Shown one piece after another: positions 1 to 64,000 of a stretch of 64,000 bases of DNA. The notes below the pieces were generated by a model. The model was not told the origin of the DNA, made no database searches, and was given only the letters and a program-made list of their open reading frames with translations. Numbering within the stretch: the stretch's first letter is position 1; each line of letters opens with the position of its first letter. This DNA is from Macrostomum lignano. Lineage: Eukaryota. The stretch lies in contig NIVC01000695.1 of assembly GCA_002269645.1 (NCBI GenBank), forward strand, positions 372,001-436,000, in the 5' to 3' direction. The position numbers and the translations under genes are program-made.

Positions 1-1241
1 GCGCTTATAGTAGCCGGAGGAGGCGGGGCCATGTCAGGCTATTTATCTGGTACGAACTGATCAACAATTTTATTTTTTCTGATTTTGATCGCCTTCTATT
101 TTGTTGTCTACCTGGCGAACTACACCCGTTTTCTGGGGTACACATTCGGGTGCAGTCGTGGAACATCGTTCAAATTAAAATAAAGCAGGGGTCGGCCCAA
201 ACTTTTTTATCTCAAGGGCCATATAGAAGATAGAAGAAAGGAGAGATAGATAAGGGAAAGAAAAAAAGAGAATGCAGGAGGGGATGAGGGATGAAATAGG
301 AGAGGAAAGAGGGGAGAAGAGGAAAGAAGTGGAGAGGAGATTAGAGAAGAGAGCTGAGAAAAGAAAAATTTAAAGCGGGAAGAATGCTATGGTGAAACTT
401 CAAAGGACCGGAGGGCCGAATAAGGAGGCTTTGAGGGCCGGAGTTTGCTGACCCTTGACTTAAAATCTTTAAGCAAAGCATAACAAAGTAGCTGATTCGT
501 TTCTTCACGCAATCAAATTGCTGATTAATTAAGAGTATTAATTTATTTACTAATTAGCGGGATGACTCTCTAGATAAAAATGACAAAACTAGCGTTTGAA
601 TTGGTGCCAAAACCTAAATAGCATAAAAATCGTTTTTTCTGTAAATTTTTATGACTCAAATCCAATTAGAAACTAAAACTTACTCGCTGTCGCTATAATA
701 TAAACATCCATTGATTCAATCGCATTAATACGCTCGTAACTTGCAGGCGCCGACGGCAATAACGACATCAGTGAAAGCTTCCAATTCAGCTGACGTGTAC
801 GCCGGTGCCGGCGGCACAAACGGCTCGGCAGGTGCGTTTGGCGCCCAGTATTCTGTAAACTTGACAGTCTCCTGCCGCGGTCCCGGAGCCGGGTGGAGCG
901 GCCCGGCTCCCAAGTGCGGCTACAATCACCCCAGCGGCGGCGGTCTGAGCATCTCAGGTGGCTGGCTCGGAGGCGAGCGCGATCTTATCGGCTACGCTAA
1001 CATCGCTGGAAACGGCAGGTTTGGCGGCAGCGGCGCCGGTAGAGGCTCCTGCGTGTTGAAGCACATCGGAGCCGGAGGCGGCGGAGGCGGCAGCGGTGCT
1101 GGCTCGAAGTCTAATATCGGCGGCGGCGGTGGCGGCTCCTACTGCAGCGGCTCCGGCACTAACTGTGTGATGGTCGCTGGCAGCAACACGGAGTTGCACG
1201 GGCGAGTGCTGCTGACGCGATTAGGAGATACTTGTGGTTGA
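1..1241 (+). CDS. ALK/LTK-type glycine-rich domain protein, paralog 1 (5'-truncated by the window; exons <1-49 and 747-1241; apparent frameshift near 770-780)
   Basis: 1-49 reads ALIVAGGGGAMSGYLS, then GT donor at 50. Acceptor ttgcag at 741-746. The last exon encodes GPGAGW...SGGWLGG...GRFGGSGAG...GGGGGGSYC...HGRVLL, colinear with the 4645-5141 exon of paralog 2. Confidence 0.7.
186..457. mobile_element. hAT-like MITE with purine-rich core
   Basis: Imperfect TIRs CAGGGGTCGGC..AAAC / GTTTGCTGACCCTTG. Subterminal GGGCCGGA motifs are shared with copies at ~5.2-5.4 kb, 28312-28770 and ~31.0-31.3 kb. No clear TSD. Confidence 0.55.
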
Positions 1242-2143
1242 TTTGACCTGAGAATTTACCGAAAATCTCTTCAAATTTTAGAAGACAACCGTTCTAAAAA
1301 CAGTTTAGATCAATACATGTATGAGGACTGTTAAGCATCCTATCAATTAACGAGCTTTCACTTAATAACTTTCATTGTGTACGCTCCTCGATGGTTAGGT
1401 GGTTTGTCGAATGATTAGGCGACCTAACAACATCATGTCTAGCTAGTACTGTACATATAGTTCGTTCGTATTTATATTCGCTCGAGCAACTATATTATAT
1501 ACAGCGAGTGGAGGTGTTGCCTCAATTGATTTCACTCCAAAGTAGCGACTTGACTCGACGCTCGTATTACAAATGGGGACGAACGAGAATGGCGGAAGAG
1601 ACTGACACAAGCAATAGATGCATTTTGTGTAAGTTGATGATCCAGACCCTTTAAGTGGTCAATACTCCATCGTATATTAAGCATACAAACGTATTTTACA
1701 CGAATGTAATATAGCTCGTCGTACATTCAGAGCTTTATACTTGCAATACGCTGCTGAAGACGATTGAGAATTTTCAGTTGTACTATTGGTAAATGTTTTT
1801 TTCACTGCAAGCTATACTTGAGGGCATCCATCAGCAGTTTAAGGTGTTTGCCATTGTCGAGACAGCTTCAGGAACTTATTGACAGTTTTCAAGAACTGAC
1901 GTTTGTAAAAGTCAAAGTGCACTTCTAAAACAACTCGCGTGCAGTTAAGATATAGGCTCTTCAAGTTTAACAATAATCTACTCTAGTAACTGGCAGGTCA
2001 TTTAAAAAGTAGCTGCTCGAACAGCCCATGTCTTTATAAACAGCAGCCATTTTAAGCAGCCACCAAGAATTAAGTCCCTCCTTTCACGGCCAGTCTTCAG
2101 TTAACACCGATATCTTCGACGTACCTCGTAGCTGAAATTGCAA

Positions 2144-5141
2144 ATGTCCATCTATCTGCTAGTGGGTCTACTAGTTGCTCGCATCATGGGTGAGAATTAT
2201 ACTTATGTAGCTGTGCTTTTTCATAGATTTTTTCATCTTTTTAGCGCAATTTTCTTCTCCAATTTGATTTCAGCTACGAATGGCCGCGAGTTCGAGCTTG
2301 TACCCAGTCGATCGATCGTCATTGACGACTCGGTGAGCAGCAGCGTATTCAACGAGTCCGACAACTTTCGCTCCGACGCTGAATGTCTGTCTTGGTGCGA
2401 GCAACGACTGTGCGTTGTGGCAGTCGTGAATGACACCAGTCGCGTCTGCCAGCTGGTCTTGATCAATGATGAGTCATCAGGTCAGCCTGGACCGAACGGC
2501 AGTCACGTGACAAGACAGCTCGGCTCGCCCGGCAACTTTGCAGTTCGTGTGTGGAAATCGGATGATTTTGAGCGACAGCTGAAGACGAGAATGATCTTTC
2601 AAGACCGCTTGTTTTCTCGTAAGTCGTTTGCAAAGTACAAGTAATCAACGTGTATTAAAATCAAGGCACTATACATGTATAAGGGTCCTAAGACCCTATA
2701 AACTGTATGACTTGACCGGGTGATAACGTCAAGATAAAGAGTATGAGCATCTAAACTTGCTTTATTGCTTACGAATTCAAAATTCAGCCAAGGACTACTC
2801 AAGTAGAAGGACAGGAAACCTGGTTTCTTGGAAAGTTTTAAGAGGCTGGTTTTTTCGAAAAAAAATTCTCCTTTGTAGTCAGTGCGTTTGCGTCTGTGGT
2901 AAAAACCTATCGAAGTAATGCTTTTTGAGGACTAATTTAATAATAGATCGGCCTCCAAATTTTGTAGTTTCCCGGCCGTAGTTATAGAGTAGTCACTGCA
3001 AAGTACTCAATTTTTCGGAAAAACCTGCTTTCTAACATTTTCCAAGAAACGTTTCCAAGTAGTCCTTGATTTCAGCATCGAAGCATTCCATGAAAGTAAT
3101 TTTACGTATCGTCATGCTTAGCTTAACGGTGATTAAATACATATACCTGCATATTTCAGCTAGCGGCATTGGTCGAAACGGAATTATTCAAAACAGCATC
3201 ATCAACGTTTCCGGTTGCTATCGTATTGAAGCATTCGGAGCCGCTGGTGGAAGAGTACCGGTTAGACTGAGCACTACGATGAAAGGCGGAAAAGGTGCCT
3301 CTGCGTTTGGAAACTTTTATCTGGTTGCCGGGACCCGACTTAATATTGTTGTTGGTCAGGCTGGAGGCAATACAAGCTGCACCTACGGCGCTGGAGGCGG
3401 CGGTGGCAGCTTTGTCTACACCCTCGGCTCCAGTGGCGCGGCTCTACTGCTGATCGCTGCCGGGGGCGGTGGCGGCGGTTCCGTTCACTTCAGTGGTTAG
3501 TGTGGATACTATAAGTTTAACAGCACTGTGCCCGTAGAGCAATGCGACGTAGCTGGTAACGTTCCCGAAATCTATGACAAATATGTACTTTTACATAGAC
3601 CGACGTTCAGCCGATGTATGACGTCATTTATGTAATGGCGGCATTAGTCGCACATTATAGGGTCAGGAAGGCAGAGGGTCAGGAAGGGATAGAGGGTCAG
3701 GAAAAGATAGAGGGTCAGGAAGGGAGAGGGTCAGAAAGGGAAAGAGGGTCAGGAAAAGATAGAGGGTCAGGAAGGGAGAGGGTCAGGAAGGGAGAGGGTC
3801 AGGAAGGGAGAGGGTCAGAAAGGGAAAGAGGGTCAGGAAGGGAGAGGGTCAGGAAGGGAGAGGGTCAGGAAGGGAGACGGTCAGGTAGGGAGAGGGTCGG
3901 GAAGGGAGAGGGTCGGGAAGGAAGACGGTCAGGAAGGGAGAGGGTCAGGAAGGGAGAGGGTCGGGAAGGGAGAGGGTCAGGAAGGGAGAGGGTCAGGAAG
4001 GGAGAGGGGCATGAAGGGAGAGGGTCAGGAAGGGAGAGGGTCGTGAAGGGGGTCGGGAAGGCAGAGGGTCGGAAAGGGAGAGGGTCAGGAAGGGAGAGGG
4101 TCAAGAAGGGAGAGGGTCAGGAAGGGAGAGGGTCGGGAAAAGAGACGGTCAGGTAGGGAGAGGGTCGGGAAGGGAGAGGGTCGGGAAGGGAGAGGGTCAA
4201 GAAGGGAGAGGGTCAGGAAGGGAGAAGGTCGGGAAGGGAGAGGGTCGGGAAGGGAGAGGGTCGGGAAGGGAGAGGGTTGGGAAGGGAGAGGGTCAAGAAG
4301 GGAGAGGGTCAGGAAGGAGAGGGTCAGGAAGGGAGAGGGTCAGGAAGGGAGAGGGTCAAGAAGGGAGAGGATCGGGAAGGGGGGTCGGGAAGGCAGAGGG
4401 TCGGAAAGGGAGAGGGTCAGGAAGGGAGAGGGTCAAGAAGGGAGAGGGTCCGGAAGGGAGAAGGTCATTTTTTGACGATGTAATGCTAAAGTACATATTT
4501 GTCATAGACGTCGATAGACGGCCGACGTCGGATTGCGGTTCGGGTCTGTGCCACAATTCAAGCTTTTTACTGTGGCATGTACATGTTACAGACTCGAGTA
4601 TTTACATGTACGACGCAATTAAATATGGGGCTGGTATTTTCCAGGCATTGACGGCACTTCAAATACAACCGCCACTAGCGCTGGTCCAATTGGAAATATG
4701 TACAGCGGCAGCGGAGGAGCTTCAGGACAGGCCGGTTCAACGCCAGACAATCGTCCGATGAATTTTCTTGACTGCTCCTGCAGCGGTCCTGGTGCCGGCT
4801 GGAGCAGCTCGGCCGTCGCTTGCACCTACGCAGAGTCCGGCAAAGGCGGGATTAGTCTTTCAGGAGGGTGGCTGGGTGGTGCTCGTAGCGGCTCATGCCC
4901 AACTGGCGATGGCGGTTTCGGCGGAGGCGGCGCTGGCGGAGGCTGTTGCGATGAGCCCCGGATGGGGGCCAGTGGCGGCGGAGGCGGCTACAGCGGAGGC
5001 GGTGCCAGCTCAGGTGCCAGTGGTAGCGGAGGTGGTGGCGGTTCCTTCTGCAGCGGATCCGGCTGCGTCGTTGCTTCTGGCGCCAACGCTGAGTTACACG
5101 GGCGCGTGCTATTGCGCATGGCGGGAAGTATTTGCAAATAG
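2144..5141 (+). CDS. Secreted PAN/apple-like + ALK/LTK-type glycine-rich domain protein, ~378 aa (exons 2144-2189, 2274-~2531/2546, 3160-3495, 4645-5141)
   Basis: Signal-peptide-like MSIYLLVGLLVARIM then gtgag donor. Exon 2 has the PAN-type ECLSWCEQRLC...VCQL core. Exons 3-4 carry YRIEAFGAAGG, LNIVVGQAG, LLIAAGGGG, GGFGGGG, GGGGGYSGG and HGRVLL, motifs of the ALK/LTK glycine-rich region. All introns are phase 1. The exon 2 donor is uncertain. Confidence 0.8.
2789..3068. mobile_element. hAT-like MITE (280 bp) in intron 2
   Basis: TIR CAAGGACTACT / AGTAGTCCTTG plus ~50 bp imperfect subterminal inverted repeats. 8-bp TSD AATTCAGC / ATTTCAGC (7/8). Confidence 0.7.
3658..4465 (+). repeat. G/purine-rich minisatellite (~16-nt unit GGGAGAGGGTCAGGAA) in intron 3
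   Basis: About 50 tandem units, bracketed by a perfect 20-bp inverted repeat at 3572-3591 / 4488-4507. Confidence 0.95.
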
Positions 5142-5189
5142 TGAGAAAGCTGATAGCTGCGAATGACGGAATGTATTTAAACGTACTTT

Positions 5190-5420
5190 AGTTGCCCAGA
5201 ATGAAGTCAAGTTATGCTTTCGTGTGGTGGAGTAGAGAGAAAATTGGGGACAGAGGAGAGAATTAAGAGAGAAGAAGGAAGAAGGGGAGAGAGGAGAAGG
5301 GGAGAGGAGAGGAAGAGAGCTGAGAAGAGACACAAACTTTGAGCGGGTCGGATCTGCGAAGTTTGAAAGGACCCGAAGGCCGGATAGAGAGTCTTCGCGG
5401 CCGTATGTGACGACCCATGC
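5190..5420. mobile_element. Degenerate copy of the purine-core hAT-like MITE
   Basis: Purine tract followed by GAAAGGACCCGAAGGCCGGATAGAGAG and TGACGACCCATG, similar to the right end of the copies at 186-457 and 28312-28770. Confidence 0.4.
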
Positions 5421-6296
5421 TATAGATGTCTAGGACTCGGATGCTCGAAGTTTATGCTTATGGCCTTCTAATATTGTACCTTATTATTGTACCTTAATTG
5501 TATCTTATATACCGGAATTGTACGCATTCACTTGATACATGTACTTTTTATTTATTGTATACCCTCCCGCCATCCAAATTTCACTATCGCCTTCCCTATA
5601 TATCGTGTCTGTCTCTGTTATCCCTCGCGTTGAAATCGTGAAAATAAAAAAACTTCTCAGCTCCACATCGCACAAATCAAGACAGGCTTATTGGAAGAGG
5701 CAGAGATTGGATGAAGTTTGGGACGCAGCGACAGCACGCATCACCATAAGAAGTTCGCCGATTTAGATGAAGCAAAATGAATTGTTTGGTTCAGCCTCCG
5801 CACAAAAACTGCAACAAAGTTTGAGCACCGAGCTGTGCAATGTAAGGTGATGAATATTCTGAAAATATGTAGTGTGACTGTTTGACGACAATGGTACGAC
5901 ACTAACGGCCCATGCACCTTACTGCAATTCAATTTGAGAACTGCAATTCACTTTTTTAAACTGGCCCTCTAAATAGTATCATCAGACCGAGCTCTTTCAA
6001 GACTATACCAAGAGTAGCGTATGTGAACTCTGGTTTCCCAGCTGTATCCAGCTGTTGCGATAGCTTCTCGTCTGCTCTGATCTCTCTGATCATGAAATGT
6101 ACTCACAGCTTTCCACAGCTTCCCCAGGGAAGCTGTCAGGAATTTACTCCTTAATTTGAATGATAAAAATGATAGGCCGGATCGAATGATATAGATGAAC
6201 TAATAAATCATGAATTATGAATTAATAAATCATACCGGTAAATAAGTTCGGTATTGAATAAATAAATGAGTGAACACGACAAGCGTAAAGCTAGAA

Positions 6297-6342
<46 letters not shown>
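6297..6342. repeat. (AG)n microsatellite
   Basis: About 23 AG units with one interruption. Confidence 0.95.
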
Positions 6343-9300
6343 GGACGGTGTAGGCATGGTGGGTACTGTCCGGGCCATGCAGCGACAAGCGCGCTCTAAA
6401 TCTTGAAAAAACCGGGTTCGAGAACAAAATCATGCTGGACTCTCGATAAGAACCACCATACATGATGCAGCTGAGTATTCCAGAGCAAAAAACCCTAAAA
6501 AATTGAGTTCCAAAGTCGGTCAGGGGATATACTCTCAAAGTTGTTGCGGCTTCCGGGCTGTCCTCACAATAACCTGTTACTTGTTACTAAAATTCTACTA
6601 CTACATATAGGATTATTCACGAGGGTGCTCGTGCCTTTTGCATGTTGTGTTCTTTTTTAATGAAGCACATTTGTAATAAACGTTGCATACAGCTGTTGCA
6701 TATCTAAAAGCCATAATTGAAGGTATACATACAGCATATATACATATGTAGTTCCGTTTCAACGCATGTTTTAGTAGCATTAATTTCTAGACCTGTTTAA
6801 ATAATTGAATGTTTACCAATATAATTTCTTATATTGTTTTTGACCTAATCCTTAAAAACCTATTATTTAAAAACTAGACCTAGACAATATTATTGATCTT
6901 TGCAGTGTACGTGTAATTTTTTCCGGCAAATTGGTCTCTAAAAAATTACAGGATCTTTGAGCTCTACTACGCGCGTCCAGCTACATTAGGTAGCTAGTCC
7001 TTGACCCATAAAATTAGCACTAGGACAAACAAGAATAGTGGCGAGGGTGTGTCTCCCTTGCGCACTCCAGACCGACTGATGTCTCAAAAAAAGAAATTTT
7101 AATAAAGCAGAACTGCCTATCGCATGATCTTGCGAGTTATGTCATCATACGATCTCGATACAAAGAGCTTTACGAAGTCTACGACATATTTAATTTTTAC
7201 TGAACTAGTTTATTGCTTTAACAAATTGACACAATTTAATTTGTTTTAAGAAATAACTATTTTCACGCTATTTCAAAATGTATACGTGTAATAAAATAAA
7301 TAGGCCGAACTCAACATTTGAATTATTAGTCGAGTGCTAACTCAGCGCGCCGAGTTTAGTTAATTATTGGGCAGTAAAACAAACTACATTATAAAACAAT
7401 TATGCAAAATTATATAAATACATACAGTAAGATAAAAAAAATAAAATACAAATAAAAATAATTCATGAAATAAAATAAGTACGAAATATAATTACTTTTA
7501 AAATAGACATGAAGATAAATGGCAGGCTGCACGCTTTATGTAAAGCGTGAGATTTGGTTTCTATCTTGTAAATTAATTACTTAAAACTAATTCTATCATT
7601 AAATATGCAGGGATTTAGAAAGTTACATTACTGGAAATTTCTAGTGTACAAACGAGTCCTTTAAAGTTGGCATACACATTTTGGCATTATAGGCATCATA
7701 GGCCTTAGGCCCTATGGTAACTGGTCGTTTCGCCCATAAACCAGGCGAAATGTCCATGGCCGAAACAGTTTGGGGGCGAAACAACTGGAATTCAACCCTA
7801 CCAATCCATAGCAACTTTTTGGCATAAATTTTAGTATTAAAAAAGCAACAAATTTTGACATAAATAAAATGTGTAATAGGCCTAATGCATTATTGCATTT
7901 TTAGGCCTATATTAGATTAAGAAAAAGTAATTTATAGGAAATTGTAATTAGGCCTAGCCGCCTAGGGGCTAAGGCCTGATGGCTAATGCATAATAATTTT
8001 TAGGCTAGGCCCTATAAAATAATTTTTTGTTTAAAAATGACAAAAATTAATAAAATTTTTACAGCACTCACATCAAGTTGGTTAGAGTAAAAATCATATA
8101 ATAAAACAATTATAATGGATTTATCAGTCATTTTGATCTAATAGGCCCTAGCTTAGGCCTAGTCTAGGCTACGCCTAGCCAGTAGCCCTAGGTATTAAGT
8201 TTAGGCCTAGCCAGTGTAGCCGCCTAGGCAGGGGGGCTAGGCCTAATAAAAATCAGTTGAACCATTTTATGATTTGTTCCTCAAATCTATCACGTTACAT
8301 ATCCCTATAATCTAATCTATGTTTCAACAACTTATTTTTAACTTAAATACATAGATATTAGATATATATATATTAGAATTTAAAATTAAATTGTAAAGAA
8401 GGATTTCTGTTTTGTAGGCATAGGCCTATGTTATGCTATGCATTATTGGTAATCCTATAGTTTTGCACATGAAATTATTTTTGTTGAAAATAATTACTGT
8501 TGAGACTTTTAAAGTCTTTGACTAATATTAATAACTTTAGGCTAGGGTTAGAAAGTGACAGAATACTAATAGACAAAGACAATTAGGAAAAATTAACTTA
8601 TTATTTGTTGTCTAGGTCTACTTTTGTTTAAATGCATGATTAGATAACTTCATTCAAAGAAAGAACCTTTCCACATGGAATATACGGTATGGCAGAAAGG
8701 GTAGGCCCAAGCCTAACTATAAACAGGGCAGAGCAGTCTTTCCCAAGATTGTAACTAGGCCTAGCAGGTAGCAGTAGCTGGACAGTGGCTATACTGATAT
8801 GTGAGGGTTCCTCGACAGATATTTTCTCCTTCAAATGGATAATTCAAACAAAAAATGAATTTATGTTTTGGGATGCATTACTTACTCTGACGCCGTATTC
8901 AGCTTTAAAATTTTGTAGACAAAAGTTTTGTCTTAAAGAAAAAAATATTAGTACAAATACAAAGTGTGTCAAATCGAATTTTATCACACATTCCTTACAA
9001 AAAATTCTCACGCCAAAGAACTTATGAAGCAACGGTAGCAATGAATTTTTTGTCAGTTTCTGACGCATGTCTTAGCTTTGCAATGACACCTTAGACACAT
9101 GTCTGACTTTTGTATTTCCCGGGATATCTGCTTTCAAAGTGTGCTTTCCGTGAGTCATTCATCATCCGTACCAAGACCAACCAAATCTATGACTTATCAC
9201 TCCGTCTCTATGCTTCAATCATTTGCTCTGAAACTTCTACCACTTCTTGAGGCATGTCTGAGCTTTGCAATGACACCTTAGACACATGTCTGACTTTTGT

Positions 9301-9379
9301 ATTTCCTGGGATATCTGCTTCCAAATTGTGTGTTCCATGGGTTATGTCTATATATCTCTCGTTGCATCTTTTGCTCAAG

Positions 9380-10010
9380 CATACTGCGAGACACGCGATC
9401 AAACACATGATTGGTTTGCGTATTTCTCAAGATATTTTTTGAGCTCTTTGGTTTCAAAATGACACCTTAAGATAGAGTCAGCTAGCTTTTGTGTTATTCC
9501 TGAACAATGTCTGTTTTGTCGACATCTGACAATAGGAGTAGCGTGCTGAAACTGTAAAACGAATTTTATAGATTCAGAGTTTGGCATAAGGTGTATTAAA
9601 ATAATTTTAGGCTTGGTACATTCCCTACTTCCACTTTCTTGCTATTTCCTCCACTTCTTTCTTTCTTCTTCCGCCAGTGCGCCTCATTGAGTCCAGTGAG
9701 TAGATATTTTTCTCATCAAGAAGGATTGCTACAAGCCAAAAATGGCTTGGCGACAACATTGGAATCAGAATTTTTGTTATTTTCTAATTGTTGGATAGTG
9801 GTAAGAACAAAATGGATTGTATCGTTTCTTTAATAATTAAGATACAAGTAATTTGTATTTGCAATTGTATTTACGCTTCTTCCTGTCGCGTAGTTCGGCA
9901 AGGCTTCTTTTGTCAGAAGCAGAAGATAGTTTGGGTTGTCAATGACTGCATAAAAGTCACTTTGCTTCATGACAACAGCGTCTTCGATTCCACTAGCCAC
10001 TGCAGCCAAA
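9380..10010 (-). pseudogene. Decayed Ulp1/SENP (C48) SUMO-protease-like coding remnant, probably transposon-borne
   Basis: Minus-strand translation gives KILIPMLSPSHFWLVAILLDEKNIYSLDSM (HW and D-S motifs of C48 peptidases). It has in-frame stops and is followed by a frameshifted NQSC/CLIACLA segment. Confidence 0.55.
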
Positions 10011-13000
10011 TAGCCATATACAACCTAATATGTAACAGCATACGTGTATGGTTACAAGAATGTGAAACGTACTTAGGGAAATTACTCAGATTATACAAAA
10101 TTACGCTCACGGAGTAATCCAACCAACTAGATACATCAAGAGTTGCTAGTTGATCATAAGTTACTATTGTGCCATGAATATCTCGGACAGTGACAAAATT
10201 AGGCTCTGGCTGTGTCGACTGCTGTTTCTGAGACTGTTGCTCAGAGACTGTTGCTGAGACTGTTGCTGAGACTGTTGCCTAATTAGCATCTAGCTGGCCT
10301 ATTTGTTCTATTTTATCTATCAATGCTAATGCTATTATTTTTTAAGTCTATATAATAATGATTTTTTAAGAAAAAACACCTAGGTATTTCACACATTAAG
10401 CACAAAACAATAAATTAAACAATAAAGGTGCATAGAACAATAGATTTTTCTGCTAGAAGAGTGCGCATATTATTGGATTTAAATGTCCATAGTCAATCTA
10501 GTAAAGAACATGTTAGGCCTGGTTTCTTGATTTGAGTTTTTATTGGGGCTCCAAACCAACAATTAAGCATTAGAAACCTAAATCCTCTATAATAGAGATA
10601 GGCTAGCTGTCTACTACTATAATTTGGATTTGGATAATCAGCCTATCCATGGCATGGTTCAATAGGTTACTTTTATCCCATAGCTTATTGTCTTAAAACA
10701 TTGTGTCAATTTTTGCTTGCTTTGATAGAGAAGGACAAGGTTGTATATATGAATCCTTGTCTTTGTTGCCACTAGCATTATAGCCATAGCCAACATTTCA
10801 TACAAACCAACATGTTTGTTCTGAAGATGTCTCTAAAGTCCAATAGTTGAATAGCTAGTTGCCATTATCTGCATGAGGGGTAGGTTATAGCTTCTTTATT
10901 AGGAACTCAGTTGAAATGTTTTCAGATAAAATTTCCATGCTGATGTAGACAAATAGGTTCTATTATAATTTTATTCTTAATCATCAAATAAAATATCAAT
11001 TGAACTGAAATAGTCAAGAAGATTTATAAAGTTAATATAGAAATATTTCTTGACTAGAAAGTAGGAGATTGACTCTAGAATGCTTTTATTTATTTATTGA
11101 TACTTATAAATCAGTATATTAGTATAATAGACAAACCTATTTTGTCATAGCTAGCTAAGGATATGCAGATTAAAAAAATATAGAAAATATAACAAAGAAA
11201 AAAACTAACATGAGCTACATAGACATGTCATTCACTAAAGTAAATATATACTTATAAAATGTGAAGCAACACAAGTACACACTATGTATACTGACAAGGT
11301 GTCCATGGAAATTTCACTTTCAATTTGAAAGTCCCAAACACCCTATGTAGAACCTATTCATGATATCATTTTTGTTAAAAACCTTATATAATACTAATAG
11401 GACTAAAATGACAAAAGACTCATGACAATTATATTAGAATAAAACTTAGATTTAGATTAAATCTAGCATTATAAGTAGAGCATTGTAGTGCTATAGCTCT
11501 GGTTTCCCAGCCTACTCTATTAGTGTCAGGAAATCAATTGGTTGAAGTGATTCTGCTAGTTGTCTATTCGTGACACAGGCACAAATATAAGAGTGAGAGT
11601 GATTGTGTAGTCACAGCACATGTGCGCAATTCTAAGAAATAGCTGTTAGTCTTAAATAGGCCTAGAGTCTATTGCTGCTCCAGGCGCATAGACCTATTCC
11701 TTGCTGCCCATCTGCGCAAGATGTAGCTATTAGGTTAGTAGGAGTTAGGGTCCTCTGAGAGCTAAACTCAGACACGCACGGACATTGTTAGTGCCAGGAC
11801 TATGCAGCTTAGGCCATTTGCTACCATTGAGTCCTGTCATTTGGACATTGAAATATCTGAGACTAGTTGTTTGAGCATTATTTATTTGCATGGAACCCAA
11901 ATAGACCCCTTCATTGCAGATCCTATGGTTCCCATGCTGGTGGCAGCACTACTCTTAATCTTAGATTTTTCCCTAGTCTCAGCCCCCATAAGCATGCTTG
12001 CTAAGGTTGTCTTAGCCAATAGCAGTCTGCCTCACCCTAGCAGCCAGAAAGCTAAGTACAGGATTCCAAAACCTGCCAGACCACCTCACCAAAAACTGAA
12101 GTACAACATTGGTGATAGCAGTAGGATTTCAAGAGCATCTAGCCCAAACCCAAGCAACCCCAAATTCTTAAAGCACATCATAGATTTGAAAGCCTTTTAG
12201 CTGCCTCTAAGAAGGGTTTGACAAGCAAGAAGTATTGCAGGTTGAAGGTGATAAATATGATAATAAAAAAGCTATAATGTTAAATGGGCATCAAATAGAC
12301 AGACACCATTGATTGCAACCTTGTTGTCTTATCTGTCTTGTTTATATGCTTTGTGAACTAGAATTTTGCCACTAAAGACCTTTTCTAGGCCCATGTTCTA
12401 ACAACCAAATAAATAGCAAACTGTATATGAAATCCTCTTGCTTTCTTCCTCCATTGGCTCTGGATTAAATTTATTGCAATGAAAAAGTAATTGAAAAAAA
12501 TAACTAATTATTAAAGACAATAACTTTGTTTTTCTAAGGCAAACATGCCTAGCAAAAACCATATTCAATGTTATAACCATAGGACTATAACTTATTGCTA
12601 TACAAATGATAGCTCTCTACCAAGAGACCCAGTCTATTATATATTATAGTGACAGTACTCTATTTTTAGATTTTGATAAATTGCTTTTTAAATTCTTTGC
12701 TATTTATTTATAGCTATTTAGCATGGGCCCTACAAATTATAAGTAAGCCTACCATATGTGTTATATAACTACTTTTTGGCTGAAAAGGTGGCATTGAAAG
12801 TGGCTAGGCTCTTTGAGGTGAAAACCAGAGCAAAAGTGACACCACTGTGTCCTGTAGGAATTGTAGCTTAATTAGCAAATGGGCGAACATCTTTATTTTC
12901 CACAGCCAGATGATCTTTGGAGGCTTTGATACTTAAGCTATGGCTCAGTGTCTCTTCATGAATTTGATTTCTACTATTACTAATGGAAACCAGTTTCACC

Positions 13001-15118
13001 TTTGTCAACTCATTTATGGGCACACTTTTTATGTGTTACATGATGCTTCTTTTATGTTTGAAATGATACTTTTTCTGATCTATAAGCTGCACATACCATG
13101 GCCACTTGGTGTGTGGTTCCTACTGCTTTTCAAAATCAACTTTTGCTGAAGATCTTGCACTAGCAAAAGGCAAGGCATAGCCTGAAAATGCAAAAAAGTT
13201 GTCAACTTTTGGGCTTGGTGAACTAAGATCTGCTTGTGAAAGTTGCCTATATTGAAAATGAATGCAGTGCAGTGAATGAGATTGAAGTGATTAGCCAAAT
13301 ACAGACAGCCACTAAAAACAGCAACCTAAAGGTAACACATAGGGAAGATACAAGTTTGATTTCTAAATCCTAATATCCCAATCCCAATCTAGAATCCTCC
13401 CAGACACCTTGAACAGAACCTATTCATGATATCCTTTTTGTTACAAACCCTATACGAGTATAACACTAATAGGACTAAAATGACAAAAAAACTCATGGCA
13501 GTTATAGTAGACTAAAGCTGCTACTAAATCTGACACTGCAGACCTCCTGCAAAGCTTTGAAAGCCTTTTAACTATTTCCAAGAAAGGTTCAATAAGCAAG
13601 AAGTATTGCATGTTGAAGGTAATAAATAAGGTAATAAAAAACTAAAATATCAAGTGGATGTCAAATATGTAAACACCATTGATTGCAAGGCTTAGGACAC
13701 TTTTTTATACAAATTAAATCACTTCTTAATTATCTATATGGTACTGAGCTGGATAGTGTTATTATTGTTGTCAGTTAAAGGATGCAAGCAAAAAGTATTT
13801 TTTGTGGAGCAAATTAATTTGATAGCTCACTGGGAGAGGAGCTGGTTGGGCTTACATGTAGGGTCCACTCATATATTTGGAATGCAGAGTCAGGATTGAA
13901 TCCAATCTAGAGGCTAGTTGAAAGGTTTACCCCTGGTAAGAGAGAGAATTATATATGGTGGAAAAATGGGTAGGCTGGGTGGTGACAATTTACATGAGCA
14001 TAACCCTATTAAAATAACAAAGAAAGATAATTACATGGGTGGGCTCATGGGGGGTATACTGGGATGAAGGATAATCCCACATAGGGGATGATGTCAACAG
14101 GGATAATGCAATTCACTTGGAGGATAAACTTTAATTAACAGTCAATGGGAAGGGTAAGTGAGAGGCTGTGCCTACCACAGTAGTAAGAAAACATGTATAT
14201 GAGTATATTGACTAATCAGCAGCTTCCTAATTTTGTTATAATTTTCTATTTTTGCTTAAATCTGCAATTTGTTTTTAACTTACATCCATGGAATAGTAGC
14301 TCACCTGCTTCTCCGCAGTTTTTCTATATGAGGGCCCACACCTAACTGAAAAAAGCTTGTTGCATTTTACGAGCTAAATGTTTTTAAGTACTCTTTACAC
14401 TAAACATCTAGTTAACCTTTAAATTCTCACTCTGAGATATTGATTATTTCAAAGTTTTAAGCAGATAGAGCAAGGGTGTAAAAGCCCAGAAGAAATTCAG
14501 TGTGTAAAGCACAGAAACTTAAAGAAGCTGTCAAGACTCACGGAGAAATGAGAAGTCATTAAGACTCAGGGAAAACTAGAAAGTCATAAATACTGGCAGA
14601 GAACTGAGAAGTTGTAAAGACTCAGAGGTACAAACCATAAAGGTTTATAACTAGGATTAGAGCATTAGGGATTAGGCAATAAAGTCGGTAAACTGTAAAG
14701 GTGTCAATAATATAGAGCCTAAATTGCTAAAAATCCTTGATCCTAGGAAACACCAAAATTATTGGACTTAATTAGAAATACAGTGTTTTACCACTTGGGC
14801 TCTCATTGCTACCAGATCTAGGAAACTAAGTAGATTTTAAATCAGCCAACTGCAAATAGGGTATCAATGGTGGGATAAAAGCAGCAACCTGTAACAACTT
14901 GGTGACAGTCAGTAATAGGATATTAAAGAGAGAACTAACACACTTATAACAGTATTTACAAGTCGTATTATATCAAATTGTCATTAATGTTTTGTCCTTT
15001 AGAGAGCTTGACTTACTTGACTTAGCTGCAGGGTGGTCCGTAGACACAGCGGGGAGGCGAGGGTCGCCCATTCCGCTAGCCCCTGAAGGCCCGCAGACAG
15101 GCAGAGGCGTGGGGCCGG

Positions 15119-18100
15119 TCAGGGTGGTCCGCCGGTCCGTCCTGCAGCGTGATCTTCTGTTGGGAAGAAACTGGCTCGTCTAGTCGCCCGAAGGAACTGG
15201 ATGAGCCGTGGGATGCTGTCGGGCTGGCAAACCTCGTCAATGGACGGGTTCGGCCCGAGGTAGCGTAGCCGGTCTCTGTTAAAGAAAGGGCAGTGACAGA
15301 CAAAGTGCTGAGCATCTTCATTGTCGCACTCGCAAAAGGGGCAAATTTCGCTCTCGAGGTCGCCTCGGAGGAAGCAGTGCCTGGCGAGGTAGCCATGGCC
15401 GGTAAGGGTCATGACAAGGGCTCGAATATCCTTCCGATTCTGGTTCAGAAGGATGTTTCTGAGCCTGTGAGACGGGCAAGGAACCGCGGCACGAGATTGC
15501 CGGCAGTTTTGGGTGCCCGCCCATCTGTCCCTGTGGAGGGAGTCAGCCCAGTCGTCGATCTGACGATTGATGACTGTCAAGGGCATAGGGACCAGGGGGG
15601 CAGGGCCGAAAAAAGAGCCAGAGCCGCCCCTCTTGGCGAGGGTGTCTGCCAGCTCGTTCCCCGGAAACCCTGCGTGCCCTGGGATCCACTTCAGCCTGAC
15701 AGTATTGCTTCTGGCCAGGAGGTTGAGCTGCCGGGCGCAGTCGGCGACTGTCCGGGAGTTCGTTGTGGTGTGGCAAAGGGCCTGTAAGGCCGCTTGGCTG
15801 TCGGAGTGGATGACAATAGTCTTTCCTCTCGTAACCTTGGCGTTTAGCTCTGCAGCGCAAGAGCTGATGGCAAGGACTTCGTTCTGGAAGACTGTGGAGA
15901 GTCTACCAGTGTGCTGGGCATGCGTGGCAATTACGCGGCCGTTGATGATGATGCAGACCCCAAAGCCGGCGCGACCGTCTTTGATGGATCCGTCCGTGTA
16001 GCAATGGACCTCCTGGAAATTCCAGTGGTCATTGGCAGCATCCCTAGAGGGGATGGTGACCTTGTAGCGCTGAAAGAGGTTGAGAGTGCGGGGTTCGCCG
16101 TCAGATAGGACGTGGAGCCCGCCGCTGTCTCTCAAGTCCTTGAGGCAGAGGTCAGCGTGGGGCAGAAGCTTGCGCTTAGCCATGGCCCTATGGGGCTGGA
16201 TTCGAATGCCAGCGTCAGCTAGACGGCGGGCAGTCTTAGCCGCTTCCCTGCGGACAAAGATGTCCAGCGGAGGAATGTTGAGGAAGGCGTTGAGGCCATC
16301 GTAAGGAGCAGACGGAGGGGCGCTCATGATCGTGCGACAAGCGCGCCCTTGCGCTCTCCTGAGAGCCTCTAGACAGGTCTTTATCTGCAGGGCGCTAGCC
16401 CAGATCAGGCCGCCATACGAGATAGCGGGCCTAACCATTGCAGTGTAGATCCACCAGAGGCGCTTGGGGGTGAGCCCCCAGGTGGTGCCGACGGCCCTGC
16501 GCAATTGCGCGAGGACTGCGAAGGCCTTTTTGGCTTTTGTTTGAACGTGGGGAGACCAGTTCAGCCTGTGGTCCAGGGTAATACCCAGACATTTAGTCTG
16601 CTTGCAGAAGGGGATTTCCCTTCCGTAAAGCGTGAGCGGCCGAATCTGCCACTTGGTCCTGCTGGTGAACATGATCGCTGCGGTCTTAGTCTCAGAGAGC
16701 CTTAAACCACAGCGGTCCGCCCATTGCTCAGCAGCGTAGATGAAGTTCTGAAGAAGGTCCCTGAGGGTATCAGGGGACGGACCAGATGCCACCGCGGTGA
16801 CATCGTCCGCATATCCAACTTTCAGAATGGGGTCAGGCCGAACATCCCGGAGGAGCTCATCGATGACCATATTCCAGAGAACTGGAGACAGCACCCCACC
16901 TTGCGGGCTACCTTTGCAGACGGGGACCGTCCTCTGGTAGCCCAGCAGACTGGCGGTGGCCGTGCGATGGCTGATCATGTACATGATCCATCTGGTGAGA
17001 TGTGAGTGCGTTAGCCTCTCACAAAGAGCTCTTCGGAACGCCTCAAAGAGGACGTTATCGAAGGCGCCAATGATGTCCAGGAAGATCCCCAGAGCAAAGC
17101 CACTACCAAGCACGGCCTTCTCGAGTTTATCGACCAGGACGTGCAGCGCGCTTTCAGTGGAGCGACCCGCCCGAAAAGCGTGCTGGTTCTCGCTGAGAGG
17201 TTTGTTCTTCAGCTCAACAGAGAGAAGGCGCCAAAGCACCAGTCTCTCCATCAGCTTGACCAGGGAGGAGGTCAAGCTGATCGGTCTGAAGGATTTGATA
17301 GAATGGTAGTCCGGGCGGCCTGGCTTAGGGATAAAGATCACCTTTGCCTCGGTCCATGCCTGCGGGACATAACCAAGCGTGATGCATGCCCGAAGAAGGC
17401 TGCAAAGTTTGCGCAGGAAGCCTGGGCATTTAACCGCCTCTCTTAGAAGGGCCGGTACAATGCCGTCGGGTCCTGGGGCTTTGAAAGGCTTGAAGGAATT
17501 TGCCGCTCTCACAATGCGGTCCTCCGTGATGATAGATGCAGCCAGCGCGTGACCTCCCTCCGAGTGATCCGGAGTGGTCTGGTTAGCTGGCTCGTTAGGG
17601 AAAAACGCAGTGAGCATTACATCAAGCGTTTCCCCTGGGTTGTCCGTGGACGTACCGTCGGTGCGTTTGACCGAGGAGAGCTTAGACATTTTGTCCAGCG
17701 TGAGCGCTTTCACAACTCTGGAGGTGGGGCGTGAGCCCTCTAGCTCCTCACAGTATTGTCGCCATTTTTGAGCCTTTGCATTCCTAACCTGCCTTTTAAA
17801 CTCATGAATTGCTTCATGATAGGCGGTTTGGTCTGCAGGGCTCTTAGTTTTAGTTGCTCTGCGGTGGAGTCTCTTAGCCCTGCGACGGAGGTTGCCGAGC
17901 TCGGGATTCCACCACGGCGCCGATTTTTTCCCTTTATAGGCTTTTAAAGGGCAGGACGCCTCAAAGGCGGCGGTTAGCGTCTCTGTCAAAACAGTCGCGC
18001 ACTCATCCGCCTCTCGGCACGACGTGATCGTGAATGGTTGGCCAGGAGACCGATGGAATTCCTTCAGGGCGAGCCCGAAGGTTTCCCAATCAGTATTTCT

Positions 18101-18823
18101 GGCGTTCCGTCTCCACATAACACGAGTTGCGCTACGCGCGGCCATTAGGTTGAAGGAGATGAACTTGTGATCCGATAGTGAGGACACTGGAAGCACCCGC
18201 CACGCCCCAATACTCTGGTAGAGTCTGGGCGTTGCGAGCGTAGCGTCGATCACCTCCGACCACCGTCCGTTGTCAAAGGTAGGGGTGGACCCAGAGTTGC
18301 AGAACTCGAGGGTCGTAGAGGCAACGTAGGCTAGGAGGTCTTCGCCTCTCTGATTAATGCCAGTGCTGCCCCAGTGAGTGTGGTGGGCGTTGATGTCGCC
18401 GGCAACCATGAGCTCGTAGTTTTTGGCAGAGCAGAGCTCTACCAGCGTAGCGAGGGCTCTGGGGACGACCGCAGCATCGCCTGGTAGGTAAACCGAGGCA
18501 ATGAGGGTGGTCTTCCCAGGAAGAAGGTCCTCGGATTGGATGACGCAGATGTCCCTGTTGGACAGGTCCGATCTGAGCCACGCACTGAGCGTTTTGCTCG
18601 CAAAGATGCAAGCTCTGGGAGGCTGGTTGGCCTCGCGAGGGTAAGTATAAAAACAATTGTAGCCAGCAGGGGCGTTTTGAGGCTTACCTCTGAGAGTCCA
18701 GGGTTCCTGGACGAGGATGAGCCCCGGCTTGTCGAGCTCGGCGTAACGCATAAGGTTGACCGAGGCTGCGACGCAGTGCTGCAGATTAATCTGCAGGCAA
18801 TGGATTCCCTGGTTGCTGATCAT
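15119..18823 (-). CDS. LINE ORF2: APE endonuclease + reverse transcriptase + RNase H + C-terminal zinc knuckle (~1234 aa)
   Basis: EN: QINLQH, QEPW, GDINAHH, SDH. RT: KAPGPDGI, FRPISL, FLDIIGAFD, PQGGVLSP, YADD. RNase H: YTDGS, SDSQAAL, WIPGH..GNELAD. Knuckle: CPFC-x7-H-x3-C. First ATG at 18823. Confidence 0.95.
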   Translation of the reverse strand: MISNQGIHCLQINLQHCVAASVNLMRYAELDKPGLILVQEPWTLRGKPQNAPAGYNCFYTYPREANQPPRACIFASKTLSAWLRSDLSNRDICVIQSEDLLPGKTTLIASVYLPGDAAVVPRALATLVELCSAKNYELMVAGDINAHHTHWGSTGINQRGEDLLAYVASTTLEFCNSGSTPTFDNGRWSEVIDATLATPRLYQSIGAWRVLPVSSLSDHKFISFNLMAARSATRVMWRRNARNTDWETFGLALKEFHRSPGQPFTITSCREADECATVLTETLTAAFEASCPLKAYKGKKSAPWWNPELGNLRRRAKRLHRRATKTKSPADQTAYHEAIHEFKRQVRNAKAQKWRQYCEELEGSRPTSRVVKALTLDKMSKLSSVKRTDGTSTDNPGETLDVMLTAFFPNEPANQTTPDHSEGGHALAASIITEDRIVRAANSFKPFKAPGPDGIVPALLREAVKCPGFLRKLCSLLRACITLGYVPQAWTEAKVIFIPKPGRPDYHSIKSFRPISLTSSLVKLMERLVLWRLLSVELKNKPLSENQHAFRAGRSTESALHVLVDKLEKAVLGSGFALGIFLDIIGAFDNVLFEAFRRALCERLTHSHLTRWIMYMISHRTATASLLGYQRTVPVCKGSPQGGVLSPVLWNMVIDELLRDVRPDPILKVGYADDVTAVASGPSPDTLRDLLQNFIYAAEQWADRCGLRLSETKTAAIMFTSRTKWQIRPLTLYGREIPFCKQTKCLGITLDHRLNWSPHVQTKAKKAFAVLAQLRRAVGTTWGLTPKRLWWIYTAMVRPAISYGGLIWASALQIKTCLEALRRAQGRACRTIMSAPPSAPYDGLNAFLNIPPLDIFVRREAAKTARRLADAGIRIQPHRAMAKRKLLPHADLCLKDLRDSGGLHVLSDGEPRTLNLFQRYKVTIPSRDAANDHWNFQEVHCYTDGSIKDGRAGFGVCIIINGRVIATHAQHTGRLSTVFQNEVLAISSCAAELNAKVTRGKTIVIHSDSQAALQALCHTTTNSRTVADCARQLNLLARSNTVRLKWIPGHAGFPGNELADTLAKRGGSGSFFGPAPLVPMPLTVINRQIDDWADSLHRDRWAGTQNCRQSRAAVPCPSHRLRNILLNQNRKDIRALVMTLTGHGYLARHCFLRGDLESEICPFCECDNEDAQHFVCHCPFFNRDRLRYLGPNPSIDEVCQPDSIPRLIQFLRATRRASFFPTEDHAAGRTGGPP

Positions 18824-18825
18824 TA

Positions 18826-20292
18826 TCACGCAGTTGGGGAATCGTTGAGCAGGTCATCCTCCTCCTTTTCAGTGGTGGGTGACCCGCAGACCTCCATGGG
18901 AGTTTCAGCGTCCTCAGCAGTTAGGGTGGCTGTGGAGTCCTCCGCGGACGTGAGCCCAGCGTGGACGTTACCGTCGCCTCTCCTGCGTGCTTCGGTGCTG
19001 TCACTGCCCGTCCCCTCTGCCTCGTCGGTCAGGTCGATGCGGGTGGCGCCAGCCTCCTGGTGAGTCACAGACTCGAACCAGTCGGTCGGAGCCTCCCCGC
19101 TTAGAGTCTGGCCTTCTGGCTGTTGGGGTGGAGCGCGAGAAGCGCGGGCCCGCTCACGATGCGCACGAAGGTTCTTGGCCTGGTCCAGCGCGCGCTGGAT
19201 CAGGCCGGACCTCCGGGTGCTCCTGGCGGGTCTGCGATTGCGATTTCCGGTTTCAGCAGCGCGAACTGCCTTACCGGGCATAGGATCGGCCGTTTGCCTC
19301 GGCTTCTTTGCCGGAGGAGCCTGGGCCCCAGTTCCGGTTTCGGAAGCTTTGGCATTCTTGGCTTCATCAGCTTTCCGCTCCTCGCAACGGAGGATGGTCA
19401 GCTGAGTCAGACCAATATGAATTGTGGACTTAGGCGGCAAGCGCTTAGCCCAGTCATCAGAGAGCCCTAGGATCACCGTAGCCCCCTTCTCCTTGCGGGA
19501 AGTGGCGTGGTGTAGGAGCCCGTTGACCTTAAGGTCGGGGTGCAGCTTTAGCAATATTTGCCTAAGCTGATCTCCGGACTTAATGGCACTGCCGGCCGGG
19601 ATCCAGACGCGAAAGCGCTGGGTCTTCTGTCGTTCGCCCTCGCTGGCGAAGACGAGCTTGCCGAGCTTCTTGGGCCAGTTCAGCTTTGGCAGAAGCTCGC
19701 GTAGATTGCGGCTGCTCTCCTCCGAGCTGCACCAGATGAAGATGCAGCCGTCGGTCTTGGCAGACTTGACCACGCTCACAGGGCGGCCCGCCAGGAGCTG
19801 GTCGATGAGCGCAGCATCGATGGTGCGCCAGGCACTGTCGAGCTCGTCGGCCGTGAGGTCCTGCTCTTCCCCGAAGACGATGACCGCCGGTTGGAGCTTG
19901 ACCTTTGAGGCGTAGTTGGTGGCGGCGGTTCCCGAAGGCCCGGCCGCGCTTGTAGCAGGTATACTGGGTGGCTCACCAGCGGGGGTTGTATCCTGGGGGG
20001 CAGGGGTTGCTGTGGTTCCTTTCGGCCCAACAGCAGCCTCGCCCTCCCTAGGTTCCCCTTCCGCCGGTGGCCGGCCCGCAGTACCCCGTAGTCGCCGTCG
20101 CCGCTCGTTGCGGCGTTGGTTGCGGGTGCGTCGGGCTTCAGCGGAGGGCCCGGTTGCGCGTGCGGGCATGTCACCAGCCGAGCCGGCGGCAAGCCCATCT
20201 GCCCCCGGTGGGGCGGCGCTGGTGCCAGAGTCACCGGCCGGAGTTGCCGGGGCCCCGGCTTCAGCGGGGGTTAAAGAGGCGGATGACGCCAT
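18826..20292 (-). CDS. LINE ORF1 (488 aa), no CCHC knuckles; central region resembles LOA-clade (DUF4780-type) ORF1
   Basis: Long open frame directly upstream of ORF2, with an Arg-rich N-terminus, NYASKVK and FRVWIP. The domain assignment is from recall only. Confidence 0.8.
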   Translation of the reverse strand: MASSASLTPAEAGAPATPAGDSGTSAAPPGADGLAAGSAGDMPARATGPSAEARRTRNQRRNERRRRLRGTAGRPPAEGEPREGEAAVGPKGTTATPAPQDTTPAGEPPSIPATSAAGPSGTAATNYASKVKLQPAVIVFGEEQDLTADELDSAWRTIDAALIDQLLAGRPVSVVKSAKTDGCIFIWCSSEESSRNLRELLPKLNWPKKLGKLVFASEGERQKTQRFRVWIPAGSAIKSGDQLRQILLKLHPDLKVNGLLHHATSRKEKGATVILGLSDDWAKRLPPKSTIHIGLTQLTILRCEERKADEAKNAKASETGTGAQAPPAKKPRQTADPMPGKAVRAAETGNRNRRPARSTRRSGLIQRALDQAKNLRAHRERARASRAPPQQPEGQTLSGEAPTDWFESVTHQEAGATRIDLTDEAEGTGSDSTEARRRGDGNVHAGLTSAEDSTATLTAEDAETPMEVCGSPTTEKEEDDLLNDSPTA

Positions 20293-20950
20293 AGCTGAAA
20301 GCGGGAAGGAGTGAGCTGAGTCACAAAAGAAAGAGGAAAGAAGAAAAAGAAAAGGACCGCTAGCGACCGGACAACCCCCCGGCCTTCCAGCCCATCGGCA
20401 CGGTCAAACACCTTAGGCATTAGGGGGTACGTTAAGCAGTACCACGGCCTGCAGGCTGGCAAGCCAGACCCGCATACCCAAATTCGGCCGAAGCCACTGG
20501 ATGGGTCGCCAGCGTCGGAGCCCAGTCTGTCCAGCAGCCCTAGGGTCTGCCTTGAACACACGCGGGGACGAGTACCCTGGGTCGACTTGTGAAACAGCGT
20601 GAGGGGGGGGGGTCTGCGGCTGCCAGTGGCAAATAGCGGGTGCAGACCTCCCTCTCCAGCCTTGACCTGCTGAATATAGGGGCAGGCGTGAAGCATCGCA
20701 GACCGTAGCCCTTAGGCCTGGTCTGTCTCATACTTCACTGGCGTGCTGAATACACCTTCGCGTGCCTTTAGAGAGCTTGTTCTTGTGAAACTATTTTTAT
20801 GTCTTTTCATTATGGGTGGGATAAGATCCTAATCTCAAAAATCCTATAATCCTAGCAAAATTTGTCCAATATTTTACTACACAGTTGAGGTAACTTTCTT
20901 AATACCAGAATCAGGCTTTGTTATATATAGGTATTGAGCAGGGTAAAAGC

Positions 20951-21226
20951 CATACATGCGCAACCTCCAAAATTCGGTCGGCCGTGCGACTTAGTTTTAA
21001 CAAAAATGCGACGTAGTTTTTTTGCCAAAAATGCGACTTACATGTAAAAAAGTTTAACGCAAATTTGGGTAAACAGCAAGAGTAACTATGTCTGTCTTAT
21101 TAACCCAAAATGCCTCGTCAGCTACTTAGTACTACTACTTTGGTATTTTTGAGTGGGCATTTTTGCGACTTCCTTGGTTGGCCGCCTAATCGGTCGGCCA
21201 GATCGGCCGACTGTTGCGCATGTATG
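20951..21226. mobile_element. hAT MITE copy 1 (276 bp)
   Basis: TIR CATACATGCGCAAC / GTTGCGCATGTATG. Perfect 8-bp TSD GTAAAAGC at 20943-20950 and 21227-21234. Confidence 0.9.
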
Positions 21227-21253
21227 GTAAAAGCACCCACTGACTTGGGTAAC

Positions 21254-21551
21254 CATACATGCGCAACAGTCGGCCGAGTCGGCCGATCCGGCCGACCGAT
21301 TTGGCAGCCAATCAAGGAAGTCGCAAAAATGCCCACCCGAAAAATACCAAAATAGTATAACTAAAGTAGCTGACGAGGCATTTTGACCTAATAAGACAGT
21401 CATATTTACTCCTGCCGTTTACCCAAAGTTGCGTTAATTTGCTTTAGGGTTTTTATTACATGTAAGTCGCATTTTTGGCCAAAAACTACGTCGCATTTTT
21501 GTTAAAACTAAGTCGCATGGCCGACCGAATTTTAGAGGTTGCGCATGTATG
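21254..21551. mobile_element. hAT MITE copy 2 (298 bp), same family, inverted
   Basis: Same TIRs. Perfect 8-bp TSD TGGGTAAC at 21246-21253 and 21552-21559. The internal sequence is the reverse complement of copy 1. Confidence 0.9.
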
Positions 21552-21732
21552 TGGGTAACCCTTGTTCTATTTTTAGCACAGTATAATAACTTAATACTGT
21601 TCACGTCTGGCTTCAACTGTCTGTATATATTGTTCATTGAGACCAGCCTATTGCTATGACTAATGTAAATATATACTGTACATTTTCTTATGCTGCAGTT
21701 GTGACTAAAAGCTTTGTAAAAAAATAGTCTGA

Positions 21733-24700
21733 ATGTCTCAGCTGCTGTCAACAGCGGATTCATGCTCCCGCGCTGTAGCTGGTCTGGCTGACTTGGCTGA
21801 TGAGTTCTCTGCCAGCATGCGACAGGAATATCTGGATAGTGTGGCTTCCACCCCGGCTGCGTCAGCACGATCGTGGCCTGACCAGTCAGCTTTGGTTGGT
21901 AGAATACGGTGGGTTTATACTTGTACTTTTATCCTCATGATGACCGATGCTTCGGCGTCACTTCAAGACTTTCAGTGTCTTGCTTCAGTGTCTCTTCATG
22001 ACTGCTTCAGTGTCTGTTCATGACTGCTTCAGTGTCTCTTCATGACTGCTTCAGTGTCTGTTCATGACTGCTTCAGTGTCTCTTCATGACTGCTTCAGTG
22101 TCTTTTCATGACTGCTTCAGTGTCTCTTCATGACTGCTTCAGTGTCACTTCATGACTGCTTCAGTGTCTACTCATGACTGCTTCAGTGTCTACTCATGAA
22201 TGCTTCAGTGTCTACTCATGACTGCTTCAGTGTCTACTCATGACTGCTTCAGTGTCTACTCATGACTGCTTCAGTGTCTACTCATGACTGCTTCAGTGTC
22301 TACTCATGACTGCTTCAGTGTCTACTCATGGATGCTTCAGTGTCTACTCATGACTGCTTCAGTGTCTACTCATGACTGCTTCAGTGTCTACTCATGACTA
22401 CTTCAGTGTCTACTCATGACTGCTTCAGTGTCTACTCATGACTGCTTCAGTGTCTACTCATGACTGCTTCAGTGTCTACTCACATGAATGCTTCAGTGTC
22501 TACTCATGACTGCTTCAGTGTCTACTCATGACTGCTTCAGTGTCTACTCATGACTGCTTCAGTGTCTACTCATGACTGCTTCAGTGTCTACTCATGACTG
22601 CTTCAGTGTCTCTTCATGACTGCTTCAGTGTCTCTTCATGACTGCTTCAGTGTCTCTTCATGACTGCTTCAGTGTCTACTCATGAATGCTTCAGTGTCTA
22701 CTCATGACTGCTTCAGTGTCTACTCATGGATGCTTCAGTGTCTACTCATGACTGCTTCAGTGTCTACTCATGACTGCTTCAGTGTCTACTCATGGATGCT
22801 TCAGTGTCTACTCATGACTGCTTAAGTGTCTACTCATGACTGCTTCAGTGTCTACTCATGACTGCTTCAGTGTCTACTCATGGATGCTTCAGTGTCTACT
22901 CATGACTGCTTCAGTGTCTCTTCATGACTGCTTCAGTGTCTACTCATGACTGCTTCAGTGTCTACTCATGACTGCTTCAGTGTCTACTCATGACTGCTTC
23001 AGTGTCTACTCATGACTGCTTAAGTGTCTACTCATGACTGCTTCAGTGTCTACTCATGACTGCTTCAGTGTCTACTCATGACTGCTTCAGTGTCTACTCA
23101 TGACTGCTTCAGTGTCTACTCATGACTGCTTCAGTGTCTACTCATGACTGCTTCAGTGTCTACTCATGACTGCTTCAGTGTCTACTCATGACTGCTTCAG
23201 TGTCTACTCATGACTGCTTCAGTGTCTCTTCATGACTGCTTCAGTGTCTACTCATGACTGCTTCAGTGTCTCTTAAACTGCAATGCCATATTTCAGTTAC
23301 TATCGTCAGCGTCAGACCGGAACCCGGCAAGTGGAGTATTTAGATTACCGAACTCACTTATCTGACTACTCAGACTCAGCCGCACCTGTCAATCAAATCG
23401 ATATGCGTCTGGAACTGAACAGACGGGCCAGCTTTGCCTATTATCAAACCGAACAGAATGGAGTGCTGCTGGATCAGCTGGCAGCATGCGGCTTTTATTG
23501 CTGTCAAACTGGCTTGATTAATGATACTACTGCCATGTTTAAATGTGCATTCTGTCTGGGCATTATCAATAGCGATCTTATTGATTCGAATACTAGCAAT
23601 TGGAATGCGGTTTGGCAGTTGCATCGGGCTCTGTACTCGCTGTGTCCATTTGTAATTGGAATGCAGGTTTGCTCTGGGTTTTTTTGGGGGGGGATACTTA
23701 TGTCTGCCGATATGTTTCGGGGTCAGGAAAGGGAGAAGGTGTCAAGGAAGGGAGGTCGGAGACGGGGTCAGGGAAGGGAGAGGGGGTCAGAGAAGGGAGA
23801 GGGGGTCAGGGAAGGGAGAGGGGGTCAGAGAAGGGAGAGGGGGTCAGGGAAGGGAGAGGGTGTCACGTGTCAGGGAAGGGAGAGGGTGTCAGGGAAGGGA
23901 GAGGGGGTCAGGGATGGGAGAGGGGGCCAGGAAGGAAGAGTGTCAGGAAGGGAGAGGGGGTCAGGGAAGGGAGAGGGTGTCAGGGAAGGGAGAGGGGGTC
24001 AGGGAAGGGAGAGGGGGTCAGGGAAGGGAGAGGGGGTCAGGGAAGGAAGAGGGGGTCAGGGAAGGGAGAGGGGGTCAGGGAAGGGAGAGGGGGTCAGGGA
24101 AGGGAGAGGGGGTCAGGGAAGGGAGAGGGGGTCAGGGAAGGAAGAGGGGGGTCAGGAAGGGAGAAGGTGTCAGGGAAAAGAGAGGGTGTCAGGGAAGGGA
24201 GAGGGGGTCAGGGAAAAGAGAGGGGGGCAGGGAGTGAGAGGTTCAGGAAGTGAGAGGGGGGTCAGGAAAGGGAGAGGGGGGTCAGGAAGTGAGAGGGGGG
24301 TTAGGAAGTGAGAGGGGGTCAGGAAGGTAGAGGGGGTCAGGAAGTTAGAGGGGTCAGTGAAGGGAGAAGGGGTCAGTGAAGGGAGAGGGGGTCAGTGAAG
24401 GGAGAGGGGGTCAGTGAAGGGAGAGGGGGTCAGGGAAGGGAGAGGGGGTCAGGAAAAGAGAGTGTCAGGATGAGAGAGGCTGAGTATCTTCAATGAATTT
24501 ATATCACGTCTTTCAGCCTCTCAATGTTTCTACCAAACCCGCCCACTCAATAAATCAGGTTGGCAACGTGCCAATTTCTCCATCGGACACCAGCTGCTCA
24601 ACACCAGTCCAGTGCACCGAGTCAAACCGCCCACCAGACGCTGTCCATCAGCCATTGTGGTGCACCCAGAATGGGCGAGAATTTCATCTAACACCAGATT

Positions 24701-26378
24701 ATAGTTTAGCATTGCCGCCGCCCTCTGGAAGAAGTTTACAAGCCATTGCTTTTGCTAAATCCGACGCCGCTACTCGTAGTAGTAGTTGGAGTAGTTGCGA
24801 ATCTCTATCGCTCGAATCTTGCCCTCCAGTGTCTCCTAGTAGAGCCAGACAAGCTTGCCGCGAGGAAGCTGAAGATGCAGCTTCAATTAGAAATCTGCCT
24901 CGAGTGTCGGACTTTAAGAATCGACTCAGTCAGCTGCGATGCGACGAAGATATTGACGCATTCGACTCTTGCTGGTGCTGGAATCGCAGACTGACAGCCT
25001 GGGAGCTGGCTAGTGCTGGATTTCTTCCTGTCAATAATGGAATTGATCGGGTGAAGTGCTACTGCTGCAATTTGGAATTGAGACTTGACTGGACTGAGAT
25101 GGCTCCGCCGTGTGATGCCTGGGTTCAGCACGCCAGGTGGTCACCGAGGTGCGCTCATGTGCTGGGCGAGCGTGGCGTTGAATTTGTGCTCACTGTGCGA
25201 ACTAGAATGCCTGCCTTTGTTGGGGTGAGTTGCGGAGTTCTTAGTGCAGATGAAGCGACTTTTTTAAAAAAAAGAAAAAAAAGAGACTGGGGGAGACTGG
25301 AAGAGTTAGGAGAAGAGACGTGTAGAGATGAAGGGAGAGACAGGTAGAGACACTGGAAGAGACAGGTAAAGACAAGGGAAGAGACAGGTAAAGACAAGGG
25401 AAGAGACAGGTAAAGACAAGGGAAGAGACAGAAAGGTAATGACAAGGGAAGAGACAGACAGGTAAAGACACTGGAAGAGACAGGTAAAGACAAGGGAAGA
25501 GACAGGTAAAGACAAGGGAAGAGACAGGTAAAGACAAGGGAAGAGACAGACAGGTAGAGACAAGGGAAGAGACAGGTAAAGACAAGGAAGAGACAGGTAA
25601 AGACAAGGGGAGAGACAGGGAAAGATAAGGAGAGAGACAGGTGAAGATAAGGAGAGAGACAGGTGAAGATAAGGAGAGAGAGACAGGTGAAGATAAGGAG
25701 AGAGACAGGTGAAGATAAGGAGAGAGACAGGTGAAGATAAGGAGAGAGACAGGTGAAGATAAGGAGAGAGACAGGTGAAGATGCCGATATGCCCCGCAGG
25801 TGCCGCTGCCGCAGGCGGTGGCACATCAGCCCCGAACCGGACTCTTCAACCGGAGTTCTTCCACATCTTCGATGCCATCCGCGGTGTCCCACCTTCGACT
25901 ACGTCAGTCGACCGGGACGGTGACACCTCTAGAGATTCGCAGTCGCGCCGAGCTGCCCTCTGTTATTAATCTGTCCCGGTTGCTAGGCAATCCGAGTCGC
26001 TCCGAGTCTACCGTTGCCATGGAGATGCGTCTGCGCCTGGTTGGTGACGACTATCCCGAGGCGGGCGCCGGGACCGCCAGCCTGCTGGAAGCCGCTTGGC
26101 GTCAGCGCGATCTGATGCAGCTGGAGTCTCTGGACAGGCCCGAACAGCTTCTGCAGCTCGCGATGGCCAGGCTTGCTGCTGCTGCGGCTGCTTCTCAGTT
26201 GAGTCAGCCAGCTGCCTCAGACTCGTGTCGCCTGTGCTCAAACCGACTGGCCTGCGTGGCTTACCTGCCCTGCGGCCACGTGGCCTGCTGCAGGCTCTGC
26301 TCCAGAGGGAACTCGGCTAGAAGCTGCCCGGTTTGCCGGCTGGGAGTCTGCACCAGGATGCTGGTGACCGCCTGGTAG
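21733..26378 (+). CDS. Inhibitor of apoptosis (IAP/BIRC) family protein, 2 BIR + UBA-like + RING, ~596 aa (exons 21733-21908, 23297-23666, 24559-25224, 25800-26378)
   Basis: BIR1: RRASF..LAACGFY..CAFC..H..CPFV. BIR2: LASAGF..VKCYCC..HARWSPRC. VGNVPI follows BIR1. C3HC4 RING: CRLC..PCGHVACCRLC..CPVC. GT-AG sites give consistent phases 2, 0, 0. Exon 1 is the least certain. Confidence 0.88.
21960..23275. repeat. 22-nt minisatellite (CATGACTGCTTCAGTGTCTACT), ~59 copies, IAP intron 1
   Basis: Highly homogeneous head-to-tail tandem units with no spacers. Confidence 0.97.
23720..24470 (+). repeat. G-rich minisatellite (~18-nt GGGAGAGGGGGTCAGGGAA), IAP intron 2
   Basis: Tandem units, related to the array at 3658-4465. 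Confidence 0.95.
25330..25778 (+). repeat. Purine-rich minisatellites (22-nt GGAAGAGACAGGTAAAGACAAG grading into 20-nt GAGAGACAGGTGAAGATAAG), IAP intron 3
   Basis: Tandem units visible directly. Confidence 0.9.
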
Positions 26379-26431
26379 GGTGGACTGCGGCCACATGGGT
26401 TTAATTATTTTTGGGTCACTGTGACCTCTCC

Positions 26432-26866
26432 CAGATCCCCAGTTGCTAGGCCACCAGCCTCCCAGATCCCCAGTTGCTGGGCCACCAGCCTCCCAGATCC
26501 TCAGTTGCTGGGCCACCAGCCTCCCAAATCCTCAGTTGCTGGGCCACCAGCCTCCCAGATCCTCAGTTGCTAGGCCAGCCTCCCAGATCCTCAGTTGCTG
26601 GGCCACCAGCCTCCCAGATCCTCAGTTGCTGGGCCACCAGCCTCCCAAATCCTCAGTTGCTGGGCCACCAGCCTCCCAGATCCTCAGTTGCTGGGCCACC
26701 AGCCTCCCAGATCCTCAGTTGCTAGGCCAGCCTCCCAGATCCTCAGTTGCTGGGCCACCAGCCTCCCAGATCCTCAGTTGCTAGGCCAGCCTCCCAGATC
26801 CTCAGTTGCTGGGCCACCAGCCTCCCAGATCCTCAGTTGCTAGGCCAGCCTCCCAGATCCTCAGTT
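26432..26866. repeat. 27/31-nt minisatellite (CTGGGCCACCAGCCTCCCAGATCCTCAGTTG) just downstream of the IAP stop
   Basis: About 14 tandem units in two length variants. Confidence 0.93.
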
Positions 26867-28311
26867 TCAGATTTCAGATTGTAAAGGACAAAGACTTAAA
26901 AAGTTTGCATTTTACATTTTTTAACATGCTGAAGTTTTTTTCGCCAGTGCCTTCATCTGTCTTTTGGTGCGAATTTAATTGTGTGCAGGATGTAAATTTT
27001 TATTGAAATGTCTGTACAAAAATATAATTTTATATTCTATTTTTGTTATAATTCATGTTTTATATATGATACAATATATATATATATAAATAAATTAGCA
27101 GTTTTTGCTAGTGATATTTTTTGAAAGTTTCTCAAGCTTCAATGAATTGAAGAAGTAACTTAATTGATGATAATATATTTTTGTAAACTCTTTTTATTTT
27201 TGTGCAGTGTTAATGGGGAAATGAAATCCAGCAATAAAAAAATCCTATTAGAACACAGTAGTGCATTGCCATTTACTCAACACTTTCCAATGCACAACTA
27301 AGTTAGGACGTGAAGCTGAGCTCAAAACTTAGGCAAATCACACATCGCACCTAAAAATCATTTTAAAAATGCATGGCACAGCTCGACTTATTGATGTTAT
27401 GAATCTATTTCATCAATCCCCCCGTTACATATTCTGTTACACAGTCAGTTCAGAATGTTAAAATATATAATTTTTTTAAACGAAAATCCTTAAGAATATC
27501 AATAGAGCTATAAGAAAGGCATGTCATCAAATCAAAACATTTTTGTGCTGAAAATATGAAAAGCTATATGAATTTTCCTAAATATGACAGTTTCCTCGTC
27601 CAGCTTTAATAATCCTTGAATGGAAGATAATTGATGATAGAGATTAATTAATATGTATTAACTAGCCGTACATAATAGTTCGTACTATACAGTATATGAC
27701 AAAAGGTTCAAGCAAATTCTCCTTCAATACTCTGTGAAGTCAACCGAAGTTGCATGGACTTCTAGATAGTTGCACATTGTTGATTTCATGTACAGGTAAT
27801 CAGTTCGTTCAGTACTGTTAAATTCATAATCATAGCTTGGAAAAGTCAATCAAGAGGTCTATATGATACATGTATTTGAGGGTAATGAGTGTGTAATTGT
27901 GCGTATGCATTTTTACACAGTCTGCAGCACTCAGACTTGAACGGGGTCATATAATAAAATATGTTGGGGGTAGAGAGGTCGGTACATGTACTGTAGTACT
28001 GTGGAATTTCCTCCAAATACAGTGTGGTGGTCAGTGCTTTCTGGCAGTTAAATAAAATGTTCTATTGTTTTCACAGCTATAAATGTGCATGCACAGAAAC
28101 ACATTCTGACAGTGCCCAAAATAGAAATTCAAGTACAGTTTTAAGGTTTTTATTCATGAAAAGTACAATACCAAAATGCAAGGGTGTGGCAGAAGTTATT
28201 CGTCAAGCGTATGGACGCCTCTTAATTTCATTTAGTTTTAAGGAGTGCTATTTTTAGAAGCCGTGTGGTGCCACACCTCCACACCTCTGACGGACTCAAC
28301 GTTTCCTAGAA

Positions 28312-28770
28312 CAGGGAAACCTTTTTTACCTTTAGGACCAGCTAGAGAACCCAGCGCATGACTGCGAGCCAGATAATGGAAGAGAGTAGAGAAGAGATAA
28401 GAGAGATGGGAGAAAGGAGAGAATAAGAAATAAAGGGGAAGAGTGGCGATCTGAAATAGAAAATAGAGGATAAGGGAAAAGAGACGGGAGAGGAGGGGAA
28501 AGACGAGTGAGGAGAGGAGAGAAGAGAGAAGAGACGAGAGGAGAGGAGAGAAGAGAGAGGAGATGACAGTATAGAAGAAGAGAGGAGAGTGGAGAAGGGA
28601 AATGTGAGAGAAGGGAGGGGAGAGGAAAGATGAGGGAGGAGAAAATAGAGATAAGAGAAGAGAAGAGAAGAGAGCAGAAGAGGACGGGATTGCTATTCTG
28701 AAGTTTCGAAGGACCCGGACGGAGGGCCGGATAGAGAGGCATAGCGGGCCGGAGTTTCCGCCACCCCCTG
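28312..28770. mobile_element. hAT-like MITE with purine-rich core
   Basis: Ends CAGGG..AAAC / GTTTCC..CCCCCTG. Flanks TCCTAGAA / GTCTAGAA form an 8-bp TSD-like repeat with the CTAG centre typical of some hAT targets. Confidence 0.6.
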
Positions 28771-29269
28771 GTCTAGAATGATGGAATTCGGACTGAATGC
28801 TAACTTTAGCCTGAATGGCCCGTTTCTCCAAAGATTTTGTCTTGCGTGCTCACATGATAAAAATGAGACAACAAGAAATGAAATGGGTGATTTTTATCAA
28901 ACAGTTGCACTCTATTCTCCAATGGACCAACCTTTGACTTTCTTCTCCAGGCTTCCAGCTGCCAAGCTGCATCAATTCACTCATCGGCTTCGCTACTCAC
29001 AAACTGTTAATTTGCTGTTAGATAACACAGATATTGAACGACAATTTATAAGATAGGATCCGTGGCATAAGAATCAACCTTCGCATCATTTATACTATCC
29101 TTTGCAGCTGACGACATTGTGACACCGTCATCCAGTCATTCCATTAACTATAAAACTTTCATTCGAAGGGTAAGTGCTCAAAGTTACTCAAGTTACTAGC
29201 AATCCAGCCCGTTCGGGGAGTGCAAAAAGAAAAATGAAAATATTGCTAATATATTAAAGAATAGACCAA

Positions 29270-29650
29270 TGCTTCCAGTAAGCATTGGCATCTCAGCGAT
29301 TCCCCCAGCTGTACGCCTTGACAATAACATCTTAGCAATGCTCCCAGTAAGCCTTGACATCTCAACAATCCCACCATAAGCCTTGACATCATAGAAATTC
29401 CCCATAAGCCTTGACATCCCAGCAATTCCCCATAAGCCTTGACATCTCAGCAATTCCCTAATAAGCCTTGACATCTCAACGATTCCCCCAGCTGTAAGCC
29501 TTGACATCTTAGCAATTCCCCCAGCTGTAAGCCTTGACATCTTAGCAATTCCCCCAGCTGTAAGCCTTGACATCTTAGCAATTCCCCCAGCTGTAAGCCT
29601 TGACATCTTAGCAATTCCCCCAGCTGTAAGCCTTGACATCTCAGCAATTC
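29270..29650. repeat. 33-nt minisatellite (CCAGCTGTAAGCCTTGACATCTTAGCAATTCCC), degenerate at the left end
   Basis: About 6 near-perfect units at 29440-29650 plus degenerate units upstream. Confidence 0.9.
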
Positions 29651-30599
29651 GCTTCAAAAGCGAAAAGGCCCAAAAAGATTCGCTTCACACTCTTCTCTTG
29701 CTACTCTTCAGGAGGCGATTTCGTAAAATAGAAATTGGAAATCGCATCGATCAAGTTTAGGCCCAAATGAAGTTTCCTAAGTAGTATTATGCATCAACGC
29801 CAGTATTTGCCAACCTCTATATAATTGTGAAGCAGAATGAGAACCTAATTAAATGAGATGAGAGAGAATAAGAGGCTCACAGCAGGTAATTGATCACTTT
29901 TAAAGCCTTCAGGTTCACCTGAAATTCTTATTTTCCTCATTAACCCTGATTGAAAATTACAGTGAATGATAGAGATGCCATTTTGTGATGAATCTTGTCA
30001 CATTTTCGGTTAAGTAGTGGCGTCCGATAAACTTGAGAATCTACCACTTTTACGTTCACATAAAAATCTTCATTTTTTTGTCTTCATTTTTTCATTTCGC
30101 TAGACTTGTGCGCACTTGTAGATTTTAGCACAGAATAGGGCCCAGACCGCCGTTTCACAAATGCTTCCATGAGCTTTACATACTTTTGCATATTGACTTT
30201 TTTCGGAACTGATTTAATCGTTGGGTCTGTAATTTTCTCAACAATCTAAATTTCTGACGAGTCGAAATGAATAGAATAGCCTGGGTTAATAGAGCATGAT
30301 CCTGTCGCTTTTTATTACTCTAGTAAAAGTTAGCCTCACTAGCCTCACTAGAAAGCATAAAATCTCTTGGAAAGCAGGCCTCAAACCTGCCAGTGACTAT
30401 ACTAGCGCATCATTGCCTTCAAATTTTGCTCAAAATATTCTCTTTAACAGTTGAATTATTCCACTCCACTGTTTTTCCAGATTGCCGGCAATTTGCTGAA
30501 ATTGGCTGAAAATTAGCATCGTTATAGAGTGAGTGTCCTACACAGCAATTATATCCTCTTTTCTCTTCAATAAGAATCTCTCCAACATTTTCTCCTATA

Positions 30600-31807
30600 A
30601 GGTGCACGATAATTGACTGCGGCAATTTGACTGCCGACAATATGACTGCGGCAATATGACTGCCGACAAAATGACTGCGGCAATTTGACTGCCGACAATA
30701 CTCGCATGACTGCCGGAAAATGATGCTCCTAAAGTTTAGCACTCTGTAACCCTTTTTAAGTGAAATATTGTATTTAGAATGATGCCGAACAGAATACATA
30801 ACCTTTATAATACAACAAGCTGTTGAAACCCGCGGAGTTTGAAGCCGGGGAGTTCGAATCACAGGAACTATTTTGCATGTATTCTAAAATCTGAGGTTAA
30901 ACTCTAACAAAAAATTATTAGTTAGGACAGAGTTGAACATAAAATAAAGTATACACTCGTTTAAAATTACGATTGTTGGCTGGGGTGCTGCGCAGAATGT
31001 CAGGAAAACTCTGGCCTCTACCTCTGCCTCTCCCTATGTCCCTTGCATCCTTTGAAACTTCTACCTTCTCTTCTGTTTTCTCACTTCTCTTTCGTCTCTC
31101 GTCTCTTCTCTCTCGTCAGTGATCTCTCATTTCTCTCTCCTCTCTTCTCACTCCTCTTATCTTCTATCTTTTCTCTTATCCCCTCTCGCCTCTCCTCTCT
31201 TCTAACAGTCTATTTATTCTCCTTTTCACTTTCATCTGGCCCGCAGCCATGAGCTGGATTCTTTATCTGGCCTTTGAGGTTAAAGTGTACCAATCCCTGC
31301 TTCGAAAGCCAGTTTGTGGGACGTAGTTGTTATCATTGTTGTTATCATTTCTCATGCTTTAATCACATCATCTTTCTGGCTAATTAGCAGCCCTGAGAGG
31401 AGTTGTGTACTCCAGCTCCACCGCAGTTTGCAGCAGTCTAACAACCAAGGAAATACGCATTCTTAAGGAGGCCATTTAAACTTTAAGGTAGCTTCGTGTG
31501 AAACTTAATGTTAAAATTTTCATGGAGTAACGAACTACTACTGGATTGCATTGTAATCCGTTATTCATTAATTTTTGCTCGGCGGTCATTTTGCTGGCAG
31601 TCATTTTGCTGGCAGTCATTTTGCTGGCAGTCATTTGCTGGCAGTCATTTTGCTGGCAGTCATTTTGCTGGCAGTCATTTGCTGGCAGTCAAATTGCCGC
31701 AAGCATATTGTCGGCAGTCAAATTGCCGCAGTCATATTGTCGGCAGTCAAATGCTCGGCAGTCAAATTGACCGCGGTAAAATTGTGACAATCAATTGTCG
31801 TAGACCC
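30600..31807. mobile_element. Non-autonomous foldback/MULE-like transposon with repeat-built TIRs and a nested purine-core MITE
   Basis: 9-bp TSD TCTCCTATA at 30591-30599 and 31808-31816. Termini AGGTGCACGATAATTGA vs reverse complement GGGTCTACGACAATTGA. 15-nt GGCAGTCA..TTG subrepeats are inverted between the arms. Confidence 0.8.
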
Positions 31808-32199
31808 TCTCCTATAGTCTTCTTGCAAAAGCTTGTTGACTGATCATTCTTCTCAAATTTAGGTCAACTAGTGAGATCCTGGGAAAAACCGAATTGCATT
31901 TGATTTGCATTTTTCCATTTTCTTTATTCATTTTCTTTGAAAAGCACAAGTATGCAGGATGGTCAACGAAGACTAAAATTCGCTTTTAAGTTCACGTACT
32001 TTCCCTAACTAGAACAGCTATCGGGAACTGAACTACGTAAATTTACGGATGTATTTGATTTGCTTTAGTAAATGTACGGTCGTAATTTTCTATCTTAATC
32101 AATCACCTATAATAATAAACTAATTCTGCAGTTATAGGTCGGAAAAAAATCTTCTGTATGAGGATGTTCAACATCGCTTGAGCCCTCTTCTAAGTCTGC

Positions 32200-32780
32200 A
32201 AGGATGCCCAGGCGAGCATGCGAAGGGCGAGACAAACAATATTGAGTGCGTGCTGCGCGTCTTCGAACGAACGAGTATGAGCGAACTTAAAGATGGATTT
32301 TCAGTTCGCGTAATCGGCTGTAACTTTCAATTTGATATAGTTAAAAATATGTCAACAGACTGGTACGAATTTTATTTGGCCAGGACTGCGTTGGGTGTCG
32401 CCGAATTTTAATTGCTTCCGTAAGTTTTACTGTAGATTGCTTTTAAAGCATTTGCAATATTATTTTATTTTGATATCGTTTACCTAAATACTCGTAGTAT
32501 TGAAAATCCATTGGCAGATCCAGATTCTTCCCCTTTGGAGCGAATGCAGGAAGCATTCGGTCCGGATTGTTTCTGATGAGTTTTGAATCTTTGATTGTGT
32601 TCACATGAGGGCAGATATCGTGGTAGAGGACTTCGAGTTCTTTGATCTTGTTAGAGATTCCGTTTGCATTCCACTGAAGGACTTTGAGTTCGATATCACT
32701 AGCCGGTGGGTATTAACGATGATAGTCCAGTAGGTTGATGTGGAGGCTGCTTGCGCGTGCCAGAATTGCTAGCCGCCTCA
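32200..32780 (-). mobile_element. Decayed non-LTR retrotransposon endonuclease (APE) fragment
   Basis: Minus strand reads LKVLQWNANGISNKIKELEVL..DSKL, then NSATP..SYQSVDIFL with stops and frameshifts. Confidence 0.7.
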
Positions 32781-34392
32781 TTAACGTTTGTATTTTTTTA
32801 GCAGGGTCGGATTTGCGATTTTCAACAAAAAGTTTTCGAATAGGTTTTAGGTAGAATGCTGCATTTGTCTGACACAGCGCTTCTAGGCGCTTTATTTCTA
32901 GGTTGAATTGTGCATGATTTTATATTGAATATGAGTTGAAACGATGAATTGATTTTCTAGTTTCAATACGAGCTATACAAGCGCTTTCTTATAGAACCAC
33001 CTGGATGAAAAACGCTTTATCCCTACCCTTACGAGCTATCATTTTTTGCTCTAAGGCCTAGACAAAAAACCTGGACAAGAAGCAGCCCAACCTACCCCCC
33101 CCCCCCAATTTTGCTTGAACTTTCTCTTTTGCTTCTTTGATTTAAAAAATCTAACAAGTAATTGTTTAAATAGTAATGATAGGAAGTTAGGAAAACCAAA
33201 TTAGGCTTACCATTTTTATTCCTTTGGTTTATTTCAGCAGGATTCAGCGGCGGTGCCTCCAGCAGCGTCGCCTACTCTACTCCAGCCTATCGATGTTGTC
33301 ATCCTTCTGACTAACGTGAGAGGTTGTTGGTTTTTCACGTCGTAGACGGTTTCTAAGCTGTCCTGCAGCCAGTTGGTCAATAAGTAGTTTAAGTAGTAGT
33401 TTTAGACAACTAAGTAGTTTAATAATTGTCTATCCATTAAGATGCGTTAATTCACTGTACACCTGACATTATTCCGAGTTTTGCGTAGTTTATGTTGCCA
33501 TAGAAATAAAATTAGAAGTATTGTCAATATTAGGTAAATATCAAATAGAAATATTACGTTCATGTTATTTGAATTAATTCACGCATTAGGGCAGATATTT
33601 AACCAGTTGCTTTTATCCTACTAGTCGTAGTTCAGCCATGCGAATTTTTTTACCAATCAAAGTGTATTAACACGGTGCAATCAGTTTTTATCTCGTCTTG
33701 TTAATCACTACGCTACAAAGTGAAAGTCACTACGCTACAAAGTGAAAGTCACAGAGAATCTATCGTTAGAGTCAGCCATCCATGCCAGCCATGGATTTCA
33801 GCAGGTTTTGAGCCCTCCATGGTCAGGAATTTGATCACTGCCCTGTACTCAATCTTCAGTTCTTGAGAATTGCCATATGTAACTGGAAATATTAAGGCGC
33901 TATGGAACTTAAGTAATGCCTACAGAGTTGAAAATTTTGTCAAAGTATTAACATAGATTATTGTGTTAGAGCATCAATTTTCAGCGCTTTGTGACCATGT
34001 GATCTTGGTCGGGCTCAGAACTTTTCGCTACTCGTTGAATATGTTCGTCACATTAATTTACTGTAAAATTTATACTTCATACTTCTAGAATATTTATTAA
34101 AAAATTAAGCGTCACCCTAGTCATTTTTTCAAGCAAAGAACTTTGCTTTTTTATTCATTATTTCTTTTTAAGTACTTCATACAACTTAGTCCAATTAAGT
34201 TCAACTTTACATAAATTAATTATCCAGCACCAACAATTATTGCCATTGCACACTCTCGTAGTTTGCTTCTTTGCAAATATACGCAGCTTAACAATCTTAT
34301 CAGTCTTCTCTAGGCACTACACCGTTTTTTAAAGAAATTAATTTGGTCGCGAGTTTATTTCTAGCTTAAAGTTATTCAGTTGGCTGATTTGA

Positions 34393-34927
34393 CCTGACTC
34401 CGGTCTGACTCCGGTCTGACTCCGGTCTGACTACGGTCTGACTCCGGTCTGACTCCAGTCTGACTCCGGTCTGACTCCAGTCTGACTCCAGTCTGACTCC
34501 AGTCTGACTCCAGTCTGACTCCAGTCTGACTCCAGTCTGACTCCAGTCTGACTCCAGTCTGACTCCAGTCTGACTCCAGTCTGACTCCAGTCTGACTCCA
34601 GTCTGACTCCAGTCTGACTCCAGTCTGACTCCAGTCTGACTCCAGTCTGACTCCAGTCTGACTCCAGTCTGACTCCAGTCTGACTACGGTCTGACTCCAG
34701 TCTGACTCCAGTCTGACTCCAGTCTGACTCCAGTCTGACTCCAGTCTGACTCCAGTCTGACTCCAGTCTGACTCCAGTCTGACTCCAGTCTGACTCCAGT
34801 CTGACTCCAGTCTGACTCCAGTCTGACTCCAGTCTGACTCTAGTCTGACTCCAGTCTGACTCCAGTCTGACTCCAGTCTGACTCCAGTCTGACTCTAGTC
34901 TGACTCCAGCCTGACTCCAGTCTGACT
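34393..34927. repeat. 11-nt satellite (CTGACTCCAGT / CTGACTCCGGT), ~48 copies
   Basis: Tandem units. A paralogous array lies at 61846-62302. Confidence 0.97.
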
Positions 34928-35828
34928 ATCACGAGATCGAGTTGGATCGCTTCTACCGTTGTGTCGCGAAGGGACCCACGAAAGTGTCTGCTATTGTTGA
35001 CGAAAAACTGTTGTCAGAATCGATACAGTGTGTGAGAGCTCTACAATAGCATTCTCATAACTGCTGTGCATTTTGTTATTAGCTATCATAACTATTTTAT
35101 CTGTCTGACTATTTGAGTCGATGTGTATTCTGGAAGTTCATTTGGGATTTGCTACATTTCACAAAGCAAATAAACTTCGGAATGAATTTTGAACGTCTTT
35201 GACTTCTTCTTTATAACCGTTATAGAGTTAGCTAATTATTAAACTTCAACTTATGCATGTAACTCTCCAAACTCTTTAGTGATAATTGCTCACAATCCCC
35301 AGTTCTTACTCGCTGTCAACTAGTCTTATCCACTGAGTTTAGGACCTCACCTGTGACCGCACATAGAAGTTCTATATGAATCAGTGCTGAACTTTCGTAC
35401 ATAACGATTAGAGGTTCGCTTCACACTCTTCTCTTGCTACTCTTCAGTAGGCGATCTCCTATAAAAGACAAATTGGAAATCGCATTGAAAACTTAGACCC
35501 GAATGACGTTTCCTAAGTAGTCATACACACCAGTATTCGCCGGTCTCTCAATAATCGTGAGCTACGATGAGAAAATAATTACATATGATAAGAAGTGATT
35601 AGTCGCATCGGATATTAGCCAACTCTCTAGAGGTTTCCAAGAGGTTGAGAGCCTTAACTTTACATAAAATCTCCCTTTCTTATTTACCCTCACCAATAAA
35701 GTGCCTTCGGGTCTGGGGGATTTCGTCAATGAAGGCGTTAATTCTTTTAAATACGTTGAAGTTCACATCCTCTCAGCTGTTATAAACCGTTAAAACTAAT
35801 TTCAGCACTGGATACCGGTATATCTGCA

Positions 35829-36838
35829 ATGCCAAACGATATCTCCTCACCAGTCTATAACTCGTTGGACCTGTCCGCTGGGAACGTCAAACGGCCAAGG
35901 TAAGATTTGCTACGATCTGATAGCTGTCCAGTCGCCCTGTAATATTACATGTATATGTATGCAGTAAAACTGAAAGATGTTAGGATGTTAAGATACTTTG
36001 ACTTCAATAACTTTCTGCTTAAATATTTACTGTACTCGTATAGTCAGAAATGCGAAAAATTAACTATGCGCCTCGTCCCACAAAATATACTTGTGATTTA
36101 GTTAGCATAGAATCATGATTTTCAACAGTGTCGACAGATGTTGGGCGGCCCGAGGATTCTTATTTAACGCCCACAAAGCATGGCTTCATTATTGGTATTT
36201 TAACCTAGGTAGACATTCGTGCTTAACTACTAAGTTTCTGAAAATTTCATTAGGATGATAGCGAGCAGCATAGATGTGCCTCACTGCACGAATCAAAAAA
36301 GAAGTTTTTTTTTCAATTTACCTACGAATTTTACATAATATTGCTTAAAGTTGGGCAATCAATTTTACTATCTTACATCTTAATATATGCATATGCTAAT
36401 CCAATAAAATAATTCTGCAGTTTCGATAAAGTCCTAGAAGCTGATACTTTGCGGCAGCTCGAATGGGTGGGTGTTCCTGGAGCCCATTACTGTGGCAAAT
36501 TCGATGATATCAAGCCAACTCTAGAACTTATTAGACTGCCCAACGAACAAAAAGGAATTGATGATGGTATGCCGCTTCGTGAGCAAATCAATAACTGTCT
36601 ACTAAAGATTGAGAAATGTAACGCTGGTTACAAAATACACGTAGCCAGGGCGGTCTTTGAAGAAACATTCGGTAATCCGTAAGTTTTACCAGATCTACGT
36701 ACTACTAGTCATGAATAGTGGTATATTCATTATTTGAATTGCACAGACATTGCCAATATTATTTAAGATTTACTAAATATTTCAAAAATAATATTCCATT
36801 GCAGATTGGAGGAGCTACCTTGTGGCTGCATTATTTAA
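35829..36838 (+). CDS. Uncharacterised tandem-family small protein, copy A (142 aa; exons 35829-35899, 36129-36194, 36421-36678, 36805-36838)
   Basis: The spliced product MPNDISSPVYNSLDL...WAARGFLFNAHKAWLHYCFDKVLEADT...GAHYCGKFDDI...GYKIHVARAVF...LPCGCII* is open. All introns are GT-AG, phase 2. Synonymous differences vs copy C support the frame. Confidence 0.75.
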
Positions 36839-37581
36839 ATGGGACACGGACCCGGACAGTTCCTATCCAGTGTACTTTGTTGTTGCTGGTTGTTGTTGAG
36901 ATCTGAGAGCTTATGACGATGCACATTGCGTGTGTCCGACCCAGTTTCAATCGGAACTCCGGGAGCTCTACCGGAATGTCCTTCCATGGAATTTATTTTT
37001 TCATCTTTTTGCAAATTCCTTGGAATTGCATTTGTGTTTAAATGTTATTATTCAACAAAAATAAACACAATGCATGCATTTTTGGAATTACTTTTTTCAT
37101 TGACTCTTTATTTTGGCGGGTATAGAAAACTGTATGATTTATAACTTTAAGTTTCCAATCTCTAGTGGTAACTTTAGGACTTACATACTTTGAGTTTAAT
37201 TCAAAAGTTAAGTGGTCTTTATTCAAAGCTATTAAAGTTAGTATCAGTTGGTATTATCCACTGAGCTGAGGACATCACCTGCAACCACTGACTGGAGTTT
37301 TTTTGGCACACACGATGAGAGATTCGCTTTACACTCTTCTCTCGATACTCTCAATAGGCAAGCTAAAATAAAGTAGCAACTAGAGAAGTTAATATTTGGG
37401 AAGTACGAGCTTACTATTAATATTGCTTTAAAGTGCTAAATCTCCCATTTCAGCAGTCATGGCACCTAGTAACGAATAACCGACGTCACCCGTCACCGAA
37501 ACAGCGCGTTTTTGGCAACACAGGTGCTGCAGCCAACATTATTGAGGATTCATAAATCGACTTCATGACTATTTTGAAGGT

Positions 37582-39595
37582 GGCTCTTCAAGCCTTCTTC
37601 AAGTACGCGGTTCAGGCGCTCCACTCCGGAATTCTTGAGGGTGGTAGAACGGAGTCTGACGATGATGGATGCCATACGCCTTTAGGAAGTCGTTGAACTC
37701 CTGGGAGATGAACTGGGGTCCTCCATCGGTGGTGATTACGCGCGGAATGCCCCAGCGACAAAACAGCGCTATGAGACTCTTGATGATAGTCGCAGACGTC
37801 GCCGAAGAGAGGCAGATCAGTTCGGGCCACTTTGAATGCAGGTCGTGCACACCGAGGATGAAGCGGCAGTTCTGTGGTGCACCCTCATGCAGCTCTCCGA
37901 ACAAGTCGATCTGCAGCTCTGTCCACGGCTCCTTCGGCCACTTGATCGGGGTCAGCACTGTCTGGTGCGGCTTGAAGCTCTTCTCACTGATGATGCACGC
38001 AGAGCAGCTGCTGACGAACCTCTCGATGTCGCCGTCCATTTTGAGCCACCACTCGGTGTCTCGGCAGTGATGCTTGGTTCTGCTGACTCCCTTGTGACCT
38101 TGATGCGCTAAGTCGAGCACTCGCTGACGCAGTTCTTCCGGTATAACGGCGCGAGCTCCCATGGCCAAGCACCTGCCGTTGCTCCAGACAGTCAGATCGT
38201 TCCTTACACTCCAGTAAGGCAGCAGGCGCTCGTCGAGCTTTTTCTTGTCTGGCCAACCGGAAACTGTGAACTCTGCGACTCGTGCCAGGAGCTCTTCCTT
38301 TGAAGTTGCTTCCGCCATTTCGTCCTCGGTGACCACGGTCAGCGTCCGTCTCGGCCAGGAGCACTCTCTGGACTTCCAGATCGTCAGTTGCATCGCCTTC
38401 CGCCGGCTCGGCCGTGACCTAGCAGCGCACGGTGTTCTTGGCATCCGGGACGTACTTGACGGTGAAGGAGTAATTTAACAAACGATCGTTCGTTCGTTAA
38501 CCAGCGATCCAGTCTGAGTGGCCTGTGTCCGCATCCAGATGCTGACAGCAGCGTGGTGAGAGCCTGGTGGTCGATGTGGAGCTCAAACAGTCGGCCGTAG
38601 AGGAAGAAGTTCCAGCGCTCGCAGGCGAAAATGCAGGCTAGGGCTTCCCTCTCGCTTGCGGAGTAGCGGCGCTCCGTAGCACTCAGCGACCGGCTCGCAA
38701 AGGCAACCGGGCGCCATTGACCATCGGAGTCTTGCTGGAGAAGCATCGCACCGAGAGCTGATGCTGAGCTGTCGCAGTTGACGATGATTGGCTGATCTGG
38801 GTCGAAAAACTTGAGGCAAGGTGGCTTGCACACTCCTGTCTTCAGCTGCTCAAAAGCCTGCTGGCACTCGCTCGTCCACTTCCACGGCTCGTCCTTCCTC
38901 AGCAGTTTCATGAGGGGCTCTGCCGTACTGGGGAGGTTAAAATGAAGTTTCCGAAGTACTTTACGACGCCTAGAAACGCAGCCACTTCCTTGGTGCTCGT
39001 TGGCGGCTGTACCTTCTCGATAGCTTCGACATGTGACTGCAACGGGCGGACTCCAAGCGCTCAGCTCATAGCCTAGGAAGTTGATCTTTTCCTGACGCCA
39101 GGTGCACTTGGCCGTATTGATGGTCACGTTGTGCGTCATAAAAGCTTGCAGCACCTTGTTACAGGCGCTTGTCGTGTTCTTCTCTTGATGCCGCGTGCAC
39201 TACGATGTCATCAATAAAGTGCACTGCGCCTTTGATACCACTGAGGATCTTTGCCATCACCTTCTGGAGCGCAGCCGGTGCAGTACTCAGGCCGAAGCAC
39301 ACCCTCCGATTCCGATATAGGCCTCACTCCGTCACGAACGTCGTCAGATTTCTGCAGTACTCGGCCAACTCCAGTTGCAGGTAAGACGAATTCAGGTCCA
39401 ACTTGGAGAAGCATCGTGACCCGGCAAACTCGGCGGAGAGCTATTCAAAGGTCGGAAGTGGGTATCTGTCCGGTATGATGCTCTTATTTGGGCGTCTCAG
39501 GTCGTTGTAGATCCGGATCGAGCCATTCGCCTTTGGCACCACAACTAGGTTTGACACCCAATCTGACGCGTCGACCTCCTTAATGATACCTTGCA
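37582..39595 (-). mobile_element. Degenerate Ty3/Gypsy pol fragment (RT, RNase H, integrase), no LTRs
   Basis: RT: YPLPT, FSKLDL, HFIDDI. RNase H: CDSS..LGAMLLQ, VAFASRSL..ERRYS. Integrase: H-x3-H..CSAC, QIDLFG, TDGGPQF. Frameshifted and truncated at both ends. Confidence 0.92.
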
Positions 39596-39764
39596 GAAGA
39601 ATTCGAGTATCCAGAAGAGTTCGAGTAAGTGTTCACAGAAGCTGTTCATTTCAAGTCACTAATTGAATCATGATATCACCATTAACTGGTTAAAATCTCG
39701 GATATAAAATACTTTTATATATTTATATACTTATCACACACACCTTGCAACTCTGACCTCCTGG

Positions 39765-39866
39765 TAGTAGTAGTATGATATAAGGGGCTGAGTCATCCAA
39801 GCGAGCTGGCGCGCAATGCGCCTGAGCAATAAGGGTGGCGCAGCCCCTTATATCATACTACTACTA
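39765..39866. mobile_element. 102-bp MITE with perfect 26-bp TIRs
   Basis: TAGTAGTAGTATGATATAAGGGGCTG and its exact reverse complement. An identical copy lies at 48193-48294. Confidence 0.8.
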
Positions 39867-39870
39867 ACAG

Positions 39871-40590
39871 TCTCGACAGATGTTGGGCGGCCAGAGGATT
39901 CTTAAATTAACGCACACAAAGCATGGCTTCATTATTGGTATTTTAACCTAGGTTCATGCTTAACTACTAAGTTTCTGATAATTTCATTAGACCGATAGCT
40001 ATCAGCATAGATGTGCCTCACTGCAACAATCAAAAAAAGTTTTTTTCAATTTACCTAAGAATTTTACATAATATTGCTTAAAGTTGGGCAATCAATTTTA
40101 CTATCTTACATCGTAATATATGGATATGCCGATCCAATAAAATAATTCTGCAGCTTCTAGGAAGTCCTACAAGCTGATACTTTGCGGCAGCTCGAATGGC
40201 TGGATGTTCCTGGAGCCCATTACTGTGGAAAATTCGATGATATCAAGCCAATTCTAAAACTGATCAAACTGTCTGAAGAGATAAAAAATGGCATTGATAA
40301 TGGCATGTCGTTACGTACTCGAATCAACAATTTTCAACTTAAAATTGAGAAATGCAACGATCGTTACAAAATCCACGTAGCCAGGGTGCTCGGCGGAGTC
40401 AGCTTTGCTAATCCGTAAGTTTTACCAGATCTACATACTAGTCATGAATATTCATTATTGGAGTAGCACAGACATTGCCAATAGTATTTAAGATTTAATA
40501 AATATTTAAATATTCCTTTTCAGATTGACCCAGCTACCGTGTGGTTGCGCCATTAAAACATGCAACCAAGTTTCTGTTAGACAGAAATAA
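39871..40590 (+). pseudogene. Tandem-family copy B (pseudogene)
   Basis: Lacks exon 1. Exon 2 has a +1 insertion and exon 3 begins with an in-frame TAG. The rest is homologous to copy A. Confidence 0.75.
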
Positions 40591-40708
40591 AAAATAACCG
40601 ATCGAATGGTTAATGTTTTGGAAGTCCAATTTTTCTTTGAATTATTTTTGGCGCGAATAGAAAGTTTTAAATTATTATAGCTCTAAATTAAGCGCGTATC
40701 TTCCTCTC

Positions 40709-40963
40709 CAGGGGCGTCCCCATCCATTATGGTAGGGGGCCACAAAGCCAAGCATTCCACATGACTAAATTTCAATATTGTTTTAAGGAATCGGTGTTGT
40801 TAACACTCATTATAGCGCCACAGGCACTCATTTTTGCGCCACATTCAGGCACGAATTTTGGCGTTCTGAAGCAAATTTACTGATTACCATATCGGGTCAC
40901 AAAGTGGGGCGGAGGAACAAATCATTATCATGCCCCATAGCTTTTGCAGGAGCGACGCCCCTG
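40709..40963. mobile_element. 255-bp MITE (hAT-like)
   Basis: Perfect 10-bp TIR CAGGGGCGTC / GACGCCCCTG. A second copy lies at 49179-49432. Confidence 0.7.
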
Positions 40964-42429
40964 TCAATCTCCAAACTGTTTAGTGGTAAAAATGATTATG
41001 CATATTTTAAGTTCTATTCAAAAGTTTAGTGGTCTGGTTAATCAAAGTTACTAAATTCACTATCAATTTCTATAAGAAACATGAACCACTTAGTGTGGTA
41101 AAACCTGGATTTTGAATTCCTCAAAGTCCTCAGTTCTTACTCGCTGTCAACTGGTATTATCCGCTGAGCTGTTTTTTGTACACACGATAAGAGATTCGCT
41201 TCACTCTCTTCTCTTGGTACTCTCAGTAGGCAGCTATAATAAAGTATAAATTAGAGGATCGTTCGTGTTTGGGAAGTGCAAGCATACCAATTAATTCGAA
41301 ATACGAAATCTCCCATTTCAGCGGTCATGTCACCTACTCACGAATGATTGACGTCACTCTGTCGCCGACACATCGAGTTTGCGACATCACAGACGCTGCA
41401 AGTCTGCAACCTGTAATTGAAGTTAATTTGGCGATATATAAGTCTTGCGTTCTAGACACACAATGCAGTAGTGCATTTTAAGTGAATTATTTTTAATATT
41501 TTTTATCGCATTCGTTGAGTATGGATTTTCAGCACGAAATGAGCCACTTTCCTGTACTATACATACTACTGCCAGTAGCCATGGAAGTTTATTCTACCAT
41601 TTTCTTCCCTGCCTTCCCCATTTTTTCCTTCCCTCTCCCCCATCTCTTTTTATCCTTTGTCTACCCCTAGTCTACGGTAGCAAAATAAAGAGCATACATA
41701 CCAGTCATGAATATCCGTTGTTTGAGTTGTTACCAACTATTACCAACTATTATACAAATATACAAATATTACCAGCAATAGGAATGTAATCCAATATACT
41801 AAAATGGTTAGTAAGTGTCTGTGGTTACAGGAGGGATAGCATATTGCCTAAGCTGTTAGAGTATAATACAGTTAGTGTGTGATAGATACACGTAGCAACA
41901 TAGCGAGCCAATTGATAAGATAAGATATGCGGCATGATAAATCAACCTTTGCATAATTTACTATCCTTTGCAGATGACGACAAGGTGGCGCCGTCATCCG
42001 GTCATACCTTTAACTGGAACTTTCATTAAAAAGGCAGGTGGTCAAAGTTACTAAAGTTACTAGCAGTTACTGTACTATTAGATACGTGAACTCCTAAGTG
42101 TATCCAAATCTCAAAAATTCCTCACAATCAAAAAATCTTATAAAATAGAAATTGGAAATCGCATAGAAAAATCCGGGTCCGGATGAGGTTTATTAAGTAG
42201 TCCTATGCATGCACACCAGTATTTGCCGGCCTCCCACTAATGGTGAAGCAGCATGAGAAGCTAATTGGGAATTAAGACAAGAGCAATAAATTTGAAGTGC
42301 AAAATTTCCCATTTCAGAAAACAAGTCACCTACTGTGGTCACGAATGGCCGACGTCACTCTGTCACGATCGACACTGTGCGTGCTCGACATCACAGGCGA
42401 TGCAAGCAGCATTGAAGTAGAGAGGATAC

Positions 42430-42620
42430 AGACTTCTGGGTCACCGGGCGAGCCACCATCCACCTATTGGGCTCTCCGGCCAAGGAACCACCCCTGCGGA
42501 CACCGGCACTTGCGGATTTCCCTGCGCGACACCGCAGCACCAGGTTAGCGAAAGTGGCGGCAACGCCTCCTCGCTGCATCCGGATGCCCGGATCCCCTGA
42601 AGCTGAGTCAAGTAAGTCAA
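42430..42620 (+). mobile_element. 3' terminal fragment of a related LOA-like LINE
   Basis: Ends GCCTCCTCGCTG...CCCTGAAGCTGAGTCAAGTAAGTC, matching the 3' end of the full-length element (GCCTCCCCGCTG...CCCTGCAGCTAAGTCAAGTAAGT). Confidence 0.6.
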
Positions 42621-43050
42621 TGCCATTGATGCATTCAATCCTACTTGCGACAACCAGATTGAGACCTCCAGCTATGACAGCCCCATCTATGAAGCTCTCA
42701 ACGCAAGGTAGTCTTTGCTTTCAAGGCCGCTTGAAGATCCAACTCTTACAGTAATGGACCTCGGCGTGCGATCAGACGGGAGGCAGATGGCGTCTTGCAC
42801 CCTTGTCAATGCGATACGGCAACGCAATCTGACTTACTCGAAATGTGAACATCTAACTTTATTCAGCGAATAGCACAATAAGTCAAGCAGACAAAATTAT
42901 CAGCTGAATTTAAACTTCAATTAATTTTTATTATTTACTTAGACTTAACAGAATCGCGATTTGTATAAGAGCTCAGCTCAAATATCAGGAATTCCATTGG
43001 GTATTACTCCTATATGTTAACTCTGCTTTTATCCCTGACGCTTTTCACAG

Positions 43051-43302
43051 GAACAATGCCAACTGCATGAATCTGCGCCGTCCAGATTTCTTCAAGACGA
43101 AGATGACCGTGAGTTTCTAATGCAAGGCCTGCGCGAGGGATTTTGCCTGATCACCGAAACTCGTTCCGCCAATCCGATGTCGAGAATTATGTATGGCTCA
43201 TGCAAGCTGCATGAACGAGAGCAAGGTCGAGAAGCAGATCTACTGCTACCGTCGCGCCGCAAAGAGACCCACGAAAGTGTCTGTCAGTGTAGAAACATTT
43301 GA
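43051..43302 (+). mobile_element. Degenerate DIRS/Ngaro-like (YR retrotransposon) RT N-terminal fragment
   Basis: LQDEDDREFLMQGLREGF, then VENY and KVEKQI in shifted frames. Duplicated at 50646-50897. Confidence 0.5.
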
Positions 43303-44232
43303 CGAAAAACTGTAAGAGTTGTAAGAATCGATCCACTTTTCAGATAAAAATAGTTACAATACAGCTGTGCTGGGTGAGAGATCTTAGTACGATGACATGC
43401 TCGAAACTTCTGTGCATTTAGTTAGAATAGTAAAGCCTCGCTATTTCATCTGGGAGACAATGTGTACAGTATTTTGGAACTACATTCAGGCTTTGCTGAT
43501 TTTTACAAAGCAAATAAACTGCAGAATGAATTTTGGAACGTCTTTGACTTCTTCTTTTCGGCGGATATAGCTCGTAGATAGAGTTAGCTAATTATTAAAC
43601 TTTAACTTACGCGTGTGACTCTCCAAACTCTTTAGTGATAATTGCTCACAATCCTCAGCTCTTACTCGCTGTCAACTAGTCTTATATGCACTGAGTTTAG
43701 GACCTCACCTGTGACCACACACAAGTTCTAATTTGACTATCGGTGTAGAACTTTTCGTACACACGATTAGAGATTCGCTTCACTCTTGCTACTCTTCAGT
43801 AGGCGATTTCCTAAGATAGAAATCGGAAGTCGCATTGAAAAACTCGGTCCTTAATGAAGTTTCCTATGTATAGTTCTATGCATGCACACCAGTATTAGCC
43901 GGCCTCTCAATCGCTAATGGTGAACCAGGGGGAGAAACTAATTAGATATGAAAAGAAATAAATAGTGGCATCCTATTGTCGCCAACTCTATAGGTCACCG
44001 CTTCCATTTAAGAGCCTTAAGTTTACATAAAATCCCCTTTTCTCATTTATCCCCACCAAAATAGCCCCTAGGGACTGTGGGATTTCGTCAATGAAGGCGT
44101 TTCTTTTTTCTTTAGAAGAGAATTTTTCGCGTTGGTTCTATTTTTACTTGTTGCTTATAAAATGCTTTGGAGTTCACTTCCTCTCCTGATATGAGCAGTT
44201 AAAACTAATTTCAGCACTGCCGCATAACAGCA

Positions 44233-45219
44233 ATGCCAAATGATACCTCCTCGCCAGTGTACAACTGGTTGGAATTGTACTATGGAAACGTCCAACAACC
44301 AAGGTAAGATTTTCTATGACCTGATGGCTATCCAGTCGCCCTAGAATTACATGTATATTTATGCAGTAAAACTGAAAGATGTTAAGATGTTAAGATACTT
44401 TGACCTCGATAACATTCTACTTAATTATCTATAGTCAGAAATGAGAAAATTACCGATGCGCCTCGTCCCACAAAACATATTTGTGGTTTAGTTAGCATAG
44501 AATCAGAGTAAAGATTTTCAATAGTCTCGACAGACGTTGGGCGGCCCGAGGATTTTTAATTAACGCCCACGAAGCATGGTTTTATTATTGGTATTTTACC
44601 ATAGGCATTCATGCTTAACTACTAAGTTTCTGATAATTTCATTATGTCGATCGCGATCAGCATATAGATGTGTCACACACTGCACCAATCAAAAATAACG
44701 TTTTTTCAATTAAACTACTAAGAATTTTATATAAGATTGCTTAAAATTTGCCAATCAATTTTACTATCTTACATCTTAATACATGGATATGCCGATCCAA
44801 TAAATATTTCTGCAGCTTCGAGGAAGTCCTGGCTTCTGATACTGAGCGTAAGCTGAAACGGCAGGATTGTCCTGGAGCCCATTACTGTGGCAAATTAAAT
44901 GATATCACGCAACTTCTAAACGTTATTGGTCTGCCGAACGAAAAAATTGGCTATGGTAGGCCACTACGGTTGCTAACAAACGATTTTCAACTGACCATTA
45001 AAAAGATTGCTGATGGGTATGAAATCCACCTTGCTAAGGCCGTATATGGCCGAACGTTTTCAGAATGGTAAGTTTTACTGGAGCTACATTACTAGTCTAA
45101 TAAATATTTATTATTTGAATTGCACAGATATTGCCAATAGTATTTAAGATGTACTAAATATAAAAACAATAATATTCCATTTCAGATCGGTCACGCTTCC
45201 TTGCGGTTGCGCTATGTAG
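44233..45219 (+). CDS. Tandem-family copy C (129 aa to a splice-junction TGA; exons 44233-44303, 44525-44590, 44816-45067, 45186-45219)
   Basis: Open spliced frame MPNDTSSPVYNWLEL...GAHYCGKLNDI...AKAVYGRTFSE, then TG|A, then in-frame SVTLPCGCAM*. Confidence 0.72.
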
Positions 45220-47582
45220 ATTGACTCGTACCCGGACAGTTCCTGTTGAGATCTGAGAGCTAATGACGATGCACATTGCGTGTGTCTGACCCAGTTTCGA
45301 TCGGATCTCCGGGAGCTCTACCGGAATGTCTTCCATGGAATTTATTTATCCATCTTTTTGCACATTCCATGGAAATGCATTGCATTCGTGTTGTTGCTGT
45401 ATTCTACAGAAATAAACACAAATAATTTTTTGAAAGAATTATTTTTCGTTGACTCTTCATTTTGGCGGGTATAGAAAATTGTTTGATTTATAACTTTAAT
45501 CTCTTTCCAATCTCTGAAGTGGTAACTATGAAAATAGGACTATCAATAGGACTTACATACTTACTTTTGATTTAAAAGTTTAGCGGTCTTTAGTCGAAGC
45601 TACTAAAGTTAGTGTCAGCTGGTCTTATCCACTGAGCTGAGGACCTCACTAACTACCTATGCAGAAATTGTGGAGATTCCCTTCACACTCTTCTCTCGCT
45701 ACTCTCAGTAGGCAAGCTAAAATAAATTAGAAACTAAGGAAATTAATTTTTGGGAAGTACGAGCTTACTATAAATATTGTTTTAAAGTGCGTAATCTCCC
45801 ATTTTCAGCGTTCGTCACCCATGCAGTCACGAGTCACGAATGACCGACGTCACTCCGTCACCGAAACAGTGCGTTTTCGACAACACAGGCGCTGTAACCA
45901 ACTTGATGACTGTTTTGGAGACATAAAGCTTCCGTTTTAAACACACAATGCAACAGTGCATTTTAAGTGCATTAATTCTTTTATGATTTCTTATCGCAAT
46001 TCAATGAGGACTGAATTTCGAGCCCCTTTCCCTCTACTGTACATACTACTGCCAGTAGCGATGGCATTTTCTTCCACCATTTTCTTCCCATTTCTTCCCC
46101 ATTTTTCCGTTGTCTACGGTAGCAAAACAAATAGCATATACATACTATTCATGAATATCTGTTGTTTGAGTTGCACAAATATTGCCAACAATAATAATGT
46201 AAATAAGATTGTCTAAATATTCAACGGTAATTATTTCATTGTACTGACAGCATATTGCCCAATCTACATATGCTTTGCTGTTAGAGTAGAATTCCCCATT
46301 TTGCCGATTTCATACTGCATCAAATGTCTTACACTTGCTTTTGCTGGACCTCTTTTTCTTCAGCTGTGCTTAGTTTATTTATTTATTCTTTATTATCTTT
46401 TATCTTTAAGCTTCCGGATGGTCAGCAGAGCTGACTATGTACCAACAGCCTTTACTGCTGGTAATCTTTTAGAGTCTATGGTAAAAGAAAAGTTATGTGC
46501 TGCACAGTAGCCGTTCCTGCCGAGCATGGTCAGCAGCGCTGATCATACGAAAAATGGGTGAAAAAAGTCCTACATATCTGCAATGGAATGCAGCGACTCG
46601 GTTTCAGTATTCTCTGTGATGACATCATCAGTCTCAGAATTTCCATGCAAAATTTCTATGGTTGTAGCTGATTTACTTTTCAATAAACTGATATAACTGA
46701 TATACTCTTATTAAGGAGGTGCAGTGCTTTCTCTTTCAAAAATGCCTGTTTGCAGAATTTAAAGTGAACTGTAGTGTCTATTGCTAGATATCGAGTGTAC
46801 GCACTGCATAATCTATTCAGAGAGCATTAAGTGAAATGTACATTTTGAGACTGCTTTTTTCGACCCTAGATTTGTCCAAGCCAAGTATAAATGCTCCATT
46901 CTCGGCTAGAAAGGCTTTGCACAGCGGCGCATTAAGATTCTAGCTATAGTCTATGGCCAGCCCAGCTGACCATGTCGGCAGGAACGGAGATTTTGTATTT
47001 CTACGAGCGTAGCTCCAGCGCGAAAAGGATCCTTCAGTATGCTTCACTCATGTCGCCTTGTTGCCTAGTTGGGGGGGGGGGGCAGTTGAGCTATACATCT
47101 TTCTTTGCGTTATGGATGTATTTGCATCGATATATATAGCAAGTAGCAAGCAAGTAAGCTTTTTGTGCCGCGCTGGGCTGCTCTGCCCTAGCACGCTCAT
47201 TTTTTCTCCCATTGCCTTTATTCATCCCTATTTTTAATCACCGTGTTTAATTAACTACTGTGGAATTGAGTAAATCAAAATAAATTCTGTTTGCCACAGG
47301 GGCCCTCCTTCGCCCTTGCCGCCTCTTCGCCTTCCTTTCTTGGCGTCGTTTGCTAAAGATCGAAAATTTTAATGCCAGAAGTCACGAGAGTCGGCTTTGA
47401 GCCGCTTTTAAGCATTTGCAAAACACTTGGCAAACTAGATGCATTAAATGTATTGCGTATTGTATAATTTTGCCTCAATTAATAGATATTTATTTTCAGT
47501 TTCAACTATTATACACTTCCAGCTTTTATTAAAATATTTATTATTATCAAAAAATAATAAAAGCTGGCTGATTGGCTGAAGT

Positions 47583-48054
47583 ATGTATCCAGAAGAGTTC
47601 GAGTATCCAGAAGAGTTCGAGTATCCAGAAGAGTTCGAGTATCCAGAAGAGTTCGAGTATCCAGAAGAGTTCGAGTACCCAGAAGAGTTCGAGTATCCAG
47701 AAGAGTTCGAGTACCCAGAAGAGTTCGAGTATCCAGAAGAGTTCGAGTATCCAGAAGAGTTCGAGTATCCAGAAGAGTTCGAGTATCCAGAAGAGTTCGA
47801 GTATCCAGAAGAGTTCGAGTATCCAGAAGAGTTCGAGTATCCAGAAGAGTTCGAGTATCCAGAAGAGTTCGAGTATCCAGAAGAGTTCGAGTATCCAGAA
47901 GAGTTCGAGTATCCAGAAGAGTTCGAGTATCCAGAAGAGTTCGAGTATCCAGAAGAGTTCGAGTATCCAGAAGAGTTCGAGTACCCAGAAGAGTTCGAGT
48001 ATCCAGAAGAGTTCGAGTATCCAGACGAGTTCGAGTATCCAGACGAGTTCGAGT
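47583..48054. repeat. 18-nt minisatellite (GAGTATCCAGAAGAGTTC), ~26 copies
   Basis: Tandem units. Shorter paralogous arrays lie at ~39594-39628 (~2 units) and 54998-55090 (~5 units). Confidence 0.97.
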
Positions 48055-48192
48055 AAGTGTTCACAGAAGCTGTTCATTTCAAGTCACTAATTGAATCATG
48101 ATATCACCATTAACTGGTTAAAATCTCGGATATAAAATACTTCTATATATTTATATACTTATCACACACACCTTGCAACTCTGACCTCCTGG

Positions 48193-48294
48193 TAGTAGTA
48201 GTATGATATAAGGGGCTGAGTCATCCAAGCGAGCTGGCGCGCAATGCGCCTGAGCAATAAGGGTGGCGCAGCCCCTTATATCATACTACTACTA
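48193..48294. mobile_element. 102-bp MITE with perfect 26-bp TIRs (second copy)
   Basis: Identical to 39765-39866 and in the same flanking context, so it was duplicated together with the segment. Confidence 0.8.
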
Positions 48295-48298
48295 ACAG

Positions 48299-49060
48299 TC
48301 TCGACAGATGTTGGGCGGCCCGAGGATTCTTAATTAACGCACACAAAGCATGGCTTCATTATTGGTATTGTACCCTAGGTAGACATTCATGCTTAACTAC
48401 TAAGTTTCTGATAATTTCATTAGGCCGATAGCTATCAGCATAGATGTGCCACACTGCAACAATCAAAAAAAAAGTTTTTTTTTTCAATTTACCTACGAAT
48501 TTTACATAATATTGCTTAAATTTGGGCAATCAATTTTACTATCTTACATCGTAATATATGGATATAATTTTATAAAATAAAATAGATTATAAAATATTTT
48601 ATTTTATGATTATAAAATAATTCTGCAGATTCGAGAAAGTCCTACAAGCTGATACTTTGCGGCAGCTCGAATGGCTGGATGTTCCTGGAGCCCATTACTG
48701 TGGAAAATTCGATGATATCAAGCCAATTCTAAAACTGATCAAACTGTTTTGTCCGGACAGCACTTCATCGTTGCATGTCGTTACGTGCTCGAATCAACAA
48801 TTTTCAACTTAAAATTGAGAAATGCAACGATCGTTACAAAATCCACGTAGCCAGGGTGGTCGGCGGAGTCAGCTTTGCTAATCCGTAAGTTTTACCAGAT
48901 CTACATACTAGTCATGAATATTCATTATTGGAGTAGCACAGACATTGCCAATAGTATTTAAGATTTAATAAATATTCAAATATTCCTTTTCAGATTGACC
49001 CAGCTACCGTGTGGTTGCGCCATTAAAACATGCAACCAAGTTTCTGTTAGACAGAAATAA
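48299..49060 (+). pseudogene. Tandem-family copy D (pseudogene)
   Basis: Lacks exon 1. The exon 2/3 junction forms TGA, and a 25-nt replacement of 30 nt in exon 3 shifts the frame. Confidence 0.75.
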
Positions 49061-49178
49061 AAAATAACCGATCGAATGGTTAATGTTTTGGAAGTCCAAT
49101 TTTTCTTTGAATTATTTTTGGCGGAAAAAGAAAGTTTTAAATTATTATAGCTCTAAATTAAGCGCGTATCTTCCTCTC

Positions 49179-49432
49179 CAGGGGCGTCCCCATCCATTAT
49201 GGTAGGGGGCCACAAAGCCAAGCATTCCACATGACTAAATTTCAATATTGTTTTAAGGAATCGGTGTTGTTAACACTCATTATAGCGCCGCAGGCACTCA
49301 TTTTTGCGCCACATTCAGGCACGCATTTTGGCGTTCTGAAGCAAATTTACTGATTTCCATATCGCGTCACAAAGTGTGGCGGAGGAACAAATCATTGGCA
49401 TGCCCCATAGCTTTTGCAGGAGCGACGCCCCT
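49179..49432. mobile_element. 255-bp MITE (second copy)
   Basis: Near-identical to 40709-40963. Confidence 0.7.
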
Positions 49433-50394
49433 CTCTCACAAAACTCCTTAGTGATAAAAAAGGACTTAAATATTTTAAGTTCTATTCAAAAGTTAAGTGG
49501 TCTTTGGTAAAAGTGATTAAAGTTTCCTATCAGTTTCTATTAGAAACATGAACCACTTAGTGTGTCCAAACCTTAATTTTGAATTCCTCGAAGTCCTCAG
49601 TTCATAATCGCTGTCAACTGGTATTATCCGCTGAGCTGTTTTTTGTACACACGATAAGAGATTCGCTTCACACTCTTCTCTTGCTAGTCTCAGTAGGCAG
49701 CTAAAATAAAGTATAAATTAGAGGACCGTTCATGTTTGGGAAGTGCAAGCATACCAATTAATTTGAAATACGAAATCTCCCATTTCAGCGGTCATGTCAC
49801 CTACTCACGAATGATTGACGTCACACGAAATGATTTTCAGCACGAAATGAGCCACTTTCCTGTACTATACATACTACTGCCAATAGCGGTGGAAGTTTCT
49901 TCTACCATTTTCTTCCCTGCCTTCCCCATTTTCCTTCCCTCTCCCCCATCTGTTTTTATCCTTTGTCTACCCCTAGTCTACGGTAGCAAAATAAAGAGCA
50001 TACATACCAGTCATGAATATCCGTTGTTTGAGTTGTTACCAACTATTACCAACTATTATACAAATATACAAATATTAACAGCAATAGGAATGTAATCCAA
50101 TATACTAAAATGGTTTATGAGTGTCTGTGGTTACAGGGGGGATAGCATATTGCCTAAGCAAAAAAAACACGGCACACTGGCTGTCTCTACAGATCCCCAA
50201 CCCCCCTACCCCATTGCTCAACTTCAAATCGAAAGAGCTAGTTCATTTAGCTTGTTTAGCAGAACTGCCGCCTTGCAACACAGGGATAAAAATGGGGGGT
50301 GTTCTATTATAGCTTCCAGTCCGTATCTCTAGAAGTCCCTGGTCAGACTAAGCGTGAGAGAGAGGGTTGGAATTGTCAGCCTCCCGCTCAACTC

Positions 50395-53300
50395 AACCCT
50401 TGTCAATGCGATACGGCAACGAAATCTGACTTACTCGAAATGTGAAAATCTAACTTTATTCAGCGAATAGCACAATAAGTCATGCAGACAAAATTATCAG
50501 CTGAATTTAATATTATTTTTTTTTATTATTTACTTAGACTTAGCAGAATCGCGATTTGTATAAGAGCTCAGCTCAAATATCAGGAATTCCATTGGGTATT
50601 ACTCCTATATGTTAACTCTGCTTTTATCCCTGACGCTTTTCACAGGAACAATGCCAACTGCATGAATCTGCGCCGTCCAGATTTCTTCAAGACGAAGATG
50701 ACCGTGAGTTTCTAATGCAAGGCCTGCGCGAGGGATTTTGCCTGATCACCGAAACTCGTTCCGCCAATCCGATGTCGAGAATTATGTATGGCTCATGCAA
50801 GCTGCATGAACGAGAGCAAGGTCGAGAAGCAGATCTACTGCTACCGTCGCGCCGCAAAGAGACCCACGAAAGTGTCTGTCAGTGTAGAAACATTTGACGA
50901 AAAACTGTAAGAGTTGTAAGAATCGATCCACTTTTCAGATAAAAATAGTTACAATACAGCTGTGCTGGGTGAGAGATCTTAGTACGATGACATGCTCGAA
51001 ACTTCTGTGCATTTAGTTAGAATAGTAAAGCCTCGCTATTTCATCTGGGAGACAATGTGTACAGTATTTTGGAACTACATTCAGGCTTTGCTGATTTTTA
51101 CAAAGCAAATAAACTGCAGAATGAATTTTGGAACGTCTTTGACTTCTTCTTTTCGGCGGATATAGCTCGTAGATAGAGTTAGCTAATTATTAAACTTTAA
51201 CTTACGCGTGTGACTCTCCAAACTCTTTAGTGATAATTGCTCACAATCCTCAGCTCTTACTCGCTGTCAACTAGTCTTATATGCACTGAGTTTAGGACCT
51301 CACCTGTGACCACACACAAGTTCTAATTTGACTATCGGTGTAGAACTTTTCGTACACACGATTAGAGATTCGCTTCACTCTTGCTACTCTTCAGTAGGCG
51401 ATTTCCTAAGATAGAAATCGGAAGTCGCATTGAAAAACTCGGTCCTTAATGAAGTTTCCTATGTATAGTTCTATGCATGCACACCAGTATTAGCCGGCCT
51501 CTCAATCGCTAATGGTGAACCAGGGGGAGAAACTAATTAGATATGAAAAGAAATAAATAGTGGCATCCTATTGTCGCCAACTCTATAGGTCACCGCTTCC
51601 ATTTAAGAGCCTTAAGTTTACATAAAATCCCCTTTTCTCATTTATCCCCACCAAAATAGCCCCTAGGGACTGTGGGATTTCGTCAATGAAGGCGTTTCTT
51701 TTTTCTTTAGAAGAGAATTTTTCGCGTTGGTTCTATTTTTACTTGTTGCTTATAAAATGCTTTGGAGTTCACTTCCTCTCCTGATATGAGCAGTTAAAAC
51801 TAATTTCAGCACTGCCGCATAACAGCAATGCCAAATGATACCTCCTCGCCAGTGTACAACTGGTTGGAATTGTACTATGGGAACGTCCAACAACCAAGGT
51901 AAGATTTTCTATGACCTGATGGCTATCCAGTCGCCCTAGAATTACATGTATATTTATGCAGTAAAACTGAAAGATGTTAAGATGTTAAGATACTTTGACC
52001 TCGATAACATTCTACTTAATTATCTATAGTCAGAAATGAGAAAATTACCGATGCGCCTCGTCCCACAAAACATATTTGTGGTTTAGTTAGCATAGAATCA
52101 GAGTAAAGATTTTCAATAGTCTCGACAGACGTTGGGCGGCCCGAGGATTTTTAATTAACGCCCACGAAGCATGGTTTTATTATTGGTATTTTACCATAGG
52201 CATTCATGCTTAACTACTAAGTTTCTGATAATTTCATTATGTCGATCGCGATCAGCATATAGATGTGTCACACACTGCACCAATCAAAAATAACGTTTTT
52301 TCAATTAAACTACTAAGAATTTTATATAAGATTGCTTAAAATTTGCCAATCAATTTTACTATCTTACATCTTAATACATGGATATGCCGATCCAATAAAT
52401 ATTTCTGCAGCTTCGAGGAAGTCCTGGCTTCTGATACTGAGCGTAAGCTGAAACGGCAGGATTGTCCTGGAGCCCATTACTGTGGCAAATTAAATGATAT
52501 CACGCAACTTCTAAACGTTATTGGTCTGCCGAACGAAAAAATTGGCTATGGTAGGCCACTACGGTTGCTAACAAACGATTTTCAACTGACCATTAAAAAG
52601 ATTGCTGATGGGTATGAAATCCACCTTGCTAAGGCCGTATATGGCCGAACGTTTTCAGAATGGTAAGTTTTACTGGAGCTACATTACTAGTCTAATAAAT
52701 ATTTATTATTTGAATTGCACAGATATTGCCAATAGTATTTAAGATGTACTAAATATAAAAAAAATAATATTCCATTTCAGATCGGTCACGCTTCCTTGCG
52801 GTTGCGCTATGTAGATTGACTCGTACCCGGACAGTTCCTGTTGAGATCTGAGAGCTAATGACGATGCACATTGCGTGTGTCTGACCCAGTTTCGATCGGA
52901 TCTCCGGGAGCTCTACCGGAATGTCTTCCATGGAATTTATTTATCCATCTTTTTGCACATTCCATGGAACTGCATTGCATTCGTGTTCTTGCTGTATTCT
53001 ACAGAAATAAACGCAAATAATTTTTTGAAAGAATTATTTTTCGTTGACTCTTCATTTTGGCGGGTATAGAAAATTGTTTGATTTATAACTTTAATCTCTT
53101 TCCAATCCAACTATGAAAATAGGACTATCAATAGGACTTACATACTTACTTTTGATTTAAAAGTTTAGCGGTCTTTAGTCGAAGCTACTAAAGTTAGTGT
53201 CAGCTGGTCTTATCCACTGAGCTGAGGACCTCACTAACTACCTATGCAGAAATTGTGGAGATTCCCTTCACACTCTTCTCTCGCTACTCTCAGTAGGCAA

Positions 53301-55090
53301 GCTAAAATAAATTAGAAACTAAGGAAATTAATTTTTGGGAAGTACGAGCTTACTATAAATATTGTTTTAAAGTGCGTAATCTCCCATTTTCAGCGTTCGT
53401 CACCCATGCAGTCACGAGTCACGAATGACCGACGTCACTCCGTCACCGAAACAGTGCGTTTTCGACAACACAGGCGCTGTAACCAACTTGATGACTGTTT
53501 TGGAGACATAAAGCTTCCGTTTTAAACACACAATGCAACAGTGCATTTTAAGTGCATTAATTCTTTTATGATTTCTTATCGCAATTCAATGAGGACTGAA
53601 TTTCGAGCCCCTTTCCCTCTACTGTACATACTACTGCCAGTAGCGATGGCATTTTCTTCCACCATTTTCTTCCCATTTCTTCCCCATTTTTCCGTTGTCT
53701 ACGGTAGCAAAATAAATAGCATATACATACTATTCATGAATATCTGTTGTTTGAGTTGCACAAATATTGCCAACAATAATAATGTAAATAAGATTGTCTA
53801 AATATTCAACGGTAATTATTTCATTGTACTGACAGCATATTGCCCAATCTACATATGCTTTGCTGTTAGAGTAGAATTCCCCATTTTGCCGATTTCATAC
53901 TGCATCAAATGTCTTACACTTGCTTTTGCTGGACCTCTTTTTCTTCAGCTGTGCTTAGTTTATTTATTTATTCTTTATTATCTTTTATCTTTAAGCTTCC
54001 GGATGGTCAGCAGAGCTGACTATGTACCAACAGCCTTTACTGCTGGTAATCTTTTAGAGTCTATGGTAAAAGAAAAGTTATGTGCTGCACAGTAGCCGTT
54101 CCTGCCGAGCATGGTCAGCAGCGCTGATCATACGAAAAATGGGTGAAAAAAGTCCTACATATCTGCAATGGAATGCAGCGACTCGGTTTCAGTATTCTCT
54201 GTGATGACATCATCAGTCTCAGAATTTCCATGCAAAATTTCTATGGTTGTAGCTGATTTACTTTTCAATAAACTGATATAACTGATATACTCTTATTAAG
54301 GAGGTGCAGTGCTTTCTCTTTCAAAAATGCCTGTTTGCAGAATTTAAAGTGAACTGTAGTGTCTATTGCTAGATATCGAGTGTACGCACTGCATAATCTA
54401 TTCAGAGAGCATTAAGTGAAATTTACATTTTGAGACTGCTTTTTTCGACCCTAGATTTGTCCAAGCCAAGTATAAATGCTCCATTCTCGGCTAGAAAGGC
54501 TTTGCACAGCGGCGCATTAAGATTCTAGCTATAGTCTATGGTCAGCTCAGCTGGAACGGAGCTTTTGCATTTCTAGCTCCGGCGCGAAAAGGATCCTTCA
54601 GTATGCTTAACTCATGTCATTCACTCACTCATTTTTTTTCTCCCATTGCCTTTATTCGTCCCTATTTTAAAATACCGTTTTTAATTAACTACTGTGGAAT
54701 TGAGTAAATCAAAATACTCAGTATGTGACAAGGGCCCTCCTTCGCCCTTGCCGCCTCTTTGCCTTCCTTTCTTGGCGTCGTTTGCTAAAGATCGAAAATT
54801 TTAATGCCAGAAGTCACGAGAGTCGGCTTTGGGCCGCTTTTAAGCATATGCAAAACACTTAGCAAACTAGATGCATTAAATTTATTGCGTATTGTATAAT
54901 TTTGCCTCAATTAATAGATATTTATTTTCGTTTCCAACTATTCTACATTCCCAGCTTTTATCAAAAAATAATAAAAGCTGGCTGATTGGCTGAATTATGT
55001 ATCCAGACGAGTTCGAGTATCCAGACGAGTTCGAGTATCCAGAAGAGTTCGAGTATCCAGAAGAGTTCGAGTATCCAGAAGAGTTCGAGT
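50395..55090 (+). repeat. Recent segmental duplicate of ~42790-48055 (offset ~7.6 kb)
   Basis: Identical ORF translations at offset 7595 (43120/50715, 44748/52343) and 7585 (45956/53541, 46301/53886). In addition, ~39600-41810 is duplicated at ~48030-50140. Confidence 0.92.
51828..52814 (+). CDS. Tandem-family copy E (near-identical to C; exons 51828-51898, 52120-52185, 52411-52662, 52781-52814)
   Basis: Same splice sites, same open frame and same TG|A junction as copy C. Confidence 0.72.
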
Positions 55091-55239
55091 AAGTGTTCAC
55101 ATAAGCTGTCATTTCAAGTCACTAATTATATCCCCATTAACTAGCTGATAACTAGCTATCAGCATAGATGTGTCACACTGCACCAATCAAAAATGAAGTT
55201 TTTTTTTTCAATTAAACTACTACGAAGTTTATATAAGAT

Positions 55240-56042
55240 TGTCACGTTATTTGATGTTGGCCGTGACCCTTAAAAGGGCCGTTTTAGTCCCAAAATAAGT
55301 TGAAGTCAACTTAGGCGAAGTGGATGGTGTAGCGGAGCACTTGGCGATAAAGGCAGGAACTGCCGTAGTTGTCTTTATTGTTAATATCAGTATTAAGTTT
55401 GGTTGTTACTGGCAATAAACAGACTATAGCTTTCTGGGCACTGGCGGCTGCAACAATGGGTTCTTTTAAGATAAATTGGATGTGAGTTCAAGCGACAGAC
55501 GAGTGAGGTAATGGCGACGTAACGTGATGATCAATGGCAATGAGTACAGAAGAGGCAGTGAGACGTAGTAGGCAGATGAGCAGTGGCGAAGTTGGCGTCA
55601 GTCGTGGCGTGAGGCAAGGAGGCTCGAGGCAGCCAGACAGAGAGAAGGAAAACAAGGCCGTAAAAACACACACAAGGCCAAGGACAGGCCGGGAGGAAGA
55701 GAGAAGCACAGATAAGGACAGGAGTGAGGAGTGCCCGCCGCCAGGCGGGGTTTAATAAAGGAGCGCAGAGGGGGGGTAGCGCGAAGCACGAGTGATTTCA
55801 TTGGCTGGCGAGAGAACTTAAAATTATCGATCGTGCCAATTTTATACGGTCGCGAGAGAGGATAGCAAAATATACAGTGAATTAGAAATTGCCACAAAAT
55901 CGTTGGCCATTACTACAAGTAAACGTCGCAATAAACGAATGGAAAAGTTTAGTTGAAACGGTGAAACTGAAGGGTTGAATGACTATGGAGAACAGCAGTC
56001 CAACGGCCCTTTTCAAGACCACCTTAAACTGACAACGTCACA
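55240..56042. mobile_element. 803-bp TGT...ACA insertion: Ginger-like non-autonomous DNA transposon or solo LTR
   Basis: 4-bp TSD AGAT at 55236-55239 and 56043-56046. The empty site TATAAGATTGCTT is seen in paralogous introns. Imperfect ~44-bp TIR including AAAAGGGCCGTT / AACGGCCCTTTT. Confidence 0.8.
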
Positions 56043-56124
56043 AGATTGCTTAAAATTTGCCAATCAATTTACTATCTTACATCTTAATACATGGATATGC
56101 CGATCCAATTAAATATTTCTGCAG

Positions 56125-56532
56125 CTTCGAGGAAGTCCTGGCTTATGATACTGAGCGTGAGCTGAAACAGCTGGATGATATTGGAGACCATTACTGTGGC
56201 AAATTAAATGATATCACGCAACTTCTAAACACTATTGGTCTGCCCAACGAAAAAAATGGCATTGATAAACTTGTGCCACTACGGTTGCTAACAAAGAATT
56301 TTCAACTGAACAATAAAAATATTGATGATGGGTATGAAATCCACCTGGCTAGGGCCGTATATGGCCTAACGTTTTCAGACTGGTAAGTTTTACTGGATCT
56401 AAATTACTAGTCTAATGAATATTTATTATTTGAATTGCACAGATATTGCCAATAGTATTTAAGATGTACTAAATATAAAAAATAATATTCCATTTCAGAT
56501 CGGTCACGCTTCCTTGCGGTTGTGCCATGTAG
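56125..56532 (+). pseudogene. Tandem-family copy F (exons 3-4 only: 56125-56382, 56499-56532)
   Basis: Exon 3 is open (FEEVLAYDT..HYCGKLNDI..ARAVYGLTFSD), then TG|A, then SVTLPCGCAM*. Exons 1-2 were not found upstream. Confidence 0.6.
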
Positions 56533-59500
56533 ATTGACTCGGACCCGGACAGTTCCTGTTGAGATCTGAGAGCTTATGACGATACACATTGTGTGTGTCC
56601 GACCCAGATTCGATCGGATCTCCAGGAACTGTACCGGGGTCAAATAAACGTCAAGTCAATGAATTTTTGGAACGTTTATTTTTCTTTGACTTCTTTTTGG
56701 CGTGCATAGAAAGTGTTATTAAGTTAACTTTAACTCTCTTTCCAATATCTGTAGTGGCAACTAGGACTAAAATATTTTAAGTTTGATTGAAAATTTTAGT
56801 GGTATTTAGTCAAAGTTACTAAAGTTACTTAAGTTTCTATTAGAAACATGAACCACTTAGTGTGTCCAAACCTGCAGTTGGAATTCCTCAAAGTCCTCAG
56901 TTCTTACTCACTGTCAACTGGTCTTATTTGCTAAGCTTTGGACTTCACCTGCAACCACCAACTACTGGTGCAGAGTTTTTTGTACACACGATAAGAGATT
57001 TGCTTCACACTCTTCTCTCGCTACCCTCAGTAGGCAAGCTAATACTAGACTAAAGTAGAAACTAGAGCAAAAATATTTTTGAAGTGCGAAATCTACCATT
57101 TCAGAGGCCAAGTCACCAATAGTCACGAATGACTGACGTCACTTCGTCGCTCAGAACGGACACTGAGCATTCGTGAATCTTCTACTACATGACTATTTTG
57201 GAGATATAAGGCCTCCGTTCTAGACACACAATGCAACAGTGCATTTTAATGCATTCATTTAAATGCTTCTTTATTGCATTTCACGAGTACTGACTTTCAG
57301 CACGAGATGAGCCCCTTCCCTTGTACTATACATACTACTGCCAGTAGCAATGGCATTTTCTTCCACCTCTGTCTTTCCCATTTTTTTCTTCCCTCTCTTC
57401 TCATATTTTATCTACCCTAGTCTACGGTAGCAAAATAAAGAGTCTACACACTAGTCATGAATATCCATTGTTTGCGTGGCACAAATATTACCAACAATAG
57501 GAACGTAAATATGATTGTCTAAATATTCAACGACAATATTCTATTTTGCCGTTACAGTATAATACAGATAGTGTGTGATAGATATCGAGATAGCGAGATA
57601 ATTGATATTAGATAAGATCTGATATAGAAAATGTAAATAATCCTTCGCATCATTTACTCTCCTTCGCAGCTGACGACAAAGTGACGCCGTCATCCGGTCG
57701 TAACTTTAACTGGAACTTTGATTCAAAAAGTAAGTGGTCAAAGTTACTAAAGCTATTAGCATTTACTATTAGAAACGTGAGCTGATAACTGTGTCCAAAT
57801 TTCTGAGGTTAAAATTCCTCACAATCCCCAGTTATTTTATTCTCTTTCAGCTGGTCTTATCCGCTGAGCTGAGAACCTCACAGCTGCGACCGCACACAGA
57901 AGTTATATCGTATACCACGGTAAAAGACTCTTCTCTTCCTACTCTTCAGTAGGCTCAAAAAAGTCTCAAAAAAGAAGTCGGAAATCGCATTGAAGAAAAC
58001 TGATCTGAGGCTTGAATGGAGTTTTCTAAGTAGTGCTATGCATGCACACTAGTATTTGCTGGCCTCTAAATAATGCTGAAGCAGGATGAGACACTTTATT
58101 TAGGAATTGAGAGCGATTAATTTGAAGTGCAAAATTTCCCATTTCAGAAATCAAGTCACCTATAGTCACGAATGGCCAACGTCGCTCCATCACAGGACGC
58201 ACTGGGCTTGACATCACAGGCTTTGCAACTTCGGTATTGAAGTAGAGAATTCAGACTTCCTGGTCATCTGGTCTGACGTGTGACTACATAATCATCTTCA
58301 ATAAGCAATGCAGTTCCTGTTCATTCCCCACTAAGACAAGCGAATATCCCCTTTGACATTTTATTGGTACAGACCACTAGACTAACTGTGAGTCCAATCC
58401 AATCTTACGAGCGTATTTACTTACTCAATCAATCGGATCCCAAGCGTCAAAATAAAGAAAAGGAAATCCAACTTAGCACCAGTAACATCACCAAAGCATT
58501 GAACTTCCCAACTGGACTCACCTGCCTACCGGGCCAACTTGAAACTAAGATGAGATTCACGCTAACAGAGTGCCATGAGGCCGAAATCCCAAATCGTCGA
58601 ACGCCTACTTTTTGTCCACAAACAAAAATCTACAACTAGAAATGGATTGGATGGATGCTAATTTTTACTGAATAGAAATTAAGATTTCATTCAAACATCT
58701 CGTCATCGTGAATTGATATTTTTGGGCAGTGAAAGTACATCGCTGTTTATGAACATGCTACAGAATTTTTTTTCCGTTTTTTTGTAGCAGACTTTTGTCT
58801 GAAAGAATTGATCAATCGGCTCTCTATGTTCACTCGGTACTCTTTGTTTTGATTGTTTTTTGTAATATTTGCGTTTACCTTTCTGATCACAATTTAGCAA
58901 CGACATTTAAGCTTTTAAAATGAGCTTTCAAACAGAATCTTGCTCGTAAATTCATTCATTGATACATGTAACAATCTGCTACCTCGTATCATATTTTTAT
59001 GCAAGGTTAACAGCAGCTTCAAGAAAACACGTAGCTAGGGCTTTTAGTGCCAGCCGTTCACTCCGCCTGGGCAATGACCTTGGTTGACCCTCAGCTTCAG
59101 TTGGTAGCTCCTGCATGCAGATTCCGATCAGTTCTCGTTGGCGAATTGTTATCTCTCGTTGGAGCAGCTTCTCTTGTTGGCGACTCTCTGCTGACTCTGT
59201 GGCGCAGACGGTCTCTAAGCTGTCCTACAGCCAGTTGGTCAATCGATAATTCAGTCATTGTAGATTTGGCAGATTGGAATCACGCATTTAAAAAAAATGG
59301 CTTTATTTATATTTTTTTTCAATAATAATTTTTAATTTACATTAGAAATAAAACTGAATGATACATTTTGCAACTGCGGTGTTCCAATTTAAATCGATTT
59401 ATTTGTGAATCATTTTTGCTTTTATCAAACCAAAACACTATTTAGCTTTTAGTCATAATCCAACGTCAAATCATGATCTGGTGGATTAACTAGTTGCTAT

Positions 59501-59820
59501 TGGAAAGGTATTTTTTGAAGTAAGCATACTTTCAAGTCACTGCATCAAGAACTTAAATTGAAGAGATTAAGCTCAATTGGAGCGGGAGAGGAAGAGGAAA
59601 TTTGAAGCGAAATCAGCGTTGTTTTCACCTCAGTGTTAAGAGTTTCTCGAGTTTCGCTTTTGGAATGACATCGCCTAAGTACAGAGTGCAAATACAGCAA
59701 AATCGTTAAAGCTCACTTTGCAAATCCTTCCATATGCCTATTAATGCATTTGTCAAGGACTACCCCAAGAAGTTCTTAAATAGTCCTTGATCTTAGAGGC
59801 ATAGGTAAAAAAGTATGGCT

Positions 59821-60062
59821 TACTTTTGACTTAGCTGCAGGGGGCATTGAATGCAGCGGGGAGGCAAAGGGGGGGGCAGTCCCTGGTGACATCGACTTTC
59901 AGTCGGTTGTTGGTCGATGAGTATAGTGTCCCTCAGTGGAATCCGTCGGTCTCCGGTCTCACACTCGTCGAGGAACCCAGTGTGGTGCCATGATCGATTT
60001 GAGTTCTACTTGGATGCTGCACTACAGTGCTGGGCTATGGCCGTAAAGAAAGGTAGTTACGA
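59821..60062 (-). mobile_element. 5'-truncated 3' fragment of a related LOA-like LINE
   Basis: TTGACTTAGCTGCAGGG...CAGCGGGGAGGC matches 15017-15060 of the full-length element. Confidence 0.6.
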
Positions 60063-60416
60063 CCTTTAAAATCGGTGACTTTAAATAGACATAAGCAACA
60101 TTTTTGTTCTCCTGAATACGCAGAGCCTGAATTTACAATCCGAGACAGAAATCCGCGACCGAAAAGGGATGTATGATAGCTGGAAAGTCGGCTTCAACTT
60201 ATTGGTCTTATTAGCACTCTTTATATAAGCGGTGTCCGTCTTATTTCTGTGGTTATTCAGCGTCATTTATTGGGGAGGTTCGCAGTCCTACGCTGGTAGT
60301 GGGCCATTGTTTTAATAAAGAAGGATAAATTAATCTGTAGTTTTAATGTATAGTTCATATCCGGAGGCTTAAATATGAATAGATACCGATAGAATATCTG
60401 CTTTACCGTCCAGCAG

Positions 60417-60700
60417 GGTTTGTAGACTAGTGGTTAGACCGTCAGACTCACCACTGAAAGGTCGGGGTTCGATTCTCGACCCATGTGTGTCCTTGAGCAA
60501 GACACTTAACTCCGCATTGCTTCAGTTCATCCAGCTGTAAAATGGCTGCCAGCATTAGCTGGGGTAATTGGGGGTGTGTGCGATGCCCCCCCCCCACCCC
60601 CAGTCCTTGGACTGAACAGCCGTACGCAGCCTTCAGATGCGCCGCGCAATAGCTGCGGCTGAGCTGTCGGTTGCACATCTGGCCCAATTGGGGTGGGTGT
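60417..60700 (+). mobile_element. tRNA-derived CORE-SINE
   Basis: A box TAGACTAGTGG (~60423) and B box GGTTCGATTC (60466-60475), then GTGTCCTTGAGCAAGACACTTAAC..CTTCAGTT..CAGCTGTAAAATGG, resembling the MIR CORE consensus. The 3' end is approximate. Confidence 0.8.
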
Positions 60701-61845
60701 AATTAATACGACCTATCGTATTATACCGTCTAAAATCTTGCATATGACCGTATTTATATTTCATATAATTTATATTTCAGAACAGCATGCTTCAAGTCAC
60801 GCAACAACCTATTTACAACTTGTTTGACCTCACTGACGATGCTTACAGCGTAGAAGTGACTGACAACTAAGCAGTTTAATAATTGTCTAGAGTTATCCAT
60901 CGAGATGCGTAGGTTCCGTGTACACCTGACATTCCTCTTAATTCTTCTTTATAACGCCGACACCATGGACGCTGACGGACTCGCTCGAACAGCAGTTGAT
61001 GGCCTGCTGCATGCTGCGTTCAATATTGGTGATGTCAGCCTGGTCTGTCCCAAGCCACCTGTTGCGCCGTTGGCGACTCCAGCTGGCAGGCCACATCATC
61101 CGCGCTGAATCGTACTCATCAGTAAAGTACTCATTAAAGTAGCTCATAGTTACAATTATATTGTCTTCTCCAATTTAATGTTTAACTAAAACATTTTGTA
61201 ATGTCGCTTTCAGAAGTTTGAGACTTCACAAACTCAAAACTTAATTTAACAAAGCAGTTAAAGCAGTTTTATCCTACTTGTAGTAGTTCAGGCCTGCCAA
61301 TTTTTCACAGGTCAAAATGCATTAACACGGTTCAATGATTTTTTTATTTATCTAGTCTTGTTAATCACTACCTTACAATGTGAGAGTCATAAAAAAGCGC
61401 TTTTGACTTCACTGGTAATATCTTCACGCAATAAAGCTTGCTTTTTTTTATTAATTTTACTTCTTCAAATTCAAGTAGAAGTCAAGTACAAATTCACAAA
61501 ACATAATCCTCCAGTACTGACAATTATTGCAAGTACATACGATCGTACTTTGTTTCTTTGCAAATATACACGGTTTAACAATCTAATCAGTCTTCTCTAG
61601 ACACTAAAGTTATTTTAAGAAATTAATTTGGTCACGAGTTTAACTTTAGCTCAAAGTTAAGTTGGCATCTATAATTAATCTTAAAGTTCGTTTGAAACAC
61701 CAATGCGACACACAGACCAAGTAAGTCTACAGATCTACGTACAGGTCTACAGATTTATTAATACTAATTGTATGTAATTAGAGATCACTAGAAGCTACCG
61801 TTACGATAAAACGGCAACTTATAATAGTCCTTAATGATATGGTAC

Positions 61846-62302
61846 TCTCCGGTCTGACTCCGGTCTGACTCCGATCTGACTCTGGTCTGACTCCGGTCTG
61901 ACTCCGATCTGAATCCGATCTGACTCCGATCTGACTCCGGTCTGACTCCGATCTGAATCCGATCTGACTCCGATCTGACTCCGGTCTGACTCCGATCTGA
62001 CTCCGGTCTGACTCCGGTCTGACTCCGATCTGAATCCGATCTGACTCCGATCTGACTCCGGTCTGACTCCGATCTGACTCCGGTCTGACTCCGATCTGAC
62101 TCCGGTCTGACTCCGGTCTGACTCCGGTCTGACTCCGATCTGACTCCGGTCTGACTCCGGTCTGACTCCGGTCTGACTCCGGTCTGACTCCGGTCTGACT
62201 CCGGTCTGACTCCGGTCTGACTCCGGTCTGACTCCGGTCTGACTCCGGTCTGACTCCGGTCTGAATCCGATCTGAATCCCATCTGAATCCGATCTGAATC
62301 CA
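61846..62302. repeat. 11-nt satellite (CTGACTCCGGT / CTGACTCCGAT), ~41 copies
   Basis: Tandem units, paralogous to 34393-34927. Confidence 0.97.
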
Positions 62303-63687
62303 GTTTCCTTACCTTTTTCAATTTACTTCAAGGATTATTAGTTGTGCAGATCTAACCTAGTTCCTCCTGCCTAATATATTCGCATTTAATTGTTTAAACT
62401 GCATGTAATACTAATAAGTATAAAGTTCCGAGTGCTTAGGTAGAGAATTTTCTAATAAGTCACTCGTGCAACCATAGTGAGGCAAAAAATAAAGAAAACA
62501 ATTTTTTTGACAAATAAAAATCAGTTTTGGAAACTTAAAGCATAAAAGTACATACCATTGCTAACAATGCATTTGTAAACTCATTGTCATTCACAAATAA
62601 TGATAGGTGCGAAAATTTCTATACTGATTAATTTACAGAAGAGTGCAGCTTGTTGTACTCCAATCACCATTTTAGCTATAGCAGCACCCTATCAAAAGAT
62701 TTTCTTAAAGCGCTCTATACACTTAAATGGCAGACAAAATCTAGTTTAAATGAATTGGAAAGCGGTGGCAGTTAGACTATAATAAGTCGAGCAATTTAAA
62801 CAAATCAGATAGCAAAATAGCAGCGACGGGCATGCATGTACGAGTATATAAAGGAGTTCAACGTTGCGTTGTAAAAAAGATGGCAAAATTATTGTTTGTA
62901 CCAATGACGAAAGATGCAGCAATATTTAGTCACTGCAAAAAGCACATTTCCATATGGAACTTCGAGCAGAGAATAAATACACGTACGACAAATCAATGAT
63001 TCGTACGAGATACTTGCTGTCATAATAGACTGAGAGCTGAGATTTCATTTTACAGAATTTTGTTAGTTTAAGCTAAAAAATTCGTTTCCAGTGAATCGGG
63101 AATCCTAGAAATTTACTGGTAATCGTCAACAGATACTACTAATAACTCAGGTAGCTCGCGGTGCCACATCTCAACAAACGCATTTTAGGGGATGATAAAA
63201 TCTTTCCTTTCAACTTGTCTACAGAGTTATCCATTACACATTGCCTCAAAATATTGTTTCTCCTAAACTCAGAAATATTTGACTGTAGGATGTAAAGGTA
63301 ATTTAAATTTCACAAAAACAGCAGAAAGTACATTAAACAGCTGAGCCACTACATTTAGATATTGTCGTCAGCAAGGAATGAGAACACTTTAAAGTAGAAC
63401 ATGTACGTTCTCAAGCATATATTATCATACTACTGATCTAAAAAGCAACTTAAGAAATGCACAATTCTCAATCAATAGAATTACATCAAGAAATCACTGA
63501 CATCAGTATCACATCAAGATTCAATCAAAGTACAACAAACATGTACAATTACATATGTATGTAGATATGTCAATGAAGATTTTAAGTACTTTTTATGTCA
63601 ATTATTAAATACGAAAACTTTTTAAAGGCATTTGCGAGATTCGAACAGACAGAAAGCCTAGAAAACCCACAACCAGTACAGGGACTG

Positions 63688-63999
63688 TCAAACGTAGCTC
63701 TCGTCCAATCGAGAGCACGCCAGAAACGCTTCGGACAATCTCGGCCGAATCAACTGGACAACGTCCCGCTCTTCCAAATCCTCTGAGCCCACGCTGTCGT
63801 GAATCTGCCTCAGGGCGGCCAGCGCTGCCACCAGTACAGCGTCGGAATTGTTGCGCTCCTCCGGACGACGACAGAGCTGCGCTAGTCGGTTCGCCCCGGT
63901 CAGCTCGACGACTATTTGGGCTGCGGATGCGTCACGAGCGAGACGGCCCAGCGCAATTGCCGCTTTCTGCTGGAGACGCTCGCAAGCCGACGATTGTAC
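63688..63999 (-). CDS. insc: Inscuteable homolog, C-terminal coding exon (continues beyond the window)
   Basis: Minus strand reads ERLQQKAAIALGRLARD..RLAQLCRRPEERNNSDAVLVAALAALR..QLIRPRLSEAFLACSRLDESYV*, closely matching the INSC C-terminus as recalled (ERVQQKAAVTLARL..ERNSSDAVLVACLAALR..EESFV). Not in the supplied ORF track. Confidence 0.9.
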   Translation of the reverse strand, partial: VQSSACERLQQKAAIALGRLARDASAAQIVVELTGANRLAQLCRRPEERNNSDAVLVAALAALRQIHDSVGSEDLEERDVVQLIRPRLSEAFLACSRLDESYV

Positions 64000-64000
64000 A

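Follow-up and report, generated by a model that had tools for sequence, protein, structure and literature searches.

A 64,000-nt stretch of the Macrostomum lignano genome (hereafter, the window) contains a tandem series of related small reading frames, some open and some broken. Are these copies genes or relics, and what has driven their divergence?

Copy Inventory

Six family copies, all on the + strand, were detected by a six-frame motif scan, self-BLAST and tblastn with each exon (Table 1). They lie where the first-pass annotation had placed them, and every motif quoted there was recovered in the motif scan. The same three methods revealed no further copy within the 64-kb window, and tblastn with each exon found no seventh copy past the right bracketing repeat. 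The array spans 27 kb, is bounded by minisatellites and is composed of three units, each combining a full gene with a 5'-truncated copy. A LINE is located nearby.

Only copy A is fully intact. Copies C and E both stop early and encode identical proteins, with one synonymous difference; their near identity (98.7%) may partly reflect the assembly of a hidden polyploid. The other three (B, D and F) are pseudogenes truncated at the 5' end, in line with their earlier description as broken or partial. Copy B lacks exon 1, its 'exon 2' has a 1-nt insertion, the second codon of its main exon is a TAG, and its tail, deprived of its own stop, reads LPCGCAIKTCNQVSVRQK up to a stop. Exon 1 is missing from copy D too, and the main exon of this copy is shifted out of frame by a patch in which about 30 nt have been replaced. 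Copy F consists of the last two exons only, with homology to C beginning at 56042.

Table 1. Coordinates of the gene copies, motifs and repeats in the window (exon borders marked by a slash).
Feature	Position	Strand	Details
Copy A, exon 1	35829–35899	+	ATG; MPNDISSPVYNSLDLSAGNVKRP + 2 nt; donor AAG/GTAAGA
Copy A, claimed 'exon 2'	36129–36194	+	VDRCWAARGFLFNAHKAWLHY; weak donor TTG/GTATTT
Copy A, main coding exon	36421–36678	+	85 codons; HYCGK, PLR, GYKIHVARAV; donor CC/GTAAGT
Copy A, last coding exon part	36805–36838	+	LEELPCGCII + TAA
3'UTR block	36895–36976	+	95–97% conserved in A, C, E, F
Copy B, pseudogene	39871–40590	+	'exon 2' 39871–39937, main exon 40154–40414, tail 40524–40590
Copy C	44233–45219	+	exon 1 44233–44303, 'exon 2' 44525–44590, main exon 44816–45067, tail 45186–45219
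Copy D, pseudogene	48299–49060	+	'exon 2' 48299–48364, main exon 48629–48884, tail 48994–49060
Copy E	51828–52814	+	exons 51828–51898, (52120–52185), 52411–52662, 52781–52814
Copy F, 5'-truncated	56125–56532	+	main exon 56125–56382 (open) and tail 56499–56532 remain
MPND.SSPVYN	35829, 44233, 51828	+	motif scan
WAARGF	36142, 39884, 44538, 48312, 52133	+	motif scan
HYCGK	36485, 40218, 44880, 48693, 52475, 56189	+	motif scan
LPCGC	36815, 40534, 45196, 49004, 52791, 56509	+	motif scan
Bracketing direct repeat (~800 bp), left copy	34117–34927		11-bp minisatellite at 34394–34927
Bracketing direct repeat, right copy	61412–62304		11-bp minisatellite at 61847–62301
18-bp minisatellite GTATCCAGAAGAGTTCGA	39593–39630	+	~2 units; start of B unit
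18-bp minisatellite	47585–48055		26 units; junction of recent duplication
18-bp minisatellite	54999–55091		5 units; upstream of copy F
Foldback, MITE-like palindrome	39763–39868		~27-nt arms; exactly at 5' breakpoint of B
LTR-retrotransposon pol fragment	37599–39154	-	RT-RNaseH, integrase; A–B spacer

Gene Model and Open Copies

Four exons separated by phase 2 introns had been proposed. The boundaries indeed bear AG/GT, and the exon lengths (71, 66 and 252–258 nt) agree with phase 2 throughout. As had also been stated, A and C are strongly diverged yet keep frame and splice sites; only about half of their residues are in common. The second exon was not supported. Its identity between A and C is 89%, an intron-like divergence, with six non-synonymous changes vs. 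one synonymous change; the segment (WAARGF...) occurs in no annotated protein, and its ORF has no match among 5.8 billion proteins. The four-exon model is doubtful because this segment bears no coding signature. In copy A, it probably belongs to intron 1; at most, it would be a cassette exon of 66 nt that keeps the frame. The UniProt models P0001, P0004 and P0005 skip it as well, which counts for little since these models, with three different internal donors, appear to be ab initio predictions. The M. lignano models P0002, P0004 (n = 2) and P0006 match spliced segments of A, C/E and F exactly, which assigns the window to this flatworm.

The most likely gene model comprises three coding exons (71 nt, about 255 nt and 34 nt) separated by two phase 2 introns. 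The sole full-length open product is then that of copy A (120 aa), and C/E yield 107 aa; the size of ~130–142 aa given earlier applies to copy A under the four-exon model only. Copy A retains a complete ORF and its start codon; its two donors are strong, and a poly(A) signal (AATAAA) lies near 37060.

Of the three copies annotated as open, A alone proved to be so. In C and E, the conserved donor G/GTAAGT turns the codon at the last junction into a TG/A stop (45066–45067 + 45186 in C; 52661–52662 + 52781 in E), and the product terminates with ...TFSE ahead of SVTLPCGCAM, which in copy C is still in frame up to its stop. Copy F has the same junction stop, and C has an alternative donor (GG/GTATGA) after 45016.

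Database Searches

A word/HMM search of 5.8 billion proteins and an exhaustive HMMER search of 1.84 billion representatives were performed. Together they turned up six clusters, all from M. lignano; the former returned nothing else, and the latter gave family members plus one chance SRCR match (E = 9e-4). Pfam gave 0 matches, the PDB gave nothing under E = 0.1 by sequence or profile, and Foldseek with an AF2 model (pLDDT 52.7) gave no match under E = 0.26. Viral and metagenome contigs contained no relatives. Thus, the earlier description was upheld: the family is an orphan, and no domain can be recognised in it. Within these databases, the family is an orphan, genuinely protein-coding and confined to M. 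lignano, a range bounded by database content, as other Macrostomum genomes and transcriptomes are apparently absent and M. lignano is present via UniRef only. As a kind, a young gene family with fast turnover is ordinary.

Divergence and Selection

No part of the repeat unit is less conserved than the coding exons (66% identity vs. 81–89% for introns and flanks). Between A and C, identity is 66% in the main exon and 65% in the tail, compared with 82–89% in the introns and 81–85% in the flanks. The rapid coding divergence noticed before was thus confirmed. In four pairs, pN and pS each exceeded the intron p (p = 2e-3 to 2e-11). Divergence at synonymous sites, too, is far above that of introns. 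Copies C and F differ at 3/198 nt in introns and 27/252 in the main exon. The dN/dS ratio among paralogs, a check proposed by the first-pass annotation, was about 0.4 in the old pairs: pN was lower than pS for A–C, A–B and B–C (omega 0.38–0.44; Fisher p = 3e-4 to 7e-3). The omega of 2.65 in the young C–F pair was not significant. Positive selection of the classical kind, acting only on the live copy, is inadequate as an explanation, because synonymous sites are elevated and derived changes are symmetric, truncated copies having about as many as intact ones (A 24 : B 25; C 14 : F 13).

Two paralogues are mosaic: P0001 is C-like and then B-like, and in P0003 the change from C-like to B-like comes further along. 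The exon-over-intron excess could stem from patchy conversion, with paralogues at other genomic loci as donors. In a rival reading, the family is decaying and has no present function, and the excess is a by-product of patchy conversion from diverged paralogues in a highly repetitive, polyploid genome. Such decay would fit the mosaics and the symmetry of derived changes, the five of six copies that are truncated, broken or early-ending, the retroelements and foldbacks inside the array, the divergence that is patchy in the dead B–D pair as well (1% to 6.5%, depending on the segment), and protein collections in which no transcript-derived family protein is found. However, copy A is complete in all the respects listed above, omega is significantly below 1 over a long divergence, and all differences in the LPCGC and Y.IH.A.AV segments are synonymous. 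In addition, the dead B–D pair exhibits no exon excess outside one patch, which argues for a functional basis of the excess. Decay as the whole explanation is considered unlikely. The combination of similar non-coding parts with exons that are distinct yet constrained suggests that selection may maintain distinct protein variants and keep them apart.

Protein Properties and the Neighboring IAP-like Gene

Under the three-exon model, the family product has about 120 aa and 13 kDa. With no signal peptide or membrane segment in the protein (maximum Kyte–Doolittle value of 0.6 over 15 residues), it is likely soluble. Five His/Cys residues are invariant, as are the segments H-Y-C-G, Y-x-I-H and L-P-C-G-C, and metal binding by the five residues would be a reasonable guess. 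Lipidation of the terminal CGCxx, considered earlier, was not supported: with its cysteines in positions -5 and -3, the tail does not match CaaX, nor does it end in a CXC of the Rab type.

An IAP-like gene (two BIR domains and a RING) lies at 23283–26378, about 9.5 kb from the array and separated from it by satellite arrays. The copies had accordingly been viewed as four-exon genes for effectors of immunity or stress, linked to this gene in function and possibly lipid-anchored by the tail. Quick family turnover and exon divergence would suit such a role. Short tandem repeats and segmental duplications within the array recall the sea-urchin SpTransformer immune genes, as described in PMC10887614, and 'exon 2' reads open in four copies (A, C, D and E) with AG/GT borders and, at 66 nt, in frame. 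However, adjacency at this distance across satellites is no evidence of common function in an animal genome, and nothing else ties both genes. The protein lacks a signal peptide or hydrophobic segment, and the objections to 'exon 2' and to a lipid anchor count against those two parts. The immune or stress assignment was therefore not sustained, and we regard it as quite improbable.

Growth of the Array

In a recent duplication, the block B to C (39594–47054) gave rise to D to E (48022–54618), both being joined in the 18-bp minisatellite. Colinear super-units joined in this manner are the signature of unequal crossing-over. With intact, early-stopping and truncated copies side by side, this duplication bears out tandem birth and death. 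Alternatively, the copies might be cargo or fragments of a mobile element (by Helitron-like capture, or mediated by foldbacks or retroelements) rather than host duplications made in place. Introns are kept in partial copies, the foldback at the 5' breakpoint of B recurs precisely at that of D (48191–48296), and an LTR-retroelement fragment in the A–B spacer and the neighboring LINE attest mobile elements. However, the gene unit has no flanking terminal inverted or long terminal repeats, TE domains (transposase included) are absent from it, the protein searches gave no TE or viral relatives, and the homology blocks are colinear with their junction in a minisatellite. An origin as mobile cargo is thus highly unlikely.

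It is hardly credible that translation of C, E and F continues past the junction UGA (by selenocysteine or programmed read-through) with the 3'UTR stem-loop as recoding signal: an in-frame SVTLPCGCAM and stop follow the TGA, both tail substitutions since the C/F split are synonymous, and an 80-nt conserved 3'UTR block folds into a helix, an AUGA/GA internal loop and a helix, but the two synonymous changes are explicable by chance (about 0.07), the fold is statistically unsupported (z = -1.5, zero compensatory pairs), the hairpin has an upper stem of 7 bp and lacks an unpaired AA(R), no SECIS family matched even at E ≤ 10, the same element is present in copy A, which has no UGA, and the homologous codon in A, B and D is Pro (CCA) rather than Cys.

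Discussion

Exons far more diverged than introns and flanks were reportedly described by Johnson et al. (Nature, 2001) for the Morpheus/NPIP family in primate segmental duplications. The flatworm family is likewise lineage-restricted and recently duplicated in segments, with no known domain and with exons diverged well beyond introns and flanks. In contrast, animals and proteins are unrelated, dN/dS is below 1 in old flatworm pairs, synonymous sites are elevated, and the array is small and local. At MHC class I and II loci, introns are said to be homogenised while exon diversity is maintained (a finding attributed to Cereb, Hughes and Yang in 1997). Shared features would be the homogenisation of non-coding parts by recombination or conversion, selection separating coding variants, and mosaic exons; MHC sequences are, however, alleles of cell-surface receptors, whereas the flatworm copies, from a single assembly, are paralogous genes for a small soluble protein. 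'Accelerated' exons are also said to occur in venom PLA2 and conotoxin genes, from work credited to Nakashima et al. in 1993 and to Duda and Palumbi in 1999. There too, introns are more conserved than coding exons among paralogues, but those products are secreted toxins with a known fold and dN/dS above 1, features missing here apart from the non-significant C–F omega. In the purple sea urchin, the SpTransformer (Sp185/333) genes (PMC10887614) share the mosaic coding sequence, and differ in that their two exons encode immune proteins that carry a leader peptide and are secreted, unlike the flatworm family with its missing signal peptide.

The best explanation of the whole, to which we assign a probability of roughly 0.55, is an M. 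lignano orphan family of three-exon genes in a minisatellite-grown array, with selection keeping variants of a conflict-type binding module. Judging from the anatomy of the array, it would have grown by unequal crossing-over in the 18-bp minisatellite and been reshuffled by recombination or gene conversion among paralogues. Non-coding parts would stay alike, while coding exons would stay or become different with protein constraint kept, a pattern typical for proteins in genetic conflict. The product may be a small intracellular binding module, possibly holding zinc via the invariant His and Cys.

In Macrostomum, reproduction-related genes, especially those of the testis region, are the fastest-evolving and most often have no detectable homologues (PMC8662610, PMC10092323). 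The family comes from the same genus, evolves fast and has no homologues detected outside the species; its membership in this class would be a guess by analogy. With low confidence, based for zinc on residue conservation and for the germline on this genus-wide prior, the site of action would most likely be the germline or sperm, rather than that of a secreted immune effector.

Six Copies on the Forward Strand

A six-frame motif scan recovered all motifs quoted in the first-pass annotation, every one on the forward strand, and six copies of the family (A to F) lie where they had been placed. Exon borders were set by anchor searches and by aligning the DNA of all six copies. No copies beyond these six were found in the 64 kb by tblastn with each exon as query, nor was a seventh copy found past the right-hand bracketing repeat. 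The start codon, the frame and the splice sites are conserved, and phase 2 was borne out for all introns of the model proposed at first. C and E are 98.7% identical, and B and D 94–96%.

Features of the gene array and of its surroundings (window positions)
Feature	Positions	Strand	Remarks
Copy A, exon 1, WAARGF segment, main exon, tail	35829-35899, 36129-36194, 36421-36678, 36805-36838	+	
Copy B		+	lacks exon 1; 1-nt insertion in second segment; TAG as main-exon codon 2
Copy C, same order as A	44233-44303, 44525-44590, 44816-45067, 45186-45219	+	
Copy D		+	lacks exon 1; ~30-nt replaced, frameshifting patch in main exon
Copy E	as C, offset +7595	+	
Copy F	56125-56382 (main exon), 56499-56532 (tail)	+	these two exons only
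MPND.SSPVYN	35829, 44233, 51828	+	six-frame motif scan
WAARGF	36142, 39884, 44538, 48312, 52133	+	six-frame motif scan
HYCGK	six positions	+	six-frame motif scan
LPCGC	six positions	+	six-frame motif scan
80-nt 3'UTR block	36895-36976, 45245-45326, 52840-52921, 56558-56639		in A, C, E, F
Non-coding blocks of copy A	35268-35326 (5' flank), 37111-37165 (3' flank)		A-C identity 95–97% vs ~80% background; possible regulatory elements or recent conversion tracts
Model P0004 (n = 2), copies C and E	45016 / 52611		exon end before tail
Model P0006, copy F	56283		exon end before tail
Model P0002, copy A	36578		exon end before tail; tail then read in wrong frame
18-bp minisatellite	39593		~2 units
18-bp minisatellite	47585-48055		26 units
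18-bp minisatellite	54999-55091		5 units
Block B to C	39594-47054		
Block D to E	48022-54618		repeats block B to C
Foldback (MITE-like) palindrome	39763-39868, 48191-48296		~27-nt arms; source of a sub-threshold Rfam 'mir-606' match (E = 0.0017, 33 bits vs gathering score 80)
LTR-retrotransposon pol fragment	37599-39154	-	RT-RNaseH, integrase; fills A-B spacer; GC-richer than surroundings
Bracketing direct repeats	34117-34927, 61412-62304		
Sub-threshold Rfam histone 3' stem-loop	55240-55285	-	between E and F; 23.5 bits vs gathering 34, E = 0.014; probably chance
IAP-like gene pieces	23283-26378	+	BIR in ORFs 23283-24311 and 24493-25347; RING in 25800-26378
Tandem arrays	23718-24479, 25280-25782		interleaved with IAP-like pieces
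Tandem array	3656-4467		77–78% identical to 23718-24479
Tandem array	21970-23274		1.3 kb, period ~22 bp, units 94–96% identical; directly upstream of IAP-like gene
LINE-type non-LTR retrotransposon	15119-20292	-	long open frames: 1236-aa ORF (endonuclease, reverse transcriptase, RNase H), upstream 488-aa ORF (Pfam-negative); may be recently active

A Stop Codon at the Last Splice Junction

Copies A, C and E had been called open, and B, D and F broken or partial. This holds for A and for B, D and F, but C and E are ended by a TGA at the junction with the tail exon. In C, E and F, a strong, conserved donor (ATG/GTAAGT or CTG/GTAAGT) and the likewise conserved acceptor TTTCAG/A generate the junction codon TG/A. 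With canonical splicing, the product of C and E ends in ...TFSE and that of F in ...TFSD; behind the junction stop, the ten codons SVTLPCGCAM and a stop stay in frame. An uninterrupted product including LPCGC is encoded by A only; one copy is intact, two stop early and three are truncated.

Translation of the C-type copies through the junction UGA by recoding is highly improbable. In-frame coding does follow the TGA in C, E and F, yet it comprises 10 codons, with 2 synonymous changes since C and F split. The 3'UTR block, 95–97% conserved in the four copies that carry it, can fold into two helices separated by an AUGA/GA internal loop. A SECIS element comprises an AUGA quartet, a helix II of 9–11 bp or more, an unpaired AAR and GA, but the candidate hairpin lacks the unpaired AAR, and Rfam returned no SECIS either at the gathering score or at E ≤ 10. 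The fold does not rise above shuffled sequences (z = -1.5), and neither compensatory change nor covariation was seen. Moreover, copy A has the 3'UTR element without the UGA, and the codon homologous to the UGA encodes Pro, not Cys, in A, B, D and the UniProt models P0001 and P0003.

A Probable Three-Exon Gene Model

The first-pass annotation had proposed four exons. We favor three, with a probability of about 0.7 and products of 120 aa (A) and 107 aa (C and E). The 66-nt WAARGF segment annotated as exon 2 is probably non-coding because it diverges like an intron, has an omega of 1.6 and a weak donor, and is skipped in the public models. First, its A-C identity is 89%, as is that of intron 1, while that of the true exons is 66–79%. 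Second, its seven A-C differences comprise six non-synonymous and one synonymous change; omega is 0.24 for exon 1 and 0.48 for the main exon. Third, its donor TTG/GTATTT is weak compared with AAG/GTAAGA and CC/GTAAGT, and in copy D a TG/A would arise at its 3' junction. Fourth, exon 1 is joined directly to the main exon in all three UniProt models having exon 1 (P0001, P0004 and P0005). The 50-aa ORF around the segment has no word triplet in common with 5.8 billion proteins. Since its length is 66 nt, the segment could be an in-frame cassette exon.

The spacing from a conserved TTTCAG to the ATG is 23 nt in A and 18 nt in C. Because these values differ modulo 3, the 18–23 nt stretch is assigned to the 5'UTR and MPND is taken as the true start; a conserved upstream coding exon is excluded since the upstream stretch shifts frame between A and C. 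The 5'UTR possibly follows a trans-splice acceptor.

An Orphan Family with Unreliable Public Models

The first protein search gave four matches, all of them Macrostomum lignano UniRef entries. When 1.84 billion cluster representatives were searched exhaustively by HMMER with the family profile, two further family members and one SRCR protein (P0007, E = 9e-4) emerged, and a profile search of a 5.8-billion collection returned exactly the same six clusters, all from M. lignano. Homologues outside M. lignano were not found in these two collections, in which other Macrostomum are probably not represented since even M. lignano appears only via UniRef; 'species-specific' and 'genus-specific' cannot be separated there.

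That no domain is recognizable was confirmed by Pfam, PDB and Foldseek searches, none of which gave a usable match. Pfam returned zero matches for A, C and all family members, even at E ≤ 10, and PDB sequence and profile searches returned just internalin (E = 0.11) and Tas3 (E = 0.68), both dismissed as chance. The AlphaFold2 model, built from a 5-sequence alignment, consists of helices followed by three strands and is of low confidence (pLDDT 52.7); its best Foldseek match in the PDB (E = 0.26) was deemed meaningless. No matches were obtained in a viral contig scan, in a metagenome scan with the conserved exon pattern or in exact-sequence look-ups of five possible isoforms, and a literature search on the UniProt accessions of the family found no paper.

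Two known folds were rejected. An SRCR domain spans about 100 aa with at least six conserved Cys and matches the Pfam SRCR model; the P0007 match covers 34 residues around HYCG, Pfam SRCR is absent, and the match was treated as chance. An LRR protein of the internalin type has several tandem LxxLxLxxNxIxDI units detected by LRR profiles; here, a single LRR-like stretch, KLNDITQLLNVIGLPNEKIG, occurs (E = 0.11), and Pfam LRR is absent.

Three UniProt models (P0002, P0004 and P0006) could be reconstructed nucleotide by nucleotide from the window, which is therefore M. lignano DNA. They use three different internal donors, which avoid the junction stop, and omit the conserved Y.IH.A.AV segment; the UniProt models look ab initio. 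The names of P0001 to P0006 (glutaredoxin, envelope-like, TGF-beta, peptidase A1, CCG and guanylate cyclase 'domain-containing') contradict one another, and none is supported by Pfam. The intact gene A has as its sole model a fragment with a frame-shifted tail. Public gene models and names at these loci are unreliable; the family is a real orphan gene family, previously undescribed and present in UniProt solely as misnamed fragments.

Architecture of the Array

Self-BLAST and TRF resolved three super-units, (A,B), (C,D) and (E,F), each a full gene with a 5'-truncated copy some 4.3 kb further on. Ahead of each truncated copy lies an 18-bp minisatellite, GTATCCAGAAGAGTTCGA. The block from D to E repeats that from B to C (B/D portion 94–96% identical, C/E portion 98.7%), and since the junction between the blocks sits in the expanded minisatellite, it bears the signature of unequal crossing-over. 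The foldback palindrome marks the exact 5' breakpoint of B and D. The closest relative of B is A (84–93%) and that of F is C/E (92%), yet B and F have their downstream flank and upstream minisatellite in common, which suggests that neighboring copies have converted each other. The whole array is bracketed by direct repeats of an ~800-bp segment, 73–86% identical, which hold an 11-bp minisatellite (48 units on the left, 41 on the right).

A transposable-element gene or cargo was rejected: no inverted or long terminal repeats were found flanking the gene unit, the unit has no TE domain, and the nearby TE fragments are separate insertions. No clear match of the family to a known family or a transposon protein, which the first-pass annotation would have counted against it, was found. 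Since the copies are tandem paralogues with pseudogenes and recent duplicates, match only M. lignano clusters in the two large protein collections and are, or were, constrained as protein, they are a real family of taxonomically restricted tandem genes under birth and death.

Coding Exons Diverge More than Non-Coding DNA

In the old pairs, omega was 0.44 (A-C), 0.43 (A-B) and 0.38 (B-C), with pN below pS (p ≤ 0.007). A dN/dS near 1 throughout, named at the outset as evidence against the proposed family, does not hold for the old pairs. The LPCGC codons differ at synonymous third positions only.

Nevertheless, conservation within the 2.4-kb unit is lowest in the coding exons: A-C identity is 66% in the main exon and 65% in the tail versus 82–89% in introns and 81–85% in flanks. 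In four pairs (A-C, A-B, B-C and C-F), the intron difference is exceeded by pN and pS alike, with pN 0.27, pS 0.48 and intron difference 0.15 for A-C, and 0.12, 0.08 and 0.015 for C-F. For pN, Fisher p values lay between 2e-3 and 2e-11 in each of the four pairs, and those for pS in A-C, A-B and B-C fell within the same bounds; the C-F comparison of pS gave 0.025. C and F differ at 3/198 intron, 27/252 main-exon and 9/105 3'UTR positions. When differences were polarised using the other subfamily as outgroup, derived changes were symmetric (A 24 vs B 25; C 14 vs F 13). In the dead copies B and D, the exon excess is absent outside one replaced patch.

The simplest reading of these patterns is that selection may favor distinct protein variants. 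Short conversion tracts would homogenise the non-coding DNA of paralogues, and tracts homogenising coding exons would be purged by selection while both partners are still functional. The main alternative to variant-maintaining selection is that patches have been copied from paralogues at other genomic sites. Two UniProt models are mosaics: P0001 has a C-like exon 1 and first 18 main-exon codons and is then B-like, and P0003 switches from C-like to B-like further downstream.

Protein Properties and Possible Function

Neither a signal peptide nor a hydrophobic segment is present (maximum KD over 15 residues 0.6). The protein starts with the hydrophilic stretch MPNDISSPVYNSLDLSAGNVKRPS and has a pI of about 5–6. 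A secreted effector, toxin or seminal-fluid protein, which would carry an N-terminal signal peptide, was accordingly rejected. Invariant residues, read from exact exon translations with X standing for each junction codon, include H47, Y48, C49, G50, Y96, I98, H99, L116, P117, C118, G119 and C120 (P0001 numbering). A zinc module would need at least four invariant Cys/His ligands converging in the fold; five His/Cys are invariant among 120 residues (H47, C49, H99, C118 and C120), the available model is of low pLDDT (52.7), and a small putative zinc site is plausible.

Lipidation of the CGCxx tail, raised earlier, is unsupported, as the tail matches neither a CaaX box nor a CXC terminus. The tails end in ...PCGCII, ...PCGCAM or ...PCGCAI, with Cys at -5 and -3. 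CaaX prenylation requires a Cys at exactly position -4 with a-a-X behind it, and Rab-type geranylgeranylation a terminal CXC or CC on a Rab GTPase fold; here, two residues follow the CXC, and Pfam Ras/Rab is absent. In vitro, certain C(x)3X and Cxx termini can be accepted by farnesyltransferase, so that lipidation is conceivable.

Reproduction-related genes of Macrostomum, notably those of the testis region, evolve fastest and are most often without detectable homologues (PMC8662610, PMC10092323). Because of this, the family might tentatively be assigned to intracellular, conflict-driven binding proteins acting in sperm or the germline. Ranked behind this guess are a part in immunity or the stress response, a selfish-element role and the absence of a present function. 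The first of these had been suggested from an adjacent IAP, but the IAP-like gene lies about 9.5 kb upstream and no tie to the family was found. A more far-reaching reading is unlikely: a structurally new, flatworm-specific intracellular family whose coding exons are actively kept different while introns and flanks are homogenised, and which would serve in a genetic conflict (at the gamete level, with a selfish element or with a virus) as a recognition or antagonist system that maintains diversity; in the C-type branch, translation may pass the junction UGA.

Significance

The family is a case of birth-and-death evolution with exon-sparing homogenisation, a well-known kind of system, and its evidence neither demonstrates nor points to a new mechanism. 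The array offers minisatellite-mediated unequal crossing-over, 5' truncation at foldback sites and exon-sparing homogenisation for study. RNAi, transgenesis and some 100 congeneric transcriptomes are available for M. lignano, a model flatworm. If expressed, the family would be a compact, tractable case of the birth, shuffling and loss of a young animal gene family; beyond that, it is one orphan family among the many that this repeat-rich genome contains.
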